The translations under genes and the position numbers were made by a program. Below, one piece after another: positions 1 through 45,172 of a stretch of 45,172 nucleotides of DNA. This DNA comes from Bacteroidaceae bacterium. GTDB taxonomy: Bacteria > Bacteroidota > Bacteroidia > Bacteroidales > Bacteroidaceae. Positions within the stretch are counted from its first letter, which is position 1, and each line of letters begins with the position of its first letter. The notes under the pieces were generated by a model. That model did no database searches. It had not been told where the DNA came from and worked only from the letters and a program-made list of their open reading frames with translations. The DNA lies in NCBI GenBank assembly GCA_045117095.1, contig JBGUMY010000294.1:1-45172 (forward strand), given 5' to 3'.

Positions 1-1146
1 ACGGGTCCGCGTCGTGAAAAGCTGCTGCTGCACACCACCACCGCCGGACGCATCAAGGAAGGCCCCTACAAGACCAAGTTGGAGCAGGTGGAAGCATCGC
101 TTCTTAATGAAATGCGCTATCCCCTCGGCTCACACATCCGCACCTCCGACGACTACTGGTGTGCCTTCCTGCTCCAGCTCGACAAGTGGGAGCTGACCGA
201 CGACCTCTCGAAGCTCGACGACCCCGAACTGTTCAAGAAGGTGAACCGCTCCATCGGCACCACCGTCCAGCCCACCTACTACCGCGAGCGACTGCACGAA
301 GCGGCAACGGGAACGGAAGACACCAAGCAGGAGGTGCTGACGAAGGACTTTAATATGTGGCAGACGGGCAAGGTGACGAAGTGGATCACCGGCGACCGCA
401 TCCGACCGCTACAGGTGGCGAAACGCATAGAGGATTGCAAGTACATTGACCAGGGGCGCGAGCGTTGGAAGGTGTTCTGCGGCATGGACTTCTCGCACGG
501 CGACGACCTCTACGCCCACGGCTATCTGGCAGTCGATTACCTGCCCTCGAACACCATGCGCGGACGCTTCTTCTTCGACTGCGATGCGTGGGTGCTGGAG
601 AAGACCATGATGGAGAGCCCGAACCGTCCGCTCTATGAGGAATGGGTTGCGGGAGGCTGGCTGAAGGTGTGCCCCGGTGAGGTGTTCGACAGCATCTACA
701 GCGTGAACCGTCTGGGCGAACTGACCGAGCAGGGCGTGAACATCGTCATGTTCAACTACGACCCCGCGCAGAGCGTCCAGCCCATCAACCAACTCAAGGC
801 ATGGCTTCAGACCCTCTTCCAGAAGCAGCGCACCGACCTCTCGGCCAAGGACATTGCCGACATGATTCAGCGCATGGTGGTGCCCATCTCGCAGACCGCC
901 ATGAGTCAGAACCCCATCATCGGCCACCTCGAAGAGATGATCCTTCGCCCCGACCCGTGGATAGAATTTTCGTCAAACCCTCTCATCCCTTGGTGCTTCG
1001 GCAACTGTGCCGTGGAGATGGGCAACAGCGACCTGCGCCGCATCGTGAAGGGCGGTCCCGTGCCGACCCACAAGATAGACATCGTTCACGCGCTGGAAGA
1101 TGCCCTCCACGGGTTTGATATTACCGAGGGGAGGGTGAGTGAGTAA
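1..1146 (+). CDS. terL: Terminase large subunit, C-terminal part (5' end lies outside the window)
   Basis: Frame 1 is open from base 1 (TGPRREKLLLHTTTAG...), so the listed 79..1146 ORF is an edge truncation. Terminase_1-like nuclease-domain landmarks are present: CGMDFSHGDDL, FNYDPAQS, NPLIPWCFGNCAV, THKIDIVHAL. Confidence 0.75.
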   Translation, partial: TGPRREKLLLHTTTAGRIKEGPYKTKLEQVEASLLNEMRYPLGSHIRTSDDYWCAFLLQLDKWELTDDLSKLDDPELFKKVNRSIGTTVQPTYYRERLHEAATGTEDTKQEVLTKDFNMWQTGKVTKWITGDRIRPLQVAKRIEDCKYIDQGRERWKVFCGMDFSHGDDLYAHGYLAVDYLPSNTMRGRFFFDCDAWVLEKTMMESPNRPLYEEWVAGGWLKVCPGEVFDSIYSVNRLGELTEQGVNIVMFNYDPAQSVQPINQLKAWLQTLFQKQRTDLSAKDIADMIQRMVVPISQTAMSQNPIIGHLEEMILRPDPWIEFSSNPLIPWCFGNCAVEMGNSDLRRIVKGGPVPTHKIDIVHALEDALHGFDITEGRVSE

Positions 1147-1160
1147 GAGAACATTGAAAA

Positions 1161-1493
1161 TTGAAAATTAAAGGAACTATGACAGTACAATTTATCTTTA
1201 TGACGATAGCATTTGTGATTATGCTCATCGTCGCCATTCTTCAGCAAAGGAGAATCAAGGAACTGAACAAGAAGTATCACGACCTGTACGATGAAGGCTT
1301 TCAGAAGTACTACGGCTTCGGCAAGGTGTACCGACGCAAGTACAAGTACATGGTCATCGAGAACGCAGGCGACAACCGCACGATGAACGACACGGCGCAG
1401 AAGTACCACGATGAAGGTTACGACCTCGACCGCGAGAAATCAACTGACCGCCTGCTGGTGTTCGTGAAGAGTGAAGAGGTAAAGGAGGGCTGA
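1161..1493 (+). CDS. Small membrane protein, unknown function
   Basis: The ATG is preceded by the conserved TTAAAGGAACT leader. N-terminal hydrophobic helix FIFMTIAFVIMLIVAIL. Confidence 0.6.
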   Translation: MKIKGTMTVQFIFMTIAFVIMLIVAILQQRRIKELNKKYHDLYDEGFQKYYGFGKVYRRKYKYMVIENAGDNRTMNDTAQKYHDEGYDLDREKSTDRLLVFVKSEEVKEG

Positions 1494-1496
1494 CTC

Positions 1497-1835
1497 ATGA
1501 CCATCGATGAACTGAAAGCCATCCCGTTCCACTTCGTATGCAGTGCGGCTTGGGAAGATGAGCACATGCTGACCTACGAGAGCGAGGACGGGAGGCTGGG
1601 ATTCTGCGACCACACACCGAAGCGCAAGAACGGCGACTTCGGCAAGGGCTACCGCCATTGGCATATCGACGGCAAGGTGTATAAGACCAAGGAGAAGTTC
1701 ATCGCGGCACTCGCAGACTTCAACCCGAACGTCCTGCCCATCAGTCACAGACCCTATCAGAACCACGTGGCTCGCATGAAGCATGAGCAGGAAGCGAAAC
1801 CGAAGGCTACCGTCGTGGATATGCCCAAGCGGTAG
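1497..1835 (+). CDS. Hypothetical protein
   Basis: Starts 4 nt after the upstream gene, same strand, no competing ORF. Confidence 0.55.
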   Translation: MTIDELKAIPFHFVCSAAWEDEHMLTYESEDGRLGFCDHTPKRKNGDFGKGYRHWHIDGKVYKTKEKFIAALADFNPNVLPISHRPYQNHVARMKHEQEAKPKATVVDMPKR

Positions 1836-2024
1836 CAAATTCTTTACTCTTCACTCTTCACTTGCGCCCTGAGCGCACGGAGTGGGGACTGATAAGGGCG
1901 AAAGAATAAACAAAGAGAGAAATAAGCAGACTGAAACCTGCTTATTTCTCAAATTATTTACAAAATAAGCGAAAAACGCCCGAAAATCGGGCTTATTTAT
2001 TTTTAATATTCGGAATAAGGAACT

Positions 2025-2402
2025 ATGAACGAGAAAGAGATTATGAACGAGTACGGCGATTGTACCCGCGAACAAATGCTGGCGTATCTGACGAAGATTC
2101 AAAACCTTCAGAAGAAGGCGGCAGGCAAGATGACGGTGGATGTGCATCTGTTGCATGACAGCGGCGCGATATTTGGCGGTGTCGTGCGAGAACCTGAGAT
2201 AAGCATCTGCGTGACGATCATGGACGTGTACGACCATGAGGACTATCAAAAGAGTTGGGACTTGTACCAATTCTATCCCGCTAACAAGAACGATGAACTG
2301 TTTGCCGACTTCAAGAAGGACATCGAGCAATTCATCAAGGACTTCGACAAGGAATGGAAGCGCAGACGCGCCAACTACATTAAACGATACGGAAAGGGTT
2401 GA
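2025..2402 (+). CDS. Hypothetical protein
   Basis: ATG preceded by the AATAAGGAACT leader. ORF on the operon strand. Confidence 0.55.
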   Translation: MNEKEIMNEYGDCTREQMLAYLTKIQNLQKKAAGKMTVDVHLLHDSGAIFGGVVREPEISICVTIMDVYDHEDYQKSWDLYQFYPANKNDELFADFKKDIEQFIKDFDKEWKRRRANYIKRYGKG

Positions 2403-2450
2403 TGTATGTCGGCTCTCTTTTATGTATAACAATTCAAAATTAAAGGAACT

Positions 2451-2987
2451 ATGCACGGATACGCATTCAACATTGGTGACCTGCTGAGAATCAAGCCAGG
2501 CACCATCGACTACATCACAACACCAGCCGACCCTGACAAACACTACACCCACTCGCTGCGGGTAGTGTTCCAATTTTGGGACGGCAAACAAAACGTATAT
2601 GTCGTAACCGCTGAGGACGGCATCACAATGTTCATCATTGAAGATAACGCAGAATTGCAAGAGGCAGCACCCGAAGAGGCACAAATCCCCGACACCGTGG
2701 ACAGCCGACTGCTCGACGAGGACACCTACAACGCACTCCGCAGGCTGGGCATTCTCGACACGTCGGTACGCTCATACAATCGTGGTGCAAGCGACTACTC
2801 GCGCCACATCATCCAGCCGTGGACGATATGGCAGGACTACAACTTGAACCCGTGGGACGCTGACATCGTGAAGCGCATTCTGCGTACCAAGCAGGGCGAC
2901 AGCCGCCGACTGGACTACGAGAAGATTATCCACATCTGCGAGGAACGTATCAGACAAATCGACACGGAGGCGGACGTATTAAATTAA
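2451..2987 (+). CDS. Phage protein with DUF3310-like C-terminal domain
   Basis: TTAAAGGAACT leader. From memory, the C-terminal SDYSRHIIQPWTIWQDYNLNPWDADIVKRILR resembles the DUF3310 phage family. Confidence 0.5.
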   Translation: MHGYAFNIGDLLRIKPGTIDYITTPADPDKHYTHSLRVVFQFWDGKQNVYVVTAEDGITMFIIEDNAELQEAAPEEAQIPDTVDSRLLDEDTYNALRRLGILDTSVRSYNRGASDYSRHIIQPWTIWQDYNLNPWDADIVKRILRTKQGDSRRLDYEKIIHICEERIRQIDTEADVLN

Positions 2988-2994
2988 AGGAACT

Positions 2995-3567
2995 ATGAAA
3001 GAAGAAACGCTAAAAAAGGCAAAGAATTTAGAATGCACTATCGGCGAATATACTGATTTATTACGAAGCAGAAAAGCCGATTACGGGACGATGCTGATTA
3101 AAATATCGTGTGCATACGCCAACAATCATGAAGAGTATTATGGCAGAGTGGCTAAAGAAGTATGGTGCAAAATGCTCGACGTGGTTGAAAACGAGAGAGC
3201 AAAGACCAGGCGCAAGTTGGCCGCTCTTACCGACGATTCGGAAGAAGGTGCAGAGGCAGAAGTAACGGAAGATACTACTGAGGAAACAACACCTAATGAC
3301 GAGTCGGAACCAAAGCAGAAACGCATCAGCATTTGGCGTTGGTTGTTTGCCATGCTGTTCGTCGGATTGATAGTGTTATGCGGCATTCAATTCAAGGCTA
3401 TCCGCAATTACCAGGAGAGTGAAGACGAATGGGTAAGGCTCTCGGAACTATGGCGAGAGAAACTTGACACTTGCATGAATCGCAACGAGCGCATATATAA
3501 CCAGCTCTATGAGTTTCAGGACATTCGTATCAAGCAACTGAAAGAACAACGGGAGAATCAGAAATGA
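2995..3567 (+). CDS. Hypothetical membrane protein (acidic linker, one TM helix, coiled coil)
   Basis: TTAAAGGAACT leader. TM segment WRWLFAMLFVGLIVLCGIQF. Confidence 0.55.
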   Translation: MKEETLKKAKNLECTIGEYTDLLRSRKADYGTMLIKISCAYANNHEEYYGRVAKEVWCKMLDVVENERAKTRRKLAALTDDSEEGAEAEVTEDTTEETTPNDESEPKQKRISIWRWLFAMLFVGLIVLCGIQFKAIRNYQESEDEWVRLSELWREKLDTCMNRNERIYNQLYEFQDIRIKQLKEQRENQK

Positions 3568-3654
3568 CTCAGAACCGCTAACGACCACAGACAATACCTG
3601 CGATGGGCATCCGCAAGGGTGCTCCTCGTTTTGTTATCAAGAATAAAATGAATT

Positions 3655-3939
3655 ATGAGCAAATTTGAAGAATTAAAACACAAGGTAGAGACCTACGAAA
3701 TGATGAAGGCGGTTGCTACTGATTATCGCAAAGCCATAGAATTGATCAACTACGAGAAGGGCCACTTTCATGTTCACGACATCATCTACAGCGCGCGTGG
3801 CGATAGCCGCAAGCTGAATCTCAACTCCTACTATGCACCTATACCGTACACGGTAATCAGGGACGGCCTGCAATCAGCTTTGGATAAGTTGGAGGCAGAG
3901 ATGAGAGAAATGGAGAAAGAGCTGAAAGATTGGTTGTAA
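3655..3939 (+). CDS. Hypothetical protein
   Basis: ORF on the operon strand with helical/charged composition. Confidence 0.5.
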   Translation: MSKFEELKHKVETYEMMKAVATDYRKAIELINYEKGHFHVHDIIYSARGDSRKLNLNSYYAPIPYTVIRDGLQSALDKLEAEMREMEKELKDWL

Positions 3940-3957
3940 TTAAACGAATAAGGAACT

Positions 3958-4326
3958 ATGATTATCGTTAAGACAAGCAATAGCGACCGCTTCATCAATG
4001 AGGCGGAGACGCTACAAGTGATCCACAACAAAGACAAGGCAGAGGTGGAAGTATGGCCGTCGAAGTGGGGCAACCAACCGCATCAGATACAAAACTACAT
4101 CATCGAACATGTGGAATCGGTTATATATACCAACGCGGATCAGACGGTCAAGTACGAGGATAAAGGCTCGGAAGTGGAGGAACTGAAAAATATACTTGAT
4201 AATCGGTTGGAGTGGGGAATGAACTTACAATCAAAGTATATATCAATGTATGATGAGTACATCGGAATGCAAAATGAAATAGCGCGACTGCGTGCAAAGT
4301 TGCGCGACTTCGGTTGTGAGTTGTAA
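3958..4326 (+). CDS. Hypothetical protein
   Basis: AATAAGGAACT leader directly before the ATG. Confidence 0.5.
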   Translation: MIIVKTSNSDRFINEAETLQVIHNKDKAEVEVWPSKWGNQPHQIQNYIIEHVESVIYTNADQTVKYEDKGSEVEELKNILDNRLEWGMNLQSKYISMYDEYIGMQNEIARLRAKLRDFGCEL

Positions 4327-4355
4327 GTAAACCCCTGACGAGGTTTTGAAAGTAT
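4327..4355 (+). promoter_or_regulatory. GTAAAC-N18-AGTAT bipartite motif (copy upstream of the holin-like gene)
   Basis: GTAAAC at 4327-4332, exactly 18 nt, then AGTAT at 4351-4355. The next ATG is 32 nt downstream. Confidence 0.45.
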
Positions 4356-4386
4356 AATGTGTATTAACCCTTAAAACAATAAAAGT

Positions 4387-4560
4387 ATGAGTAAGAAAGT
4401 ATTTGCATTGGTCAGCGGCATCGTGGGTGCCCTTCAGACCATCGGTGTGGCGATCGTGACCTACATCGCCCCAGAAAATGCCACGGCAATCAATTCCGCC
4501 ATCGTTGTAGTGGGTGCTGCCATCATTGAGGTATGCACAAAGTTTGTGAAGCCTGAGTAG
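4387..4560 (+). CDS. Small two-TM membrane protein, holin candidate (57 aa, below the ORF-track cutoff)
   Basis: Hand translation gives MSKKVFALVSGIVGALQTIGVAIVTYIAPENATAINSAIVVVGAAIIEVCTKFVKPE. It has two hydrophobic segments and sits at the head of the lysis cassette. Confidence 0.45.
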   Translation: MSKKVFALVSGIVGALQTIGVAIVTYIAPENATAINSAIVVVGAAIIEVCTKFVKPE

Positions 4561-4561
4561 T

Positions 4562-5206
4562 ATGAAACGACTCGACTCATTGGAAGCCTCTTACCGCTGT
4601 TGCTGGTGGGGCTTCTGGCTTTTTGTTATCCTGCTGGCGGTCGGCTGGCTGACGAGTTGCACCACGACGAAGGTAACTGAAAACGCCCACTCATTATACA
4701 AATCCGACAGCACGCAGATTCAGCGGCTGATCGACACCCGCATAAGGTCGATACAGCAGCAGATGGATTCTGTATGGAGCGAGCGCATGAATCAGTACGT
4801 GTCGCAACAGCAGCAGTCGGAACAACAGCACGAAGTGATCACGGAGACTGTCACAACGACGCTTGATTCTCTTGGGCGAGAGATCAGGCAGGAACAGCGC
4901 ACCATCTCGCGTGACATTAGTCGTGAGCAACAGATTATTGAGCAACGACTGACGCGCGAATTTGAGTCACGTCTGCAAACTGCCATATCTGAACTTGACA
5001 GCAGTTGGCAGTCGCGCTACGATTCTATCCAGGCGGTTACCGTGCGAGAAGACTCTACCAGCGTGGAGAAGACACCAGTCAGCGGCAGTGGTCTAAGTTG
5101 GTGGCAGCAGGCGCGGATTCACCTGGCGAATATCCTACTTTACGGGTTGGTGATCGTTGGAATCATTCTGCTCGGAAAGTGGCATCTGAAAAAACTCAAG
5201 CCGTGA
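4562..5206 (+). CDS. Lipobox-bearing protein with Gln-rich coiled coil and C-terminal TM anchor (unimolecular-spanin-like topology)
   Basis: N-terminal signal ending LTSC, C-terminal TM LANILLYGLVIVGIILLG. Starts 2 nt after the holin-like ORF. Confidence 0.45.
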   Translation: MKRLDSLEASYRCCWWGFWLFVILLAVGWLTSCTTTKVTENAHSLYKSDSTQIQRLIDTRIRSIQQQMDSVWSERMNQYVSQQQQSEQQHEVITETVTTTLDSLGREIRQEQRTISRDISREQQIIEQRLTREFESRLQTAISELDSSWQSRYDSIQAVTVREDSTSVEKTPVSGSGLSWWQQARIHLANILLYGLVIVGIILLGKWHLKKLKP

Positions 5207-5257
5207 GGCTTCATGCCTGCCAGTGATGGTCGGCAAATCTATCATAATTTGAATTTT

Positions 5258-5326
5258 AGCCCGATGGCCTTTCGCATACGACATATTATATACCTCATTG
5301 GCAAAAGATTCATCGGCCATCGGGCT
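5258..5326 (+). terminator. 12-bp perfect inverted repeat with 45-nt spacer followed by a T-run
   Basis: AGCCCGATGGCC (5258-5269) pairs with GGCCATCGGGCT (5315-5326), then TTTT. Confidence 0.4.
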
Positions 5327-5447
5327 TTTCCTTTGATAAGCTCAGGAACCTTTCTAATACTTAGGAAAGGCTGCGATTAAGCGAGAGCAATACCAAATCT
5401 CATTTGAGCATTGCCGAGCGTGAGCAGGCTCACCAATCGGCACGATT

Positions 5448-5477
5448 GGTAAACCCTAAACCCGTTTTTGCGCGAAT
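5448..5477 (+). promoter_or_regulatory. GGTAAAC-N18-CGAAT bipartite motif
   Basis: GTAAAC at 5449-5454, 18 nt, CGAAT at 5473-5477. ATG 5503 is 26 nt downstream. The hairpin CCAATCG-GCA-CGATTGG lies immediately upstream, its 3' arm overlapping the leading GG of the motif. Confidence 0.55.
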
Positions 5478-5502
5478 TATAAAGTTTGATAATTCAGTAA
5501 AA

Positions 5503-6033
5503 ATGGAAATTACATTAGACTCAATCATTGGTATCCTTGGACTGCTGTTCGGTGGCGGTGCCATAGGTGGTATATTCACTTGGCGGTGGCAACGCGCCAG
5601 GGCGAAAGCTGAAGCCAAGGAGAAGGAAGCCGAGGCGAAATCGGCTGAAGTGGAAATGGCGCAGAAGGTGCAAGACACCTATCAGCAGATGCTTGAAGAC
5701 AAGCAGAAGGAGGTGGACGACAACCACCGGCTGATTGCCGAACTTCGCGAAGACCGTGACCATTACAAGCAGGGCTATCTGGAGTTCCGCGAACAGGTGG
5801 ATAAGTTACAGAGAGATTTCAGTAAGTTCCGCAGTGAGACAGAAGACGAGCGTGAGAAGATGAAGCGCGACATCGCCCGAAACGGGCGGCAACTGGAGTG
5901 TCTGCGCCCTTTCCTATGCGGACGGGAAGACTGCGCATTGCGCGTGCCCGTAACCATCTCGCAAGTAGGGGAAATTAGCAAGCCTGACGGCAATAAGGAT
6001 CACCAGGACATCGAACCCTATAACGAAGGATAA
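5503..6033 (+). CDS. N-terminal TM plus long coiled-coil protein (holin- or i-spanin-like lysis accessory)
   Basis: Start moved to the in-frame ATG at 5503 because the listed 5404 start would run through the promoter motif. TM segment IIGILGLLFGGGAIGGIFTW, followed by an EAKEKEAEAK coiled coil. Confidence 0.45.
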   Translation: MEITLDSIIGILGLLFGGGAIGGIFTWRWQRARAKAEAKEKEAEAKSAEVEMAQKVQDTYQQMLEDKQKEVDDNHRLIAELREDRDHYKQGYLEFREQVDKLQRDFSKFRSETEDEREKMKRDIARNGRQLECLRPFLCGREDCALRVPVTISQVGEISKPDGNKDHQDIEPYNEG

Positions 6034-6036
6034 CCT

Positions 6037-6483
6037 ATGAACACCAAAGTAACCATGCACTTCACGATCGAAGAACTTTACGCCTCGAAGACCGCCAAGG
6101 ATAAGGGTATCAACAATATGCCATCTGTGCGCGAGATGGTGAACCTCATATATCTTGCAGCCTACGTGCTGGAGCCCTTGCGCAAGGCGATGGGCGAACC
6201 CATCAAGATTGGCAGCGGCTTTCGCTGTCAGCAGCTGAACAGAGCCGTGGGCGGTGTCTCCAACTCGCAGCACCTCACCGGGCAGGCCGCTGACCTCTGC
6301 ATAGACGGCGACCTGAAGAAGGGCAAGCGGTGGTTTAACTACATCAAAGACCACCTGCCGTTTGACCAGCTCATCTGGGAGCACAACCCAAAGACGGGAT
6401 CGTACTGGGTGCATGTCTCGTTCGTATATCCCGATTTCGGAAAGAACCGTCGAAAGGTGATCAATAACCTGGAGAAGAAATAG
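6037..6483 (+). CDS. Peptidase M15-family (zinc D-Ala-D-Ala carboxypeptidase-like) endolysin
   Basis: SGFRCQQLNRAVGGVSNSQHLTGQAADL ... WVHVS matches the H-x6-D...H metal-site pattern of Peptidase_M15. Position is at the end of the lysis cassette. Confidence 0.75.
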   Translation: MNTKVTMHFTIEELYASKTAKDKGINNMPSVREMVNLIYLAAYVLEPLRKAMGEPIKIGSGFRCQQLNRAVGGVSNSQHLTGQAADLCIDGDLKKGKRWFNYIKDHLPFDQLIWEHNPKTGSYWVHVSFVYPDFGKNRRKVINNLEKK

Positions 6484-6656
6484 TCAGCAATCTTACGTTA
6501 TTATTTATATATCAGTTTTTATGTTAGTAGTTTTTTCATAGTTTAGCATTAATTTTTGAAGTTACAATTTTTAGGTTTTTAGTTATTGGAAAATTCATTC
6601 TATTTTTTCGGATTGCGAGAATTAGAAAAATGAAAGTAATGGTTAGTAGATTATTT

Positions 6657-6685
6657 GGGCTTGCAGCGGCGAGCCCATTTTTTTT
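6657..6685 (+). terminator. Rho-independent terminator
   Basis: GGGCTTGC-AGCG-GCGAGCCC followed by A and T8. Confidence 0.7.
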
Positions 6686-6716
6686 GTGCCTACCATTTTC
6701 CTGACCTCAGGAAAAT

Positions 6717-6746
6717 GGTAAACCCACGACCGCAAAACCCTTTATA
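6717..6746 (+). promoter_or_regulatory. GGTAAAC-N18 motif (weak downstream half, TTATA)
   Basis: GTAAAC at 6718-6723 with the CCACGACC spacer signature. Preceded by the hairpin CCATTTTCC-N8-GGAAAATGG. Confidence 0.4.
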
Positions 6747-6806
6747 GTAAAAAGGGTGCTACCCTTTATAGTAAAAAGGGGGTACCCCGTTTATAGTATA
6801 AACCCT
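6737..6806 (+). repeat. Three 24-nt-spaced hairpin/iteron units (ACCCTTT-ATAGTAA-AAAGGGT x2, plus the variant TTTATAGTATAAAC)
   Basis: Units at 6737-6757, 6761-6781 and 6784-6806. The same triplet recurs at 36663-36730. Confidence 0.8.
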
Positions 6807-6821
6807 AAAAACAGTATTATT

Positions 6822-7400
6822 ATGATCGACTACAAAGGACAGCTTAACATGGGCAACGAGGCCCTACAGAGTGAGAAAACGATTACCGCCAATGAAGTGC
6901 TCCGCACCTGCGACACGAAGGCTCTGGCTCGTGAGATTTCGCATCAGAACGCGCTCATCCCCGAACAGGTGGCAGCAGCCGTGCTGGAGAACTTCTGCAA
7001 GGCAGCAGCAGAGAAGATGGCCGAGGGATTCGCCATCCAACTGAACGCTGGCGACGAGGTGGCCATCCGCATCTTCCCCGACATCCACATCAAGGGCGGC
7101 AATATCAATCTCGCCCGCGCCAAGGAGCTCGACCCGACGGTGACGGAACTGACGGCAGAGAACGCAGGCAGTCTCATCGACAAGGCCGGTGGCGTGACGG
7201 TTCGCGTGCGCTCTACCTGTATGCAGAAGTTCACCGACCTGCTCGACGGCGAGGGCATTCAGGTGAAGCGCGTCGGCATCGAGACCAAGGCCTATGTCGC
7301 CAAGACCGGCAACGGCGACGACGAAGGCGAGGGTGACGACAACACCCAGCAGGGCGGTGGTGACAACAACAACCCACCAAGCGGCGGACTGGAGGGATAA
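6822..7400 (+). CDS. HU-like DNA-binding protein with Gly/Asp-rich tail (Bacteroidota HU-HIG type suspected)
   Basis: Start moved to ATG 6822, downstream of the repeat array. The LAREISHQNALIPEQVAAAVLENF...MAEGFAIQL pattern resembles Bacteroides histone-like proteins. Assignment is from memory only. Confidence 0.4.
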   Translation: MIDYKGQLNMGNEALQSEKTITANEVLRTCDTKALAREISHQNALIPEQVAAAVLENFCKAAAEKMAEGFAIQLNAGDEVAIRIFPDIHIKGGNINLARAKELDPTVTELTAENAGSLIDKAGGVTVRVRSTCMQKFTDLLDGEGIQVKRVGIETKAYVAKTGNGDDEGEGDDNTQQGGGDNNNPPSGGLEG

Positions 7401-7404
7401 AAGA

Positions 7405-7433
7405 GTAAACCCCAAACCATGTTTTTCCCGATT
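7405..7433 (+). promoter_or_regulatory. GTAAAC-N18-CGATT bipartite motif
   Basis: GTAAAC at 7405-7410, 18 nt, CGATT at 7429-7433. It overlaps the hairpin CCCGATTAGTG-N5-CACTAATCGGG plus T-run. Confidence 0.45.
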
Positions 7434-7465
7434 AGTGACAGCCCACTAATCGGGCATTTTTGATA

Positions 7466-8083
7466 ATGGCTGACACAGGTACAATCGAAATCAAAGGACT
7501 CGACGAGCGCATCAAGCAGTTCGGTGAAGCGTCCACGAAGAACCCCATGATGCGGAAACGTATCAATGAGGTGATCCGTGCGATGATGAAGGATGTGCGC
7601 AAAAGGCTTCAGAGCGATGCGCAGAGCGGACTACAGATGAAGGAAGACCCGCGCAAGGCTTACAAAGCCGTGAAGATGGCCGTGTACCGCAAAATCTTCG
7701 GTGGTAACGTCAGCCTCTATTCTCCGAGGAAGGCAGGTACGATGCGTTACTATGAGCCACCGCGTCACCCAGCGCGTCGCGGCGGCAACCGCATGAAGCA
7801 GTCGGATCGCACCCACGACATGATGAGTTACACAGGTGGCGACCGCTGGATGGTGTTGCAGTGGCTCAACAACGGCACGAAGGAAAGATACAGCGGCAAC
7901 GGACGCAACGGTAAGACCGATGCACAGCGCAACGCCTTCATTGAGCGCACAGGCGGACGAGGCAAGCGTGGCAGCATAGCACCGCGCAACTGGTTCGGTC
8001 CCAAGTCCTCTCAGGAACTTATGGCAGCAGCAGCTAACATCGACAAGATGATCGACGACATCGTAGCAGGAATATTGTATTAA
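7466..8083 (+). CDS. Virion-associated protein (HK97 gp10-like tail component suspected)
   Basis: First ATG in the ORF, immediately upstream of the tape measure. Basic, Gly/Arg-rich centre. Confidence 0.35.
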   Translation: MADTGTIEIKGLDERIKQFGEASTKNPMMRKRINEVIRAMMKDVRKRLQSDAQSGLQMKEDPRKAYKAVKMAVYRKIFGGNVSLYSPRKAGTMRYYEPPRHPARRGGNRMKQSDRTHDMMSYTGGDRWMVLQWLNNGTKERYSGNGRNGKTDAQRNAFIERTGGRGKRGSIAPRNWFGPKSSQELMAAAANIDKMIDDIVAGILY

Positions 8084-8095
8084 ACAACAACATAT

Positions 8096-10168
8096 ATGGG
8101 AGACGTAATTACCAGATTTAAGCTCGAAACGACACAGTTTGACTCCAAGCTGAGAGATGAAGCCAAACGCCTGAGTGATTTGACAAACCAACTATCACTG
8201 GCAGGAAAGGACTTTAATAAGTTCGCACAACAGCACGTGGAGACTGCCCGTTCATTCGGTCAGGTAGCGAGTGGAGCAACCAATCTGAAAGATAAACTAA
8301 GGGATTTGGTCGGCGCGTACAACAAAGTGGCCAATGCATACAATGCCATGGCCAAAGATCAGCAGCAGACAGACTATGGTAAGGCACTGGCAGAAAGTCT
8401 TCAGAAGTTACAGGGCGACATCCGTCAGACTAAGGAAGAAATGAACGCTATGCCTGGTGTACTCGACAAACTGACAGACAGATTCACCGTAAATATAGAT
8501 GCCATCAAATTGTTCAATGTCGGTCTGCAAGCAGCTGAAGGTGCGTTGAAGGTGGCGAAGGATGCGTTCTTTGCATCAGAGGCAAACGTGGACGAGTGGG
8601 GTAGAATCGTACAATCAAGCAAGAGTGTCTATGAAGGATTCCTGACGGCTTTGAACACTGGCGACATCAGCGGTTATCTGAGCCGTATCGACGAGATTGT
8701 GAGTGCTGCCCGTACAGCCTACAACGAATTGGACCGCCTTGGAACGATGAAGACCATCCAGGCACCAGCGATGAGCGCACAGCAGACAGAAAACGAGCGT
8801 ATGAGGATGATGATCCAGACGGGTCGTTATATCGCACCGATGGACGGTCGTAAGGCTACCATGCAGAATGGTCAATTATTGACACCCGATCAGATACGTC
8901 GTATTGAACAGATGCTTCAGGGCGGTATGCAAAAAATGGTGACACTTGTCGGTAATGAAGTGAATCAGACTGGCAAAGCCATTGATGCCCTTTACACCAG
9001 TCAGGCAAAAGACCTCGGTTTGAGTCTGAAAGAGTTCAGGAAAGGCACATCCTCAATGGCTGAGTTTGACAAGCGCATGGCAGGTTATGACCAATATCAG
9101 CAGTGGCGTGCCGCTCATACGACCATCGACCAACAAAGTGGTCGTGAAATTGTAGCGCGTGGTAATCCTTTCGCGCAATATGCCAAATGGGGTGCATTCC
9201 GTGTGGATGGTGACAGATACAATCAGTTGGTGCAACTGATCCAACAGCGCAACCAACAACAATCAAGTGCATATGGTATGCAGTCGCAAGCCTACCGCGC
9301 CATCAACCGTGCAGAGGGTATCACGCTCAACAGCATTATGGGTCGTGGCGGTTCTGGCGGTAGATCTGGCAAAAAGAATATGCCTGAATATGCCGACTTT
9401 TCCAAACTGCTGTTCAAGAATGGTAGTCAGGATTTACAGGCTGAAGCACCATTTATGAGTGTGTTCAGTATGCTGAAAGATAAGTCGGAATTTGACCCTG
9501 AAAATATTCTTGGATCAAAGAGCGCATGGGAGAGTTATAAAGATACAATCACAGAAACCGTTGGAAGCGTCGGCGAATCAATGAGTAACCTCACGCAGTG
9601 GACTGCTGATTTTAATCCTTACAAGGAGAATATGGATAAACTCACCAAGTCTGCCAAGCAGAACCAGATGGCGATGGGTCTTGCTTCGCAAGCCGTGAAT
9701 GCCTTTGGCTCCGCACTTTCAGGCATGGAAGATCCAGGTGCGAAAGCAGCGGGTACGGTGATGCAGGCACTTGGTAGTATCGCCCTCGGTTTTGCAATGG
9801 CCTCTGCTCAAGCGAACACCGCCGGCACAGGTTGGGGATGGCTTGCTTGGGTGGCCGCTGGTTTGGCAGCCATGACCACCGCCATCAGCACCGTGCATCA
9901 GCTAACAGGCTACGCACAAGGTGGTATTGTGGAAGGAAATTCGTACAGTGGCGATAATATGATGTTCGGTGGCGACGGGCTGTATGGTCTGAATGCTGGT
10001 GAGTTAGTGCTCACGAAAGCGCAACAAAGCACGTTAGCGAGTGCGCTCCAGGGCAACGGACTTCAGAACATGAACATCGCAGGCAGGATCAAGGGCACGG
10101 ACATCATTCTTTCGATCGACCGCTCACTGAAACTTGAAGGCAAGCAACTGCTGACATGGGGACGATGA
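8096..10168 (+). CDS. Tail tape measure protein
   Basis: 690 aa. Long helical N-terminal part, then a Gly/Ala-rich hydrophobic block (GSIALGFAMASAQANTAGTGWGWLAWVAAGLAAM), then GGIVEG...NAGELVLT, as is typical of tape measure proteins. Confidence 0.8.
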   Translation: MGDVITRFKLETTQFDSKLRDEAKRLSDLTNQLSLAGKDFNKFAQQHVETARSFGQVASGATNLKDKLRDLVGAYNKVANAYNAMAKDQQQTDYGKALAESLQKLQGDIRQTKEEMNAMPGVLDKLTDRFTVNIDAIKLFNVGLQAAEGALKVAKDAFFASEANVDEWGRIVQSSKSVYEGFLTALNTGDISGYLSRIDEIVSAARTAYNELDRLGTMKTIQAPAMSAQQTENERMRMMIQTGRYIAPMDGRKATMQNGQLLTPDQIRRIEQMLQGGMQKMVTLVGNEVNQTGKAIDALYTSQAKDLGLSLKEFRKGTSSMAEFDKRMAGYDQYQQWRAAHTTIDQQSGREIVARGNPFAQYAKWGAFRVDGDRYNQLVQLIQQRNQQQSSAYGMQSQAYRAINRAEGITLNSIMGRGGSGGRSGKKNMPEYADFSKLLFKNGSQDLQAEAPFMSVFSMLKDKSEFDPENILGSKSAWESYKDTITETVGSVGESMSNLTQWTADFNPYKENMDKLTKSAKQNQMAMGLASQAVNAFGSALSGMEDPGAKAAGTVMQALGSIALGFAMASAQANTAGTGWGWLAWVAAGLAAMTTAISTVHQLTGYAQGGIVEGNSYSGDNMMFGGDGLYGLNAGELVLTKAQQSTLASALQGNGLQNMNIAGRIKGTDIILSIDRSLKLEGKQLLTWGR

Positions 10169-10204
10169 AAGGTAAAAAGGTAAAAGGGTAAAAAAGTAAA
10201 AGAT

Positions 10205-10576
10205 ATGGCAGTATTAGGTAATAACATCATCGTGTTTATGAACGGGCAGGCAATAGCCGGCACGAAGAGCGACGAGATACAGGTGGATAGTGAGACCATC
10301 GAGATAGCCAGCGAGACGGATCAGGATTGGGTGCATGTGTTGGCAGGGCGCAAGTCGTGGAGTCTGAACGTGGGTTGGCTCGTGCTGGCCAATCAGGACG
10401 TGAGAAAGGTGCTGCTGGCTGGTTCGGTAGTCACCATCAAGATAAAAGCGCGTGGCGAAAGCGACAGCAGCGGACTTCAAAGCGCGGCCATCCTGAAGAC
10501 GGTGAAGATCACCGCAGTCAGGGGAAATTTGGCAAATGGCTCTTTCGCTTTCGTCGGTAACGGACCATTAATATAA
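10205..10576 (+). CDS. Small tail-tube-fold protein (TP901-1/Phage_tail_2-like pattern)
   Basis: The GTKSDEIQVDSETIEIASETDQDWVHVLAGRKSWSLNVGW ... FVGNGPL pattern is shared with the N-terminus of the 29018 gene product. Confidence 0.4.
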   Translation: MAVLGNNIIVFMNGQAIAGTKSDEIQVDSETIEIASETDQDWVHVLAGRKSWSLNVGWLVLANQDVRKVLLAGSVVTIKIKARGESDSSGLQSAAILKTVKITAVRGNLANGSFAFVGNGPLI

Positions 10577-10583
10577 GACAGTT

Positions 10584-12662
10584 ATGGCAATCCATTGGCA
10601 AGTGAAATTCAAGACGCTCCGAGGTGGCAAGGTGCTCACGGCATCGGTCTATGACAACCTCTATTCAGGGCAGCCAATCGCCCTGAAGGGAGGTGCAGAG
10701 CCATTCGTGACCGAGGAGGACAACGACGACGACCCCTTCAAGGCTATCCGCACCCAGACGGGCTCGCTCCGCATTGTGGATGATGGTTACGCGCTCGACG
10801 GGGTGACGCCGTTCAACTGGCGCGACCTGCAACCGCGCAGCGACCACGACCGCCCCGTGATCCTAACAGATGAGAACGACACGATACTCTGGCAGGGATT
10901 CCTCCAGGCACAAAACTTCAGCGGCACGCTCTACGAGAAGACACAGGAGCGGGAGTTCCCCCTTCAGTGCGCCCTGTCTATTCTTTCATCACAATACCCC
11001 ACAACCACCGATGCGGGCATCGTGAACTTTGCATATTTGCTCAATTACATTTCGACTACCATCAGCACACAGAGTTCATCGTTGGTATCTTTTACAGAGT
11101 TTATCATCCAGGGCGGTGGCGACGCACGTCGTTGGCTGTTGAAGAAGTTCCAGTGGTCCAACCTTCTCGATTCGGACAGTGAGCAGAACGTGACTGCCAA
11201 GTACGACCTTTTCACCTGTATGGAAGACCTATGCAACTACTGGGGTTGGCAGGCCAGAACAGAGGGCACAAGGCTCTATCTGATGTGTCAGGACGACGAT
11301 GACGAGCAGCGCACCATCACCTTCACACCGTCACAGTTAGCATCTATGGCCGCAGGATCATGGAGTGGTGGCACTGAAGATGAAGATCCGTTTGTGCGCC
11401 AAAATTTGACAGGCAACATTTTTGCAAGCAACGACAACGACGATATGTTCATGAGTGGCCCTTCAAAGGTGATTGTGAAGGCTGATTGCAACGAACAGAG
11501 TACCGTCGTGACCTTTGCACCTCCGACGGTTCAGAAGCAGATGGACGATGCAGGCAGCTACACCTGGGTGCGCGGTGAGGAGGATAACACTGGTTACTAT
11601 ACCACACCTTTGATTACCAGCTTTGATAGTAATGTTTTGGCTGGTACCGCCGTCTCAGGAAATGGAGGATTCTGCCGACGCCAGTATTACTCATCAACAG
11701 AGCAGGACAACCCAACGAAGCTCGACATGATTGTCGTAAACAGTTGGGATCACACGCAGAACACCCCGACCATCCAGCTTCAGACAAAGCGCATGATGTC
11801 CTTTTCAAATGGTACGCTGAAGATTGGCGGTGAGGTGTATTTATCTGAAAAGCAATGGGAGGACGATGATAACAACGACTTCATTGTGGCTAATATCGGC
11901 ATCGGCATGACTCGTGAGACTGCAAAATGGTATTACCTCGGATGCTCGCCTGTTGGAGTCATCACTCACGGCTGGGGTGATGCCAAGACGAAAGTGAACT
12001 TGGTTGTGAATGGCAGTATCAAAGGTACAGGAATCTACATATACACAGGAGCTTTCAATCTCGACAGTATCATCGAAGGAATACCAGTGCCTGCCACGCT
12101 TTCTGGTTATGTCTTCGTTGATATTATAGGAGGTTTGTATCAATCCACACAAATCATGGAATCTTTTGCCATCGGTAATCTGAAGATTGAGTTCAGTCGT
12201 GAGAGCACCTTCATCCCTTCAACAACCAGCCAGAGCACCCGTCCGCGCCTGGTGTCAAAAGATCGTGTATCTACAAAGGAATATACTGCAACTAACGGAA
12301 ACGCCATCAGCTCCGAGCAGAATATTGATAATGTATATGCAACCGACAACGATATGAAGTATGGCTTTGGACTTGTTATGAACGAGGACAACAGTTATAT
12401 GACCATTGCAGAATATCGATACCAGACTCAGTATGCGAGACCTGAGCAGCATTTCGCAAATCGAATAGCTGACTATTGGGACCAGTCTAAACGATGCGTG
12501 ACTACCGACCTGCGCACAGAGGTTGTGGAACCAATCACCCCGCTCAGCCACCTGGTTCTTGACGGCACGCAGTTCCGCACGCTGGCTATCAGCCATCAGT
12601 GGCGAGACGATGTGACCACAGTTAAGATGATACAATCACTAATTGAAATAGAAGAGGATTAG
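10584..12662 (+). CDS. Distal-tail/baseplate-type structural protein
   Basis: 692-aa ORF directly after the tape measure and tube-like genes. Assigned by position. Confidence 0.5.
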   Translation: MAIHWQVKFKTLRGGKVLTASVYDNLYSGQPIALKGGAEPFVTEEDNDDDPFKAIRTQTGSLRIVDDGYALDGVTPFNWRDLQPRSDHDRPVILTDENDTILWQGFLQAQNFSGTLYEKTQEREFPLQCALSILSSQYPTTTDAGIVNFAYLLNYISTTISTQSSSLVSFTEFIIQGGGDARRWLLKKFQWSNLLDSDSEQNVTAKYDLFTCMEDLCNYWGWQARTEGTRLYLMCQDDDDEQRTITFTPSQLASMAAGSWSGGTEDEDPFVRQNLTGNIFASNDNDDMFMSGPSKVIVKADCNEQSTVVTFAPPTVQKQMDDAGSYTWVRGEEDNTGYYTTPLITSFDSNVLAGTAVSGNGGFCRRQYYSSTEQDNPTKLDMIVVNSWDHTQNTPTIQLQTKRMMSFSNGTLKIGGEVYLSEKQWEDDDNNDFIVANIGIGMTRETAKWYYLGCSPVGVITHGWGDAKTKVNLVVNGSIKGTGIYIYTGAFNLDSIIEGIPVPATLSGYVFVDIIGGLYQSTQIMESFAIGNLKIEFSRESTFIPSTTSQSTRPRLVSKDRVSTKEYTATNGNAISSEQNIDNVYATDNDMKYGFGLVMNEDNSYMTIAEYRYQTQYARPEQHFANRIADYWDQSKRCVTTDLRTEVVEPITPLSHLVLDGTQFRTLAISHQWRDDVTTVKMIQSLIEIEED

Positions 12663-12664
12663 AT

Positions 12665-13864
12665 ATGAAAAGTATTTCGAGAGATGAAGTGTTAAGATGG
12701 GTTAGCGGTCCAAAGTCTCAAGGCGGGAGCGGTGTCGGTGGCGGGAGCGTCGATCTCGCTGGATATGCCACGCAGATATGGACCGAACAGAACTATGTCG
12801 GCAAGGAGTTTTTCAGTTCGCTGTTCAAGGCGTATGATGCCAACGGAAATGAGGTGCTGCCAAACGACACCGACACCCAGATTGACAACATCAAGGCGAT
12901 GTTCGGGTTCTGGACGGAGTTTTATGTCAGTGCCCTCGGTACTGGCGGTCAGAGCACCGTCGGCCTGCGCCTGGCTCAGTTGGCCGATGTAAATGTGGCT
13001 GGTGTTACCAACGGTCAGGTGCTCACCTACGACACCACATCGGGTAAATGGATAGCCAGCACCCCGCAGTCGGGCACAGATATGGCCACCGTCTGGGCGA
13101 ACCTCGCAGCCAACGGCAATCAGCAGATCAACTACAGTCATCTATCGGGTGCTATCAGTCTGAGTGGTAATACTATCACCATCGGCAGTGCAAGCATTAC
13201 ACCAATCACCAGCCACCAAAGTCTCGCAGGCTATGCCACAGAACAGTGGGTCGGACAGAACTATCTCCCATTGGCAGGTGGCACCATCACGGGAAGCCTT
13301 ACTGTTAATAAAACACTATCAACTGGAGGAAAAACCACAGTTGGCGGTGATCTGACCGTGAATGGCGGAGACTTGACGGTCAACGAACCAAACTCAAGCG
13401 GTGCACCTGCAATATGGTTCCAGTCTGGCGGTACAACATACGGAAATCTCCGAGTAAAGGCAAGCAACGGAGAATTTTATTTTTACAATGGTACAAATGG
13501 CGACGGTCAATCCTCAGCATGTGTAAATGCAGGTTGGTTCTATTCTTATGGTCAGGTGACAGCTCTCTCTGACGAACGCAAAAAGAACGTGGTTGGCGAG
13601 ATCGAGTTGACCATAGAGCAGATAGCAAATGCTCGGGCCGTGAAGTTCTATTGGAAAGACAAGCGCGACACTGATCTGCATGTCGGCTCTATCGCCCAGG
13701 ACTGGCAGAAGATTCTGCCGCAAGCAGTATTTGAGAAGGACGGAGAACTCTCGATGGACTACTCGGTGATTGCGCTGATGTGTGGCATCACCATCGCCCG
13801 CAAGGTGGAAGACCACGAAGAGCGATTGAATCGTCTTGAAAGAATATTAAGCATTAAACCCTAA
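12665..13864 (+). CDS. Tail fibre/spike with C-terminal Peptidase_S74 intramolecular-chaperone domain
   Basis: ALSDERKKNV...VKFYWKD...HVGSIAQDWQKILPQAV...SMDYSVI...RLNRLE matches the self-cleaving chaperone domain of fibres and endosialidases. Confidence 0.7.
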   Translation: MKSISRDEVLRWVSGPKSQGGSGVGGGSVDLAGYATQIWTEQNYVGKEFFSSLFKAYDANGNEVLPNDTDTQIDNIKAMFGFWTEFYVSALGTGGQSTVGLRLAQLADVNVAGVTNGQVLTYDTTSGKWIASTPQSGTDMATVWANLAANGNQQINYSHLSGAISLSGNTITIGSASITPITSHQSLAGYATEQWVGQNYLPLAGGTITGSLTVNKTLSTGGKTTVGGDLTVNGGDLTVNEPNSSGAPAIWFQSGGTTYGNLRVKASNGEFYFYNGTNGDGQSSACVNAGWFYSYGQVTALSDERKKNVVGEIELTIEQIANARAVKFYWKDKRDTDLHVGSIAQDWQKILPQAVFEKDGELSMDYSVIALMCGITIARKVEDHEERLNRLERILSIKP

Positions 13865-13868
13865 AAAC

Positions 13869-15170
13869 ATGGCACACAGTTCAACCGTTATATCAGCCCC
13901 CGTCAACATGCCGACCGACCTCGCGGCGGTGTTAGGCATCTCCGGCACAGACCTTGCCACGGCCTGTCAGTCGTCGGCCATCAATATGTGGGCGAAATAT
14001 AAGCCTATTGCTTACCCAAAGGTGGGTATTATGACTGACAGCGATTTCGCAGCAGATATGGGCGCAGGCACATCATATCGTATTACTTGGGGCATCAAGC
14101 GAATTGCTTCTTATAACTATTCCGATTTTGAGGTAAATGGAGTAATTAAGACCCAGGTGTGGACGTGGAACTATCCGACAGGAGGTAGCGGTGCGCCATA
14201 TCGTCTTGCTGACTTCAATGGCTACTATCATCGTGCCGTTCCACCTATCGAAATACACACAGATCCGTCGAGCCAGATCGCCATACCAAGTGAGCCGACG
14301 GCATCGGGATCGATCATGAGTTTTGTGTTCGAATTTGGTAATGCCGTGTCGGGATGGTATTCTGATAAATGTATTTCCATCGGTACGTTCTTCACATCAA
14401 CGGAGCTTGGCTACTATCCTACGATACAGATGATCTGCAAGATCGGTGGTAGTGTATGGAGATATGCAGTGTCGGCAGAGAATACGGTGCAAGGATTCAT
14501 CAACAGTGGAAACCCGATGGGCTACGTGCTGGTAGATACGCAGAAGATGAAGAGCGTATTCGGTTCCGACGCCTGTATGAACGCTGGTGCCGTGTGGACT
14601 GCCTGCCTGATCCTCACACCATCAAGATATGCAGGAGAGTCAGGAAGTTACCTGATCAATAGCGGCTCTATCGGCAGACTGGAATATTCGGCTGGTGTAG
14701 ATCGCAAATCTTACACCGTGACGAACACTTTGGTAGTCGATAAGATCACAGCACTCCAATTCACCGTCACAATGGCCTACAACAGTAGCACTGGCAGATA
14801 CTACGTCGCAAGCGTGGTGGCATCGGCATCGAAGAACACCAACGACCCTGTACCTTTGACAATTAGGATCACAATAACGTGTGTTGGTGGTACGATTGTC
14901 GGAGGTTCACCGTCAGGCAATCAGATTGTGGTGAGCGATTCTTTCGACCTTCCGCAGGGATCAAGTCCTTACTCTCAGACCTATTCAGGTAGCGCACTGA
15001 CAACTCCAGAATATTATTGGACTTCAGAACAATCATCTCAGCTTGGCGGTCATAAGCCTGTCAGCATCGGTGTGGAGTTTATTCCTGGCTCTGGCTATGG
15101 AACGCTAAACGGAAACGTCTCTATCGACTGCTCTACATCTACATTGTCGGCAACAAAAGTTATCAAATAA
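13869..15170 (+). CDS. Structural protein of unknown function (fibre module)
   Basis: 433-aa Ser/Thr/Gly-rich ORF starting 5 nt after the fibre gene. Confidence 0.45.
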   Translation: MAHSSTVISAPVNMPTDLAAVLGISGTDLATACQSSAINMWAKYKPIAYPKVGIMTDSDFAADMGAGTSYRITWGIKRIASYNYSDFEVNGVIKTQVWTWNYPTGGSGAPYRLADFNGYYHRAVPPIEIHTDPSSQIAIPSEPTASGSIMSFVFEFGNAVSGWYSDKCISIGTFFTSTELGYYPTIQMICKIGGSVWRYAVSAENTVQGFINSGNPMGYVLVDTQKMKSVFGSDACMNAGAVWTACLILTPSRYAGESGSYLINSGSIGRLEYSAGVDRKSYTVTNTLVVDKITALQFTVTMAYNSSTGRYYVASVVASASKNTNDPVPLTIRITITCVGGTIVGGSPSGNQIVVSDSFDLPQGSSPYSQTYSGSALTTPEYYWTSEQSSQLGGHKPVSIGVEFIPGSGYGTLNGNVSIDCSTSTLSATKVIK

Positions 15171-15206
15171 AAAAAATAAATGTTTAACAATTAAAATTTC
15201 AAGATT

Positions 15207-15419
15207 ATGGCAGAATGTGATTTTTCATGGTTCAAGCTCGCATCATTCTTTGGTGCAGCTGTATTAGTAGTATTGGCTTTCATCCTGATTGGAAGCGGTA
15301 TCTCTCAAGTAGTTGACCACAACACAACTTATGGCGTGGCAAGTATTCTCGGCGGACTGATTAGCGCAGTTGTAGCGTATGCTATTTACCAAAACTATCA
15401 GCGTAAGACAAAAAACTAA
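15207..15419 (+). CDS. Small two-TM membrane protein
   Basis: Hydrophobic segments FFGAAVLVVLAFILIGSGI and VASILGGLISAVVAYAIY. Confidence 0.5.
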   Translation: MAECDFSWFKLASFFGAAVLVVLAFILIGSGISQVVDHNTTYGVASILGGLISAVVAYAIYQNYQRKTKN

Positions 15420-15435
15420 TAAAAAGTAAGGAACT

Positions 15436-15693
15436 ATGAAGAAAGTGAATTTTCGTGAGATCGTCATCGAAGATATTCGAGGCGAGAAGGTAAAGGCAGA
15501 CTTCCATGAAGTGCTGGGGAACCAGTTGTATATGCAGGGACGCGACATCAAGGAATGCGAACTCGGTCGTAAGATATATTTCGCTGAAGGCGAGATCGAG
15601 ATCACCGATGACGAGGCGAAGATCGTGCGCGAGGCCGTCAAAGGATGGAGTTACGTGGCGCGAACTGCCATCGAAAAGATGCTTGACACATAA
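15436..15693 (+). CDS. Hypothetical protein
   Basis: AGTAAGGAACT leader before the ATG. Confidence 0.5.
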   Translation: MKKVNFREIVIEDIRGEKVKADFHEVLGNQLYMQGRDIKECELGRKIYFAEGEIEITDDEAKIVREAVKGWSYVARTAIEKMLDT

Positions 15694-15750
15694 GACGTTT
15701 TCATCATAGTGTTATAATTAATAATTGTATTTAATTTTTTGGAAATTCTC

Positions 15751-15774
15751 GGGGAGCAGCGGCTCCCCTTTTTT
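15751..15774 (+). terminator. Rho-independent terminator
   Basis: GGGGAGC-AGCG-GCTCCCC followed by T6. Confidence 0.75.
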
Positions 15775-15804
15775 GTTTACGGTCCCTGAGCTTGTAGAAG
15801 GGTT

Positions 15805-15834
15805 GGTAAACCCACGACCATATTTCGGGCGAAT
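15805..15834 (+). promoter_or_regulatory. GGTAAAC-N18-CGAAT bipartite motif
   Basis: GTAAAC at 15806-15811, 18 nt, CGAAT at 15830-15834. ATG 15861 is 27 nt downstream. Confidence 0.55.
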
Positions 15835-15860
15835 TGGTAGATAAAATATAGTTTTGAAAT

Positions 15861-16430
15861 ATGGCAGAAATGAACATTTTCCAGCGCGGTGATAAGGCGA
15901 AATTCATCATCACCTCGCAAAACGTGAACCTCAACATGGAGACGTGCGACTTCTATGTGGAGCTGATCTATGGCATGAGGTCCGATAAGATAGTCATCCA
16001 GAAGGCCGACATGCTCTACGGCACCGATGGCGAGTATTTGTTAATATTCGACACCTCGAAGATGATTGGTAAGATCAAGGCCCGCTTCGTGTGGTATTGC
16101 ATCGACACCGATGTTGATCCCAACAACCGCCGTCAGGAGGTGGATGAGCAGTATATTGGCTTCGTGGTTGACACCCCGTGTCCGCAGCTCTTCACCTGTC
16201 CGAAATGCTCAAGTGAAGGTCATGATGTGCGCTACGAATTGACTGATGAGCCAGACATTGCAGCCAAGTACCTGCGTCTGTGCGTCACCGAGACGGTCAT
16301 CCCAGAGCATGGCGAACCATACCCCATCTACCGACCGCTCGTCACCCGCAACGACGAATATCTCTACGTGCTTCGTGAGAGTGCCGACGCACTGGCCGAG
16401 GCTCTGAATAACGCGAATAGTAATAACTAA
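15861..16430 (+). CDS. Hypothetical protein (CPQLFTCPKC Cys cluster), first gene of the DGR-target transcription unit
   Basis: ORF follows a terminator and then a promoter motif. Confidence 0.5.
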   Translation: MAEMNIFQRGDKAKFIITSQNVNLNMETCDFYVELIYGMRSDKIVIQKADMLYGTDGEYLLIFDTSKMIGKIKARFVWYCIDTDVDPNNRRQEVDEQYIGFVVDTPCPQLFTCPKCSSEGHDVRYELTDEPDIAAKYLRLCVTETVIPEHGEPYPIYRPLVTRNDEYLYVLRESADALAEALNNANSNN

Positions 16431-16445
16431 AAAAACATCAATATT

Positions 16446-19400
16446 ATGGCAGATTACAGACTTTCACAATCAGGCGACGAGGTGCAGAACATCCTCGACA
16501 ACGCCGCATTGCGTGCTCAGCTGACCGCAGAGACCGAACGCGCCACAGATGCGGAAACCCATTTGCAACAGAACATCAATGCCGAGGCGCAAACACGCGA
16601 GCAGGCCGACGGAACTTTGCAACAGCACATCACCGCACTGGCTGACCAGATCGCGCAGACACTCAACAACTACTATCTGAAGAGTGAGACGATGAGCGCA
16701 CAGGAGATTCAGACGCTCGTCTCGCAGACCATCGCAGCCTACTACACCAAGTTGCAGGTGGACGCGCTGATCCACGACTTCATCACGGCAAGCGTTGACA
16801 ATCTCGTGAACTACTACTTGAAGAGCGAGACCTTCACCAAGGACGAGGTGAACCAGCTCATCGCTGCCGTGAAGCAGTTCCGCTATCAGAGTGTACCCAC
16901 CCTGCCGACGGCATCTGCCGACACGATGGGCATCATATTCCTCGTACCCAGTACCAATCCCAAGACCAAGAACACCAAGGACGAGTTCATCACCACGTCA
17001 TCGACCAACGAGCAGGGTGTGACCGTCTATGACTGGGAACAGATAGGCACAACCACGGTAGACCTGTCGGGCTACTCAACCACCGAGCAGATGAACGCTG
17101 CCATCGCCAGTGCCATCAGCACGGCACTCGCCTCCTACTATACCAAGAGTGAGACCATGAGCACGGCACAGGTCAATGCCGCCATCGAGCAGGCCGTCAA
17201 CACGGCTCTTGCCAACTACTACACCAAAGCGCAGACTGACGCAGCCATCAGCACAGCACTGAATACGGCACTCGCGTCGTACTACACCAAGGCTGAGACC
17301 AACGGGCTGCTGGACACCATCCGACAGAGCATCACAGCCGAAACTGGTGCCCGCACCGAGGCCGATGCAGCCCTGCGCCAGCTAATCAACCAGGTAAGTG
17401 CCTCGCTGGTGAACTACTACCTGAAGACAGAGACCTATTCAAAGTCTGAGGTGCAGCAGCTCATCGATGCCGTGAAGCAGTTCCAGTATCTGGTGGTTCC
17501 GACACTGCCCGCCACACCGGGCCCAGACACGATGGGCATCATATTCCTCGTACCAAGCACCAACCCCAAGACGCAAAACGTAAAAGACGAGTATATCACC
17601 ATTCTCGACGGCTCTACCTACAAGTGGGAGCATATCGGTGACACGAACATCGACCTCTCTGGCTATTCAACAACTGCCGAGATGAATGCCGCCATTGCCA
17701 GCGCACTGACCGCCTACTACACTAAGGAGCAGGTGGACGGGATGGTGGCTACTATCAACGCTGCTATCGCGCAGAAGGCGGCACAGAGCGACCTGACCGC
17801 CGAGGTTTCACGCGCTCAGCAGGCGGAGCAGGCCAACGCGGATGCCATCGCCGCGCTCCAGGACATCGTTGCTGACATTGAGACCATTGCCGAGGGCTAT
17901 GTGCGCGTGGCTGGCTCGTCTTCTCCGGCACTCAGTTATAAGTCATACAAGTACCATGAGCAGGGCGGCTTCGGACGTGAGAGCGTGTTCTCGCTGTTCT
18001 ATCCTTGCTTGGTAGGCACACCGCTGACGGGTGCAGGCACGGAGGGCAAGGTGCTGCATGTGCTTCAGAAGTTCGGTGCAAGGACGATTGACGGTACTCC
18101 GAAGTGGCTCGACATCTACGGCACGCCTCATGCCATCGACGGCTCAGAGGGTGACGTGTTGATTGTGAACATCGAGCCGTTCTACAGCATCAACGGAAAG
18201 CACGTCATTGAGGGCACAGAGTATGACGTGTTCCTCATGTCGCGCACACCGTTCACCTGGCAGGGCATCGAGGCAGAGCACATGGAGAAGTTCGGCTGGA
18301 GTCCTGACTACTGCGTGAGCCATACGGACACCGACAACGTGGTGCGTATGCACTCTGTCTATAACCCTGCGTGGAACGGCTCATACCAAGCACCTCAAGG
18401 CGTGGCTGGCAAGTATGTCTATTCTGTTGACCCAGAGACGGGCGACATCGTGGAGACCTACGATGCCAACGAGACGCTGCTGGGCGGTGCAGGTGGCTTG
18501 CACTCTACCGACATCAACCTGCCCGACGGCGAGCAGCGTGCCATGAACATGAACGCCGACCCGACGAAGACCGTGCCCTGGATGAACCAGACGGCAGAGG
18601 GTAGCAACCGTCTGATGTCGCTGATACTGGCAGAGGGTGGTACGTTCGATGCGCACAACGCAACTCGCATGGGTAGCGGCTTCTCTTCCAACGACCCAGC
18701 CACAGCCGCAGGCGACTGGGATCAGGCGGGCAGCGGTGCAAAGAACGGACTGCGCGTGATGGATAAGAACGGCGCATGGAAGTACTACGGATTTAACGGC
18801 AACGTCCGCTTCCTGAAGGGTGCGACAACGGGTACGGTGAATGCCGCTGAGGTCATCAACTCATGGAGAAATCCGTGGCACATTATGGAGGCACATCGTG
18901 CGATGTCCTATGCCATCGAGAACGACGTGCATGAGTTGGAGTGGTTTGTCTTCGAGGGCAACAAGTACAAGTACCGCAGCGTGCAAGACTTCAACGGTCC
19001 GAGTCACGGCGAGATGACCTGCGTGGTGTGGAAGCTCATGGCAACACAGGCTGGTGCCAACGCTATCGATCCGTCAGACAACGCCACAAGCATAGCCGGC
19101 AACCGCGTGGAGATACTCGTCAGCACGGCACTCGTTCACGGCATGACTACGCAGGTGTCGCCATCGTGGTGGACTTCAGGACTGTTGTTTACGGAAGATG
19201 AGAACGGACAGTATGAGTGCTTTATCGAGCGCGACCAGGCAGAGGTGGTGAAGAGCATTGCCGCCGACAACTACGATCCCGCAACGCCACGAGACTTTGA
19301 GACCATCTACGACCACGTGCTGACCGTGCAGAAAGGTGAAGGCTATGCCAAGAACTATCTCAACGGTGCGCTGATGCTTCCTGACAGCAATGCCAACAAG

Positions 19401-19610
19401 ACCGGCGCAGGCTTGCATACCTATGTGGGCAAGTATAACTGGTTCACGGGTGGTAATGCCAGTGCTGGGAAAAAGTCGGTCCGTGGCTTCCGGCGCGGCT
19501 TCACCGCTAACCTCCCGTACCTGTCTCCGTTGGCGTTGGTCGCGTACCTTTCGCCCTCGAACTCGCACTCGAGCATCGGCTTCGGCACCTGTTGTCGCAT
19601 AGCGGAATAG
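16446..19610 (+). CDS. DGR target protein: fibre-like receptor-binding protein with C-terminal variable region
   Basis: 1054 aa. N-terminal repeated YYTK/NYYLK stalk modules. The last ~45 codons (VRGFRRGFTANLPYLSPLALVAYLSPSNSHSSIGFGTCC) are the VR copy of the downstream TR. Confidence 0.85.
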   Translation: MADYRLSQSGDEVQNILDNAALRAQLTAETERATDAETHLQQNINAEAQTREQADGTLQQHITALADQIAQTLNNYYLKSETMSAQEIQTLVSQTIAAYYTKLQVDALIHDFITASVDNLVNYYLKSETFTKDEVNQLIAAVKQFRYQSVPTLPTASADTMGIIFLVPSTNPKTKNTKDEFITTSSTNEQGVTVYDWEQIGTTTVDLSGYSTTEQMNAAIASAISTALASYYTKSETMSTAQVNAAIEQAVNTALANYYTKAQTDAAISTALNTALASYYTKAETNGLLDTIRQSITAETGARTEADAALRQLINQVSASLVNYYLKTETYSKSEVQQLIDAVKQFQYLVVPTLPATPGPDTMGIIFLVPSTNPKTQNVKDEYITILDGSTYKWEHIGDTNIDLSGYSTTAEMNAAIASALTAYYTKEQVDGMVATINAAIAQKAAQSDLTAEVSRAQQAEQANADAIAALQDIVADIETIAEGYVRVAGSSSPALSYKSYKYHEQGGFGRESVFSLFYPCLVGTPLTGAGTEGKVLHVLQKFGARTIDGTPKWLDIYGTPHAIDGSEGDVLIVNIEPFYSINGKHVIEGTEYDVFLMSRTPFTWQGIEAEHMEKFGWSPDYCVSHTDTDNVVRMHSVYNPAWNGSYQAPQGVAGKYVYSVDPETGDIVETYDANETLLGGAGGLHSTDINLPDGEQRAMNMNADPTKTVPWMNQTAEGSNRLMSLILAEGGTFDAHNATRMGSGFSSNDPATAAGDWDQAGSGAKNGLRVMDKNGAWKYYGFNGNVRFLKGATTGTVNAAEVINSWRNPWHIMEAHRAMSYAIENDVHELEWFVFEGNKYKYRSVQDFNGPSHGEMTCVVWKLMATQAGANAIDPSDNATSIAGNRVEILVSTALVHGMTTQVSPSWWTSGLLFTEDENGQYECFIERDQAEVVKSIAADNYDPATPRDFETIYDHVLTVQKGEGYAKNYLNGALMLPDSNANKTGAGLHTYVGKYNWFTGGNASAGKKSVRGFRRGFTANLPYLSPLALVAYLSPSNSHSSIGFGTCCRIAE
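16806..16995 (+). repeat. Internal module duplication, copy 1 (NYYLKSETFTKDEVNQLIAAVKQFRYQ...DTMGIIFLVPSTNPKT)
   Basis: Recurs 603 nt (201 codons) downstream. Shares the perfect stretch GACACGATGGGCATCATATTCCTCGTACC. Confidence 0.8.
17409..17598 (+). repeat. Internal module duplication, copy 2
   Basis: NYYLKTETYSKSEVQQLIDAVKQFQYL...DTMGIIFLVPSTNPKT, in frame with copy 1. Confidence 0.8.
19475..19610 (+). repeat. DGR variable region (VR)
   Basis: 19475-19594 aligns without gaps to 19940-20059 (offset 465). There are 21 mismatches and every one lies at a TR adenine. Gapped similarity continues to the stop codon. Confidence 0.9.
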
Positions 19611-19749
19611 AAAACGTAAACCCGCCCGAACGAAGTGAGGGCCGCTGAGCGAAAGCGAAGCCGTAAACTGCGCGGCTTGGCGCGCCCTCCGAGCGATAGC
19701 GAAGGCACCCATACCGCCGCAAGGCGGTCGGCTCGAAAATTCAAAAATA

Positions 19750-19787
19750 GAGGTCATCTCCAGCGATGGGGATGGCCTCGTTTTTTT
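19750..19787 (+). terminator. Rho-independent terminator after the DGR target gene
   Basis: GAGGTCATC-N12-GATGGCCTC (one G-U pair), then G and T7. Confidence 0.65.
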
Positions 19788-19790
19788 CTG

Positions 19791-19820
19791 GGTAAACCCC
19801 AGACGGCATTTCGCCCAAAT
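19791..19820 (+). promoter_or_regulatory. GGTAAAC-N18-CAAAT bipartite motif upstream of the TR and RT
   Basis: GTAAAC at 19792-19797, 18 nt, CAAAT at 19816-19820. The TR starts about 120 nt downstream. Confidence 0.5.
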
Positions 19821-19939
19821 AGTGTGGAGATGTGGTGCGACATCGTTGAAACAGAAATCCATGCCACCGACCAAATAGCACAAGGGAATCGGAGTACCCG
19901 TCAGGTGGTGAGGTTGAAATAAGGCGGCTGCACTGTACG

Positions 19940-20075
19940 GTCGGTCCGTGGCTTCCGGCGCGGCAACAACGCTAACAACACGAACCTGTCTCCGTTGACG
20001 ATGAACGCGAACAATTCGCCCTCGAACACGAACTCGAACATCGGCTTCGGCAACTGAAACGCAGTAACGAAATAC
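19940..20075 (+). repeat. DGR template repeat (TR)
   Basis: Invariant copy rich in AAC codons (AACAAC, AACACGAAC, AACAAT...). It contains an in-phase TGA, so it is not a coding duplicate. Confidence 0.9.
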
Positions 20076-20267
20076 ATAAGCCCTCGATTGCTTAGACCTG
20101 AGCATGAAGAGACAGGTGCAGAGCCTCGCTGACGCTGGAGAGCGAAACAACGCAGGAAAAGGTGCTAAGACCACCAGCCGACCGCGCAAGAATGAGCGAA
20201 GGAGAGGGTAGGCTGCAAGGCGTTCGGAAACCTTGCTATCGGCGCAACAGGTCAAGACAAAAAAATT

Positions 20268-21584
20268 ATGACATCAACATGGAACAACATCACCACTGGC
20301 CTTCACGCTGCCGTATATGACAGCTACACGGCCAAGAGCTCACGTCAACGCGCCAAGCGTGAGGTGGTGGAGGTCATGGCAGATGTGGACGGATTCTGCC
20401 AGCGCAAGCGGCATGAACTGGAGTGTGACACCTACCGCATAGGCGACTATCGTCACTTCCGCCTAAAAGATAAGAAGAAGGAGCGCGACATCTCGGTATT
20501 GCCCTACGAAGACCGATGTGTGCAGAACGCCATCAAGGATGCCATAGAGCCGCTATTGCTCCGTCAGATGACCGACGACATGATGGGCGGTCTGCCTAAT
20601 TGCGGGGTACTGGCAAGCGACAAGCGGCACCAGGTGGTGGCACGAGTGCGGGTGCTCATGAACGACCGCTCGCTGAAGTATTGCTTGCAAGGCGACATCA
20701 AAAAGTTCTACGACCATGTGGATAATGTCATCAGTATGCAGCTCATTGAGCGGCAGGTAAAAGACAAGCGCACAAGGGCTGTCATACGTCAGCACCTCTT
20801 CAACCAGAAGCGGCTCGCCATCGGTGATCCATTCAGCCACCTTATCGCCAATCTCAATATGTCGGTCATCATTCGCAAGGCAAAGGAGCTGTACGGCGAT
20901 AGCATCAAGGTAGTCAATTTTGCCGACGACTTCATCGCCTTCAGCAAGGACAAAGAGACGCTGAATGCCCTGCGACGCGATATGCAGCAATGGGCAAAGA
21001 CGATGCGGTTACACTACAAGCCGATGTATGTGCGTCCCGTTGACGGTCAGGACATCATCTTCTGCGGCTACAAGTTCGGGCGTGGCTACGTTCACCTGAC
21101 CCAGCACACGAAGAAACGCTACGTCAAGGCCCGCCACAAGAAGCGCAGTATAGGCTCCTATCAAGGCATCATCGGAGTGGCAGACACGAAGCATCTGAAA
21201 CTAAAAATTCAAATAAACGACAATAAAGGAACTATGAGCGAGAAAATCAGACGACCCTTTGCAGGGCGACCCATGAAAATGGAAACAATGGAAGGTATCA
21301 ACCATACCATTGTGGACTTCCAGAAACGCAGCAGCAACCAAAAGGACTGCGACAGTTACTACCACATTCAGGCACTTGCCGACGGGCTGGGATTGATAGT
21401 GTATAGCACCGGCGCACAGAAGATATGCAAGTACCTGGACACCAAGAGCCGCACGGACATCCCACTGCGCGACATGAAGATAGTGCATGACTGGAGCGGC
21501 TTCTACTATGACGGCACCGTATATACCGATGCCGAGGAAGAAGAAATGATTCGCAAACAATTTAACATACCCAAATCAGCATGA
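20268..21584 (+). CDS. DGR reverse transcriptase with an additional 116-aa C-terminal module
   Basis: RT motifs are present: ERDISVLPYEDRCVQ, GDIKKFYDHVD, IGDPFSHLIANL, VVNFADDFIAFS. It lies immediately downstream of the TR. The RT-sized core ends near aa 322. Confidence 0.85.
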   Translation: MTSTWNNITTGLHAAVYDSYTAKSSRQRAKREVVEVMADVDGFCQRKRHELECDTYRIGDYRHFRLKDKKKERDISVLPYEDRCVQNAIKDAIEPLLLRQMTDDMMGGLPNCGVLASDKRHQVVARVRVLMNDRSLKYCLQGDIKKFYDHVDNVISMQLIERQVKDKRTRAVIRQHLFNQKRLAIGDPFSHLIANLNMSVIIRKAKELYGDSIKVVNFADDFIAFSKDKETLNALRRDMQQWAKTMRLHYKPMYVRPVDGQDIIFCGYKFGRGYVHLTQHTKKRYVKARHKKRSIGSYQGIIGVADTKHLKLKIQINDNKGTMSEKIRRPFAGRPMKMETMEGINHTIVDFQKRSSNQKDCDSYYHIQALADGLGLIVYSTGAQKICKYLDTKSRTDIPLRDMKIVHDWSGFYYDGTVYTDAEEEEMIRKQFNIPKSA

Positions 21585-21916
21585 GACAAGAAAGATTCAA
21601 TGAGCCTCACAAGCAAGGCTTGGAGCGGCTCACAGGCGACAACACAGGACTGGTGTACTGCAACGAGCGCACCGAAGTAGTGACCGACGAAGAGGGCAAC
21701 GAGAAGACTGAGTACGTTTACGACGTGTATGAGGTCACAGATGCCCGCGACCCTCACAAGGTGAAGAACGAGGTAATAGAGAATGAGCACCCCTTCGGCG
21801 ACGAAACGAAGATACTCCGCAAGACCTTGGCCAAGGTTCTGAAGGCATCAGGTCAGTATGACAGCGAGGAATACGCAGAGTTCAAGCAGTACAACGAGTT
21901 TGCCGAAAGCGTCTAA
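21581..21916 (+). CDS. Acidic hypothetical protein translationally coupled to the RT (ATGA overlap)
   Basis: Start codon overlaps the RT stop. 111 aa, Glu/Asp-rich. Confidence 0.5.
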   Translation: MRQERFNEPHKQGLERLTGDNTGLVYCNERTEVVTDEEGNEKTEYVYDVYEVTDARDPHKVKNEVIENEHPFGDETKILRKTLAKVLKASGQYDSEEYAEFKQYNEFAESV

Positions 21917-21920
21917 CAAG

Positions 21921-21953
21921 AAATCCCGAGCCATAGAGGTTCGGGATTTTTTT
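21921..21953 (+). terminator. Rho-independent terminator
   Basis: AAATCCCGA-N11-TCGGGATTT followed by a T-run. Confidence 0.7.
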
Positions 21954-21963
21954 ATTTATCAAT

Positions 21964-21993
21964 GGTAAACCTACGACCGCTTTTTGTCCGAAT
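21964..21993 (+). promoter_or_regulatory. GGTAAAC-N18-CGAAT bipartite motif
   Basis: GTAAAC at 21965-21970, 18 nt, CGAAT at 21989-21993. ATG 22021 is 28 nt downstream. Confidence 0.55.
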
Positions 21994-22020
21994 GGTAGAA
22001 GACAAAAAAGAGAATCAGAT

Positions 22021-22608
22021 ATGAATGAACAGAATGAAACGGGCTTGAAGTGGCTGAGCATTGATGCCATCCACCAGCACTGCCGAATCGACTTCAACTG
22101 CGAGGATGCAGAACTGGAGCAATTCGGTATTGCAGCCGAGCAAGCCATCCTCGACCTCACGCGGCGCACGTATGAGAACTTCATCGATACCTATGGCCGC
22201 ATTCCCGACCCCATCTTCAACGCCTCGCTGTTGCTGGTGCAGAACCTCTACAACAACCGCGACGCTGCCGACACGCAGAAGAAAGAGGCATCGCTCTACG
22301 GCTTCGACCTGTTGCTGAAGAACTACATGGTGCTGACGGGTGGCACACCTCTCCAGGTGGAGCGCGACGGGTTGCTGGATAAACTCACGGTGGTGATGAC
22401 CGAGTTTGACTTTGACTTCGGGGAAATCTCCGAACCGAGCGAGGAACTTGTGGAAGCCTACGACACCCAGCGCAGGAACATGGCCGCACTCTACAACCGC
22501 TATGCCTTCATCCAGCAGCCGACCTCTTACATCTGCGGGAAATTCCGTGATGCCATCGCCAAGGCGAAGGAGGACTGCGACGAGATCATCAACCAACAAA
22601 ACAAATAG
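22021..22608 (+). CDS. Head-tail connector (gp6-like, Phage_connect_1 type N-terminal domain)
   Basis: The LSIDAIHQHCRIDFNCEDAELEQFGIAAEQAILDLTRR pattern is typical of gp6-like connectors. Confidence 0.6.
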   Translation: MNEQNETGLKWLSIDAIHQHCRIDFNCEDAELEQFGIAAEQAILDLTRRTYENFIDTYGRIPDPIFNASLLLVQNLYNNRDAADTQKKEASLYGFDLLLKNYMVLTGGTPLQVERDGLLDKLTVVMTEFDFDFGEISEPSEELVEAYDTQRRNMAALYNRYAFIQQPTSYICGKFRDAIAKAKEDCDEIINQQNK

Positions 22609-22611
22609 GCT

Positions 22612-22956
22612 ATGGGATATAGTGCAGGATTCTTACACGACATGATTCAGGTGCTCAACCGCAAGGAGGCGAAGACCAGTAAGTTTGGTCTCGACGGTGG
22701 CGGTGTGGAGTGGGAAGAAGGCCCGTGCCTTCACGCCAACGTGGACTATCAACGCGGCAAGTCGGCCATGAATGCCGGAAGCCTCGATGCCTATGCGGTG
22801 AAGATTGTGCGCATGAGGTGGACGAATGTGTTCAATGAGCGCAGCCGCGTGAAGTATCTCGACAAGACGTATCAGATCATCCCCGAGACGTGGAACGCGA
22901 ACCACCGCGAGAACACGCTGCAATTTCTGATGCAGCTGATTGTGAATGATAAGTGA
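22612..22956 (+). CDS. Head closure / head-tail adaptor protein
   Basis: 114 aa. The VKIVRMRWTNVFNERSRVKYLDKTYQI pattern is like SPP1 gp16 and HK97 gp9 family members. Follows the connector gene. Confidence 0.55.
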   Translation: MGYSAGFLHDMIQVLNRKEAKTSKFGLDGGGVEWEEGPCLHANVDYQRGKSAMNAGSLDAYAVKIVRMRWTNVFNERSRVKYLDKTYQIIPETWNANHRENTLQFLMQLIVNDK

Positions 22957-22996
22957 TTTTAGACAGAAGAACATAAGAACACAAATATCCCAGATT

Positions 22997-23860
22997 ATGG
23001 CAAAACAAAAAGGAACTACAGAGAAGAAGCCACGGACGGCTGAGAAGGCGACCAAGGCGCAGAAGCTGCCGACATTCACGGGTGAGCGTGAGGTGGCGAT
23101 GGTGCATTTCAATACGCCAGAGATCACGACGGCTGCAATATTGAGTATCAGGAAGCATGGCGGTGAGAAGTATCATGTGACCATCTTTGACAACAGCGCA
23201 GACTCTGAGACGAGTGAGGGACTGAACAAGGCCCGTCCGTTCAAGTTGCCGAAGGACAAGGCAGATCGCGAGAAACTGGGCGACGTGACGGTGATTGACA
23301 ACACCAAAGGTCAGATTATCGACTTCGACAATGAATTAGAAAAGTACCCCGACCGCGAGCCGCATTGGGCGATGCTGTCAAACTTCGGTAGCTTCAAGCA
23401 TATCATCACCGTGCAGAAGTTGTGGGAGATACTGCCAAACGGTTTCGTGCTGTTGGAAGGTGACGCACTGATCAAGAAGCCGATTGACTGGATGTGGCGC
23501 AAGGAGTTTGCAACCGTCGGCAAGATCGAATGGAGACCGAACAATCCCGTGGTCATTCCCAGGTACTACCCGTTTCTGTTGTATATGAACGTGCCGAAGC
23601 TCGTAGCCAAGGGTGTGAGTTTCTTCGACCCCATGCGCTGCTGGGCCTTGCAGAAGGGAGAAATGACTCGCGGAAACTGGTACGACACGGGCGCATCGTT
23701 GCTGGAGGATGTTATCAACGGCAAGCCTGAGCTTGTAGGATGGAACGTGAAGGAACTGACGGAATACTACGACCACTATCACGGTGGTTCCTGGCGCAGA
23801 CTCGATGTCAAGAATCAAATCAACTGGCTCAACCAAAGGAAAGCACTATGGCAGATATAA
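22997..23860 (+). CDS. Glycosyltransferase-like protein (GT-A/GT2-like N-terminus)
   Basis: First ATG after the upstream stop. VAMVHFNTPEITTAAILSIRKH...VTIFDNSAD resembles a GT2 Rossmann start. Weak, from memory. Confidence 0.4.
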   Translation: MAKQKGTTEKKPRTAEKATKAQKLPTFTGEREVAMVHFNTPEITTAAILSIRKHGGEKYHVTIFDNSADSETSEGLNKARPFKLPKDKADREKLGDVTVIDNTKGQIIDFDNELEKYPDREPHWAMLSNFGSFKHIITVQKLWEILPNGFVLLEGDALIKKPIDWMWRKEFATVGKIEWRPNNPVVIPRYYPFLLYMNVPKLVAKGVSFFDPMRCWALQKGEMTRGNWYDTGASLLEDVINGKPELVGWNVKELTEYYDHYHGGSWRRLDVKNQINWLNQRKALWQI

Positions 23861-24561
23861 AACCATTGACCATCTGGACGGTGTACCACGATGACAAGCA
23901 GATTGCGGAGTACGGACTGAAAGAGACGGACACGCGCAAGCTGTACGCGAATCACCACACGGATGCAGACCATGAAGTGAACGTGCTGAATCCTGCGTGG
24001 TCGGAGTTGACGGCGATGTTCTGGATTTGGTGGAACACCACCGACACCCAGTGCATCGGCATCAATCACTACCGCAGACAGTTTGAGCCGAAACGACTGC
24101 CGAACAATGGAGAGGTGTGCATCTACCAGTTGGATAACTGGGGCAGCGAAACGGTGGCACAGCAGTTTGCACGTCACCACGGACAAATGGCTCTCGACAT
24201 CATGATTAAATGTCTGCGTGAGCATGACGATAATGGCGAGCGGTATGCAAGCAATATCCTTAATGCTCATCTGCTGGTTAGGAGTTGTTGCTTTGTGATG
24301 ACCACTAAGGACTACGACAGCATGGTAGAGTGGCTTTTCCCGCTGCTGAAGAAAATCCGTCGCAGACTGATTGGCGACCCAGACACTCAGGAAGATGAAC
24401 TGAAACGATGGCGCGACTATGCCGTGAAGCATTTCGGTGAAGAGAATGCCGACTATCAGATGCGGTGTATCTCATTCATCGGTGAGCGGCTGACCTCCGC
24501 GTGGATCATGGAGAACCTGAACATCATCCAAATCGAGCACAAAGCATCGGTAAACCCGTGA
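23848..24561 (+). CDS. DUF4422-family glycosyltransferase-like protein
   Basis: NPAWSELTAMFWIWWN...CIGINHYRRQF...ISFIGERLTSAW matches the DUF4422 signature seen in capsule/EPS loci. Its ATG at 23848 overlaps the upstream gene by 13 nt. Confidence 0.6.
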   Translation: MADIKPLTIWTVYHDDKQIAEYGLKETDTRKLYANHHTDADHEVNVLNPAWSELTAMFWIWWNTTDTQCIGINHYRRQFEPKRLPNNGEVCIYQLDNWGSETVAQQFARHHGQMALDIMIKCLREHDDNGERYASNILNAHLLVRSCCFVMTTKDYDSMVEWLFPLLKKIRRRLIGDPDTQEDELKRWRDYAVKHFGEENADYQMRCISFIGERLTSAWIMENLNIIQIEHKASVNP

Positions 24562-24578
24562 CGTGTTTTTGTACGAAT
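24549..24578 (+). promoter_or_regulatory. GGTAAAC-N18-CGAAT bipartite motif
   Basis: GTAAAC at 24550-24555, 18 nt, CGAAT at 24574-24578. The portal ATG at 24596 is 18 nt downstream. Confidence 0.55.
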
Positions 24579-24595
24579 ATAAAAAGGTAAAAGAT

Positions 24596-25963
24596 ATGAA
24601 ATTATTTGGATTCTTACCGACGGGAATGCTCCCAGTGCGACAGCGCGAGACACCACAGGCACCGATACCAGGTGTTCCATCGAGCACCATGCCGAAAGAG
24701 CAGTCGAAGACGGTGACGGGCGGTGACTATCAGGAGCGCATCGCCTATGTGCGAGGCCCTGAGCAGGCGTTGGTCGTGGGTGCGGTGTATCGTGCCGTCA
24801 ATCTCCGCGCCGACACGATGAGCGTCATGCCCGTGCAATATCAGAAGCGAGACTTCGAGAAAGGCAACTATTACGTGGATATGCGCGGTCTCGGTAAGCG
24901 ACTGAACTATCTGCTTCAGGAAGAGCCGAACCCCATCATGAGCGCATCGGACATGTGGAAACTGGTGGAGATCAACCGCCTGTTCTACGGCAACAGTTTT
25001 GTGTATATCGAGCGCGACGAGTTCGGATTCCCATTACACCTGTGGCTGGTGAAGTCGGGCGGTTACAACGTGAACACAGGCCGCTTTGTGGGTATCACCT
25101 ATCTGACCGACCACGGCTATATGACGATGCCAGACGTGCCGCGTGAAGACCTGTTGCACTTCCCAAATACCTTCCGTTATCTGAACGGTATATGGGGCAT
25201 CCCGACGCTTCAGTATGCCATCGAGACGCTTTCGCTGAACCGCACCCTGCGCTCGCAGGCATTGGAAACAGCGGCCAAGGGTGGACGTGTGAAACTGATC
25301 ATCGGTGAAGAGAAACCCGCCAGCGGTCAAGGCACGCTCGCATTCGGACTGATGAACAAGGGCGAAATGGACTCATACGCCCAGGAACTCCAAAAGAAGA
25401 TGTACAGCGGTCACGACATCCTCGCCATCCGTGGGCTTGATAAGGTGCAGAACATCTCAATGACCTCTGCCGAGATGCAGATGTTCGAGCAGATGGGTGC
25501 CACGAACGATGACGTGAGCAGATTCTTCGGTGTGCCTCGTCCGTTGTTGATGCTTGATACCAACTCACATTACAACGACTACCAGAACGCCACGATGGAG
25601 TTCCACACGCGAACCATTCTGCCGCAGAAGACAGGCAACGAGAAAGAAATCTTCCGCAAACTCATCGGCTTCAAGGATTATGGCATCAGACGTATCCACA
25701 TCTGCGAAGACCCACTCATGGCAATGGATCCAGAGCGTAGGGCAAAGGTGGCACTCATGAAACTACAGGCAGCCATCGCCACGCCGAACGAGATACGTGC
25801 CGAGTTTGACATGCCGACCGTGGAGGATGGCGACGTGCCAATGGCAAGTGCCAACCTGATGACGCTGAAGGCACTCATCGCCAAGAGCGACGCAAGCACC
25901 CAGCTGAAGCCCGGCAACTACACCGTGGGAGAACCGCCAAAGGAGGGCGAGGATCAGCAATGA
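24596..25963 (+). CDS. Portal protein (HK97 family)
   Basis: Start placed at the ATG after the AAAAGAT leader. About 455 aa. Followed by protease and capsid genes in the canonical order. Confidence 0.75.
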   Translation: MKLFGFLPTGMLPVRQRETPQAPIPGVPSSTMPKEQSKTVTGGDYQERIAYVRGPEQALVVGAVYRAVNLRADTMSVMPVQYQKRDFEKGNYYVDMRGLGKRLNYLLQEEPNPIMSASDMWKLVEINRLFYGNSFVYIERDEFGFPLHLWLVKSGGYNVNTGRFVGITYLTDHGYMTMPDVPREDLLHFPNTFRYLNGIWGIPTLQYAIETLSLNRTLRSQALETAAKGGRVKLIIGEEKPASGQGTLAFGLMNKGEMDSYAQELQKKMYSGHDILAIRGLDKVQNISMTSAEMQMFEQMGATNDDVSRFFGVPRPLLMLDTNSHYNDYQNATMEFHTRTILPQKTGNEKEIFRKLIGFKDYGIRRIHICEDPLMAMDPERRAKVALMKLQAAIATPNEIRAEFDMPTVEDGDVPMASANLMTLKALIAKSDASTQLKPGNYTVGEPPKEGEDQQ

Positions 25964-26100
25964 ACGAACCATATAGAATCAAAACAGCCATCGCACCGCA
26001 GCCAATGAGCCGCGACGAAGTTGCAGAATATTTCGAGCGTAAGGCGCAAAATATGGCGGTAAACCCCAGACATGGTTCTGCCCGTATAATGAAACGATAA
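25960..26100 (+). CDS. Possible 46-aa ORF coupled to the portal stop (ATGA)
   Basis: Hand translation gives MNEPYRIKTAIAPQPMSRDEVAEYFERKAQNMAVNPRHGSARIMKR. It overlaps a promoter motif, so it may be non-coding. Confidence 0.25.
   Translation: MNEPYRIKTAIAPQPMSRDEVAEYFERKAQNMAVNPRHGSARIMKR
26058..26087 (+). promoter_or_regulatory. GGTAAAC-N18-CGTAT bipartite motif
   Basis: GTAAAC at 26059-26064, 18 nt, CGTAT at 26083-26087. ATG 26122 is 35 nt downstream. Confidence 0.5.
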
Positions 26101-26121
26101 TTTTTCAAAACAGGAAAAGAT

Positions 26122-26946
26122 ATGAAGCAAACAAGATTCATCCCGATTGAGACCTGCGGCCTGCAACTGCGTGAGCCACAGGAAGGACAGACGGAGAGCC
26201 GCGAGATTGAGGGCCGTCCGATTGTCTTCGGTGTTCGCTCGGTCAATCTGACACCTTGGTCAAGCACACGCAAGGTCTATGAGGTGCTTGAACCTGGATG
26301 TATCAGCCGCGAACTCCTACAGAAAAGTGACGTGGTTCTGAACCTGAACCATAACAGTGACGTGGTGAACGTGCTGGGTCGTTATCGTAACAACCCTGAC
26401 AAGGACACCCTATCTCTCGAACTGCGTGGCGACGGCATCGACTGCCGTTGCGACCTGCCGAAGACGAACAACGCCAACGATACGCTGGAGCTGATCCGTC
26501 GCGGTGACATCAACGGTATGTCCTTCGCTTTCGAGGACGACTGGGAGGACTCTGAGAACGGTGTGTCTTTCGAGAAGACCAACGACGTGGAGGACGGCAA
26601 GGAAGTATGGCTCCGCCATGTGAAGCGCATCACCGGCTTGTATGATGTCAGCATCGTCACCCATCCTGCCTACGAGCAGACCACTGTCGGCACCCGTGAG
26701 GCTTCAGACGCAATTGAGAAAGCGATTGAGGATATGATGCAGCGCGAATGTGGCGACGACGAAGCCAAGAAGAAGGCTGAGGAAGAAGCGAAGGCTGAAG
26801 AGGAGCGCAAAGCCCGCGAGGAAGCCGAAGCCAAGGCCAAGGCAGAGCGCGAGGAGCGCGAACTGGAAGAGCAGGCACAGCGTGCCCGTGAAAGTCAGAT
26901 GCTCCGTCTGCGCAGCCGCAGACTCCGCTCTGAAATTGATTTTTAA
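26122..26946 (+). CDS. HK97-family prohead protease with Glu/Lys-rich scaffold-like C-terminus
   Basis: IEGRPIVFGV, LNLNHNSDVVNVLG, GDINGMSFAF and VSIVTHPAYEQT are Peptidase_S78-like landmarks. The tail is EEAKAEEERKAREEAEAKAKAE. Confidence 0.8.
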   Translation: MKQTRFIPIETCGLQLREPQEGQTESREIEGRPIVFGVRSVNLTPWSSTRKVYEVLEPGCISRELLQKSDVVLNLNHNSDVVNVLGRYRNNPDKDTLSLELRGDGIDCRCDLPKTNNANDTLELIRRGDINGMSFAFEDDWEDSENGVSFEKTNDVEDGKEVWLRHVKRITGLYDVSIVTHPAYEQTTVGTREASDAIEKAIEDMMQRECGDDEAKKKAEEEAKAEEERKAREEAEAKAKAEREERELEEQAQRARESQMLRLRSRRLRSEIDF

Positions 26947-26977
26947 TTCACTTAGTATAAACCAAAAAGTTGTTATC

Positions 26978-28192
26978 ATGAAAGAAATGACAAAACAGCA
27001 GCTCCAGGAGCGTCAGAACGCCATCATGGAGCAGATGGACCAGATGGAAATCCAGTCCCGTGAGAAGAACAATGGCGACATCAAGTTCACCGACGAAGAG
27101 GCCGCTAAGTATGATGCACTCTGTCGTGAGAGTGCTGGTTTGAGCGCAAAGGCCAAGGCTCTGGCTTCTGATGCTGAGTTGGCAAACATCCGCAGCAATG
27201 AGGAGAAGGGTGCCAAACTGCGTGAGATGCTGAAGAACTGCAAGAACAAGCGCGAGAACGCCACCACCATCCTGGCTAATCCCGCCGACGGTAACGTCAA
27301 TGGCAACTTGGAGGCTGGCGGTCTGATTCCCGTCACCATCAAGGAGATCATCGACACCAAGGTTGCAGGCATCGAGTTACCCGAGGACCTGATTCAGGTG
27401 ATGGGTGTGACTGGCACCGAGATCATCCCTTACTCTACCAATGACGTGAACTTCACTGTGAACGGTGAGGTGCAGAAGGTGTCAGAGCAGGGTCTCGATT
27501 TCGCCAACATCCAGGCACAGCCCCAGCGCGTAGCCGCTTCCGTGGCCGTCTCTCATCGTGCCATCGACAATGCCGCTTTCGACATCCTCGGCTTCATCAC
27601 CTATAAGTTGTCGAAGGGTCTGGCCATGTTCAAGGCTCTCCACGTTTACAGCCACTGCAAGTTCGACACCCTGAAGGGCCCGTTCGCTTTGGTTGACGTT
27701 GAGGAACTGACGCTCGACGAGAATATCGGTAAGAACCTCGCCAAGAAGGTGGCTGAGATGTACGACCTCGGCTTTGAGGGTGTGCCCACCATCACTATGG
27801 ATAAGGTGACTGAGGTTGACTTGGCTTACACCAAGGCCATCCCTGGTCAGAACGGCGACCGTACCGTTGTCGAGAACGGAAAGTGCTGCGGTTATCCTTA
27901 CACCGTAAGTCCGTACATCGACTATGCTCTCGACGGTGGTGTTCCTAAGAAGGAGGCAGGTGCCCGATATATTGGTATCGGTCATTATGGCTACCTCGCT
28001 ATGGAGCAGCACGGAGAGTTCCGCTTCAATGTCGATGCTACAAGCTCCGCTAACTTCGACCGTGGTACTGTAGTGCTGGGTATCTCCACAGATTTCAGCC
28101 TTACAGAACTCAGTGCCAAGGTGAACGGCAAGAACGGCAAGCCCCAGGCCTTCAAGTTGATCAAGCTCGTGGAGGAACCGACAACTCACTAA
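26978..28192 (+). CDS. Major capsid protein (HK97 fold) with N-terminal delta-like coiled coil
   Basis: Start moved from 26750 (inside the protease gene) to ATG 26978. 404 aa. Position directly after the protease. Confidence 0.8.
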   Translation: MKEMTKQQLQERQNAIMEQMDQMEIQSREKNNGDIKFTDEEAAKYDALCRESAGLSAKAKALASDAELANIRSNEEKGAKLREMLKNCKNKRENATTILANPADGNVNGNLEAGGLIPVTIKEIIDTKVAGIELPEDLIQVMGVTGTEIIPYSTNDVNFTVNGEVQKVSEQGLDFANIQAQPQRVAASVAVSHRAIDNAAFDILGFITYKLSKGLAMFKALHVYSHCKFDTLKGPFALVDVEELTLDENIGKNLAKKVAEMYDLGFEGVPTITMDKVTEVDLAYTKAIPGQNGDRTVVENGKCCGYPYTVSPYIDYALDGGVPKKEAGARYIGIGHYGYLAMEQHGEFRFNVDATSSANFDRGTVVLGISTDFSLTELSAKVNGKNGKPQAFKLIKLVEEPTTH

Positions 28193-28333
28193 ACTCTCTC
28201 AGACTCTCAATTCTCTGGGCTTAGTTCCTGTGGCGGTCGCCCTCAATGCAAAAGCAAAGACCGTGTGACCGCCACTCCCCAGGGGAGAGAGATGTATCAA
28301 ATCAACAATTAACAGAGTAAGCAAGTATAGAAC

Positions 28334-28822
28334 ATGGGACTGCTGACTGATTCTTTCTTCATCAGGGCTATCAAGTCGAATGCCGAATTGTTGGCGAAGT
28401 TGCCTGCTGGCGACATCTACAATAATGTGGCTGATCCTGACTACGACATGGAGAACGTGGAACTGCCCTACATCGTGGTGAACAACGACGGTGGTAGTGA
28501 GGGCGACATGACCAAAGATTCATGGAGTGAAAGCCCGGAAGACAAGGTGAACATCAGCATTCTGATGGTGTGCCGCAGCCGCCAGGAACTGGCAGACATG
28601 ACGCTGACCGTCCGCAAGACTATCAGCGACTTCATGAAAGCTACCTGGCAGCGCATAAGCGAAGGTACTCCCGAGGAGGGCGACGAGATCGCACCGATTC
28701 AGTATGAGTTCAGTTTCAGCGACATAGCCTTCATCATGGATAAGCCAGCGCATCGCCAGATGTTCTATTATAATTGCACAACTCCTAACGAAATCTTTAT
28801 TGACGATGAGCAAGACGACTGA
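28334..28822 (+). CDS. Head-tail joining / tail completion protein (DUF3168-like suspected)
   Basis: LLAKLPAGDIYNNVADPDYDMENVELPYIVV resembles the N-terminal pattern of tail terminator proteins. Position supports this. Confidence 0.35.
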   Translation: MGLLTDSFFIRAIKSNAELLAKLPAGDIYNNVADPDYDMENVELPYIVVNNDGGSEGDMTKDSWSESPEDKVNISILMVCRSRQELADMTLTVRKTISDFMKATWQRISEGTPEEGDEIAPIQYEFSFSDIAFIMDKPAHRQMFYYNCTTPNEIFIDDEQDD

Positions 28823-29012
28823 TAAAGAACAGCCAGCACATGTGGCTGAACTGTTACTTAACTGTACAGCCGTGCTCGAAGCACCCACCACTGAGGCATT
28901 GGCCGGAATGGTCAACGACATCCCTGCCGACTGCAAGTACAGCGTCGGTGCCGTGGGCCGCAAACAGGACGGCAGTGCTTACACACTCAGAGTTGACTTA
29001 ATCAAAAATTAA
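28800..29012 (+). CDS. Hypothetical small protein
   Basis: 70-aa ORF overlapping the upstream stop, on the operon strand. Confidence 0.4.
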   Translation: MTMSKTTDKEQPAHVAELLLNCTAVLEAPTTEALAGMVNDIPADCKYSVGAVGRKQDGSAYTLRVDLIKN

Positions 29013-29017
29013 AAGAT

Positions 29018-29932
29018 ATGGCAACATTAAAAGGTCAAAACTTTCGTATCTGTATTTTCGACGCAACAGCCGAGAAATACAAAGTGATTGGAATGAGTAC
29101 CGGGTGCACGGTGACACTTACGAACAATACTGATGATGGTAGCCACAAGGATATTGTGGGTGCTGCTGCAATGCCTACGGTAGTCAGTCGGAGTTGGTCA
29201 GTGTCATGTGACTCATTGGATGTCTCCGATGCAGCTGCGATGCTCACCGCCATCAAGTCGATGCAGCCCGTCACCCTGATGTGGGACGAGACCAGCACCA
29301 GCAACAACCAGACCCGTGAAAAGGCTGCTTTTGCCCGCAAAGGCTCTGCCTATATGAACGACGTAACCTTCAATTTCAACGATCGGGAGAATAGCACAAA
29401 GGCTCTCCAATTCGCAGGTAGCGGTGCGCTCGAAACCGTTGGAAGCAGTGAGGCTGTTGAGATCATTCCATTGGGCAGTTACACCAAAGGTCAGTATGTT
29501 CGTCTGTTTCTATCGAGTGACAACACAGCAGCACCTTCTGCCGTCATAGCAGCTGCCAAGCAGCTCAGTCTGCATGTCAGCCTGACGCTGGAAGATGCAA
29601 GCACTAAAGACACTCCAGGAAACTATCAGGTTCAGGAGCCGACTGGTATCAGCTACGACATTTCATCTACTGCGCTCATGCGTAGTGGTGAGACGATCAC
29701 CGAGCAGGTGCCTGGCAAGACAGTTGCAGACATCGAGGCATTGCACGAGGCTGGAACGCCTGTGAAGTGGAAGATCGCAAACGTTACTGGCACTAACCAG
29801 CGTACTGCGTCAAGTACGATTGTCAGCGGTTCTGTGATCCTGACCACACTCACCTTGAACGGTCCAAACCGAGCCAATGCCGACTACACCGCACAAATGA
29901 ACGGCTACGGCGATTTCACGGTGGCCGCTTGA
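29018..29932 (+). CDS. Major tail (tube) protein with C-terminal extension
   Basis: N-terminal tube-fold pattern: GQNFRICIF...KVIGMSTGCTVTLTNNTDDGSHKD...SRSWSVSCDSL...FAGSGAL. Followed by a terminator and the G/GT chaperone pair. Confidence 0.55.
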   Translation: MATLKGQNFRICIFDATAEKYKVIGMSTGCTVTLTNNTDDGSHKDIVGAAAMPTVVSRSWSVSCDSLDVSDAAAMLTAIKSMQPVTLMWDETSTSNNQTREKAAFARKGSAYMNDVTFNFNDRENSTKALQFAGSGALETVGSSEAVEIIPLGSYTKGQYVRLFLSSDNTAAPSAVIAAAKQLSLHVSLTLEDASTKDTPGNYQVQEPTGISYDISSTALMRSGETITEQVPGKTVADIEALHEAGTPVKWKIANVTGTNQRTASSTIVSGSVILTTLTLNGPNRANADYTAQMNGYGDFTVAA

Positions 29933-29993
29933 AACCTCTCATTGCATACAATTTAGCCATTGTACTATATTATTTAAGACGTTAAACAATCCG

Positions 29994-30032
29994 CGCCCAG
30001 CCTTGGCCCTCATCGGCTGGCTGGGCGTTTTT
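29994..30032 (+). terminator. Rho-independent terminator
   Basis: CGCCCAGCC-N16-GGCTGGGCG (9 perfect pairs) followed by T5. Confidence 0.7.
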
Positions 30033-30045
30033 AATCAAAGGAACT

Positions 30046-30504
30046 ATGAACCCCAGAAGAACAATTCAAATCACAAGAAAGAACGATGCAGGCGAGATCG
30101 GGCAGACGGAAGTAAAACTGCTCTATTGTGCTGCCTCAGAGACAGGATTCCAGACGCTCAGTGGCGTTACGATGGAAGTTTTCGCACCGGAACTCGAAAA
30201 GAACGAGGAAGGTAAATGGATCATGAAGGCACCGCCAAAGGCTACCGACATGAACTACATCCAACTCTCTCTGGCTTGCATCATCGCAGCCTACGAATGC
30301 GATGGCGAGGAACCACCCATCAAGAGTGAAGACCTGCTCTACCATGCCAGCCGTGAGGAAGTGCAGAACCTCGTAACAACAGTGCTTCAGATGCGCAACG
30401 AATGGATGGAAGTGCCATCGACCATCAAACCTGAGATGGAAGAGCGCGAAGGAAAGGGTAAACGAAAAAACGTCAAAACGCCTACGAGACCTTCAAAGTC
30501 GTAG
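30046..30504 (+). CDS. Tail assembly chaperone (G-like)
   Basis: 152 aa, AAAGGAACT leader, downstream of the tube protein. Carries an in-frame slippery heptamer near its 3' end. Confidence 0.65.
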   Translation: MNPRRTIQITRKNDAGEIGQTEVKLLYCAASETGFQTLSGVTMEVFAPELEKNEEGKWIMKAPPKATDMNYIQLSLACIIAAYECDGEEPPIKSEDLLYHASREEVQNLVTTVLQMRNEWMEVPSTIKPEMEEREGKGKRKNVKTPTRPSKS

Positions 30505-30797
30505 TAGGCGAGATCGGGCGCGACAGGCATGAGTATCTCTATGAGATGAAGTGGTGGGAAATACTGCTCATCATCCAGGGCTACCGCCGTCGCAACGTGC
30601 TTCAGTATCAGTTGCAGCGCATACAGGCTTGGGCTTCCGCTTTCTGTATGGGCAATAAAGAAGGCAAACAACCGCAAGACTTGGTTGACCTCTATTTTGA
30701 TCACTACATCGAAGAAGGCGAGGCGCAACTCACACAGCAAGATATTGACGAGATGCAAGCCGAGATAGACGCAGAGAATGCGAGAAATGGATTTTAA
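30046..30797 (+). CDS. Tail assembly chaperone GT-like fusion (requires a -1 shift at 30465-30471)
   Basis: The frame-3 ORF listed as 30546..30797 is open upstream to the heptamer. This is the classic G/GT arrangement. Confidence 0.55.
30465..30471 (+). promoter_or_regulatory. -1 programmed frameshift slippery heptamer A_AAA_AAC
   Basis: The zero-frame codons are cgA AAA AAC. The -1 frame is open from here through 30797. Confidence 0.6.
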
Positions 30798-30808
30798 CGA
30801 AAAAAATA

Positions 30809-30828
30809 GGGGAGCCCGCCGGCTCCCC
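30809..30828. terminator. Bidirectional terminator between the late operon and the lysogeny block
   Basis: GGGGAGCC-CGCC-GGCTCCCC with an A-run on the left and a T-rich tract on the right. Confidence 0.7.
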
Positions 30829-30887
30829 ACTTTTGTCTAACTCTAAATCTAATAATACGAAAAACGAAAAGGCTCAGTCGTCACGAC

Positions 30888-31748
30888 TCACCATGTATGT
30901 ACGTCGTCCTCACCCCAGGTATCGTCGGCAGTCAGCGTGAATGCCTTTGCTGTGCCCAAGATGCCACCAGAGTAAGAGGTGGTGATATTCCGTTTTAGTG
31001 GCACATCTTCAAGCGAAACCTGACCAAGCACGGATTCGTCTGAAGCCGTAAGCGTTGCGGTAATGTCTGTCTTCCAATCTGCTGACGGCACGAATCCAAA
31101 GAACGAAACCATCAACTCACCGCTGGTTCCGATATAGTTGGCAGGGATGTTCACAGGTCGCGGATAGTTCGCCTGAAGACCGACACCCGCGCCAGTGGTA
31201 TAATCGATGCCATAATACCATTGTGAAGGCGTGACGGTGAAAACTGAGGCGTTTGCAGGCACTTCATCGGTGACGGTGATTTGCAAGCGCGTGGCGACAC
31301 GACCGAGCGTGACAGCCTGAGACGCGGCAGAACTTGGTGCAACGGTGATGTTGGCAGTCGCCCAATAGGTGTCGGAAGGTTTCGCCCAGGTGATCGTCTT
31401 CGCGTCGGTGTCAGATGTCGGTGTCGTGCCACGAGAAGCCACGAAGTAGATAGTGTGCGAACCATACCCCATCGAGGCAGAGATGGATCCGAATCCGTCA
31501 TCGGTACTCGACTGGTGGATCGTCTGCTGCAACTCATCGCCAACGTAATCAAACATCCACAGGTCTGTGAGACTGAGCGATGTAATCGCAGCGCGGGTCA
31601 TGGCCTTCGTCTGGAAGGTGTCACCAAAGGTGAATGTGATTGTTTTCTTCTCCATGCCACTCGGCTTTTCAGCCTGCGGTTCTTCACTCGAGCAAGAAAT
31701 CATCGACAGCATTAAGGCTGCTGCCAGGCCCATTTGAAACTTTTTCAT
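30888..31748 (-). CDS. Lipoprotein, probably surface-exposed (fimbrillin/Mfa-like fold suspected)
   Basis: Signal peptide with lipobox (LSMISC). Acidic residues follow the Cys (CSSEEPQ), resembling the Bacteroidota surface-export signal. Beta-rich Thr/Ser composition. Confidence 0.6.
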   Translation of the reverse strand: MKKFQMGLAAALMLSMISCSSEEPQAEKPSGMEKKTITFTFGDTFQTKAMTRAAITSLSLTDLWMFDYVGDELQQTIHQSSTDDGFGSISASMGYGSHTIYFVASRGTTPTSDTDAKTITWAKPSDTYWATANITVAPSSAASQAVTLGRVATRLQITVTDEVPANASVFTVTPSQWYYGIDYTTGAGVGLQANYPRPVNIPANYIGTSGELMVSFFGFVPSADWKTDITATLTASDESVLGQVSLEDVPLKRNITTSYSGGILGTAKAFTLTADDTWGEDDVHTW

Positions 31749-31815
31749 AGTTGCGTTGTTTTTGATAGTTTATATTTAAGGAGTGGGCGACACACATCGT
31801 CGCCCTTTGTCCTTT

Positions 31816-32385
31816 TCAGTCAAGCCGACGGATATACACAAATCCCGTGAAGAACTTATGCCCATCGTCTTCATCTTCGCACGCTTCGATGAAAGCCGTG
31901 CAACGGTACGGAAATTCATTCGCTGTCAGAGAACACACGAGGTCTGTCTGTCCACTTGGGATATAGCCGAGGTGATGACGGTCTTCTGCCACGATCTTGA
32001 TGGCATCAGGATCATACTCGTTGTCAGGTTCCGGCACCAAGGCGCACTCCACGCGACCGACATAACGGCTGATGCCCTGACGGTGGTTAATGCCTGCAAT
32101 CTTCAGAATGCGCAGGTTGTCGTAGATCGAAAGCCAACCGCCATCAGCACGACGCTCCGGCAACGGCCCCGTGTAAGAACCAGATGCAATCGCACCAGGC
32201 ACAAACTTATCGCCAACGATACCAGCCTGGATGCAAGCCTGAATGCGGCGAATCTCCGTTTCAATGTCAAGCGGTTGATCATCGTCTTGCTCCTGTACCT
32301 TTGCAGCAGCACTTCTGTGTGAGTCAAAATAAATAAAAGCAAGGGCCGCGCCCACAATTAATAATGCAAATAGAAATAATGTCAT
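31816..32385 (-). CDS. Membrane-anchored HIRAN-domain protein
   Basis: N-terminal TM LFLFALLIVGAALAFIYF. The C-terminal LKIAGINHRQG...ALVPEPDNEYDPDAIKIVAEDRHHLGYIP is a clear HIRAN signature. Confidence 0.7.
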   Translation of the reverse strand: MTLFLFALLIVGAALAFIYFDSHRSAAAKVQEQDDDQPLDIETEIRRIQACIQAGIVGDKFVPGAIASGSYTGPLPERRADGGWLSIYDNLRILKIAGINHRQGISRYVGRVECALVPEPDNEYDPDAIKIVAEDRHHLGYIPSGQTDLVCSLTANEFPYRCTAFIEACEDEDDGHKFFTGFVYIRRLD

Positions 32386-32397
32386 AGCGTTAATATT

Positions 32398-33606
32398 TTA
32401 GGGTTTAACATGTTTATCTTTCAGTTTCTCAGCAATCCGCTCGAAGTCATCGTGAATGTCAGCAGCCACGATTTTGGCATAGCGTTGCGTTTGTGTTATA
32501 TTTGTATGGCCGAGCATCTTTGAGACGTGTTCGATGGGCACACCATGCCGGAGCATCCATGTGGCGAAGGTGTGACGGGCCATGTGCGAGTGCAGAGGTC
32601 GCTCGATGCCACAAGCCATGCCGAGAGCCTTCAGGCAGAGGTTGTAGTCGGAGTTGTCAAGGCGTGGCACCTGCCAGTTGTACCGCTCCAGAATAGCCAC
32701 CACAGGCGGCAACAGCTGCGAGGTGTACGCCACGCCCGTCTTGATTCTCTCGCCTGTATTCTTCCAAACCCCATCGATGAGCTTATAGTCCCCGATGTCG
32801 AAGTTCTGGGTGTCAGAGTAGGCGAGACCCGTGTATAATTGAAAGACAAACAAATCCCGCGCCATCGCCATTTTTGAGCCCTGAACTGGGTGCAGACTCT
32901 CGAAAGCCTTCATCTCCTCATCCGTCAGGAAGTCGATACGCTCACGGTCGCCCCGCTTAAACTTCCCCTTCAGACGGTCGTAGGGGTTCTGCTGGAGGCG
33001 GTCAAAGAGCACAGCCCTGTTCAGCAGAGCCTTCAGGCACTTGTGGTAATTGTAGATGGATGCCTCGCTGATGTTTGCCATTTGTTTACCCATTTTCGCG
33101 TCCGCGTCCGATTGTGGCTTGGTAATCCTGTGAAGGTAGGCATCCCACTTATATATATTCTCCACCGTCAAATCCTGCCACCGTCGGATGGTGTCGAAGT
33201 CCTGAAGGCGCGAGAGCATCGTCTGGTAATGCTTCAGCGTGCCCTCCGCATGTGTCAGCTGCTCCAGTTGGTCGCGGCACCATTCCAGGAAACTGGTGCT
33301 CGACTCGTCGGCCACCAGCACCCAGGCACGACGCTTGATGTCCGCCACGTCTATCTGCCTGCCATCGTCGATGGCGGCGTTCACCTCTGTATCTATCTTT
33401 TTATATAAAATGTTCAGGCGCGTGCGTAAGGTGTCAGCATCAGGGCGGTTGACAATCATCCCCGCCTTGAACTCATTCTTTCTCACCTTGATGCCTGTGT
33501 TGATATAATAAGGTTTGCGATCCACGGTCACACGAACTTCCAGCGGGCCTTCACAGCCTGCCTTCGTGCGTCCACGATGATCCCAAACTATTGAAGTTGT
33601 TATCAT
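32398..33606 (-). CDS. int: Tyrosine recombinase / phage integrase
   Basis: HSHMARHTFATWMLRHGVPIEHVSKMLGHTNITQTQRYAKI carries the HxxR...H...Y catalytic pattern. Start placed at MITTSIVWDHRGR (ATG at 33606). Confidence 0.85.
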   Translation of the reverse strand: MITTSIVWDHRGRTKAGCEGPLEVRVTVDRKPYYINTGIKVRKNEFKAGMIVNRPDADTLRTRLNILYKKIDTEVNAAIDDGRQIDVADIKRRAWVLVADESSTSFLEWCRDQLEQLTHAEGTLKHYQTMLSRLQDFDTIRRWQDLTVENIYKWDAYLHRITKPQSDADAKMGKQMANISEASIYNYHKCLKALLNRAVLFDRLQQNPYDRLKGKFKRGDRERIDFLTDEEMKAFESLHPVQGSKMAMARDLFVFQLYTGLAYSDTQNFDIGDYKLIDGVWKNTGERIKTGVAYTSQLLPPVVAILERYNWQVPRLDNSDYNLCLKALGMACGIERPLHSHMARHTFATWMLRHGVPIEHVSKMLGHTNITQTQRYAKIVAADIHDDFERIAEKLKDKHVKP

Positions 33607-33936
33607 ATTCTTGTTTATTTGTTGGCTACGTTTCCCCGCCACATTTCCACTATGGGAAACACTTGGCAAAGATTTCAGCCGAAATATACCGATTTTTACT
33701 TATTTTGCATTTTCCTTTATTTCGATTCAAGGGTCGCAATCCCTTTTATTGAGGCGGTGGCCGCGTTTTTAGGCAGCAACCCCACCACCCCATCCGTGAT
33801 CCGTTTGGGATTGCTGAGTTAATAATGGGGTCATTGTATATATAGTAGGTCAACATGCGTTTCCATGATATTAGATGGGGAAACGGATGGAGTACTACGG
33901 ATATACTTAATACCATTATTATATAGAAAACAGCCA

Positions 33937-34527
33937 TCATATATTTGGTTGGATTTGGTCTTTGTCAGCCACCCCCACTGGGAATGGATTGTGACTGAGT
34001 ATTTCATCTGTCTGATACTTGCTCAGCTGTTGTCGGAGCGATTCATTCTCTCGTTTGAGAAGTTCAATGATGTCGTGTTGACTGGCGATGGTCCGCTTCT
34101 GCTCTTTTATTCTATCCTCTAATTCTTCGATATGACGGCCTGCAATATCATCATAAACCTTTTGGAATTGTTTCTCTAACAGAAAACTGTCATCCATTGC
34201 AGAGTGCTGACGAGGCTCATGCGATGGGTTGGCATCAAGAAGCCGGCGCGACTCCTTGAGAGCTTCATCTGCATTCATATCGGCTAACTGCTGTCGAGAT
34301 ATACAATCACTCTTGCCACGGAGGTAGTCGATATTCAACTCCCTGAACCTATCGCACAGCGCACGGATGGCATCGTCGCTGACAGATTTCACGTGCCCGT
34401 TCTTGATCCTTGATATAAGATTGGGACCAAGACCAGCTTTCACGGCAATGTTGCCCTGGTTCTCCGCAAGTCCATTATCAATCAGCCACTCGATGGCATC
34501 CATGAAAAGCTCATTTTTTGTCTTCAT
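33937..34527 (-). CDS. CI-like HTH repressor with C-terminal coiled coil
   Basis: NQGNIAVKAGLGPNLISRIKNGHVKSVSDDAIRALCDRFRELNIDYLRGKS fits a phage CI-repressor-type HTH. The gene is divergent from the early operon. Confidence 0.6.
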   Translation of the reverse strand: MKTKNELFMDAIEWLIDNGLAENQGNIAVKAGLGPNLISRIKNGHVKSVSDDAIRALCDRFRELNIDYLRGKSDCISRQQLADMNADEALKESRRLLDANPSHEPRQHSAMDDSFLLEKQFQKVYDDIAGRHIEELEDRIKEQKRTIASQHDIIELLKRENESLRQQLSKYQTDEILSHNPFPVGVADKDQIQPNI

Positions 34528-34533
34528 TTTAGC

Positions 34534-34592
34534 ACAAATAACCACGTTTAATCTTAAATAACCTTAAATTTAACCACAAATCACCACGTTTT
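34534..34592. promoter_or_regulatory. Two operator-like direct repeats ACAAAT(A/C)ACCACGTTT(A/T)
   Basis: Copies at 34534-34550 and 34576-34592, spaced 42 nt apart, in the repressor/early divergent region. Confidence 0.45.
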
Positions 34593-34617
34593 AGCACGCG
34601 GTTTCATTTTAAGTTTG

Positions 34618-34625
34618 TATATTTG
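34618..34625 (+). promoter_or_regulatory. Host-type -7 box TATATTTG (rightward)
   Basis: Matches the Bacteroides TAnnTTTG consensus. Confidence 0.4.
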
Positions 34626-34676
34626 CACCCGAAAGTAAGTAAGTAAACAAACAACGAGGCAAGAAAATAGCCGTCA

Positions 34677-34695
34677 GACGGGAGGCCGTCTTTTT
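34677..34695 (+). terminator. Short hairpin plus T5 within the early leader
   Basis: GACGG-GAGG-CCGTC followed by TTTTT. Confidence 0.4.
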
Positions 34696-34745
34696 ACAAG
34701 CGGATAACCGCCAATTTGCGAACACTTTGCGAGGGTGTCGGATTG

Positions 34746-34753
34746 CAAATATA
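34746..34753 (-). promoter_or_regulatory. Host-type -7 box TATATTTG (leftward)
   Basis: Reverse complement of CAAATATA. Forms a 12-nt perfect inverted repeat with the 34616-34627 region. Confidence 0.4.
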
Positions 34754-34813
34754 CGGCTTTTTCTGCCAAGTTGTAACAAAGTAAGTAAACTATTAAGTAA
34801 AATTAAGAAACGT

Positions 34814-35011
34814 ATGGTTAAGGAAAAAGTAGGAAGAGACGACTGGAAGCAGCTGAAAGTTGGCGAGACTGGCGTGTTCACATTGCCTGACGAAAGGGCG
34901 ATTGAGTGTGCGCGTGTTGCTGCTCAGGATGTGAAGAAGTACGACCATTATGAGTTTGAGCGTATCAAGGTGGCAGAGCCGCTGACAATCGCTTTTAAGC
35001 GCGTGAAGTAA
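34814..35011 (+). CDS. Small early protein (Cro/antirepressor position)
   Basis: First ATG after the switch region. 65 aa. Confidence 0.45.
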   Translation: MVKEKVGRDDWKQLKVGETGVFTLPDERAIECARVAAQDVKKYDHYEFERIKVAEPLTIAFKRVK

Positions 35012-35280
35012 TGGACAGACTGCTGAGATCGGAGATTGTGGCAGAGGTCAGGAAGTCGATGACTGAGATTCTGGAAGTGGCCAATGAGCGTTGGCTGACT
35101 GGCGACGAGCTGTGCGAGCAGTTCCAGATGTTCTCGAAAGGTTGGTTGAAGGCTTATGGCGACCGCCTGCCACGTCAACGTGCGGAAGTGATGGACGATG
35201 GTATAAAGGTTAGTCGCTGGGCATATCCACAACACCGCATCGCCAGGATGATACAAGAAGGAACCATCAAGGAACTCTAA
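35011..35280 (+). CDS. Excisionase/HTH-like small DNA-binding protein
   Basis: WLTGDELCEQFQMFSKGWLKAYGDRLP fits the excisionase-type HTH pattern. Its start overlaps the upstream stop. Confidence 0.4.
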   Translation: MDRLLRSEIVAEVRKSMTEILEVANERWLTGDELCEQFQMFSKGWLKAYGDRLPRQRAEVMDDGIKVSRWAYPQHRIARMIQEGTIKEL

Positions 35281-35556
35281 ATAGGTCAACAGAAGTAATG
35301 TGTGAAACATAGGCTTTTTTAATCACAGATTAACCAAACCCCAGCCCGCCGTGATGGTTCGCTGGTTTTCAGAAGACCCAATATTACAGTTAATTCATAT
35401 ATCAAGTTTTTAAGTTAGACACAAATTTGACTATTTGGCACCGAGCGCGGTGACCTCCCATTCGGATTAATAATGAAGTTTTACTATTATTCCCTGCCAT
35501 CCGTGAGGCCCGCAGGTTTTTATGAAGGAACTACAATAATCATCAGGATAAGATTT

Positions 35557-35633
35557 GGAAGGTAAAGACCCGTAAAAGGTGCAACGGGCAAGTAACAGTA
35601 GGATGAGCGTGGGTTCGATTCCCTCACCTTCCA
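35557..35633 (+). ncRNA. tRNA-like module 1 (acceptor stem plus T arm, non-canonical body)
   Basis: GGAAGGT pairs perfectly with ACCTTCC. T arm is GTGGG-TTCGATT-CCCTC (one mismatch), discriminator A. The interior offers only the CCCGT-N10-ACGGG hairpin, with no D arm or anticodon arm. Confidence 0.55.
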
Positions 35634-36074
35634 CAAACGCCGAGGGACGTATAGAGATAATCCCGGTAAGTAGGCAAAATCATTTGTTGAGATCACTGAG
35701 GAGGTACAGCAGCCAGGGCGCAAGCCTGTACGTGTATCGAATCGAAACGGCATCGAAAGAGACCGACAAGCTGAAGGAGTGGAAAGAGACGGTACTCAAT
35801 CCGTAAGTACAGCCGGAGGCGACAAGGTAAGTTCCGAACCCCGCAGCGGCCACGAGTTGGCCCCGAAATGCAAAGAATAAGGCGGGAAGGTAGTAGTGTA
35901 AGGCCGAGGGAATGGTGGGAGAGAATGAAAGCCGAATGAGCCGCAGGAATGCGGATATTAAACAGAACGAAACAGATGGAGCGAGGTTCGCTATATGTCA
36001 TCAGCGAATAACCAAGTATCTTAGGCAGGGTTTGGCACCTGCATGAGCCTCGAACTTGATAAATATATATGGTA
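35634..36074 (+). ncRNA. Candidate structured RNA core between the two tRNA-like modules (class unknown)
   Basis: No credible ORF. There are multiple GC helices with GNRA-type caps: 35704-35731 (GCAA), 35941-35954 (GGAA), 35980-35992, 35848-35862 and 36025-36042. Confidence 0.45.
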
Positions 36075-36144
36075 TGCCGTGAAGCTAAGTTGGTAAAGCG
36101 TCGCAATATTGCGGAGGTCGGTGGTTCGAGTCCACCCACGGAAA
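36075..36144 (+). ncRNA. tRNA-like module 2: full cloverleaf with a 4-nt loop in place of the anticodon loop
   Basis: Acceptor 6 of 7 bp, D arm GCTA-AGTTGGTA-AAGC, stem TCGCA/TGCGG closing ATAT, variable AGGTC, T arm GGTGG-TTCGAGT-CCACC, discriminator A. Confidence 0.6.
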
Positions 36145-36161
36145 CATTTCACTTTAATAAG

Positions 36162-36512
36162 ATGACACAAGATCAATTATATTTTTGGCTCCAATATGAC
36201 GGTATGGTTAGAGCAATCGATCTGCCGATGGAGTACAAAGTAAAAGACAGGCGCATCTGCTGTGTGAATAAGAATTGCACAAACGCGCTTAGAGATAAAT
36301 GCTTGTTTTGGCAGAGATTTCTGAATTATGGTAAAATAATAGGATCAGAAGCGATGCGATGGGCATTCACTAACACTAAAATCTATCAAAAAGGAATAGA
36401 GAGAGAAAAGTGGGATAAAAACTACGGCAAACCAAACTATTTCTCAGCTGCATTCTTTTTCATGCCTGAGCAAAAAGGTATAAAATGTGAATATTACAAA
36501 AGTCAAATCTAA
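36162..36512 (+). CDS. Hypothetical protein (AT-rich, Cys/Lys-rich)
   Basis: Start moved to ATG 36162, because the listed 36069 start runs through the tRNA-like module. Confidence 0.5.
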   Translation: MTQDQLYFWLQYDGMVRAIDLPMEYKVKDRRICCVNKNCTNALRDKCLFWQRFLNYGKIIGSEAMRWAFTNTKIYQKGIEREKWDKNYGKPNYFSAAFFFMPEQKGIKCEYYKSQI

Positions 36513-36525
36513 AAACAAAAGAATC

Positions 36526-36663
36526 ATGAAACAGTATTTGAATGATGACGAGTGTGCGAAGTACATCCTGCGTCAGATTGGTTTCGGTGCCATCATGGGC
36601 ATTGCATTTTTGGCAACAGTGTTTATCGGTGGGCTGCTGGCTCACTTGGTGAGTGGGCTCTAA
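36526..36663 (+). CDS. Small membrane protein (45 aa, below the ORF-track cutoff)
   Basis: Hand translation gives MKQYLNDDECAKYILRQIGFGAIMGIAFLATVFIGGLLAHLVSGL. Confidence 0.4.
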   Translation: MKQYLNDDECAKYILRQIGFGAIMGIAFLATVFIGGLLAHLVSGL

Positions 36664-36730
36664 CCCTTTATAGTAAAAAGGGTAGTGACCTTTATAGTAA
36701 AAAGGGTATCACCCTTTATAGTATAAACGT
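36663..36730 (+). repeat. Three 24-nt-spaced hairpin/iteron units, second locus
   Basis: Units at 36663-36683, 36688-36707 and 36711-36730. Same sequence family as 6737-6806, with the third unit again the TTTATAGTATAAAC variant. Confidence 0.8.
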
Positions 36731-36747
36731 ATTTAATCAGTATATCA

Positions 36748-37191
36748 ATGGAATTTCAAGGAAGAATCGCAAAGCTGCTGCCCATCCGACAGGGTGTGAG
36801 CCAGCGCACGGGCAACGAATGGAAGTCGCTGCCTTTTATTTTTGAGTATTTCGAGCATGACAGTGACCGCTACGCCGACAGCGTGATGTTAGAGACATTC
36901 GACACCAAGGTGATCGACAACCTGAAAGAAGGGATGGAGGTACGATGCGGATTCGGACACAAGACGCGAGAGTTCACGAAACAGGACGGCACGACAGCCG
37001 TCATTAATGACTTGCGCCTCTACAAGATCGAAAGCGTCCGCAAGGTACAAAATCAGACCGCACAGCAGGCGAACGTTCAGGCGGTGGCACAACAGCAAGC
37101 CCCTCACGCAGCCCCATTTCCGCCACAGGTAGATCAGTACGGCAACCCAGTTCAACCCATTAACCCAGATGACGATGGCCTGCCATTCTGA
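36748..37191 (+). CDS. SSB-like protein (DUF3127-type OB fold with acidic DDDGLPF tip)
   Basis: MEFQGRIAKLLPIRQGVSQRTGNEWKSLPFIFEY matches the Bacteroidota DUF3127 pattern. A Gln/Pro linker and a C-terminal DDDGLPF resemble the SSB tail. Confidence 0.6.
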   Translation: MEFQGRIAKLLPIRQGVSQRTGNEWKSLPFIFEYFEHDSDRYADSVMLETFDTKVIDNLKEGMEVRCGFGHKTREFTKQDGTTAVINDLRLYKIESVRKVQNQTAQQANVQAVAQQQAPHAAPFPPQVDQYGNPVQPINPDDDGLPF

Positions 37192-37248
37192 TGATTATTT
37201 CTGCGAGTGGTGGCCGATAGAGGTCGCCACTCTCAATTCTGTGAGCGT

Positions 37249-38112
37249 ATGATCTACGAAGAGATAGTGAAGGCTGTAGGCAATGCCGCTGCCATCTTCA
37301 AGCTCGTCTGCGGTGTCGGTAACAATGCCGCGTGGGTGGTGATGATGGAAGGATACGACCACGCACGCCGCTGCAAGGCATTCCGCAGGAGTCTGAAAGG
37401 CGGTCACTTGGTGGGCTGGTATTTCAAGCGAGCCATCAGCGACTTCAACGACTACGAGCGCAATCTGCTGACCACGAATACTAACCGTATGTTTCATGTG
37501 GCTGACATGAGCGACGACGTGCGCCGCAAGTATGGTAACATCAGTGATGCAGAATATTACGAGTTCTGGAAGGGAGTTGGTGGCGTGGCTTATGCCAAGA
37601 CCAAGCCGCTAATCACCTCGCTGGTGAATAAGTACCGCGTGAGCCTCGTACAGCACGGTGTGAAGGATGCGGAGCACGTCGCCTGGGTGATGACAGCACA
37701 GGCCGCGCTCGACCTCGCAGGAGCCATGTATGAGAGTGCGATGAAGGAATGCGAGAACGGGCTGGAGTTGCATCGCAAAGTGCTCGACGAGGTATTCAGT
37801 CAGTTCTCGCTGAAGACCATCTCGAAGGACTGGATGCGGGCACTGATGCTTCTCGCCCCTGAGACCGACCCCATTAAACTGTCTGAAGTCGAAGAGCGGA
37901 ACATCGACCTCGGCTTGCAACAACTGATGGAAGCATGGCTCGATCCCGAACTGCTCTACTCATCGGCATCAGGAGCCGTTGACGACTTCAATGAGATATT
38001 CGCCACGAAAGGCTTCGTGAAGAAGGTGCAGCGCGAGATAGCAGATGTAAAAGCCGAAACACTGAGAGAAATCGAAAAGGCATTTATGCTTGAGCAAAGC
38101 GAAAAACTATGA
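37249..38112 (+). CDS. Hypothetical replication/recombination-module protein
   Basis: First ATG in the ORF. Helical, with no motif I can name. Confidence 0.45.
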   Translation: MIYEEIVKAVGNAAAIFKLVCGVGNNAAWVVMMEGYDHARRCKAFRRSLKGGHLVGWYFKRAISDFNDYERNLLTTNTNRMFHVADMSDDVRRKYGNISDAEYYEFWKGVGGVAYAKTKPLITSLVNKYRVSLVQHGVKDAEHVAWVMTAQAALDLAGAMYESAMKECENGLELHRKVLDEVFSQFSLKTISKDWMRALMLLAPETDPIKLSEVEERNIDLGLQQLMEAWLDPELLYSSASGAVDDFNEIFATKGFVKKVQREIADVKAETLREIEKAFMLEQSEKL

Positions 38113-39341
38113 ACGAAGAAAATAAAATACCACTGCCTGGTGATCAGGACGCGAAACCGCAAGCCCCGGAATTCCTGAAAGCTGACGAATGGTTTGACAT
38201 CGACATCAGCGGTGACCTGCTGGACTTTGCCGAGCCATACAGACCGCCACGCTATACGATGGAGCGCGATGGTGTGCCGTTTGCCGACGTGGGCGAGTTG
38301 CATATCATCTCAGGCAAACCAGGCCACGGCAAGACAGGTCTGATGTCACAGCTGATGGCGACCTGCCTATGTGGTCAGCACGGCAACACGAGGCGACGCG
38401 ACGTGTATCATCTGGTGAGACAACCAGACGGGCTGCAAACGGAAGAGATGGTGGATGTGCGCGTGCTCTACATCGACACGGAGCAGGGCAAGGATGACAC
38501 GATAGCCATCAAGAACCGCGTCTGTTCGATGGCAGGCATCGACTACTCGAAGCCCACGCAGCAGTTCACCATCCTGAGACTCCGCGACACGGAACTGGCA
38601 CAAGACCGATGGCGAAAGATACTGAAGGCGATCCACACCGTGAGACCCACAGACATCTTCCTCGACGGTATGCTGGATATTGTGAAGGACTACAACGACC
38701 AGACCGAGTGTCAGCCGATTGTGCGCCGCTGCATGATGACCGCCACGGAGTATGATGCCTCGCTGTGGGCCGTGCTCCACGAAAACCCGTTGGTGGATAA
38801 GCTCGTTGGTGTGCTCGGTAGTATTACCCAGCGTAAGGTGAGCGAGATTTTCACCGTGCAGAAGGTGAAGCAATGCGACCTGAAACCCAACGAGAAACGC
38901 CCCGACCTGCCAGACATCTACTTCCGCGTGAAACAGGTGAAAGCCCGTGGCCGTGATGTCTCTGACTGGCTCTTTGAGTACGTCACCAATGCCGGAGGCT
39001 GGGGACAGCCCGTGGAGATCAACGACAACGGCACGAAGGTGGTGAACACACGAGAACTGGAGTTTATAAAAGAAGCCGATGAGCGATTCAGTAAACTGAC
39101 TTGGACTTCGGCAGGACTGAGCCGGACGGAAGTTGACAGTGGACTGACAAAGCAGGGCGTGACAAGCAACCGACGAAAAGCTGACCTGATAAACAAGGCG
39201 ATGGATGTCGGCATCATCTATAAGGATGGCACCAAGGAACGTCCGAAGTATCACTACAAAGGTCTTGATAAGCCACTACCGAATGACGAGACGCAAGACC
39301 TACCATTTGACAAACCAGATAACAACGAACCAGATTTTTAA
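38109..39341 (+). CDS. RecA-fold ATPase (AAA_25/DnaB-like helicase or loader)
   Basis: Walker A SGKPGHGKTG, Walker B-like DIFLDGMLD. Start has an ATGA overlap with the upstream gene. Confidence 0.65.
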   Translation: MNEENKIPLPGDQDAKPQAPEFLKADEWFDIDISGDLLDFAEPYRPPRYTMERDGVPFADVGELHIISGKPGHGKTGLMSQLMATCLCGQHGNTRRRDVYHLVRQPDGLQTEEMVDVRVLYIDTEQGKDDTIAIKNRVCSMAGIDYSKPTQQFTILRLRDTELAQDRWRKILKAIHTVRPTDIFLDGMLDIVKDYNDQTECQPIVRRCMMTATEYDASLWAVLHENPLVDKLVGVLGSITQRKVSEIFTVQKVKQCDLKPNEKRPDLPDIYFRVKQVKARGRDVSDWLFEYVTNAGGWGQPVEINDNGTKVVNTRELEFIKEADERFSKLTWTSAGLSRTEVDSGLTKQGVTSNRRKADLINKAMDVGIIYKDGTKERPKYHYKGLDKPLPNDETQDLPFDKPDNNEPDF

Positions 39342-39347
39342 GGAACT

Positions 39348-39728
39348 ATGACCAAGAAACAAGCACCGACATTCTCACAGCTGAGTTACATCGTTACGGG
39401 CATTCTCGCGGCACACGTTCAGCGAGGCGACGAATTGTCCCAAGCGGTGATAGAAAAGGCCGTGTTCGCCGCGAAAACGGCAGCAGAAGCCATCGAGGAT
39501 ATTGTCAACGAGTACACCGACGATGAAGACGGAAGTATCAAAGAAGACCCATTCAAGGACTATCCCTGGAGCGGCAAGGAAGAGCGATACACCGACCTCG
39601 CCAACCATCTGAGGGCGCAAGGTGTGACGAGCAATCGACGCATCAGTGAAATCTTCCATGATTCGCTCGAAAATGGCTATCTGATGAAGAACTCGCTGAC
39701 GGGTAAATATAAGCACGCTGAGCCGTGA
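39348..39728 (+). CDS. Hypothetical protein
   Basis: TTTTAAGGAACT leader before the ATG. Confidence 0.5.
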   Translation: MTKKQAPTFSQLSYIVTGILAAHVQRGDELSQAVIEKAVFAAKTAAEAIEDIVNEYTDDEDGSIKEDPFKDYPWSGKEERYTDLANHLRAQGVTSNRRISEIFHDSLENGYLMKNSLTGKYKHAEP

Positions 39729-39745
39729 TTCCCACCGCTAAGCCC

Positions 39746-39800
39746 GTTTCCCTATTCCCCACCCTTTACTTAACTAAGTAAAGGGATGGGAATGGGAAAC
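39746..39800. repeat. Long imperfect inverted repeat (about 25 bp arms, 2-nt centre)
   Basis: GTTTCCCTATTCCCCACCCTTTACTTA / TAAGTAAAGGGATGGGAATGGGAAAC. Confidence 0.8.
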
Positions 39801-39889
39801 CACGCACACGGGCGACGCGCGACGCGCACAGGCGCACGCACGTTTATGGTTTTACAGATAATCGACTTCAGATGACTGCCGAAAACATT

Positions 39890-39943
39890 CTTTGCAAACA
39901 TTTCGGCAAATCTTTATAAACATTTTGCGAAATGTTTGCAAAG
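39890..39943. repeat. Perfect 16-nt inverted repeat CTTTGCAAACATTTCG / CGAAATGTTTGCAAAG
   Basis: Arms at 39890-39905 and 39928-39943 with an AT-rich spacer. Confidence 0.85.
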
Positions 39944-39989
39944 ATTCGAAAATCGGCTACTGAGAATATGAACTCCAAACTAACCGACC

Positions 39990-41366
39990 ATGCCAAAGAT
40001 CAGCGACGACATCATCAGAACGGTACTTGAACAGGCGAAGATTGAGGACGTGGTTGGCGACTTCGTGACGCTCCGCAAGGCTGGCGTTAACATGACGGGC
40101 ATCTGTCCGTTTCACGACGATCAGCACGACGGCAACTTCATCGTTCGTCCTTCGACGATCTCAGAAGCGAACCACGGCAACACCTACCGTTGTTTCGTAT
40201 GCGACGCCAAAGGCGGTCCCGTGCAATTCCTGATGAACGCGGAGCATATGACATTCCCCGATGCCATCCGCTATCTTGGCAAAAAGTATTGTATCGATGT
40301 CGATAACATCCAGCTCAACTGGACACCACCGCCACCAAGACCGATACCGCCACCACTGCCACCGCTGGCGATGGAACGAAAATGGGTGAAGCAGCTGATG
40401 GGCGACTACAACTACAACCCATTCACATTGTGGTTCGGGCGACTGCCCTGGAATGATCAGCAGCGGCGACAGATGAAGCGCACGCTCTGGCAGTATTGCG
40501 TAGGCTGTTGGCATGATGGGCGCGTGGTGTTCTGGTATATTGATCATGAGGGAATACCACGATCCGCCAAGCTAATGAGTTACCATGCCGACGGGCACCG
40601 CGACAAGGATCGCAACCCCGGTTGGCTCTACAACCAGGAGGGCTACCGCGACATCTGCCGACCCGATGATCATACCATCCTGAAACCGCTGTTCGGCTCC
40701 CACCTGTTGAAAGCCTATCCCGATGCCAGCGTGAACGTGGTGGAGTCGGAAAAGACGGCACTCATCATGGCGAACTACTTCGGCAATCCCGAACAGCAGC
40801 TATGGTTGGCTTGTGGCGGTCTGAAGTTCCTGAAGATAGAGTCCATGCAACCGCTGATAGATCAGGGGCGCAAGGTTTGGCTATGGCCGGACAAAGATGG
40901 TGTGGAAGGCTGGCAGACGGTAGCCGACAAGCTGGGATCTGACAACGTACAGGTTTATACCAAATTCTTCGATTCCTGCTGGATTGAGGAAGATGGCCCG
41001 AAAGCCGACATCGCGGATATTGCGGTTCGGATGCTTTACCATCCAGATTGGGTGCCAAGGAAGGTGGAAGAGCAGGGCGCGACCGAACAAAGTGCTACGG
41101 CCTCCGACCAAAGTGGCGCGACCGAACAAAGTGCTACGGCCTCCGACCAAAGTGGCGCGACCCTGTCACCACCGCCCGATGGTGTAACAGATGAAGAATG
41201 GGCTGAACACCTGGCAATCCTGAAGCAGATCGGCGACTACGACATCATTCATCCGCAAGATGAACCACTGATTAACCCCGAGGAACTGCGCGACCCGCGA
41301 CTCCATCAGTGGCGAAAGACCTTAAGACAAAAATATAACTTCAATAAATCAAGAAACAATGAGTGA
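39990..41366 (+). CDS. DNA primase (CHC2 zinc finger plus Toprim-like core)
   Basis: CPFHDDQHDGNFIV...YRCFVCDAKGGPVQF is a zf-CHC2 motif. VNVVESEKTALIM ... LWPDKDG is Toprim-like. Confidence 0.75.
   Translation: MPKISDDIIRTVLEQAKIEDVVGDFVTLRKAGVNMTGICPFHDDQHDGNFIVRPSTISEANHGNTYRCFVCDAKGGPVQFLMNAEHMTFPDAIRYLGKKYCIDVDNIQLNWTPPPPRPIPPPLPPLAMERKWVKQLMGDYNYNPFTLWFGRLPWNDQQRRQMKRTLWQYCVGCWHDGRVVFWYIDHEGIPRSAKLMSYHADGHRDKDRNPGWLYNQEGYRDICRPDDHTILKPLFGSHLLKAYPDASVNVVESEKTALIMANYFGNPEQQLWLACGGLKFLKIESMQPLIDQGRKVWLWPDKDGVEGWQTVADKLGSDNVQVYTKFFDSCWIEEDGPKADIADIAVRMLYHPDWVPRKVEEQGATEQSATASDQSGATEQSATASDQSGATLSPPPDGVTDEEWAEHLAILKQIGDYDIIHPQDEPLINPEELRDPRLHQWRKTLRQKYNFNKSRNNE
41076..41162 (+). repeat. 39-nt tandem repeat (2.2 copies) inside the primase C-terminal linker
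   Basis: GGCGCGACCGAACAAAGTGCTACGGCCTCCGACCAAAGT is repeated perfectly, encoding GATEQSATASDQS twice. Confidence 0.9.
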
Positions 41367-42069
41367 AGAAAAGAAAGAAGGCTACGAGCTGCTTCAGACC
41401 AAGGTATCGACCAAGGCGGCTGAACGGCTGAACCGCATCGCACGAAACAGAGGAACTACAACCTACGGACTCATTCAGTTGGTGTGTCAGTTCCTGATCC
41501 GCACGGCATCGGGCGAGTACAACCTGAGCGACGAGATCAACCGTCTGCTCACGCTTTTCCATTTAGAGCCAGGTTGGAAGGATGCCTACAACTCATGCGA
41601 CCCGACAGCCGACACCGAGATAGCACAAGAGATTTTGATCCTTCAGCAGCCAGGGCGCAGAGGGTTCGGGGCCGTGATGGTCAATAAACCATTCATGGGT
41701 GCGTGGACGGAAACGGAGTGCGTGGATGACATCATCGAGCGCATCATCGAGGTGTGCGCCCCTGGTGTGCATAAGCGGCTCAAAAGGCTGTGCGAGATAC
41801 ACGAGTCGGAATCCATACTGGAGCTGTTGGTGTTGCTCACCGATGCCCAGGTGATCGTCGATCTCGACGAGGCAAACCGTCAGGAGATTCAGCAGGCCGA
41901 CAACATCATGAGCAACGGACGGGCGATGGTCTATGGAGCACGAACACGACGCAAAAAGCATTATGATCCTGATACCATGCCACAACAGATCGTCTTCGAA
42001 GACTTCGACCGCGACATGGGAACTGAGCAACTTGACGAGATGGAGGGCTTGCACCATGATACCAGATGA
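41359..42069 (+). CDS. Hypothetical protein
   Basis: 236-aa ORF overlapping the primase stop. Confidence 0.5.
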   Translation: MSEEKKEGYELLQTKVSTKAAERLNRIARNRGTTTYGLIQLVCQFLIRTASGEYNLSDEINRLLTLFHLEPGWKDAYNSCDPTADTEIAQEILILQQPGRRGFGAVMVNKPFMGAWTETECVDDIIERIIEVCAPGVHKRLKRLCEIHESESILELLVLLTDAQVIVDLDEANRQEIQQADNIMSNGRAMVYGARTRRKKHYDPDTMPQQIVFEDFDRDMGTEQLDEMEGLHHDTR

Positions 42070-42174
42070 CGATGAAAGCATGATCCGCACAGAGCCGAAG
42101 CCAACACCACCACCGCCCACACCTGGACTGGTGGAGAAGTTGGAGGCGCAAGGATTCAGACCTTTTACTGAGGA

Positions 42175-42318
42175 ATGGTAACAATCAAGAGAGACCGCAA
42201 GGCGAAGGACTGCTGGCTGATCACCACGACCGACAAGGAAGGCTATCACCGCCAGCTGCCCATCACCTTCGACGATATGCGCGAACTGGTAAGACTTTGG
42301 ATAGATGAAGTGATATGA
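42175..42318 (+). CDS. Small hypothetical protein (47 aa) coupled to the HNH gene by an ATGA overlap
   Basis: Hand translation gives MVTIKRDRKAKDCWLITTTDKEGYHRQLPITFDDMRELVRLWIDEVI. Confidence 0.35.
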   Translation: MVTIKRDRKAKDCWLITTTDKEGYHRQLPITFDDMRELVRLWIDEVI

Positions 42319-42932
42319 ATAAAAAACAATCAAACTGGAAGCGAAACCCAAAGCACATCTATTATGTCAGTCTGCTTAACTCGAAGGATTGGCAAGGTGT
42401 CAACGGACTGAGGGCACGGACGCTGCGGGCGCACCCGCTCTGCCAACTCTGCGAGAAGCAAGGCTTGGTGGTGAGTGCCGTTGACGTGCATCACCTAAAA
42501 CCCGTCGAGGGTGTTGGCGGTCGATACCAGGAGGGCGACGTGCTGCCCGACTCGGTGAAGGAGGCCATGCGTGAGCGATGTTTCGACGAAAAGAATGTCA
42601 TTGCGCTTTGCATCCCGTGCCACATCAGGATTCATAAGGAAATGAACAGCCATCGCGGACAGATGCAAGACCTGCCGAACCTGCCGCATGAGGAGCAACC
42701 GAAACAGGAGCCGACGGCACTCAGCGACTTCTTCACTCGCATGACGGGCGAACAGTACCACGAGCGACCGAAACCGAAGAAGGGCATCCGACGCACACCG
42801 CTGGGATGGATGACCAAGGAGGAGTTTAAGCAGAAGTTGGAAGACAACCAAAAGAAATGGATAGACAATATTGAGCATGGATTTACAAACACTGAGGGAA
42901 CGTCAGGCGTGGACGCTGACACAAAAGATTGA
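42315..42932 (+). CDS. HNH endonuclease
   Basis: CQLCEKQG...VDVHHLKPVEG...NVIALCIPCHIRIHK. Confidence 0.8.
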   Translation: MNKKQSNWKRNPKHIYYVSLLNSKDWQGVNGLRARTLRAHPLCQLCEKQGLVVSAVDVHHLKPVEGVGGRYQEGDVLPDSVKEAMRERCFDEKNVIALCIPCHIRIHKEMNSHRGQMQDLPNLPHEEQPKQEPTALSDFFTRMTGEQYHERPKPKKGIRRTPLGWMTKEEFKQKLEDNQKKWIDNIEHGFTNTEGTSGVDADTKD

Positions 42933-43791
42933 CCACTCGCTCGGAGTGATAGACCAGTTCGCCAGCCACTTCGACGGGCAGGTGTACGTGTCATTCAGTG
43001 GTGGCAAGGATTCGGTGGCGATGCTGAGTCTCGTCGAAGTGATCATCCCGCGAGTCAAGTGCATGTTCGTGATGACCGGCTGCGAGTCGCCAAGCGTCTG
43101 CCGATTCATCCGGCAACTGAAAGCCGAGGGCAAGGACATCGACATCGTGCGGCCCCGCAAGACCTTGAAGCAAGTCTTTGCCGAGTATGGATTCCCGCTC
43201 GTCAGTAAGAAGGTGAGCCACCAGATACAATGTGTCCGACGCAACCCCTATTGCCAATCGAGCCGCGAACTGCTCCGACGCGACAACAAGTATTGCATCC
43301 CCGAAAGATGGATGTACCTACTCAACGAACCTTACGAGGTGAGTGCCCGCTGCTGCCAATGGCTGAAGCATCTGCCAGCCTACGACTACGGCAAGCAGAC
43401 AGGCCGGCACCCGTACATCGGACTGTTGGCACATGAGAGTTATCAGCGCACGCTCGGATATATCCAGCAAGGCGGTTGCAACTTCTTCGGTTCTGAAGGT
43501 AAGCAACACCCGCGCTCCCTGCCCCTGGCGATATGGACTGATGAAGACGTGTGGGCATACATCCGAGACCGAGGGCTGACACTGCCCGACATCTATGAGA
43601 AGGGCGCAAGGCGAACAGGTTGCATGGGTTGTGGCTTCGGTGCCCACATCAACAGCGACGGCATCGACACCCTCAAGCGACTCTGGCCAAAGTGGTACGA
43701 CCTCATTATGAGTTATGAGAACAACGGCATCCGATATGGTGATGCACTCAACAAGGCGATAGAAAGGGCAAATGTTAAAAGTACCAAATAA
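42871..43791 (+). CDS. PP-loop ATPase of the PAPS-reductase family with C-terminal Cys cluster
   Basis: YVSFSGGKDSVAM (SGGxDS PP-loop) and RRTGCMGCGFG near the C-terminus. The start may be 42871 or 42877. Confidence 0.7.
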   Translation: MSMDLQTLRERQAWTLTQKIDHSLGVIDQFASHFDGQVYVSFSGGKDSVAMLSLVEVIIPRVKCMFVMTGCESPSVCRFIRQLKAEGKDIDIVRPRKTLKQVFAEYGFPLVSKKVSHQIQCVRRNPYCQSSRELLRRDNKYCIPERWMYLLNEPYEVSARCCQWLKHLPAYDYGKQTGRHPYIGLLAHESYQRTLGYIQQGGCNFFGSEGKQHPRSLPLAIWTDEDVWAYIRDRGLTLPDIYEKGARRTGCMGCGFGAHINSDGIDTLKRLWPKWYDLIMSYENNGIRYGDALNKAIERANVKSTK

Positions 43792-43813
43792 TATACATTT
43801 ATTTTGTGTAATA

Positions 43814-43845
43814 TTTGGTACTTTCGAATATAATGCTTATCTTTG
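43814..43845 (+). promoter_or_regulatory. Host-type promoter (TTTG -33, 20-nt spacer, TATCTTTG -7)
   Basis: TTTG at 43814-43817 and TATCTTTG at 43838-43845 match the Bacteroides TTTG/TAnnTTTG consensus and spacing. Confidence 0.6.
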
Positions 43846-43911
43846 CACCGTGAATATCAAACATTATTAATTTAGACAACCGGCGACAACGGGTAACAGC
43901 GGCCAAAGATT

Positions 43912-44232
43912 ATGAAGTACATCGTTTTAATCTATCACGTAAACAAAGGTTTAGAAGGTATGGTTTCTTCTATGGATGAAAGTAGCAAGCCCATCCTGAA
44001 AGGAACGCTCAAGGAGTATTTGGAAAATGACATCCACTGGAGCAAGTACCCGTGGAACCTTGAAGAAGGTAAGGAAGGCACCAACTATGTAGAGTACACC
44101 AACGACATCTTCTCAGCATCTTATCAAATTTATGATGGCAAGTTTTCCGAGTGCTATTCACCTGCCAATGACGATTCACTTTGGTTTATCGGTGATCTGA
44201 TCTGTGGACGTAAGAAACTCACTAACGTATGA
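43912..44232 (+). CDS. Hypothetical acidic protein, first gene of the moron cassette
   Basis: 106 aa, visibly AT-richer than its neighbours. Its stop overlaps the next start (ATGA). Confidence 0.5.
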   Translation: MKYIVLIYHVNKGLEGMVSSMDESSKPILKGTLKEYLENDIHWSKYPWNLEEGKEGTNYVEYTNDIFSASYQIYDGKFSECYSPANDDSLWFIGDLICGRKKLTNV

Positions 44233-44438
44233 CCAAGGAAGAAGAGCGACAGCGGATAGGCCAGCGCATTGCCGACCTCCGCAAACAGAAGGGCATGACC
44301 CAGCAAGATCTCGCCAACCTGACAGGCAATCAGCGCAACCACATCAGTCGCATAGAATCTGGCAAGTATTCGGTAGGCTTTGACACATTGCAAGCGATAG
44401 CCGAAGCACTCGGAGGCACCATCGACATTATCATCTAA
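44229..44438 (+). CDS. XRE-family HTH protein
   Basis: IGQRIADLRKQKGMTQQDLANLTGNQRNHISRIESGK is a canonical HTH_3 pattern. Confidence 0.8.
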   Translation: MTKEEERQRIGQRIADLRKQKGMTQQDLANLTGNQRNHISRIESGKYSVGFDTLQAIAEALGGTIDIII

Positions 44439-44460
44439 CATTCAGACAACACTCTTAATC

Positions 44461-44496
44461 GAGAGACATTCCACGAAAGGAATGCCTCTCTTTTTT
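44461..44496 (+). terminator. Rho-independent terminator
   Basis: GAGAGACATTCC-ACGAAA-GGAATGCCTCTC followed by T6. Confidence 0.75.
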
Positions 44497-44504
44497 ATGT
44501 CATT

Positions 44505-45041
44505 ATGGAAACGATAACAGTATATAAACTATTCCGAAAGGAGGCCGACGGACTCCATCCGCTATTCATCGACCGCGACATGGTGCTGCCCATCGGTGAA
44601 TGGATCGAGGCGCGAGCACCCAACGACATCGCACTCCGGTATGTTGGCACAGGATTCGCACTCATCGACCTCACACGTCAGCGACCACTGCTGATGCAAG
44701 ACCGCCGACCGCGACGCAACCAGATAGTGAAGGCGACGCATGACCGATGCCGATGGGTAGAGGTGAGCAACGGCAAGACGTATGACATCGGCATTGGTTC
44801 CGATGGTCAGGTGCTCCGCTTCGCCCACCGTCCAGGCTGGCACTCGTCGGCCACGCCATCGCTGCCAGCGGTTGACATGACGGGCAAGGTGTGGGCTGAG
44901 TGCCTGATACCTGCCGACGACTACTACACCTTGCACCGCAACGTGAGCGGACTGAGCCGCACGCATGAACCCATCGACTGGTACATCTCACAGAAATTGT
45001 TAATTGTGAAGACCCTGCCACAGCCCACCACGCCAACGTAG
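44505..45041 (+). CDS. Hypothetical protein
   Basis: 178-aa ORF on the operon strand, upstream of where the small terminase would be expected. Confidence 0.45.
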   Translation: METITVYKLFRKEADGLHPLFIDRDMVLPIGEWIEARAPNDIALRYVGTGFALIDLTRQRPLLMQDRRPRRNQIVKATHDRCRWVEVSNGKTYDIGIGSDGQVLRFAHRPGWHSSATPSLPAVDMTGKVWAECLIPADDYYTLHRNVSGLSRTHEPIDWYISQKLLIVKTLPQPTTPT

Positions 45042-45172
45042 GCGCGAGGCATATCGAGGACAAAGGGATACATCAACAACTTTTGAAATGCGCTTAGAAG
45101 CCACGAAAAGGGCATCATTCGCCCGAAATCCGCATCAATGCTGACCTCGGGGCACCTCTTTTTATTTCAAGC

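Follow-up and report, generated by a model that had tools for sequence, protein, structure and literature searches.

A repeated bipartite element with ECF-like layout as a candidate late promoter in a family of rumen siphophages

Nine copies of a bipartite element stand on one strand of the late region of a phage in the window analysed here (45,172 nt; contig JBGUMY010000294.1), and it is likely that they are late promoters of the sigma-70 family, of the ECF (group 4) type. We infer this function from strand, position, conservation, start codons and a sequence unlike that of host promoters, all of which support the late-gene promoters with an ECF-like layout proposed in a first-pass annotation of the same DNA. 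The phage is a temperate siphophage of the rumen, probably with Prevotella as its host. Transcription in the Bacteroidota departs from the E. coli paradigm, and to our knowledge almost nothing is known about late-gene timing in the temperate phages of this phylum.

Nine copies in the late region

The nine GTAAAC coordinates of the first-pass annotation are all correct (Table 1; the G of GTAAAC is numbered motif position 1). The extended core GTAAACYYNNRAC has exactly nine matches in the window, all on the + strand, against 0.13 expected, and none of 100 shuffles (the control that the annotation had proposed) equalled this number. The bare hexamer GTAAAC is not clearly enriched: 22 occurrences on both strands versus 13 expected, with six out of 100 shuffles reaching 22. 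A 38-nt weight matrix trained on related phages alone, with the window left out, scores the nine sites at 23.9–37.2 bits, and the runner-up position on either strand at −1.2. The nine-copy pattern is real and far above chance.

The annotation had read every copy as GTAAAC-N18 followed by a CGAAT-like pentamer. This holds exactly at 5449, 15806, 21965 and 24550 and with at most two mismatches at four more copies, but the copy at 6718 is a variant shifted by one base: the N18 register gives TTATA, and the site truly reads TTTATAGTA, without CG and with an A-run in the spacer replacing the T-run. GTAAAC is found in all nine sites, and CG at positions 25–26 in six. The base before GTAAAC is a purine (G in seven of the nine sites, in line with the annotation; A in 58% and G in 41% of the sites across the family). 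The spacer RAC that the annotation described is present in all nine window sites, but in only ∼53% of family sites. RAC is more uniform within than between genomes (z = −4.2; the observed value was reached in 0 out of 1000 shuffles), which suggests a genome-linked reader.

Sites are confined to the late region (lysis, HU-like gene, tail, DGR target, DGR TR/RT, connectors, portal, protease/capsid); the lysogeny and early regions have none, and the scan with the relatives-derived matrix found no site in window positions 1–4326 and 26100–45172. Copy 1 begins one base past the stop codon of ORF 3958–4326 and is predicted to drive the holin-like and spanin-like genes at 4387–5380 (4562–5206 is a PHROG lysis match), and copy 2 is predicted to drive 5503–6033 and the M15 endolysin gene 6037–6483. 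Downstream of copy 3 is gene 6822–7400, weakly HU-HIG-like (E = 0.014, under the Pfam cut-off), preceded by three tandem hairpin units CCCTTTATAGTAAAAAGGG at 6741–6805, the first of which overlaps the −10 region of this copy. Copy 4 would drive the tail module at 7466–15693: a 207-aa gene conserved before the tape measure, the tape measure, a tail protein (10205–10576), a conserved 692-aa protein and fibres. For copy 5 the predicted genes are 15861–16430 and the 1054-aa DGR target gene 16446–19610; for copy 6, the DGR template repeat (TR, 19940–20056) and the reverse transcriptase gene 20268–21584; and for copy 7, the connector, head-completion and two glycosyltransferase-like genes at 22021–24561. 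Copy 8 overlaps the 3′ end of ORF 23740–24561 and is predicted to drive the portal gene 24596–25963, whose ATG lies at motif position 47, and copy 9 the protease, capsid, tail tube and putative chaperone genes at 26122–30797. The distances to downstream features given in the annotation also stand: 17–34 nt from pentamer to ATG, 75 nt for the HU-like gene, and ∼115 nt from the copy at 19792 to the start of the TR.

The four intrinsic terminators named in the annotation are present, and a fifth hairpin with a T-run lies at copy 4, so that five copies come after, or overlap, intrinsic terminators. The hairpin over the start region of copy 4 has the same layout in relatives; read-through RNA could fold it in full (7427–7454), whereas an RNA begun at ∼7439 would hold the 3′ arm alone.

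Table 1. Copies of the element, intrinsic terminators and a candidate regulator cassette in the window
Feature	Position	Strand	Remarks
Copy 1, GTAAAC..AGTAT	4327–4363	+	matrix score 23.9
Copy 2, GTAAAC-N18-CGAAT	5449–5485	+	matrix score 30.7
Copy 3, variant, −10 region TTTATAGTA shifted one base, no CG	6718–6754	+	matrix score 29.2
Copy 4, GTAAAC..CGATT	7405–7441	+	matrix score 33.7
Copy 5, GTAAAC-N18-CGAAT	15806–15842	+	matrix scan
Copy 6, GTAAAC..CAAAT	19792–19828	+	matrix scan
Copy 7, GTAAAC-N18-CGAAT	21965–22001	+	matrix score 37.2
Copy 8, GTAAAC-N18-CGAAT	24550–24586	+	matrix scan; kept upstream of portal gene in relatives
Copy 9, GTAAAC..CGTAT	26059–26095	+	matrix scan
Intrinsic terminator, end of lysis unit	6656–6677	+	40 nt upstream of copy 3
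Intrinsic terminator, end of tail unit	15751–15768	+	upstream of copy 5
Intrinsic terminator after DGR target gene	19750–19779	+	immediately before copy 6
Intrinsic terminator, end of DGR unit	21918–21952	+	immediately before copy 7
Fifth hairpin with T-run	7427–7454	+	overlaps −10 and predicted start of copy 4
Candidate regulator cassette, autonomous	43814–44495	+	host-type promoter, 106-aa ORF, XRE-family HTH, terminator

Conservation in related phages

A large family of mosaic rumen siphophages, sampled over ∼1.5 Mb of DNA, shares the element. At matrix scores above 10, the gene strand carries 436 sites and the opposite strand 0; for GTAAACC by itself the counts are 465 and 31, respectively. 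A pattern scan of IMG/VR gave 118 loci, with the sites on a single strand in 118 out of 118, and found the motif limited to one phage family. Two stretches from this family lack sites: L407 over its 20.8 kb, and L408 in its early part.

The consensus of 387 unique family sites is R-GTAAACC(C)-nn-R(A/G)C-nnnn-WWW-Y-G-nn-CGAww-AGTArA, with G1 to C7 (GTAAACC) conserved at 96–100%, C25 at 65%, G26 at 89% and A27 at 71%. Information is spread over ∼35 bp, spacer positions included, the 3′ end is A-rich, and positions −19 to −1 have an information content of ∼0, i.e. nothing is conserved before position 0. The register GTAAACC-N17-CGAwt is invariant across the family (site 6718 seems one base shorter), and the N18 spacing is retained even in relatives that have lost RAC. 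Loss of the motif at syntenic positions had been named in the first-pass annotation as evidence against a promoter; the motif persists there, being still found ahead of the portal and protease genes in most of the relatives whose portals are 63–91% identical, with a drifted spacer sequence. Neither pairing-type covariation nor a conserved hairpin was found within the element among the family sites, and the lack of pairing covariation favours a protein reading DNA over an RNA structure.

Start codons and the predicted transcription start

The start codons of the relatives cluster most sharply at position 35 of the motif, with 22 unique sites and around a dozen distinct N-termini; in several relatives the ATG of the orthologous protease (MKQT..) is precisely at this position. 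A second peak is at positions 47–48, and almost no start codons are found upstream of position 33. From this peak and this lower bound we infer a transcription start at motif position ∼33–35, which implies that some of the mRNAs may be leaderless. With +1 placed at position 35, GTAAACC occupies −34 to −28 and CGA −10 to −8, with a spacer of 17 bp.

Comparison with known promoter classes

The motif has the two hallmarks of ECF promoters, an AAC-bearing −35 and a CG-opening −10. Counted between a 7-bp −35 and a 5-bp −10, its 17-bp spacer lies in the range used in ECF promoter models (15–18 bp; Todor et al., bioRxiv 10.1101/2020.06.23.168245). At the third base of the −10, A stands where T is usual. 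The extra conserved spacer positions (RAC and the W-tract) and the AGTA exceed a typical ECF promoter, and an accessory DNA-binding factor may be involved.

The proposed promoter would consist of a −35 element, RGTAAACC(C); a fixed 17-bp spacer with an A- or T-tract at about −17 to −15 and, in this genome, also RAC at about −24 to −22; and a −10 element, CGAwt, followed by AGTA, with transcription starting at a purine ∼6 nt past the −10 element (motif position ∼33–35). It would be read by the host core RNA polymerase bearing a specificity factor that is not the Bacteroidetes primary sigma: a host ECF sigma activated by the phage, or a phage protein too divergent for recognition. The promoters and the five intrinsic terminators would give nine late units, mostly insulated from each other: lysis 1, lysis 2, HU-like gene, tail, DGR target, DGR TR/RT, connectors, portal, and head plus tail tube. 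Such units could be exchanged between relatives with expression kept, as each carries its own promoter, and this would allow modules to reorder.

Among known systems the nearest in layout are the Bacillus subtilis ECF promoters for sigma-W (TGAAAC-N16-CGTA) and sigma-X (TGTAAC-N17-CGAC), which share the bipartite form, the AAC ending the −35 and the CG opening the −10. The rigid 17-bp spacer (7-bp to 5-bp element) is ECF-like as well, and the predicted start ∼6 nt past the −10 would fall within the 5–8 nt expected of this class; the differences are CGA(A/T) instead of CGT, the additional conserved RAC, A/T-tract and AGTA before +1, a regulon that is a phage late region and not a stress regulon, and the finding of no sigma/anti-sigma gene in the phage. 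Phage-encoded sigma-like factors include T4 gp55, with TATAAATA, and SPO1 gp28 and gp33/34. The T4 and SPO1 sets resemble the present one in having many copies of one non-host consensus ahead of late genes and a temporal switch from host-type early promoters, but those phages encode the factor, whereas here none is recognisable. A T4-type late promoter, with an extended −10 alone and no −35 element, was rejected: the strongest conservation here is in the −35-like block GTAAACC. Mu C/Mor, P2 Ogr and staphylococcal RinA act at one or a few promoters, through a binding site, mostly dyad-symmetric, that precedes a host-type −10. They are similar in that the phages are temperate, late genes are silent in the lysogen and a dedicated factor is used; here, however, there are nine promoters and no dyad, upstream site or host-type −10/−7 box, and with no upstream conservation a Mu C/P2 Ogr-type activator-dependent promoter was also rejected. 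A promoter for a T7-type single-subunit RNA polymerase, with one unbroken conserved block of ∼20 bp that extends into +1, does not match either, as the motif has two parts and a variable spacer. No ORF resembling a polymerase was found in the window, its large ORFs encoding tail proteins or the DGR target.

The promoter of the Bacteroidetes primary sigma (sigma-ABfr) has −33 TTTG and −7 TAnnTTTG boxes (Ryan et al. 2020, PMC7366714). The host phylum is shared, but sequence and geometry are quite different, and this class was rejected since the box is absent from the nine copies and from the family consensus. The first-pass annotation had likewise set the motif apart from the host TTTG/TAnnTTTG promoter, rightly so: TTTG-N17–23-TAnnTTTG has three matches in the window and none is at a motif copy (two are the one facing a repressor-like gene and the one before the 43912–44438 cassette). 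Promoter motif 2 (PM2) of Bacteroides thetaiotaomicron, which has elements at about −10 and −30 and no sigma assigned (PMC7366714; PMC12596196), with TGTT at −10 (PMC12596196) and ties to oxidative-stress and stationary-phase genes, is similar as an alternative Bacteroidetes class with boxes at about −10/−30, a likeness so far of layout.

Search for the reading factor

The first-pass annotation had noted no sigma-like gene in the window, and Pfam and PHROGs scans covering essentially every ORF bear this out: nothing above noise was found for Sigma70_r2 or r4, the sole r4 match (E = 0.019) lying within an XRE HTH protein. Nor was a sigma factor found in 15 602 ORFs of the relatives (∼1.5 Mb; phmmer with RpoE and SigW as queries, plus a region-2 regular expression) or, using precomputed Pfam assignments, in the annotated early regions of four of them (L401, L406, L407 and L408). 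Two early proteins were modelled, and neither is sigma-like. ECF sigma genes are usually autoregulated, with an anti-sigma gene alongside; no cognate sigma (plus anti-sigma) gene was found in the phage window or the sampled relatives.

The limitation of the motif to one family in IMG/VR points to a factor encoded by the phage more than to a general host sigma. It is possible, though we put this forward tentatively, that the late programme of the family depends on a factor outside the recognisable sigma families: a hijacked or released host ECF sigma, or a new phage promoter-recognition protein. With a host ECF sigma, an early phage protein would release or hijack it, which would bring all the late genes under a host stress sigma; a phage protein would be a new promoter-recognition protein working with the Bacteroidetes core polymerase. 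The latter is favoured because RAC is genome-specific and the motif is confined to a phage family.

One candidate regulator of the motif, and a candidate only, is the XRE HTH cassette (Table 1). Its promoter is TTTG-N20-TAtcTTTG (43814–43845) and the XRE-family HTH protein is encoded at 44229–44438. The HTH gene and its downstream terminator are found near TerL, at varying positions, in ∼18 related loci, most of which share the terminator sequence.

Alternative explanations

This cassette enters into an alternative that we consider unlikely, in which GTAAACC, RAC and the W-tract form the operator of a phage DNA-binding regulator (candidate: the XRE HTH protein) that activates weak primary-sigma promoters or silences them in the lysogen. 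The spread of information into the spacer over ∼35 bp, the genome-linked RAC (9/9 in the window versus 0.53 in the family) and a cassette with its own host-type promoter and terminator in ∼18 related loci are all consistent with such an operator. But the sites have no TAnnTTTG −7 or TTTG −33 box, which leaves the primary sigma without a binding place; there is neither a dyad nor conservation upstream of position 0, one of which HTH dimers and Mu C/Ogr activators usually need; and the HTH gene is missing from some sufficiently covered relatives (e.g. L115).

It is very improbable that the element works on read-through RNA, whether by directing processing, by antitermination (put-like) or by enhancing translation. 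Sites do lie shortly before start codons, with an A-rich 3′ end, and several follow terminators, as an antitermination signal might; however, little read-through RNA is expected past strong terminators, the family sites have no compensatory covariation or conserved hairpin, and the most conserved bases (GTAAACC) are furthest from the gene. The distance to the ATG varies from 35 to >100 nt with a hard lower bound, which is the behaviour of a transcription start and not of ribosome positioning.

That the repeats are boundaries promoting module recombination (mosaic exchange), with no direct role in expression, is hardly credible despite their location at module borders and the varying module order of the relatives. 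The copies have only ∼13–20 out of 35 bases in common, too few for homologous recombination, and no site-specific recombinase goes with them. Recombination sites would not be expected to keep so strictly to one strand or to stand in a set relation to start codons, and module exchange is better read as a consequence of a promoter on each module.

Use of the element and module order

If the elements are late promoters, the family yields a late promoter of ∼35 bp that is sharply defined, comes in hundreds of natural variants and has a predicted start. It could serve as bait for the reading factor and as a guide to transcription units when rumen and gut viromes are annotated; use as an orthogonal promoter that phage can induce, in Prevotella and other Bacteroidota, is a further possibility. 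A late promoter ahead of the DGR template RNA and reverse transcriptase also predicts the timing of tropism switching.

The order of modules differs among the phages compared. The head module precedes the tail module in L264 and L408, and the DGR adjoins the integrase in L407. L123, L148 and the window have the tail module after lysis or after the HU-like gene, and so before the head; the tail and DGR block of the window is bounded by the copies at 7405 and 21965.

Occurrence of the motif in the window

The hexamer GTAAAC alone shows no clear enrichment in the window (22 copies, 13 expected); the extended core GTAAACYYNNRAC occurs nine times against 0.13 expected, always on the + strand. The first-pass annotation had described nine + strand copies of a bipartite element, GTAAAC-N18-CGAAT, and every particular of that description was found to be correct, from the positions of the copies (see table; copies are named here by their start) to the fixed gap: CGAAT lies exactly 18 nt downstream at four sites, and four more sites have a pentamer with at most two mismatches. 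With a weight matrix built from related phages only, the nine sites score 24–37 bits and no other position on either strand of the 45 kb scores above −1.2; there are therefore exactly nine copies and none weaker. The matrix scan places no copy in the lysogeny region, the early region or positions 1–4326.

Conservation in related phages

We retrieved 160 related loci (∼1.5 Mb in total) via the portal and terminase proteins. Nearly all come from rumen metagenomes; a Prevotella sp. MAG and a Prevotellaceae MAG contain one each. GTAAACC is found in these loci 465 times on the gene strand versus 31 times on the opposite strand, and a general matrix gives 436 gene-strand sites versus none opposite. 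At the syntenic positions, where the first-pass annotation had asked whether the motif would be lost, most relatives retain it 5' of the genes for portal and protease, with a spacer that varies in sequence and an 18-nt register that is constant. The early and lysogeny regions of two related loci, L407 (20.8 kb) and L408, have zero copies.

With the G of GTAAAC as position 1 and the preceding purine as position 0, 387 unique sites give the consensus R0-GTAAACC-C8-N2-R11-(A/G)12-C13-N4-W18-W19-W20-Y21-G22-N2-C25-G26-A27-WW-A30-G31-T32-A33-r-A35, with no conservation upstream of position 0. About half of the sites have AAA at positions 18–20 and the rest have TTT. A spacer hairpin, suspected by eye, was rejected: the motif has no long-range covariation, so positions 18–20 are an A/T-tract and not a hairpin arm.

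An IMG/VR-wide pattern scan added 118 new loci, in each of which the sites are confined to one strand. As 112 of the 118 have structural proteins in common with the window, the motif is specific to this one phage family. Family members from IMG isolate genomes are IMGVR_UViG_2799112714_000001, 2799112743_000001 and possibly 2519899560_000026, the retrieved part of which has only the HTH in common. Among the matches listed in a pattern scan of bacterial genomes most are due to chance, and the others include related prophage fragments (L264, in a Prevotella sp. MAG; L206, Prevotellaceae; L164; L253). Among cultured phages, the nearest are Bacuni_F1, F2 and F4 of Bacteroides uniformis (portal identity only 29%), which lack the motif; a megablast search of GenBank phages with the late region gave no match. 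GTAAACG repeats in the Bacuni genomes (∼18.1–18.25 kb) were rejected as the motif because they form a separate repeat cluster, possibly origin iterons. A literature search found no description of the motif.

Predicted start site and promoter geometry

The distance from the motif to the next ORF-opening ATG was measured for 300 unique sites. There is a hard lower limit, and the peak is sharp: the ATG is exactly at position 35 in 22 sites and at positions 33, 34 and 37 in two to three sites each, with a second peak at 47–48 and a broad shoulder to ∼65. The 22 sites span about a dozen distinct N-termini, among them protease orthologues (MKQT..); the window counterpart of this protease has a predicted leader of 29 nt. 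Start codons that reach one fixed position and do not go beyond it are what would be expected if transcription started at motif position ∼33–35, and sites with an ATG at position 35 would then give leaderless mRNA. The predicted leaders in the window are 12–29 nt long, except for the HU-like gene (70 nt). That leader contains three tandem hairpin units CCCTTT-ATAGTA-AAAGGG (6741–6805), the first overlapping the −10 region of copy 6718; possibly, these units are a site of autoregulation or repeated mimics of the start site.

Promoters read by ECF (group 4 alternative) sigma factors classically have AAC at −35 and CG at −10, and sigma-W sites (TGAAAC-N16-CGTA) have an AAC/CG signature comparable to that of the motif. 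With +1 set at position 35, GTAAACC occupies −34 to −28 and CGA −10 to −8, giving −35 and −10 elements of 7 and 5 bp, respectively, and a spacer of 17 bp. This spacer falls within the 15–18 bp range used in ECF promoter models (Todor et al., bioRxiv 10.1101/2020.06.23.168245).

The best-supported reading is the one first proposed, in which the sites are late promoters laid out like ECF promoters and no sigma gene is to be seen; the motif would then be a phage-specific late promoter set. That the sites are promoters, with the ECF-type layout left open, we consider highly probable; that they are late promoters of ECF-type layout we consider likely. Promoters for the host primary sigma factor were rejected, since none of the three window matches to the Bacteroidetes pattern TTTG-N17-23-TAnnTTTG is at a motif copy; the motif is thus distinct from the host type, as had been claimed. 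Mu C or Ogr-type activator sites (neither dyad nor upstream site), a T7-type promoter (no polymerase gene) and RNA structure (no supporting covariation) were also rejected.

Search for the reader

Pfam and PHROGs searches of ∼65 window ORFs found no sigma-70-family domain, which bears out the earlier impression that the window has no sigma-like gene. Neither phmmer (queries RpoE and SigW) nor a regular expression for sigma region 2 found a sigma factor in 15,602 ORFs of the relatives, and the early regions of four relatives with the early module of the window have no sigma-70 domain in their Pfam annotation. Two conserved early proteins without known function were modelled, and neither model resembles sigma domains or any other PDB entry: 41359–42069 (pLDDT 71; best PDB matches not below E=0.28) and 37249–38109, which forms a long helical bundle (pLDDT 83, pTM 0.83; best PDB matches not below E=0.08), with homologue families of 73 and 214 members, respectively. 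PDB sequence searches with these two proteins and with 44505–45041 gave no match.

We consider it an even question whether the reader is a sigma-70-family (ECF-like) protein or something new. The confinement of the motif to this phage family hints at a phage-linked reader, as does the RAC sub-motif (positions 11–13), which is more uniform within than between genomes (z = −4.2; nine out of nine copies in the window versus a family frequency of 0.53). A host ECF sigma factor is equally possible. If the reader is a hijacked host ECF sigma factor or a new class of specificity factor, the finding gains considerably in importance.

When the ORFs of the relatives were clustered in search of a non-structural gene present wherever the motif is, only a cassette encoding an XRE-type HTH protein stood out (∼18 loci). 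This protein is one candidate DNA-binding reader; an XRE dimer fits an asymmetric, sigma-like bipartite site poorly. In the ∼18 relatives the HTH gene and its downstream terminator are at varying positions near the terminase gene (TerL); most share the terminator sequence (GAGAGACATTCC..GGAATGCCTCTCTTTTTT), and in others a second hairpin type comes after the gene. The cassette could encode an immunity protein, a late-gene regulator or an antitoxin. Genes just 5' of the first late promoter vary, being Bro/KilAC-type antirepressor-like or DNA methylase-like (assigned by reading the sequence).

A related locus with the early module of the window, L401, has a gene for a DNA polymerase III beta sliding clamp (12463–13611) just 5' of the terminase genes, an arrangement reminiscent of T4, whose late transcription depends on its clamp; the 20 kb of L401 examined showed no copy of the motif.

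Predicted late units and module order

Strong intrinsic terminators lie 12–40 nt 5' of copies 6718, 15806, 19792 and 21965, the four that had been noted at the outset, and a fifth hairpin with a T-run (7427–7454) overlaps the −10/start region of copy 7405. The fifth terminator could form in RNA coming from upstream, and RNA begun at ∼7439 would carry just the 3' arm of the hairpin; this hairpin-over-promoter design is also found in relatives. Terminators and promoter copies would thus split the late region into nine units with one promoter each.

The order of the modules differs among relatives: it is head-to-tail in L264 (the Prevotella MAG prophage) and contig L408, the DGR adjoins the integrase in L407, and in the window and two relatives (L123 and L148) the tail module follows the lysis or HU-like gene and hence precedes the head. 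In the window the tail-plus-DGR block (7405–21964) is bounded by copies 7405 and 21965, with the head part at 21965–30797. The breakpoints coincide with promoter copies, and self-sufficient, promoter-bearing modules would explain the tolerated shuffling.

VR and TR of the DGR (19475–21916) are 85% identical. TR and reverse transcriptase form a separate unit flanked by a terminator and a late-promoter copy, and the prediction is therefore that mutagenic retrohoming goes with expression of the late lytic genes. A 111-aa ORF 3' of the reverse transcriptase (21581–21916) has no Pfam match.

Other features of the phage genome

Features of the window, with positions in nt
Feature	Position	Remarks
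TerL (large terminase), C-terminal 381 residues	1–1146	full length in relatives ∼676–695 aa
Small ORFs without known function	1179–4326
Translation-initiation context, examples	1162–1181, 2008–2027, 2434–2453, 2978–2997, 3941–3960
Motif copies (start)	4327, 5449, 6718, 7405, 15806, 19792, 21965, 24550, 26059	+ strand
Lysis cassette including M15 endolysin	4387–6483
HU-HIG-like gene (weakly so)	6822–7400
Tail module: tape measure, fibre with S74 chaperone domain	7466–15170
DGR target, 1054 aa	16446–19610	VR 19475–19591
DGR TR and reverse transcriptase	19940–21584	TR 19940–20056; reverse transcriptase 20268–21584
Connector genes, two glycosyltransferase-like genes, portal, protease, capsid, tail tube	22021–30797
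Tyrosine integrase and HTH repressor-like gene block	30888–34545	minus strand
Early operon: DUF3127, AAA_25, primase, HNH, PAPS reductase	36748–45041	plus strand
Cassette: Bacteroidetes-type promoter, 106-aa ORF, 69-aa XRE HTH, terminator	43814–44495	autonomous; HTH 44229–44438
TTTG-N17-23-TAnnTTTG matches		facing repressor-like gene; before 43912–44438 cassette; within integrase gene

The window (G+C 51%) encodes a temperate siphophage. A closed circle was ruled out, as the TerL frame breaks at the junction. The window starts at about residue 295 of TerL, so that ∼295 N-terminal codons and anything preceding them are missing. Many independent related contigs start at most ∼100 codons from this point (L095, L101, L113, L116, L124, L130, L141, L149–L160), and another, L161, ends ∼126 nt past a 178-aa ORF, like the window (45172). 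These shared ends probably arose where assembly broke off at mosaic junctions of relatives that occur together, which would account for the absence of the TerL N-terminus and the preceding DNA.

Two genes on the minus strand between the tail genes and the integrase (30888–32385), one for a lipoprotein (signal peptide and Cys; 286 aa) and one for a HIRAN-domain protein, resemble moron or lysogenic-conversion genes; in L407, too, this pair adjoins the integrase. Two glycosyltransferase-like genes lie immediately 5' of the portal gene (22946–24561), which hints that a virion or host component is glycosylated: 22946–23860, kept in ∼68 related loci, resembles GT2 by eye only, with neither a Pfam nor a PHROG match, and 23740–24561 is DUF4422. 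An 89-aa ORF (35011–35280) is excisionase-like by eye, with no Pfam match. Between it and the early operon is ∼1.4 kb (35300–36740) without a convincing ORF, including a tRNA-like element on the + strand (36075–36144; Rfam 44 bits, no ARAGORN call), perhaps a degenerate tRNA, the remnant of an attachment site or an ncRNA.

Five successive small ORFs 3' of TerL (1160–3960) are preceded by a near-identical translation-initiation context (AAATTAAAGGAACTATG or AATAAGGAACTATG). Such a recurrent context is odd for Bacteroidota, which are said not to use Shine–Dalgarno sequences; it also precedes many genes of the relatives, including the HTH gene.

Follow-up and report, generated by a model that had tools for sequence, protein, structure and literature searches.

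The window, i.e., the whole stretch of 45,172 nucleotides that was analysed, carries on its forward strand a target (variable-protein) gene, a non-coding spacer, a repeat (TR) of the 3' end of that gene (VR), a gene for a reverse transcriptase (RT) and a small acidic reading frame, ORF111. A tail-fibre gene is located upstream of the target gene, at 12665-13864. The arrangement resembles that of a diversity-generating retroelement (DGR). The coordinates of the features are shown in Table 1.

Table 1. Features of the VR-TR-RT region, in window coordinates.
Feature	Position	Strand	Description
Target (variable-protein) gene, 1054 aa	16446..19610	+	N-terminal repeat-rich stalk; conserved ~564-aa C-terminal module ending in VR
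VR	19475..19610	+	Mutagenised zone 19500-19574; remainder constant scaffold and IMH
IMH-like VR 3' end	19575..19610	+	GC-rich CGGCTTCGGC, then ACC TGT TGT ... TAG; fixed difference from TR
Spacer after VR, non-coding	19611..19745	+	GC-rich short hairpin units GAAAACGTAAAC... / GAGCGAAAGCGA; ACCGCCGCAAGGCGGT hairpin 19713-19728
Intrinsic-terminator-like hairpin and T-run	19750..19787	+	From terminator scan; closes target gene transcript
Promoter-like motif GGTAAACCC-N-CAAATA	19789..19821	+	Presumed start of TR-RT transcript
5' domain of DGR RNA	19834..19939	+	P1 (19863-19871 with 19900-19909); clamp 5' strand 19923-19934
TR	19940..20074	+	135 nt, non-coding; template zone 19965-20039; IMH*-like end 20040-20074
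3' (spacer-like) domain of DGR RNA	20075..20253	+	P2-P6 and clamp 3' strand; ~180 nt
P2 hairpin	20089-20104	+	GACCTG in loop
Clamp helix, 3' strand	20115-20125	+	Pairs with 19923-19934
P3; P4	20126-20145; 20161-20175	+	3' domain helices
P5	20176-20214	+	Includes AGCCGA 20176-20181, complementary to TR 3' end UCGGCU
P6; CAGGTC	20215-20236; 20248-20253	+	3' domain
RT, 438 aa	20268..21584	+	RT core residues ~1-316; extra alpha/beta C-terminal domain ~334-432
ORF111, acidic, 111 aa, pI 4.7	21581..21916	+	Start overlaps RT stop codon (ATGA)
Terminator-like hairpin and T-run	21918..21959	+	Closes TR-RT-ORF111 unit

Positions 19475-19594 of VR align without gaps to positions 19940-20059 of TR, at an offset of 465. 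The two copies differ at 21 positions, and at each of these TR has an adenine; the TR copy (120 bases) contains 32 adenines in total. For 21 random mismatch positions the probability of all lying on adenines is 9e-16. The alignment confirms what a sequence-only reading of this DNA had described (P ~1e-15), and the codon changes cited there are present: AACAAC/TTCACC, AACACGAAC/CTCCCGTAC, ACGATGAAC/GCGTTGGTC, and AAC TGA AAC in TR against ACC TGT TGT in VR. The repeat pair is unique within the window when both strands are searched, and the repeat search found no second VR elsewhere in the window. VR comprises codons 1010-1054 (the final 44-45) of ORF 16446-19610, as had been stated for the last ~45 codons of the 1054-aa protein. 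TR contains an in-frame TGA at 20054 and is covered by no plausible ORF, which bears out its earlier description as a non-coding template. Its template zone is adenine-rich, with 27 adenines and 11 AAY codons. Seventeen of the mismatches (19500-19573) are located inside the mutagenised zone; the remaining four, at 19588 and 19592-19594 (AAC to ACC, TGAAA to TGTTG), are located outside it. Past 19594/20059 the window does show the further similarity that had been reported, with a single indel on either side; several relatives lack it.

The RT contains the Pfam domain RVT_1 (E 7.5e-18). Its top match among the PDB sequences is 8ub7, the DGR RT of BPP-1 (E 1e-11), and 8ub7_A is also the top fold match (E 1e-15, TM 0.77) of an AlphaFold (AF2) model with a pLDDT of 78; the fold search returned RT cores only. 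On the basis of RVT_1 and these top sequence and fold matches, the enzyme encoded adjoining TR is an RT of the DGR clade. The motifs FADD and IGDPFSH are invariant in 51 aligned RT sequences. The sequence [LIV]GxxxSQ is a frequent palm-motif signature of DGR RTs and lies outside their functional definition. In IGDPFSH the Ser is kept and His stands for the signature Gln, with SH invariant across the family; twelve more distant DGR RTs with a readable motif all have IGxxxSQ. Adenine mutagenesis is evident in the RT family despite the SH motif. The C-terminal domain of the RT is kept in all relatives and gave sub-threshold matches only against Pfam and PDB.

Twenty-one distinct related cassettes, all with the same VR-TR-RT layout, were compared. 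In these cassettes 351 of 553 TR adenines (63%) differ in VR, where they are replaced by T (144), G (134) or C (73), and 9 of 1673 non-A positions (0.5%) differ between TR and VR. TR is conserved among the loci; where the TR of one locus departs from that of another at a base other than A, the cognate VR carries the same change. Across 106 distinct VR alleles, adenine-templated codons have an entropy of 2.75 bits and the other codons one of 0.30 bits. The residues out of reach of adenine-only change of AAY codons, i.e., E, K, Q, M and W, have a share of 19% in the remainder of the same proteins; at the AAY-templated columns they account for 0 of 1166 residues. The sequence-only reading had named mismatches off the adenines in further VR alleles as grounds for giving up its interpretation; further alleles were looked at and the pattern held. 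The alleles were compared between related phages, and activity is deduced from those differences. As an alternative, a receptor-binding tip could have varied through ordinary diversifying selection and recombination, with the second repeat as a duplication remnant and no template, as hypervariability is common at phage receptor-binding tips and the target stalks of the relatives are mosaic. This explanation has next to no probability: variation is limited to codons with an adenine in the TR counterpart, no residue goes beyond adenine-only change, the non-A positions are identical in 99.5%, and a DGR-type RT gene follows TR downstream in every related locus. Adenine-directed diversification of VR appears to be ongoing in natural populations.

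The 3' end of VR behaves differently from the mutagenised zone. Its Thr-Cys-Cys stretch (19588, 19592-19594) is invariant or nearly so in the 106 distinct VR alleles, as is the pattern GFG-TCC. In the DNA, all loci have the same GGCACCTGYTGY in VR and the TRs vary at this place; ACCTGYTGY after CGGCTTCGGC is likewise common to all VRs and distinct from every TR. Since the Thr-Cys-Cys stretch is constant in alleles and loci whatever TR reads, the mismatches at 19588 and 19592-19594 are regarded as fixed IMH/IMH* differences. Adenine mutagenesis, which had been claimed for all 21 mismatches, therefore holds for the 17 within 19500-19573 and not for these four. The GC-rich start and the fixed VR-TR differences together probably represent an IMH/IMH*-type 3' boundary. 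Such a boundary had been suggested near 19594; its actual place is ~19575, ~20 nt further 5'.

The spacer units after VR vary in copy number, and the GCAA-loop hairpin (19713-19728) is found in 11 of 11 aligned loci. Downstream of VR the DNA fold does not exceed shuffled sequence in stability (z -0.63), and folding energy thus lends no support to a BPP-1-like cruciform after the IMH. The stem of the terminator that closes the target gene transcript shows compensatory differences among the loci keeping it; the segment is missing in 3 of 11 aligned loci (L002, L009, L010). The promoter-like motif belongs to a phage-wide intergenic family of 7-10 copies, located ~50-65 nt before start codons. The next such motif is at 21962, after the second terminator, and terminators and promoter-like motifs bracket the TR-RT-ORF111 unit.

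Conservation of the RNA unit starts at ~19834. In an alignment of 27 loci, P1 shows compensatory changes in 8 of 11 pairs, and the clamp helix in 3 of 10 pairs with 99% of cells paired. For the 3' domain the paired cells amount to 97%, and compensatory changes occur in 22 of 46 pairs; 0 of 500 shuffles reach such values, and slid controls are 27-39% paired. P2 and P6 fold into hairpins in almost all of the sequences, and the sequences of their stems are highly diverse. A possible pseudoknot of GACCUG (20095-20100) with CAGGUC (20248-20253) is 91% paired, with one compensatory pair only. UCGGCU (20040-20045) and AGCCGA (20176-20181) could form a template:primer duplex, which would compete with P5; both strands are invariant. 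An Rfam scan of 19400-20400 gave no match. It is the covariation that carries the RNA structure, since the single-sequence folding energy of the 435-nt RNA is no better than that of shuffled sequence (z +1.06). As supported by covariation, TR would lie inside a roughly 430-nt RNA, with the clamp helix around the template. The transcript ends, and cis-priming from the 3' domain, are putative.

Pfam searches of ORF111, of the ORF in the VR-TR spacer and of 20 further small ORFs in the window found no Avd. The cassette has no detectable Avd gene, while a very divergent Avd is conceivable. It would not be a canonical Avd-dependent DGR (BPP-1 type, Architecture B), as it appears to be without the small basic four-helix-bundle protein (PF05635). 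The absence of an Avd gene had been missed in the sequence-only reading. The 95-aa ORF at 19635-19922 in the VR-TR spacer was considered as Avd and rejected because it has no family match, spans the terminator and the promoter-like motif, and lies in a region that varies in length and is partly deleted in relatives. A 359-aa antisense ORF at 19176-20255 was judged spurious on the same grounds. The VR-TR spacer is non-coding in the relatives.

Taken together, repeat anatomy, RT identity, allele hypervariation, co-evolution of TR and VR, RNA covariation and transcription signals support a functional, phage-encoded DGR of the accessory-poor 'target-TR-RT' type in a temperate phage, with a probability of roughly 0.93. 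The element had been proposed as a DGR for its VR at the 3' end of a fibre-like gene, its non-coding TR and its RT, and the RT identity, the 21 cassettes and the 106 alleles agree with that proposal. A relic, i.e., a DGR that formerly diversified and is now inactive in this phage, with the 17 differences as frozen history, is highly improbable. The evidence of activity is comparative, no Avd was found, the signature Gln of the RT is replaced by His, and one relative (L004) has several non-A mismatches and a partly decayed TR/VR match, all of which would suit a relic. The family as a whole speaks against decay: SH is invariant in all members and the mutagenesis signature is family-wide, and RT, its C-terminal domain, TR and the flanking RNA are conserved, with compensatory changes, down to 44% RT identity. 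Furthermore, L001, a phage whose RT is 99% identical, differs in VR at adenine positions and shares two non-A changes between this VR and its own TR, which requires recent homing.

For a functional DGR the following steps are proposed. A transcript from the promoter-like motif near 19800 would comprise the 5' domain, the 135-nt TR, the ~180-nt 3' domain, RT and ORF111. The RT would copy TR into cDNA, with random bases opposite the template adenines, and the cDNA would then take the place of VR (19500-19574) in the 3'-terminal part of the tail-fibre-like gene (1054 aa). Both the 3' limit and the direction of the transfer would be determined by the GC-rich, IMH-like end that starts at ~19575. 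Eleven AAY and five other A-containing codons could give ~1e16 protein variants, most plausibly for re-targeting host receptors.

ORF111 adjoins RT in 27 of 27 distinct related loci, in which RT identity goes as low as 44%, and the genes that follow it in these loci fall into 12 or more unrelated groups. Its family has 309 members with a pI of 4.8 ± 0.2. ORF111 may be an accessory gene of this cassette. CH1 accessory proteins ('Architecture E', Lineage 3) are acidic (pI 4.7 ± 0.2), 160-169 aa long and found only in Avd-less DGRs (PMC5758913); compared with them by description only, ORF111 is of a similar size class, charge (pI 4.7) and context, and is shorter (111 vs 160-169 aa). The chances are just short of even that ORF111 stands outside the DGR, as a gene of the head/connector module that lies beside RT by chance, with the RT acting alone or with a host factor. 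In several contigs head-completion and portal genes follow ORF111, in one contig a 127-aa gene parts RT from the ORF111 homologue, and ORF111 resembles none of the known accessory proteins in sequence (no match in Pfam, PDB or PHROG, with sub-threshold matches only in Pfam and PDB, and no homologue in deposited phage genomes). The adjacency in all 27 loci with changing next genes, the start overlapping the RT stop, the terminator after ORF111 and the likeness to CH1 argue for a link to the cassette. The RT C-terminal domain and/or ORF111 may replace the missing Avd. Mutagenic retrohoming would then be Avd-independent, with the C-terminal domain and/or ORF111 holding the TR RNA on the RT and the His keeping adenine-specific misincorporation; we propose this tentatively, at somewhat less than even odds. 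If true, Avd-independent retrohoming would be a second, mechanistically distinct way to assemble the DGR ribonucleoprotein.

The C-terminal module of the target is common to more than 335 homologues, among which the length of the stalk differs. The family is small and unannotated, with 49 representative clusters worldwide. The best BFVD fold match of the target is a gut-phage protein annotated as 'receptor binding complex' (E 3e-22), and the remaining BFVD matches of the C-terminal 564 aa are either 'receptor binding complex' or uncharacterised phage proteins only. A role in receptor binding is probable. No Pfam match was found in the target, even at E up to 10, and none of 10 distant relatives has a Pfam domain. 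A profile search against PDB sequences returned coiled-coil noise from the stalk columns only. The AF2 model of the C-terminal 564 aa has a mean pLDDT of 57, with values <50 over VR, and this low-confidence model had no PDB fold match. A C-type-lectin/FGE-like fold had been expected for the C-terminus; it may be there, but no Pfam or PDB match came to its support, and the model is weak in VR. A structure of the variable domain would tell if a further display scaffold is in use among DGRs.

The prototype DGR, BPP-1 (mtd-avd-TR-brt), shares with this element a VR at the 3' end of a tail-fibre/receptor-binding gene, a non-coding TR rich in AAC codons with adenine-specific differences, and a GC-rich IMH-like end with fixed VR/TR differences. 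Its RT is the closest solved homologue of the RT described here. The clamp helix, which joins the two flanks of TR, parallels the upstream:spacer (avd:Sp) 'cPRT stop' duplex of the BPP-1 DGR RNA, and the prototype RT is inactive without Avd (bioRxiv 10.1101/2023.10.23.563531). BPP-1 has avd, whereas none was detected in the window, be it between VR and TR or elsewhere, and the VR-TR spacer consists of a non-coding terminator and promoter. The RT is 438 aa long with an added C-terminal domain, as compared to 328 aa in BPP-1, and has His in place of Gln187 of the BPP-1 SQ motif, which contacts the incoming dNTP in BPP-1. Also unlike BPP-1, an acidic 111-aa ORF follows RT, and the target has no recognisable Mtd/C-type-lectin signature. 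The target-TR-RT core without avd, which occurs in 29% of surveyed DGRs, is shared with the accessory-less 'Architecture A1' and with 'Architecture E' (Wu et al. 2018, NAR 46:11, PMC5758913). About 20% of DGR RTs have C-terminal extensions of up to ~150 aa without known motif (PMC5758913).

Avd-less DGRs are already documented, and as a discovery of its kind the cassette is ordinary. The lineage comprises over 250 sequenced relatives, found both in metagenomes and in MAGs that carry the label Prevotella or Bacteroidaceae. DGR catalogues already run to tens of thousands of entries. To our knowledge, no natural system other than DGRs hypermutates proteins in a targeted way in prokaryotes or their viruses, and we know of no mechanistic insight into DGRs other than that from the Avd-dependent Bordetella phage element. 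The window appears to hold a clean example of a DGR, and evidently an active one. The traits of the lineage are the lack of Avd, the extra RT domain, the acidic partner ORF, the altered dNTP-pocket residue and the covariation-supported template RNA. With no Avd, the RT domain, ORF111 and the RNA, the lineage would be a convenient system for the study of assembly and priming in Avd-less DGRs, and it offers a compact target-TR-RT-ORF111 cassette.

In a nucleotide search against deposited phage genomes the cassette had no match. The nearest RT in these genomes, at 33% identity in the protein search, is that of the crAss-like gut phage cr6_1 (NC_055894). As in the window, cr6_1 has a tail protein as target, TR in a ~320-nt gap, RT and no avd; the target module also matches this DGR target 'tail protein' (weak structural match). 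Unlike the RT described here, the cr6_1 RT has 342 aa, no C-terminal domain and a canonical SQ (with the Q from a recoded TAG). The backbones are unrelated: that of cr6_1 is podovirus-like Crassvirales, while the cassette in the window belongs to an integrase-bearing tailed phage.

The cassette is a genuine diversity-generating retroelement (DGR), active by comparative evidence, which diversifies the C-terminal tip of a tail-fibre-like target protein of a temperate phage. This reading had been proposed from the sequence alone, and is borne out by the identity of the reverse transcriptase (RT), by related cassettes and by natural alleles of the variable repeat (VR). The coordinates of the features are shown in the table.

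Coordinates of the DGR cassette and of associated features in the window
Feature	Positions	Remarks
Target gene	16446-19610	1054-aa ORF
VR, aligned segment	19475-19594
Terminator	19750-19787	VR-TR spacer, after the hairpin units
Copy of promoter-like motif	19789-19821	VR-TR spacer
5' hairpin (predicted)	19863-19871 with 19900-19909
Long-range clamp (predicted)	19923-19934 with 20115-20125	Just upstream of TR, with downstream of TR
Template repeat (TR)	19940-20074	Aligned segment 19940-20059
Four further hairpins (predicted)		RNA 3' domain
RT gene	20268-21584	438 aa
ORF111	21581-21916	111 aa, acidic
Starts of intergenic motif	4327, 5449, 6718, 7405, 15806, 19792, 21965, 24550, 26059

VR and TR match without gaps over 120 nt at an offset of 465, and differ at 21 positions, all of them among the 32 adenines of the TR segment (chance for 21 randomly scattered differences, 9e-16). 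The VR forms the final 44-45 codons of the target ORF. The TR carries an in-frame TGA, lies outside any credible ORF and could give rise to approximately 1e16 protein variants. Alignment and ORF length agree with the sequence-only reading, and all codon examples quoted there were found in the sequence. No second such repeat pair was found on either strand of the window.

The RT was identified by Pfam RVT_1 (E 7.5e-18) and by a PHROG reverse-transcriptase family. By sequence, the nearest relative of solved structure is the DGR reverse transcriptase of the Bordetella phage BPP-1 (8ub7, E 1e-11), which is also the best fold match of the AlphaFold model (pLDDT 78; E 1e-15, target TM 0.77). The RT motif reads IGDPFSH, whereas the more distant DGR RTs fetched have IGxxxSQ; in the structure of the BPP-1 enzyme, the Gln replaced here makes contact with the incoming nucleotide. 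In the RT of crAss-like phage cr6_1 (NC_055894.1, locus position ~2800) an in-frame TAG takes precisely the place of this Gln (IGNYLS*FF), which fits TAG-to-Gln recoding there. The RT of the window also has an additional alpha/beta domain (residues ~334-432), retained by all relatives. The C-terminal region (21255-21581, residues ~330-438) gave sub-threshold matches to the C-terminal (exonuclease) domain of arenavirus nucleoprotein (Pfam E 0.009, score 15.8 vs. a cut-off of 27; PDB E 0.6-0.7), a lead too weak to trust.

Homologues of the RT, of the target C-terminal module and of the ORF following the RT are present in metagenomes (~270-335 each), a few of them from MAGs labelled Prevotella or Bacteroidaceae. 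The order VR-TR-RT and adenine-specific mismatches were seen in almost all of 44 IMG/VR loci compared. In 21 distinct cassettes of the family, the VR differs at 351 of 553 TR adenines (T 144, G 134, C 73) and at 9 of 1673 non-adenine positions. Where a non-adenine base differs between the TRs of two loci, each VR has the base of its own TR. The RTs of locus L001 and of the window, for example, are 99% identical; the two VRs are unlike at adenine positions, and each matches its own TR at two non-A changes. This pattern requires that the TR was copied into the VR repeatedly and recently. Among 106 distinct VR alleles, the entropy is 2.75 bits for codons templated with adenine at position 1 or 2, vs. 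0.30 bits for other codons. The five amino acids unreachable from AAY by adenine-only changes (E, K, Q, M, W) are absent from all 1166 residues in the eleven AAC/AAT-templated columns, and account for 19% of the remainder of the same proteins; the adenine restriction therefore holds with more alleles. Two target homologues, P0191 and P0200, terminate in unmutated TR-encoded sequence (...NNANNTNLSPLTMNANNSPSNTNSNIGFGNY). These are probably assembly chimeras jumping from VR to TR, or otherwise freshly homed, unmutated VRs.

The 21 mismatches are not all alike, contrary to the sequence-only reading. The last four (19588 and 19592-19594) do fall on TR adenines, but sit in a Thr-Cys-Cys stretch that is invariant or nearly so across the 106 alleles and reads GGCACCTGYTGY in all VRs regardless of the local TR; they are therefore fixed differences of the IMH/IMH* (3' boundary element) type. 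The mutagenised zone ends at ~19574, followed by GC-rich CGGCTTCGGC. The weaker similarity past 19594, considered earlier as part of the boundary, is present in the window but absent from several relatives.

Across the family, conservation (nhmmer E 1e-133 to 1e-27) starts ~105 nt before the TR and reaches as far as the RT start codon, and this stretch contains many compensatory changes. A seven-helix RNA model was evaluated on a 27-locus alignment, using 500 shuffles and registers slid by 1-3 columns as controls. In this model 97% of cells are paired, with double changes at 22 of 46 pairs; the observed values were not reached by any shuffle, and the slid registers were only 27-39% paired. Two additional hairpins, P2 and P6, form in nearly all sequences, with many different stem sequences. 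In position the clamp matches the 'cPRT stop' duplex that upstream and spacer sequence form in the BPP-1 DGR RNA, a duplex predicted for 207 of 278 DGRs with Avd (Handa et al., bioRxiv 10.1101/2023.10.23.563531), whereas the clamp of the window occurs in a lineage without this accessory protein. A template:primer pairing is possible between UCGGCU at the TR 3' end and AGCCGA at 20176-20181; both are invariant, and the pairing overlaps helix P5. A loop-to-3'-end pseudoknot is weakly suggested. The region matched no Rfam family, and its single-sequence folding energy is unremarkable.

No Avd family match was found in the cassette ORFs or in 20 other small ORFs of the window. The prototype RT, that of BPP-1, requires Avd for activity (Handa et al., bioRxiv 10.1101/2023.10.23.563531). 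In the survey of Wu et al. 2018 (PMC5758913), 29% of DGRs had no accessory gene, 'Lineage 3' lacked avd, ~20% of DGR RTs had unexplained C-terminal extensions, and the small acidic accessory protein CH1 was restricted to Avd-less DGRs. With its extra RT domain and acidic 111-aa ORF the window cassette fits these Avd-less DGRs; it is a system of known kind, within a documented but mechanistically unstudied class. The lineage was probably already counted in large DGR surveys, since related contigs are in IMG/VR.

The start of ORF111 (pI 4.7; family mean 4.8 +/- 0.2) overlaps the stop codon of the RT, and a terminator lies downstream of the ORF. It was found after the RT in each of 27 distinct loci, whose RT identity goes down to 44%, and the gene downstream of it belongs to at least 12 unrelated groups. 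One contig has another small gene between RT and ORF111 homologue, and head-completion and portal genes often lie downstream; ORF111 is therefore a likely member of the cassette. In three more distant loci (L020, L033, L038) the homologue runs on into a ~150-aa C-terminal extension conserved among the three, so the small protein can also make up an N-terminal domain within a larger protein. The RT C-terminal domain and/or ORF111 may substitute for Avd, in which case the cassette would be a good model for Avd-independent retrohoming.

The window, which encodes a terminase nuclease domain, M15 endolysin, tail fibre, head-tail adaptor, head-completion protein, portal, protease, major capsid protein, major tail protein, integrase and primase, is from a temperate tailed phage; no close relative of the cassette was found among deposited phage genomes. 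The target gene is located after the tail-fibre gene and probably encodes a receptor-binding protein. Its C-terminal module has as best match among predicted viral structures a gut-phage protein annotated 'receptor binding complex', and weakly matches the DGR target 'tail protein' of phage cr6_1. For the C-type-lectin fold predicted in the sequence-only reading no supporting match emerged: none of the target was found in Pfam (even at permissive thresholds) or PDB sequences, nor of its structure model, which is poor over the VR (pLDDT < 50), among PDB folds. The domain family is unannotated and small: 1.84 billion proteins yield 49 representative clusters of it. The target stalk contains an internal duplication (16803-16995 / 17406-17601, ~600-nt spacing) and YYTK-type repeats. 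Target homologues are 629-980 aa long and have the C-terminal module in common, hence stalk length is modular.

The VR-TR spacer is non-coding and holds a variable number of short, GC-rich hairpin units, together with a conserved hairpin that has a GCAA loop. A 359-aa antisense ORF (19176-20255, minus strand) spanning VR, spacer, TR and RNA 3' domain was rejected as an artefact of GC-rich repeat sequence, because it crosses the terminator, the promoter-like motif and a region of variable length in relatives. Just past the VR stop codon (19611-19700, and equivalently in L001-L013) there are repeated units with GAAAACGTAAAC and GAGCGAAAGCGA, whose copy number varies among relatives. GAAAACGTAAAC resembles the -35-like part of the promoter-like motif; the units may serve in protein binding or homing, or have no role. 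The motif itself occurs in intergenic regions throughout the phage, 50-65 nt before start codons, as GTAAACC with CGAAT/TATAAT ~17 nt on. It was missed by a sigma-70 consensus scan and probably represents the type of promoter that the phage uses for middle or late genes. Tandem copies of the palindromic unit CCTTTATAGTAAAAAGGG, at 6712-6823 and, 30 kb apart, at 36662-36741, may be protein-binding sites, operator-like or of another kind. Immediately before the primase gene (39990-41366) lie two near-perfect palindromes (39748-39799 and 39889-39944; 25-nt and 28-nt arms, 84-89% complementary), which may mark an origin or an operator.

Follow-up and report, generated by a model that had tools for sequence, protein, structure and literature searches.

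The window analysed here, a stretch of 45,172 nucleotides, contains an interval of 881 bases in a temperate Bacteroidales phage that, as originally predicted, holds no credible ORF between the stop at 35280 and the ATG at 36162; it is the largest gene-free stretch of the window. The interval lies between lysogeny-control genes (integrase, repressor and a small Xis-like protein) and replication genes (SSB, AAA ATPase and primase). On its + strand we find two hairpins followed by U-runs, a first tRNA-like module, a structured core, and a second tRNA-like module whose end is 17 nt upstream of the ATG at 36162 (Table 1).

Table 1. Features of the gap and its structured core, with the repeats of the window's DGR
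Feature	Position	Strand	Description
Hairpin + U-run element 1	35341-35369	+	CCAGC / CCG / CC-GUGA-UGG / UUC / GCUGG, then UUUU; read from sequence
Hairpin + U-run element 2	35493-35521	+	CCUGC / CAU / CC-GUGA-GG / CCC / GCAGG, then UUUUU
tRNA-like module 1	35557-35633	+	Acceptor stem GGAAGGU/ACCUUCC; T loop UUCGAUU; discriminator A
Core structured RNA	35634-36074	+	441 nt; 63.5% A+G; from homologues and covariation
5' hairpin domain	35639-35667	+	P1 35639-41/35665-67; P2 GGGA 35644-47/UCCC 35661-64; inner stem 35650-52/35657-59
H3 arm	35697-35744	+	Outer stem UGA/UCG; GGUACA 35703-08/UGUAUC 35733-38; GNRA hairpin GGGC-GCAA-GCCU 35716-27
Central domain	35748-35934	+	Closing CGGC 35748-51/GCCG 35931-34; ACC 35762-64/GGU 35826-28; ACGG 35789-92/CCGU 35801-04
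V3 arm	35839-35886	+	Outer CCC(C)GC 35839-44/GCGGG 35882-86; inner GGCCA 35848-52/UGGCC 35858-62; conserved loop CGAGU
V4 hairpin	35941-35954	+	CCGCA-GGAA-UGCGG
3' domain, window's form	35985-36042	+	P14 GG-UUCGCU 35985-92/AGCGAA-..-CC 36003-13; P15 GCAGG 36025-29/CCUGC 36038-42
tRNA-like module 2	36075-36144	+	Acceptor UGCCGUG/CACGGAA; normal D and T arms; Rfam tRNA model
DGR template repeat	19940-20056		
DGR variable repeat	19475-19591		

The core, which has a GC content of 50%, belongs to a family of 98 distinct core sequences from 122 metagenomic or viral loci, with core lengths of 374-537 nt. Conservation across the family covers its 5' and central parts (about 35634-35960), and its 3' domain takes at least three alternative forms, those of other family members being unrelated to the window's form. 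At the same loci, the conserved RNA blocks and central domain share 80% mean pairwise identity, compared with 54-58% for the neighbouring genes. All family loci with enough flanking sequence show the same phage early-region synteny: a Xis-like gene lies upstream of the RNA at all 83 eligible loci, and SSB, AAA ATPase and primase genes lie downstream at 58, 57 and 43 of 61 loci, respectively; the gene immediately downstream varies (p116 at 2 of 61 loci, p58 at 16 of 61). As sampled, the family is found in one lineage of temperate Bacteroidales/Prevotellaceae phages, in which the core always has a tRNA or tRNA-like element on either side. A distant blastn search with the gap retrieved nothing from 50,697 phage records.

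Codon periodicity is absent from the core homologues, in which the variable columns are distributed 59/56/58 by phase, and 6 of the 238 gap runs in the homologue alignment are divisible by three. The original prediction had named 3-periodic, synonymous-type substitution without covarying pairs as the pattern that would speak against it; the homologues show the phase counts just given, together with compensatory changes. At least seven helices are supported by such changes. The alignments were built with MAFFT and curated structures rather than a covariance model, so that variable-length arms are under-counted. In alignment A2 (58 sequences), 91.9% of cells are paired, compared with 82.7% in shuffles and 24-44% in slid-partner controls, and 121 cells carry double changes, compared with 40.5±4.5 in shuffles. 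In the whole-RNA model A4 (25 sequences, 65 pairs), 93.2% of cells are paired (24-34% in slid controls), and 17 pairs are changed on both sides, compared with 12.3±1.3 in shuffles; none of 500 shuffles reaches 17. G·U cells outnumber A·C cells four- to five-fold (50 to 12 and 97 to 21), and this excess places the RNA on the + strand. The core thus shows what characterizes structured non-coding RNAs in general, i.e. compensatory changes above controls and no coding signature. The expectation that the region would be hairpin-dense beyond chance found no support: the minimum free energy of the 441-nt core is -110.5 kcal/mol, compared with -114.5±5.8 kcal/mol in dinucleotide shuffles (z = +0.69). 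At the level of comparative analysis, we demonstrate strong purifying selection on the + strand core of about 440 nt, acting on both sequence blocks and base pairing.

The helices of the 5' half are supported to different degrees. In the 5' hairpin domain, the pair 35647/35661 changes from A-U to U-A in 8 of 25 sequences (11 of 77 in a wider set), and inner pairs change from G-C/C-G to A-U/U-A. The helix 35703-08/35733-38 of the H3 arm shows two-sided changes in all six of its pairs (GGUACA/UGUAUC, CUGUAA/UUACAG and GUGCAA/UUGCAC), and other subfamilies carry hairpins of other lengths in place of this arm. The hairpin GTACAG..GGC-GCAA-GCC..CTGTAC that had been proposed here stands in its inner part, where the GNRA loop is kept as GCAA, GAAA or GUAA, but not in its outer part, for which covariation favours GGUACA/UGUAUC over GTACAG/CTGTAC. 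The closing helix of the central domain is 99.6% paired and varies only from G-C to G·U; the ACC/GGU helix shows one double change from C-G to U-A as well as a UA/GC extension; and ACGG/CCGU is replaced by CAGC/GCUG or CGAC/GUCG in another subfamily. The junctions of the central domain are highly conserved and purine-rich (GGAGUGGAAAGAG, AAGUACA, GGUAAGUUCCGAA and GGUAGUAGUGUAAGGCCGAGGGAA), and the candidate pairings of its three-way junction include GCUG/CAGC and UGGAA/UUCCG.

The V3 arm varies in both of its helices: of 58 sequences, 13 have C-G for U-A and 17 have U-A for C-G in the outer helix, and the inner helix shows two-sided changes in five of six counted pairs, with up to four pair types each, which gives the predicted GGCC-N7-GGCC hairpin (35848-62) strong covariation support. 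The predicted CCGCA-GGAA-TGCGG hairpin (35941-54) is supported in a different manner: at the V4 position, most of 64 distinct sequences form a hairpin (CCAC/GUGG, CCAGC/GCUGG, CUGCG/CGCAG, GUUGCGA/UCGCAAC and others), so that this one place is filled by hairpins of dozens of different sequences, with a mean z of -2.65 relative to shuffles and 84% of values below -1. In the 3' domain, P14 and P15 keep their complementarity in 25 sequences almost without variation and are candidate helices; P15 is the proposed GCAGG-N8-CCTGC (36025-42). AGCGA-GGT-TCGCT (35980-92), by contrast, is disfavoured, because variation in its 5' strand is uncompensated and UUCGCU 35987-92 finds its complement in AGCGAA 36003-08. 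The candidate helices P7, P14 and P15 are invariant, as is V4 within the window's subfamily, where its pairing is predicted. Two mutually crossing candidates for long-range helices would pair 35680-87 with 35971-78 and 35687-96 with 36013-21; they came from different runs, and a simple column-pair scan was noisy.

Both flanking modules proved to be tRNA-like, as predicted, but in different ways. Module 1 combines an acceptor stem and T arm with one hairpin in place of the D and anticodon arms; in the window its T stem carries a U-U mismatch, it lacks a complete cloverleaf, and the Rfam tRNA model does not match it. Its sole Rfam match is to the tmRNA model (RF00023), at 12.8 bits against a threshold of 47 bits; a tmRNA is ruled out, as this match is sub-threshold and involves only the two model ends, no tag frame is present, and ARAGORN finds no tmRNA. 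About 13 relatives (L005, L006, L008 and others) have a genuine tRNA-Ser(GCU) in place of module 1; elsewhere the element is degenerate. We detected module 1 in 84 of the 98 distinct sequences, where it is 72-130 nt long, with conservation of the acceptor stem and T loop and covariation of the T stem. A search of viral contigs for its exact T-arm pattern gave no match.

Module 2 reaches 44.3 bits with the Rfam tRNA model (RF00005; gathering threshold 29), but its anticodon arm is shortened to a 5-bp stem with 4 nt where a 7-nt anticodon loop belongs, which is not the form of a decoding tRNA; its acceptor stem contains one G·A mismatch in the window. ARAGORN makes no tRNA call for it or anywhere else in the window. 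This module was detected in 90 of the 98 distinct sequences, with a body length of 61-210 nt, again with a conserved acceptor stem and T loop and a covarying T stem. The conserved acceptor stems of the family are GGAAGGU/ACCUUCC for module 1 and UGCCGUG/CACGGCA for module 2, and T-loop motifs occur at about -270 and +240 of the core in nearly all of the 80 sequences collected first. At a given position, the anticodons of relatives are inconsistent or impossible, with 2-nt or 4-nt “anticodons” and 4-nt loops. The first conserved block of the core begins exactly 3 nt past the upstream discriminator in 85 of 95 sequences.

The conservation of acceptor stems and T arms, the decay of anticodon domains and the fixed 3-nt spacing together fit a role of the modules as RNase P / RNase Z punctuation, and excision of the core by these enzymes is consistent with how the flanks are conserved. 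We consider it rather probable, judging from sequence, that the gap encodes an uncatalogued folded RNA family that is part of an early transcript, is punctuated by its tRNA-like flanks, and is released as a stable RNA. The RNA would be made within the rightward early transcript; the flanks would have kept only the features that tRNA-processing enzymes recognise, i.e. the acceptor stem and T arm, and would serve as punctuation; 3' processing of module 1 by RNase Z or an equivalent would generate a core 5' end near 35634-35637, and an RNase P cut at the 5' end of module 2 a core 3' end at 36074; and a stable RNA of defined length would be the outcome. The U-U mismatch of module 1 and the G·A mismatch of module 2 make the efficiency of cleavage in the window uncertain. 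By analogy with ROOL and GOLLD, we speculate that, early in lytic development, the released RNA might act in trans as a compactly folded scaffold, RNA-only or bound to a protein or ligand.

The same flanks could be read differently. The functional unit might be the whole tRNA-core-tRNA molecule, or the modules might have a role of their own, as decoys or substitutes against host anticodon nucleases or as covalently linked cargo, a role proposed for the tRNAs embedded in GOLLD; we regard this as unlikely. In its favour, the anticodon regions are not simply lost but hypervariable: they contain insertions of as much as about 70-150 nt, and hairpins such as CUUGUAGGAUUCAUCCUACAUAC recur directly after the anticodon position. 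Some modules are still canonical tRNAs (Ser-GCU, and Thr-UGU in L007), and tRNAs have been reported inside the linker of GOLLD by cryo-EM (PMC12286853). However, the inconsistent or impossible anticodons at the same position speak against a decoding or specific-decoy role, module 1 of the window has neither a D arm nor an anticodon arm, and the conserved portion is exactly the acceptor/T-arm minihelix.

Both hairpin plus T-run elements that had been predicted upstream are real, and they recur 5' of the RNA in many relatives, in which, as judged by eye, the stems covary and the loop is of the GNRA type. The RNA is preceded by between one and three hairpins that resemble terminators and have conserved loops. 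A copy of a strict hairpin pattern is present in 44 of 92 upstream regions, and in these 44 it lies mostly ~140-180 nt before the core start and tens of nt before module 1. Element 1, which resembles an intrinsic terminator, is kept in L001, where its inner pairs show a compensating change, and other loci have related copies with different stems. Element 2 lies ~36 nt 5' of module 1; it alone in the window fits the motif “stem - 3x3 internal loop - GNRA hairpin - U-run” exactly (0.06 matches in shuffles). The Bacteroidetes-type -7 box (TAnnTTTG) is absent upstream in the window and present in only 4% of the 92 upstream regions; as a terminator-like hairpin also precedes module 1, transcription of the RNA would need read-through or an unrecognised promoter.

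This arrangement raises the question of whether the RNA is instead a cis-acting regulator of the early operon, i.e. a processive antitermination RNA or riboswitch-like leader that works with the upstream hairpins to control the replication genes, which we judge to be quite unlikely. Its position between the control region and the replication module, after one to three terminator-like hairpins, would suit such a role, and in several family members the 3' half of the hairpin and the 5' strand of P14 have 12 nt in common (GCGAGGUUCGCU), compared with just 8 nt (GGUUCGCU) for the hairpins of the window. Mimicry of a terminator hairpin by P14 for antitermination was set aside as too weak. A leader or riboswitch is not what the variable identity of the adjacent downstream gene indicates; furthermore, a tRNA-like element intervenes before the next gene, where cleavage would detach the RNA; the RNA follows the terminators rather than preceding them; and 440 nt with modular peripheral arms is, to our knowledge, far above the size of known cis antitermination RNAs (HK022 put and the EAR element).

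Scans against Rfam 15, suggested along with the original prediction, gave only tRNA matches and noise at gathering and at permissive thresholds, both for the gap (35200-36250, E≤10) and for 20 diverse homologues (E≤5), and hence no described family for the core; ROOL, GOLLD, tmRNA and other Rfam families had no family match in the gap or in these homologues, and we found no description of the core RNA family in the literature. Comparative analysis supports the view that the gap encodes a folded non-coding RNA whose family had not been catalogued before. The prediction that a large structured phage RNA, unassigned to any class, lies between tRNA-like modules is supported by the 98 homologues, the covariation, the lack of a coding signature, the G·U bias and the Rfam negatives; its comparison with ROOL and GOLLD holds for genomic context alone, as the Rfam scans detected no homology.

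ROOL, discovered in data from cow rumen (Weinberg et al. 2017, PMC5737381; structure by cryo-EM, PMC12286853), shares with the window's RNA a large size, an elaborate fold, a phage or prophage origin, adjoining tRNAs and the lack of an associated protein gene. The context typical of ROOL (prophage or phage, often next to tRNAs) is present in the window in the form of integrase, repressor, SSB and primase genes and tRNA(-like) flanks, but the ROOL covariance model finds no match. ROOL averages 581 nt, compared with about 440 nt for the window's RNA, which comes from Bacteroidales/Prevotellaceae hosts and has a tRNA(-like) element on each side at fixed spacing. GOLLD is likewise a phage or prophage RNA near tRNAs, with a conserved and a variable part and tRNAs physically linked to the RNA; the GOLLD model gives no match either, many GOLLD RNAs exceed 800 nt, whereas the core has 441 nt, and GOLLD is conserved in its 3' part and variable in its 5' part, whereas the window's RNA is conserved in its 5' and central parts and swaps its 3' domain. 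Moreover, the tRNAs of GOLLD lie within its linker, and the tRNA-like elements of the window's RNA at both ends. That the core is a highly divergent ROOL or GOLLD member beyond the reach of the Rfam covariance models is very unlikely: the prophage setting beside tRNAs and the rumen origin of ROOL (PMC5737381; PMC12286853) would agree with it, but the searches above yielded not even a marginal match, the sizes differ, and the AT-rich ROOL env-120, compared by eye and not by alignment, is visibly dissimilar to this purine-rich RNA of 50% GC.

It is highly improbable, and largely refuted at the sequence level, that the gap is a decaying tRNA island of pseudogenes and functionless spacer, or a DNA-level element such as an origin or attachment site: both flanking tRNAs of the window are degenerate and the region lies just 5' of replication genes, but the “spacer” is the most conserved sequence of its neighbourhood, no iterons or repeats were found in the gap, and the compensatory changes and strand-specific G·U excess argue against DNA-level selection, which yields neither. 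The probability that the gap codes for protein, e.g. through an antisense 148-aa frame at 35693-36139 or a 75-aa GTG frame, is negligible: long antisense stretches without stops (median 125 aa) do occur in 71 of 77 homologues, as expected opposite a purine-rich strand, but the antisense frame passes through tRNA-like module 2, and antisense or other ORFs are ruled out by indels that are almost never multiples of three and by third positions without an excess of substitutions.

The proposed release of a folded RNA by tRNA-processing enzymes has parallels in other systems. The CI RNA of P4 and the C4 RNA of P1/P7 are phage immunity RNAs of about 80 nt that are processed by RNase P and act by antisense pairing to nearby sites. 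Like them, the window's RNA belongs to a lysogeny-control region and would be excised from a longer early transcript by the host tRNA machinery; unlike these short antisense RNAs, the core has 441 nt and no Rfam match to such a family, and no convincing target complementarity of the core was found. In mitochondrial “tRNA punctuation”, MALAT1-mascRNA and viral tRNA-like elements, tRNA shapes serve as RNase P / RNase Z signals and define the ends of the adjacent RNA; these known cases are eukaryotic or organellar, whereas in the window's phage such a use is suggested by conservation patterns. A DGR template RNA is ruled out, as the DGR of the window is 15 kb away and the gap has no similarity to its repeats. 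The UG27 ncRNA arrays of Bacteroides prophages are probably a different kind of element, as their description features repeated hairpins, a reverse transcriptase and two accessory ORFs (bioRxiv 10.64898/2026.09.22.753630).

Large, intricately folded bacterial or phage RNAs of unknown function are rare, with OLE, GOLLD, ROOL and raiA as the main examples, and they have repeatedly exposed new RNA biology, most recently RNA-only nanocages. The present family comes from a different host phylum, offers some hundred natural variants whose arms are modular and can be swapped and whose core ends are apparently set precisely by tRNA-like elements, and provides an independent case for why phages couple such RNAs with tRNAs. 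Its core is a compact, well-delimited target for structure determination, and its flanks would illustrate how tRNA genes can naturally be reduced, in a bacterial virus, to signals for processing. We propose tentatively, as a possibility rather than an expectation, that the family adds an independent third class to the large “ornate” phage RNAs, the first from Bacteroidota phages, with degenerate tRNAs as purely processing handles and a new role in early infection; if so, RNA-only assembly, tRNA- or ribosome-directed activity and RNA-based counter-defence would be possible roles.

Judging by their IMG sample numbers, the family loci presumably come from rumen metagenomes. Between the window and L001, the core differs at 3 positions in about 400 nt, the flanks are far more diverged, and the downstream protein is 86% identical; the near-identity of these two cores may stem in part from recent recombination and not from selection alone.

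Comparative analysis bears out the original prediction of a structured phage RNA in the gap at 35281-36161: covariation exceeds that in shuffle and slide controls, a coding signature is lacking, and the 441-nt core (35634-36074) is, on this sequence evidence, very probably a real non-coding RNA, structured and strongly conserved. The central domain has a mean pairwise identity of 80% over 58 diverse members; the flanking genes at the same loci share 54-58% of nucleotides and about 45% of amino acids. The claim that the gap holds no credible ORF also stands, as frames on the + strand are short and the long antisense frame (35693-36139) crosses a tRNA-like element; long antisense stop-free stretches are an expected by-product of a core strand that is 63.5% purine. 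Variable columns fall evenly on the three codon phases (59/56/58), and of 238 gap runs just 6 have a length divisible by three; judged by these substitution patterns, the core carries no coding signature.

When 58 sequences are aligned over 35742-35938 and scored on a curated central-domain structure of 24 pairs, 91.9% of cells are paired (82.7±0.5% in shuffles); 121 cells are changed on both sides (40.5±4.5 in shuffles; reached by 0 of 500); the covariation score is 0.254 versus 0.115; and sliding the partners by 1-3 columns lowers pairing to 24-44%. A 65-pair model of the whole RNA, counted over 25 sequences with the window's architecture, has 93.2% of cells paired (24-34% in slid controls), 17 pairs changed on both sides versus 12.3±1.3 (reached by 0 of 500 shuffles), and 87 double-change cells versus 28. 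G·U cells exceed A·C cells (50 vs. 12 and 97 vs. 21), which places the RNA on the + strand. Thermodynamically the core is not unusual: its minimum free energy is −110.5 kcal/mol versus −114.5±5.8 for shuffles (z = +0.69), so that the layout first described for the gap is right but its "hairpin-dense" character is no more than chance.

The helices of the core are listed in the table together with other features of the window. Two of the hairpins originally proposed, GGCC-N7-GGCC (inner V3) and CCGCA-GGAA-TGCGG (V4), are confirmed; for GTACAG..GGC-GCAA-GCC..CTGTAC the GNRA hairpin holds but the outer stem gives way to the tabulated H3 helix, AGCGA-GGT-TCGCT is disfavoured, and GCAGG-N8-CCTGC (P15), nearly invariant in sequence, stays a predicted helix. 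All pairs of the H3 helix covary (GGUACA/UGUAUC, CUGUAA/UUACAG, GUGCAA/UUGCAC), a GNRA hairpin (GCAA, GAAA or GUAA) caps the arm, and in other subfamilies hairpins of different length replace the entire arm at the same site. The junctions of the central domain are rich in purines and very strongly conserved, and the one in which GGAAAGAG lies opposite AAGUACA is, by resemblance, a candidate loop-E/sarcin-ricin motif. The 3′ domain takes at least three unrelated forms across the family, and two mutually crossing long-range helices (35680-87/35971-78 and 35687-96/36013-21) are possible. In some members (L021, L024, L063 and others) a hairpin GGUUGC...GCAAC followed by AUAC occurs twice per RNA, in the V3 and V4 arms, and a similar hairpin with AUAC is inserted directly after the anticodon position of the 3′ tRNA-like element in other members (L001, L002, L116), which suggests a hairpin unit that is reused or mobile.

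Features of the core RNA, its conserved gene neighbourhood and the diversity-generating retroelement (DGR)
Feature	Position	Strand	Remarks
P1 (5′ hairpin domain)	35639-41 / 35665-67	+	
P2 (5′ hairpin domain), GGGA/UCCC	35644-47 / 35661-64	+	A-U to U-A change
Inner stem (5′ hairpin domain)	35650-52 / 35657-59	+	GC/CG to AU/UA
H3 arm	35697-35744	+	helix 35703-08 / 35733-38
Central domain closing helix, CGGC/GCCG	35748-51 / 35931-34	+	invariant except G·U
Central domain helix, ACC/GGU	35762-64 / 35826-28	+	one C-G to U-A double change
Central domain hairpin, ACGG/CCGU	35789-92 / 35801-04	+	CAGC/GCUG or CGAC/GUCG in other subfamily
V3 arm, outer helix	35839-44 / 35882-86	+	UA to CG and CG to UA changes
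V3 inner hairpin, GGCCA/UGGCC	35848-62	+	5/6 counted pairs covary; loop CGNGW conserved
V4 hairpin	35941-54	+	hairpin in most of 64 distinct sequences; mean z-score −2.65
P14 (window's 3′ domain form), predicted	35985-36013	+	nearly invariant
P15 (window's 3′ domain form), predicted	36025-42	+	nearly invariant
Integrase and repressor	upstream of RNA locus	opposite	constant synteny
Two small rightward genes	between integrase/repressor and RNA locus		constant synteny
DGR variable repeat	19475-19591		C-terminus of 1054-aa ORF 16446-19610
DGR template repeat	19940-20056		
DGR reverse transcriptase	20268-21584		Pfam RVT_1

The two tRNA-like modules predicted to bracket the core hold up across relatives, with conserved acceptor stems and covarying T stems, and the ends of the core are most probably set by these tRNA-derived elements. 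ARAGORN calls neither a tRNA nor a tmRNA anywhere in the window; at the gathering threshold Rfam gives a single tRNA-model match (36075-36144, 44.3 bits) on the 3′ element, module 2, which has just 4 nt in place of the 7-nt anticodon loop. Beyond this match, a permissive Rfam scan of 35200-36250 returns noise and one sub-threshold hit, of the tmRNA model (12.8 bits, threshold 47), whose two ends alone align to 35557-35636 and detect the acceptor stem and T arm of the 5′ element, module 1 (35557-35633). In nearly all of the first 80 sequences collected, a T-loop motif sits on either side of the anchor, at about −270 and +240. Module 1 (72-130 nt) has the acceptor stem GGAAGGU/ACCUUCC in most members and the T loop UUCGAAU or UUCGAGU; about 13 relatives have a canonical tRNA-Ser(GCU) in this place, others a module with "introns" or odd loops, and from the window's copy the D and anticodon arms are gone. 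Module 2 (acceptor stem UGCCGUG/CACGGCA) ranges from 61 to 210 nt, with anticodon calls that are impossible or point to many different amino acids. From the module 1 discriminator to the first conserved core block there are exactly 3 nt in 85 of 95 sequences (CAA in 72, CCA in 6). At most loci a conserved AUAUAUGGU(A/G) directly precedes module 2 (window 36060-36074), independently of the 3′ domain form; it could act as a leader for RNase P or form a terminal element of the RNA. Within this region of the window, an ATG at 36069 opens a frame through module 2 into the next gene, most likely by coincidence, given the varying length of the module.

RNase P and RNase Z recognise a tRNA by its acceptor/T-arm minihelix. 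Selection keeps this minihelix in both modules while the decoding part decays freely, the pattern expected if the tRNA shapes are cleavage signals. We are thus inclined to favour a processing model in which the flanks would serve as RNase P and RNase Z cleavage signals and cleavage would release the core.

The two hairpin and T-run elements reported upstream (35341-35369 and 35493-35521) are present and share a motif whose stems covary between loci: a 5-6 bp stem, a 3×3 internal loop (often CCG/UUC), two pairs, a GNRA loop and a U-run. A strict pattern matches in 44 of 92 upstream regions, with the copy mostly ~140-180 nt ahead of where the core starts and a few tens of nucleotides before module 1. 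One to three copies precede the RNA locus and sometimes follow it (the window, L003, L004, L013 and others); regulated termination or protein binding are possible functions. The core of several family members repeats, at the place of window 35981-35992, a 12-nt stretch from the 3′ half of the hairpin (GCGAGGUUCGCU); the hairpins of the window itself share 8 nt only. Also conserved is a small hairpin between the two elements at 35439-35466, CACCG-AGCG-CGGUG with A..UCCCAUUC after it; L001 has it with an altered loop. As the Bacteroidetes −7 box is missing upstream of the RNA in the window (and occurs in 4% of 92 upstream regions), transcription may reach the RNA by read-through from the early promoter or may start at a promoter of unrecognised type. 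The AT-rich stretch 35379-35418 between the two elements has a 42-nt, 83% match in an AT-rich 270-nt intergenic region of the late-gene block (6484-6755), which may reflect a shared promoter-like element.

A gene-based search yielded one related viral contig, L001, whose core shows 3 differences from the window's over about 400 nt; divergence is far greater in the two tRNA-like modules and the neighbour genes, and the protein downstream of the RNA locus is only 86% identical. The family was extended to 122 loci with 98 distinct cores of 374-537 nt, one RNA per locus, by scanning viral, genome and metagenome collections for conserved core words and then searching with an nhmmer profile. Two matches are in genome bins (a Prevotellaceae MAG and a Bacteroidales MAG), and the sample numbers may be those of rumen metagenomes. 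The nearest isolated phages are Bacteroides phages F1, F2 and F4, with a portal identity of just 28.6%. Gene order around the RNA is constant: the second small rightward gene upstream encodes an 89-aa protein (83 of 83 eligible loci) that looks Xis/HTH-like and has no match in Pfam or PHROGs, and downstream are SSB (58/61), an AAA ATPase (57/61) and a primase (43/61).

As the original prediction of an unassigned class implied, the core has no match among Rfam 15 families, whether taken from the window or from 20 diverse homologues, and no description of the family was found in the literature. ROOL, first seen in rumen data, and GOLLD share with the core RNA a prophage setting, adjoining tRNAs and an unknown function (PMC5737381; PMC12286853), but show no detectable sequence or model similarity to it, and the published ROOL env-120 is AT-rich and dissimilar by eye. 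The family is absent from Rfam 15 and not a member of ROOL or GOLLD. That the RNA acts in trans as a scaffold seems to us rather unlikely.

A link between the window's reverse transcriptase and the core RNA was rejected, as the enzyme belongs to a complete, classical DGR (16446-21584) 15 kb away, in which 18 of 18 differences between template and variable repeat fall at template adenines. Elsewhere in the window, an ORF resembling HNH endonucleases (42315-42932) overlaps one with a PAPS-reductase domain (42871-43791), the pair lying directly upstream of the terminase region, which wraps to 79-1146.

Follow-up and report, generated by a model that had tools for sequence, protein, structure and literature searches.

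In plant mitochondria, t-elements serve as cis signals at which RNase P sets 3′ ends and RNase Z sets 5′ ends, and a non-templated C or CCA can be present on the element once it has been cut out (PMC1920247). The 3′ end of the long non-coding RNA MALAT1 is made by RNase P, and the small tRNA-like by-product is completed by RNase Z and the CCA-adding enzyme (PMC8457004). All three of these enzymes measure the acceptor-T stack from the elbow (PMC4919913). Phages and prophages, for their part, encode ROOL and GOLLD, large (>400 nt) structured RNAs of unknown function which lie near tRNA islands; co-transcription of these RNAs with tRNAs has been suggested, and ROOL was first seen in rumen data (PMC5737381; 10.1101/2024.12.08.627333). 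The tRNAs linked to GOLLD have been proposed to act as covalently linked cargo or as assembly handles (10.1101/2024.12.08.627333).

Here we describe a module found in a 45,172-nt stretch of DNA (hereafter the window), in which two tRNA-like elements, TL1 and TL2, bracket a large structured RNA in the rightward (+) early operon of a temperate phage (Table 1). The reading that we favour, with somewhat more belief than doubt, is that TL1 and TL2 are non-decoding tRNA-like punctuation for the excision of this ~440-nt RNA by RNase P and RNase Z. If this processing model holds, mascRNA/MALAT1 and the mitochondrial t-elements would have a counterpart in a bacterial virus. The module resembles the t-elements in its non-canonical cloverleaf, in the combination of a GGTTCRANYCC T arm with an acceptor stem, and in its position at the ends of another RNA within what would be a long transcript. 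The t-elements differ in that they are organellar, flank mRNAs, usually occur singly and have no homology to TL2, whereas TL1 and TL2 are paired around a large structured phage non-coding RNA and their cleavage is predicted here from sequence alone. The tRNA-like elements of mascRNA/MALAT1 and MEN-beta likewise have a reduced, non-decoding anticodon arm and stand at the 3′ end of a long non-coding RNA, but they are eukaryotic and nuclear, are found on the 3′ side only, accompany a triple-helix stabiliser on the long RNA and show no sequence relationship to the elements described here. ROOL and GOLLD are comparable as large structured phage or prophage RNAs that adjoin or contain tRNAs; the difference is that here we find mostly anticodon-less mimics, held in fixed 5′ and 3′ slots that serve unrelated cargoes. 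The tRNA-like domain of tmRNA also combines an acceptor stem and T arm without an anticodon arm, and the tmRNA model matched a fragment of TL1 and nothing else. That match is weak (12.8 bits, gathering score 47), there is neither a tag reading frame nor an ARAGORN tmRNA call, and TL2 has a full D arm. By these criteria the elements lie outside the tmRNA class.

Synthetic constructs provide a further point of comparison. Ponchon and Dardel reportedly described in 2007 a tRNA scaffold whose anticodon arm could be swapped for an arbitrary hairpin while the RNA was still processed and stable, and Xie et al. are said to have used tRNA-gRNA-tRNA arrays in 2015, from which the RNA was released by RNase P and RNase Z cuts at the flanking tRNAs. 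The phage module would be a natural counterpart of these engineered scaffolds and arrays. A full-text literature search returned no account of paired anticodon-less tRNA mimics around exchangeable large phage RNAs.

Table 1. Features of the module, its surroundings in the window and exchangeable elements of related loci. Positions refer to the window unless a locus is named.
Feature	Position	Strand	Description	Remarks
Integrase	32398-33669	-		
HTH repressor-like gene	33937-34545	-		
Upstream hairpin 1 + T run	35341-35369	+	CCAGC...GCTGG TTTT, inner GTGA loop	Conserved in L001-L007
Upstream hairpin 2 + T run	35493-35521	+	CCTGC CAT CC GTGA GG CCC GCAGG TTTTT	35 nt 5′ of TL1
TL1	35557-35633	+	77-nt degenerate tRNA-like element	tRNA model 21.8 bits (below gathering score)
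Central type A cargo RNA	35634-36074	+	441 nt, purine-rich, non-coding, structured	
TL2	36075-36144	+	70-nt non-decoding tRNA-like element	Acceptor stem, D arm, T arm, discriminator A
DUF3127/SSB-like gene	36748-37191	+		
Type B RNA	L059 3170-3602; also L061, L062		433 nt, non-coding	Three near-identical sequences
Twister-P1-like candidate	L066 3180-3235; also L067			25 nt 5′ of downstream gene

Results

TL2 is a cloverleaf that lacks an anticodon

The acceptor stem of TL2, TGCCGTG/CACGGAA, forms six of its seven pairs, the exception being a G2-A71 mismatch, and is followed by AA, a D arm (GCTA-AGTTGGTA-AAGC) and a single G. Where the anticodon arm belongs, the sequence TCGCA-ATAT-TGCGG (36101-36114) makes a 5-bp stem closed by a 4-nt loop, ATAT, at 36106-36109. 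The variable loop is AGGTC, the T arm GGTGG-TTCGAGT-CCACC and the discriminator A, and CCA is not encoded. The Rfam tRNA model RF00005 matched TL2 from end to end at 44.3 bits, well above its gathering score of 29 (E = 2.6e-06 for the whole window), with 4 nt in place of the 7 in the model. TL2 thus possesses the acceptor stem, discriminator, D arm with G18 and G19 and T arm with a GTTCRANYC loop that are expected of a decoding tRNA, and lacks the 5-bp anticodon stem with a 7-nt loop containing U33. By the anticodon-loop criterion it lies outside the class of decoding tRNAs. An original prediction, made from the sequence before this analysis, had parsed the element as a cloverleaf with a 4-nt loop where a 7-nt loop should be. 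The covariance model returned the same coordinates and the parse was borne out letter by letter; the short loop is confirmed by the RF00005 alignment. A low-scoring ARAGORN call, or none, had also been anticipated, and over the full 45-kb window the program called no tRNA and no tmRNA.

The minimum free energy fold of TL2 is the cloverleaf, and its energy is unremarkable (z = -0.99), so that support for the structure comes from the covariance model and from comparative data instead. The pattern GGTTCRANTCC occurs at two sites in the 45 kb, one in TL2 and the other at 35612, against a chance expectation of 0.25. Two positions in the core of TL2 are unusual: position 8, a near-universal U in tRNAs, is A, and the D-stem pair 13:22 is A-A.

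TL1 marks the other end of the module

TL1 has an intact acceptor stem (GGAAGGT/ACCTTCC), the discriminator A and a T arm with one T-T mismatch (GTGGG-TTCGATT-CCCTC). A 5-bp hairpin whose loop contains GG occupies the D-arm position and the anticodon arm is absent. In related loci the same slot holds sequences that score 41-47 bits with the tRNA model or that ARAGORN calls as tRNA-Ser(GCU) or tRNA-Leu(UAA). The window's own TL1 variant recurs in loci L004, L063, L066 and L067, the copy in the last two having one mismatch in 77 nt (98.7% identity). The 441 nt between TL1 and TL2 contain no credible open reading frame (ORF), and the module sits inside a string of genes, the next ORF starting with an ATG 17 nt 3′ of TL2. 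Two hairpins with T runs lie upstream of TL1. In each, an internal loop separates the 5-bp outer stem from an inner CC/GG stem, which is capped by a GTGA loop. Related loci have both hairpins, with compensatory changes in the outer stems (for example CATGC/GCATG in L007), and control of the RNA module by termination or antitermination at these sites is a possible role for them.

Relatives of the module

A blastn search of 35280-36200 against 50,697 GenBank phage records gave no match, and neither did an exact-pattern search of IMG/VR for the window's own TL2 variant, in which the pattern fixed the window-specific GGTGG T stem. Exact motifs taken from the central stretch recovered six IMG/VR loci, one contig from an uncultured Prevotellaceae metagenome-assembled genome (MAG) and 49 metagenome contigs, and a search anchored on an upstream 89-aa protein added 12 further viral loci. 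The central RNA, which we refer to as type A, is present in 56 loci, 39 of which are complete on both sides and have both bookends. In all 39, the order is TL1, central RNA, TL2, and the bookends abut the conserved ends of the cargo. As the relatives were found by exact motifs the sampled diversity is narrow, and recombination among the loci inflates the apparent independence of their sequences. The closest relative, L001, illustrates how such loci differ: its central ~430 nt are ~99% identical to those of the window, whereas both tRNA-like elements and the flanking genes are different. The Prevotellaceae MAG contig is the only relative assigned to a genome, and the host call rests on it. Several of the loci have metagenome accession prefixes which we take to be those of rumen projects. 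At 4965-5037 of L004 there is a match to the Bacteroidetes FopS sRNA family (41.3 bits, gathering score 56), in keeping with Bacteroidota as the hosts of these phages.

The tRNA top half of TL2 is conserved and its middle is not

The type A loci contain 44 distinct TL2 sequences, and 43 of these were aligned after removal of the variable middle. Across the acceptor, D and T stems, 97.4% of cells in this alignment are paired, and 13 of the 16 stem pairs show compensatory change, a level that none of 500 shuffles reached; when partners were slid by 1-3 columns, 34-50% of cells paired. The acceptor helix is paired in 99.3% of cells, with seven of seven pairs formed in nearly all 43 sequences. Pair 2:71 is intact in 42 of them, the G2-A71 mismatch being peculiar to the window's genome. 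G18 never varies, nor does the GGTTCGA..CC T loop. The stretch that links the D arm to the T arm, on the other hand, ranges from 10 to 93 nt, as against 22-23 nt in tRNA, and in L052, where it is 10 nt long, there is no arm at all at the anticodon position. Not one of the 44 distinct TL2 versions from type A loci folds into a 5-bp stem with a 7-nt loop.

A 5-bp stem with a 4-nt loop is found in 14 of the 44, in three unrelated sequence solutions. Eleven of these are of the window's GTCGCA-NTAT-TGCGG type, L036 combines the window-type stem with a TTCG loop, and L025 and L032 have unrelated stems of the same 5-bp/4-nt shape. The 11 are found with six different compensated T stems and with three versions of the acceptor stem, that of the window carrying the G2-A71 mismatch. 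The subfamily with the 4-nt loop has A8 and an A13-A22 pair; both deviate from the core of a tRNA and might make the elbow less stable. Larger inserts are also maintained, and the 36-nt hairpin of L001, L007 and L061 is conserved nearly base for base amid otherwise unrelated flanks. ARAGORN called near-identical sequences among some TL2 versions as Arg, Ile or Gly, and its calls at such loci can therefore be forced parses, which is of relevance to annotation. In L002 (11875-12180, on a contig shared with L037), three tRNA-like elements follow the central RNA in a row. Two are of TL2 type with different inserts, and the third, which is longer and ends ...TCTGG-TTCGAAT-CCAGG-CTTGCGG, is also found in L010 and L036.

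Apparently real tRNAs occupy the same slots in some loci

In L059 and L060 the 3′ slot contains a tRNA of 74.6 bits whose loop, CUGAUAA, identifies it as tRNA-Ile(GAU), and whose acceptor stem, variable loop and T loop are the same as those of TL2. In the 5′ slot, ARAGORN called a tRNA-Ser(GCU) in eight loci and a tRNA-Leu(UAA) in L028, with canonical loops and a GGAAGG-type acceptor like that of TL1. The bookends therefore descend from real phage tRNAs, of which most lineages have retained the shape only. Since the slots can hold real tRNAs as well as mimics, what a slot requires is a tRNA shape and not decoding.

This descent bears on the possibility that the elements are functionless, decaying tRNA genes, the remnants of a tRNA island into which large RNAs were inserted and whose shape is kept by recency. 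We regard this as very improbable. It would account for the evident origin of the elements from the Ile-GAU, Ser-GCU and Leu-UAA tRNAs of the same slots, for the acceptor mismatch in the window's TL2 and for the badly degenerate state of its TL1, at 21.8 bits. Under decay, however, the anticodon arm should be hit no more often than the T loop or the stems, and this is at odds with compensation in 13 of 16 pairs and an invariant T loop. It also sits poorly with a stem-tetraloop that arose in three unrelated sequences and a 4-nt loop that persists through six T-stem versions. The original prediction had listed a recently decayed phage tRNA among its explanations, and had proposed conservation of the 4-nt loop in relatives as a check. 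The check came out in favour of conservation, with 11 distinct sequences that have the form together with compensated stems. Given its occurrence across six T stems and three acceptors, and the same tetraloop shape on two further unrelated stem sequences, recent decay is not supported. A simple pseudogene was to be recognised by two signs, an ordinary 7-nt-loop tRNA at this position in related phages and a 4-nt loop unique to this genome; the former is seen in the tRNA-Ile(GAU) of L059 and L060, but the latter does not hold.

The central type A RNA is structured and non-coding

At its 5′ end the type A RNA has a conserved CAAACGCCGAGGG; its 3′ end, which adjoins TL2, is an AU-rich tail without pairing (...GATAAATATATATGGTA). 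Its 32 distinct versions are 419-459 nt long. RNAalifold, applied to 26 of the 32, gave 82 consensus pairs with 97.5% of cells paired and compensatory change at 14 pairs, which cluster in six local helices. None of 500 shuffles scored as high on four of five measures; on the fifth, further pair types, 438 of 500 did. Compensatory change is absent from the predicted long-range helices, most of which are invariant. Indels of 1 nt inside conserved blocks exclude a conserved reading frame. A 148-aa ORF on the minus strand (35693-36139) and small ORFs on the plus strand were rejected as coding because they overlap TL2 or the indel-bearing RNA blocks; the minus strand is poor in stops because the plus strand is purine-rich.

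Searches of Rfam 15 at the gathering score, and at E <= 10 with relaxed filters, over 5 kb and over 861 nt returned tRNA-type matches only and none for type A. The models for ROOL, GOLLD, RNase P, group I and group II introns and tmRNA likewise gave no match to type A at E <= 10. By the covariance-model criterion, the type A cargo is neither ROOL nor GOLLD. It does share with them the features of a large, covariation-supported, multi-helix RNA beside tRNA or tRNA-like genes of a phage or prophage, an assignment to phage which rests on the integrase, portal and tail-fibre genes in the window.

The same bookends surround unrelated cargoes

In L059-L062 the same TL1 and TL2 bookends surround an unrelated 433-nt RNA (type B), which has no Rfam match at E <= 1. 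A comparison of L007 (type A) with L061 (type B) shows this exchange most directly: TL1 is 100% and TL2 96.7% identical, whereas the centres and the 300-nt flanks are at ~61-69%, the level that this scoring gives to unrelated centres and that was taken as background. TL1 and TL2 variants are also freely combined among loci, and L069 has a diverged type A RNA together with a TL2 that carries a 42-nt insert. In a third arrangement (type C, L066 and L067), TL1 is followed by ~170 nt and then, in the place of TL2, by a twister-P1-like element. This element scores 32.9 bits (E = 9e-4) against an Rfam gathering score of 67.2 and comes from two near-identical contigs. It retains UAA, CCCAAGCC, AAA and GAGGG and the P1, P2 and P4 pairs, with one model stem deleted, and is a candidate for a different 3′-end-cutting device in the TL2 slot. 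Further pattern searches for type C and type B loci gave no additional contigs.

These exchanges speak to a different reading, in which the tRNA-like ends are never cut off and are functional domains of a ~590-nt RNA, serving as docking sites for the ribosome, EF-Tu, synthetases or modification enzymes, or as linked cargo or handles of an RNA assembly. We consider this rather unlikely. Inserts and whole tRNA-like sequences are kept nearly base for base across unrelated flanks and the D arm and elbow nucleotides are retained, as would be expected of working domains; there is also the precedent of ROOL and GOLLD, which lie near tRNA islands and, in the case of GOLLD, sometimes contain tRNAs in a linker (10.1101/2024.12.08.627333). 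Against it, the same bookends are found on two unrelated cargoes, a third cargo does without the 3′ bookend altogether, and TL1 and TL2 variants are shuffled freely. Moreover, some slots hold real tRNAs, which need release in order to work, and the linker that precedes TL2 resembles the leader of a pre-tRNA, being rich in A and U, free of pairing and of varying length.

Discussion

We found here that a phage module of constant layout joins two tRNA-derived bookends to an exchangeable structured RNA. Fixed positions, exchangeable cargo, occasional real tRNAs and a ribozyme-like substitute are best accommodated by a role of the bookends as tRNA-like punctuation. On this processing model, the operon transcript would fold such that each bookend forms a tRNA acceptor/T-arm stack and a D/T elbow. 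Host RNase P would then cut 5′ of TL2 (before 36075) to generate the 3′ end of the cargo, and RNase Z, or an endonuclease followed by exonuclease trimming, would act after the TL1 discriminator (35633) to generate its 5′ end. The same cut after the discriminator of TL2 (36144) would separate it from the downstream mRNA, leaving a 70-nt TL2 that may gain CCA and could not decode. The parts of TL2 that are conserved are those by which RNase P, RNase Z and the CCA-adding enzyme recognise a tRNA. As these enzymes have no use for the anticodon arm, nothing would have kept it from contracting to a stem-tetraloop, as in the window, from disappearing or from expanding. That the module is co-transcribed, cleaved and given CCA is what we infer; a non-canonical cloverleaf at an RNA boundary, the hallmark of the functional class (not a homology family) to which t-elements and mascRNA belong, is observed in the 39 complete loci.

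A processing signal for an adjacent RNA was among the explanations offered by the original prediction. That explanation is now favoured by the paired bookends, the selective conservation and the swapped cargo, with cleavage itself still a prediction. The adjacent RNA does exist, as a ~440-nt structured RNA, whereas the upstream partner, TL1, had been missed. Several observations count against processing. The G2-A71 mismatch of the window's TL2 adjoins the presumed RNase P site, the 4-nt-loop subfamily has the core departures A8 and A13-A22, the twister-like substitute scores below its gathering score and comes from two near-identical contigs, and the two terminator-like hairpins just 5′ of TL1 complicate the structure of the promoter and transcript. 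In addition, near-identical anticodon-arm inserts amid unrelated flanks are left unexplained by a pure processing signal, and the bookends or their inserts may have functions of their own. One way to accommodate this would be a natural tRNA-scaffold cassette, in which the fixed pair of mimics would provide arms for expression, excision and recombination through which the type A, B and C cargoes are swapped. The hairpins that replace the anticodon arm would then be displayed functional modules (conferring, for example, specificity or decoy activity), with three products made per transcript. This more elaborate scheme is speculative and we would not give it better than a minor chance.

The last explanation to be considered also concerns the freed TL2, which might act as a decoy or sponge, a CCA-tailed mimic that titrates a host tRNA-binding factor or a defence effector recognising the acceptor/T half. 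All of the features by which the top half of a tRNA is recognised are under selection, and an arms race could be the reason why the arm is hypervariable. TL2 also belongs to the early operon, beside the lysis-lysogeny switch, a region of temperate phage genomes that commonly houses anti-defence genes. We nonetheless think a decoy improbable. It leaves the constant bracketing of a large RNA and the twister-like substitute in the TL2 slot unexplained, and in an unsystematic look we met no link to defence or anti-defence genes. To our knowledge, anticodon nucleases require the anticodon loop, and in every type A relative this loop is absent or replaced. Since no type A relative keeps it, mimicry of anticodon-nuclease substrates, as raised in the original prediction, is unlikely.

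The implications of the processing model extend to other systems. Should it prove true, the use of tRNAs to define RNA ends would offer a testable reason for the association of ROOL and GOLLD with tRNA genes. The loci contain at least two classes of large RNA that are absent from Rfam 15, the structured type A (~420-460 nt, 32 distinct versions) and the presumably structured type B (433 nt), and both are candidates for structural study. TL2 may also provide a natural design precedent for tRNA-scaffold or tRNA-flanked RNA expression in Bacteroidota.

The surroundings of the module contain a number of further features. The integrase lies 2.4 kb from TL2 on the opposite strand, and elsewhere in the window are genes for an AAA_25 protein, a primase, a portal and a tail fibre. 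The possibility that TL2 is the tRNA fragment of an attP site was rejected: both halves of its cloverleaf are there and covary with one another, it always has TL1 as a partner on the other side of a cargo RNA, and it is separated from the integrase by that distance and by strand. A HIRAN-domain protein (E = 7.5e-09) is encoded at 31816-32385 (-), adjoining the integrase. In the divergent region between the repressor-like gene and the early operon, direct repeats (ATTTnAnCACAAATnACCACGTTT) at 34526-34591 look like operators. Three direct repeats of 24 nt (GGnTnnnnACCCTTTATAGTAAAAA) stand in tandem at 36656-36727, in the gap that separates the DUF3127/SSB-like gene from a small membrane-protein ORF, and may be iterons or an array of regulator-binding sites. 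Finally, the window contains a complete diversity-generating retroelement (16446-21584), with a reverse transcriptase ORF at 20268-21584 (phrog_1423, E = 6e-44). It lies 15 kb from TL2 and was rejected as the source of the hypervariable TL2 arm, as it has its own template and variable repeat pair in a tail-fibre-like gene and the 45-kb window contains no second copy of TL2. The variable repeat (19475-19591) is at the C-terminus of a 1054-aa ORF (16446-19610) and the template repeat is at 19940-20056; the two differ at 18 sites, all 18 of which fall on template adenines.
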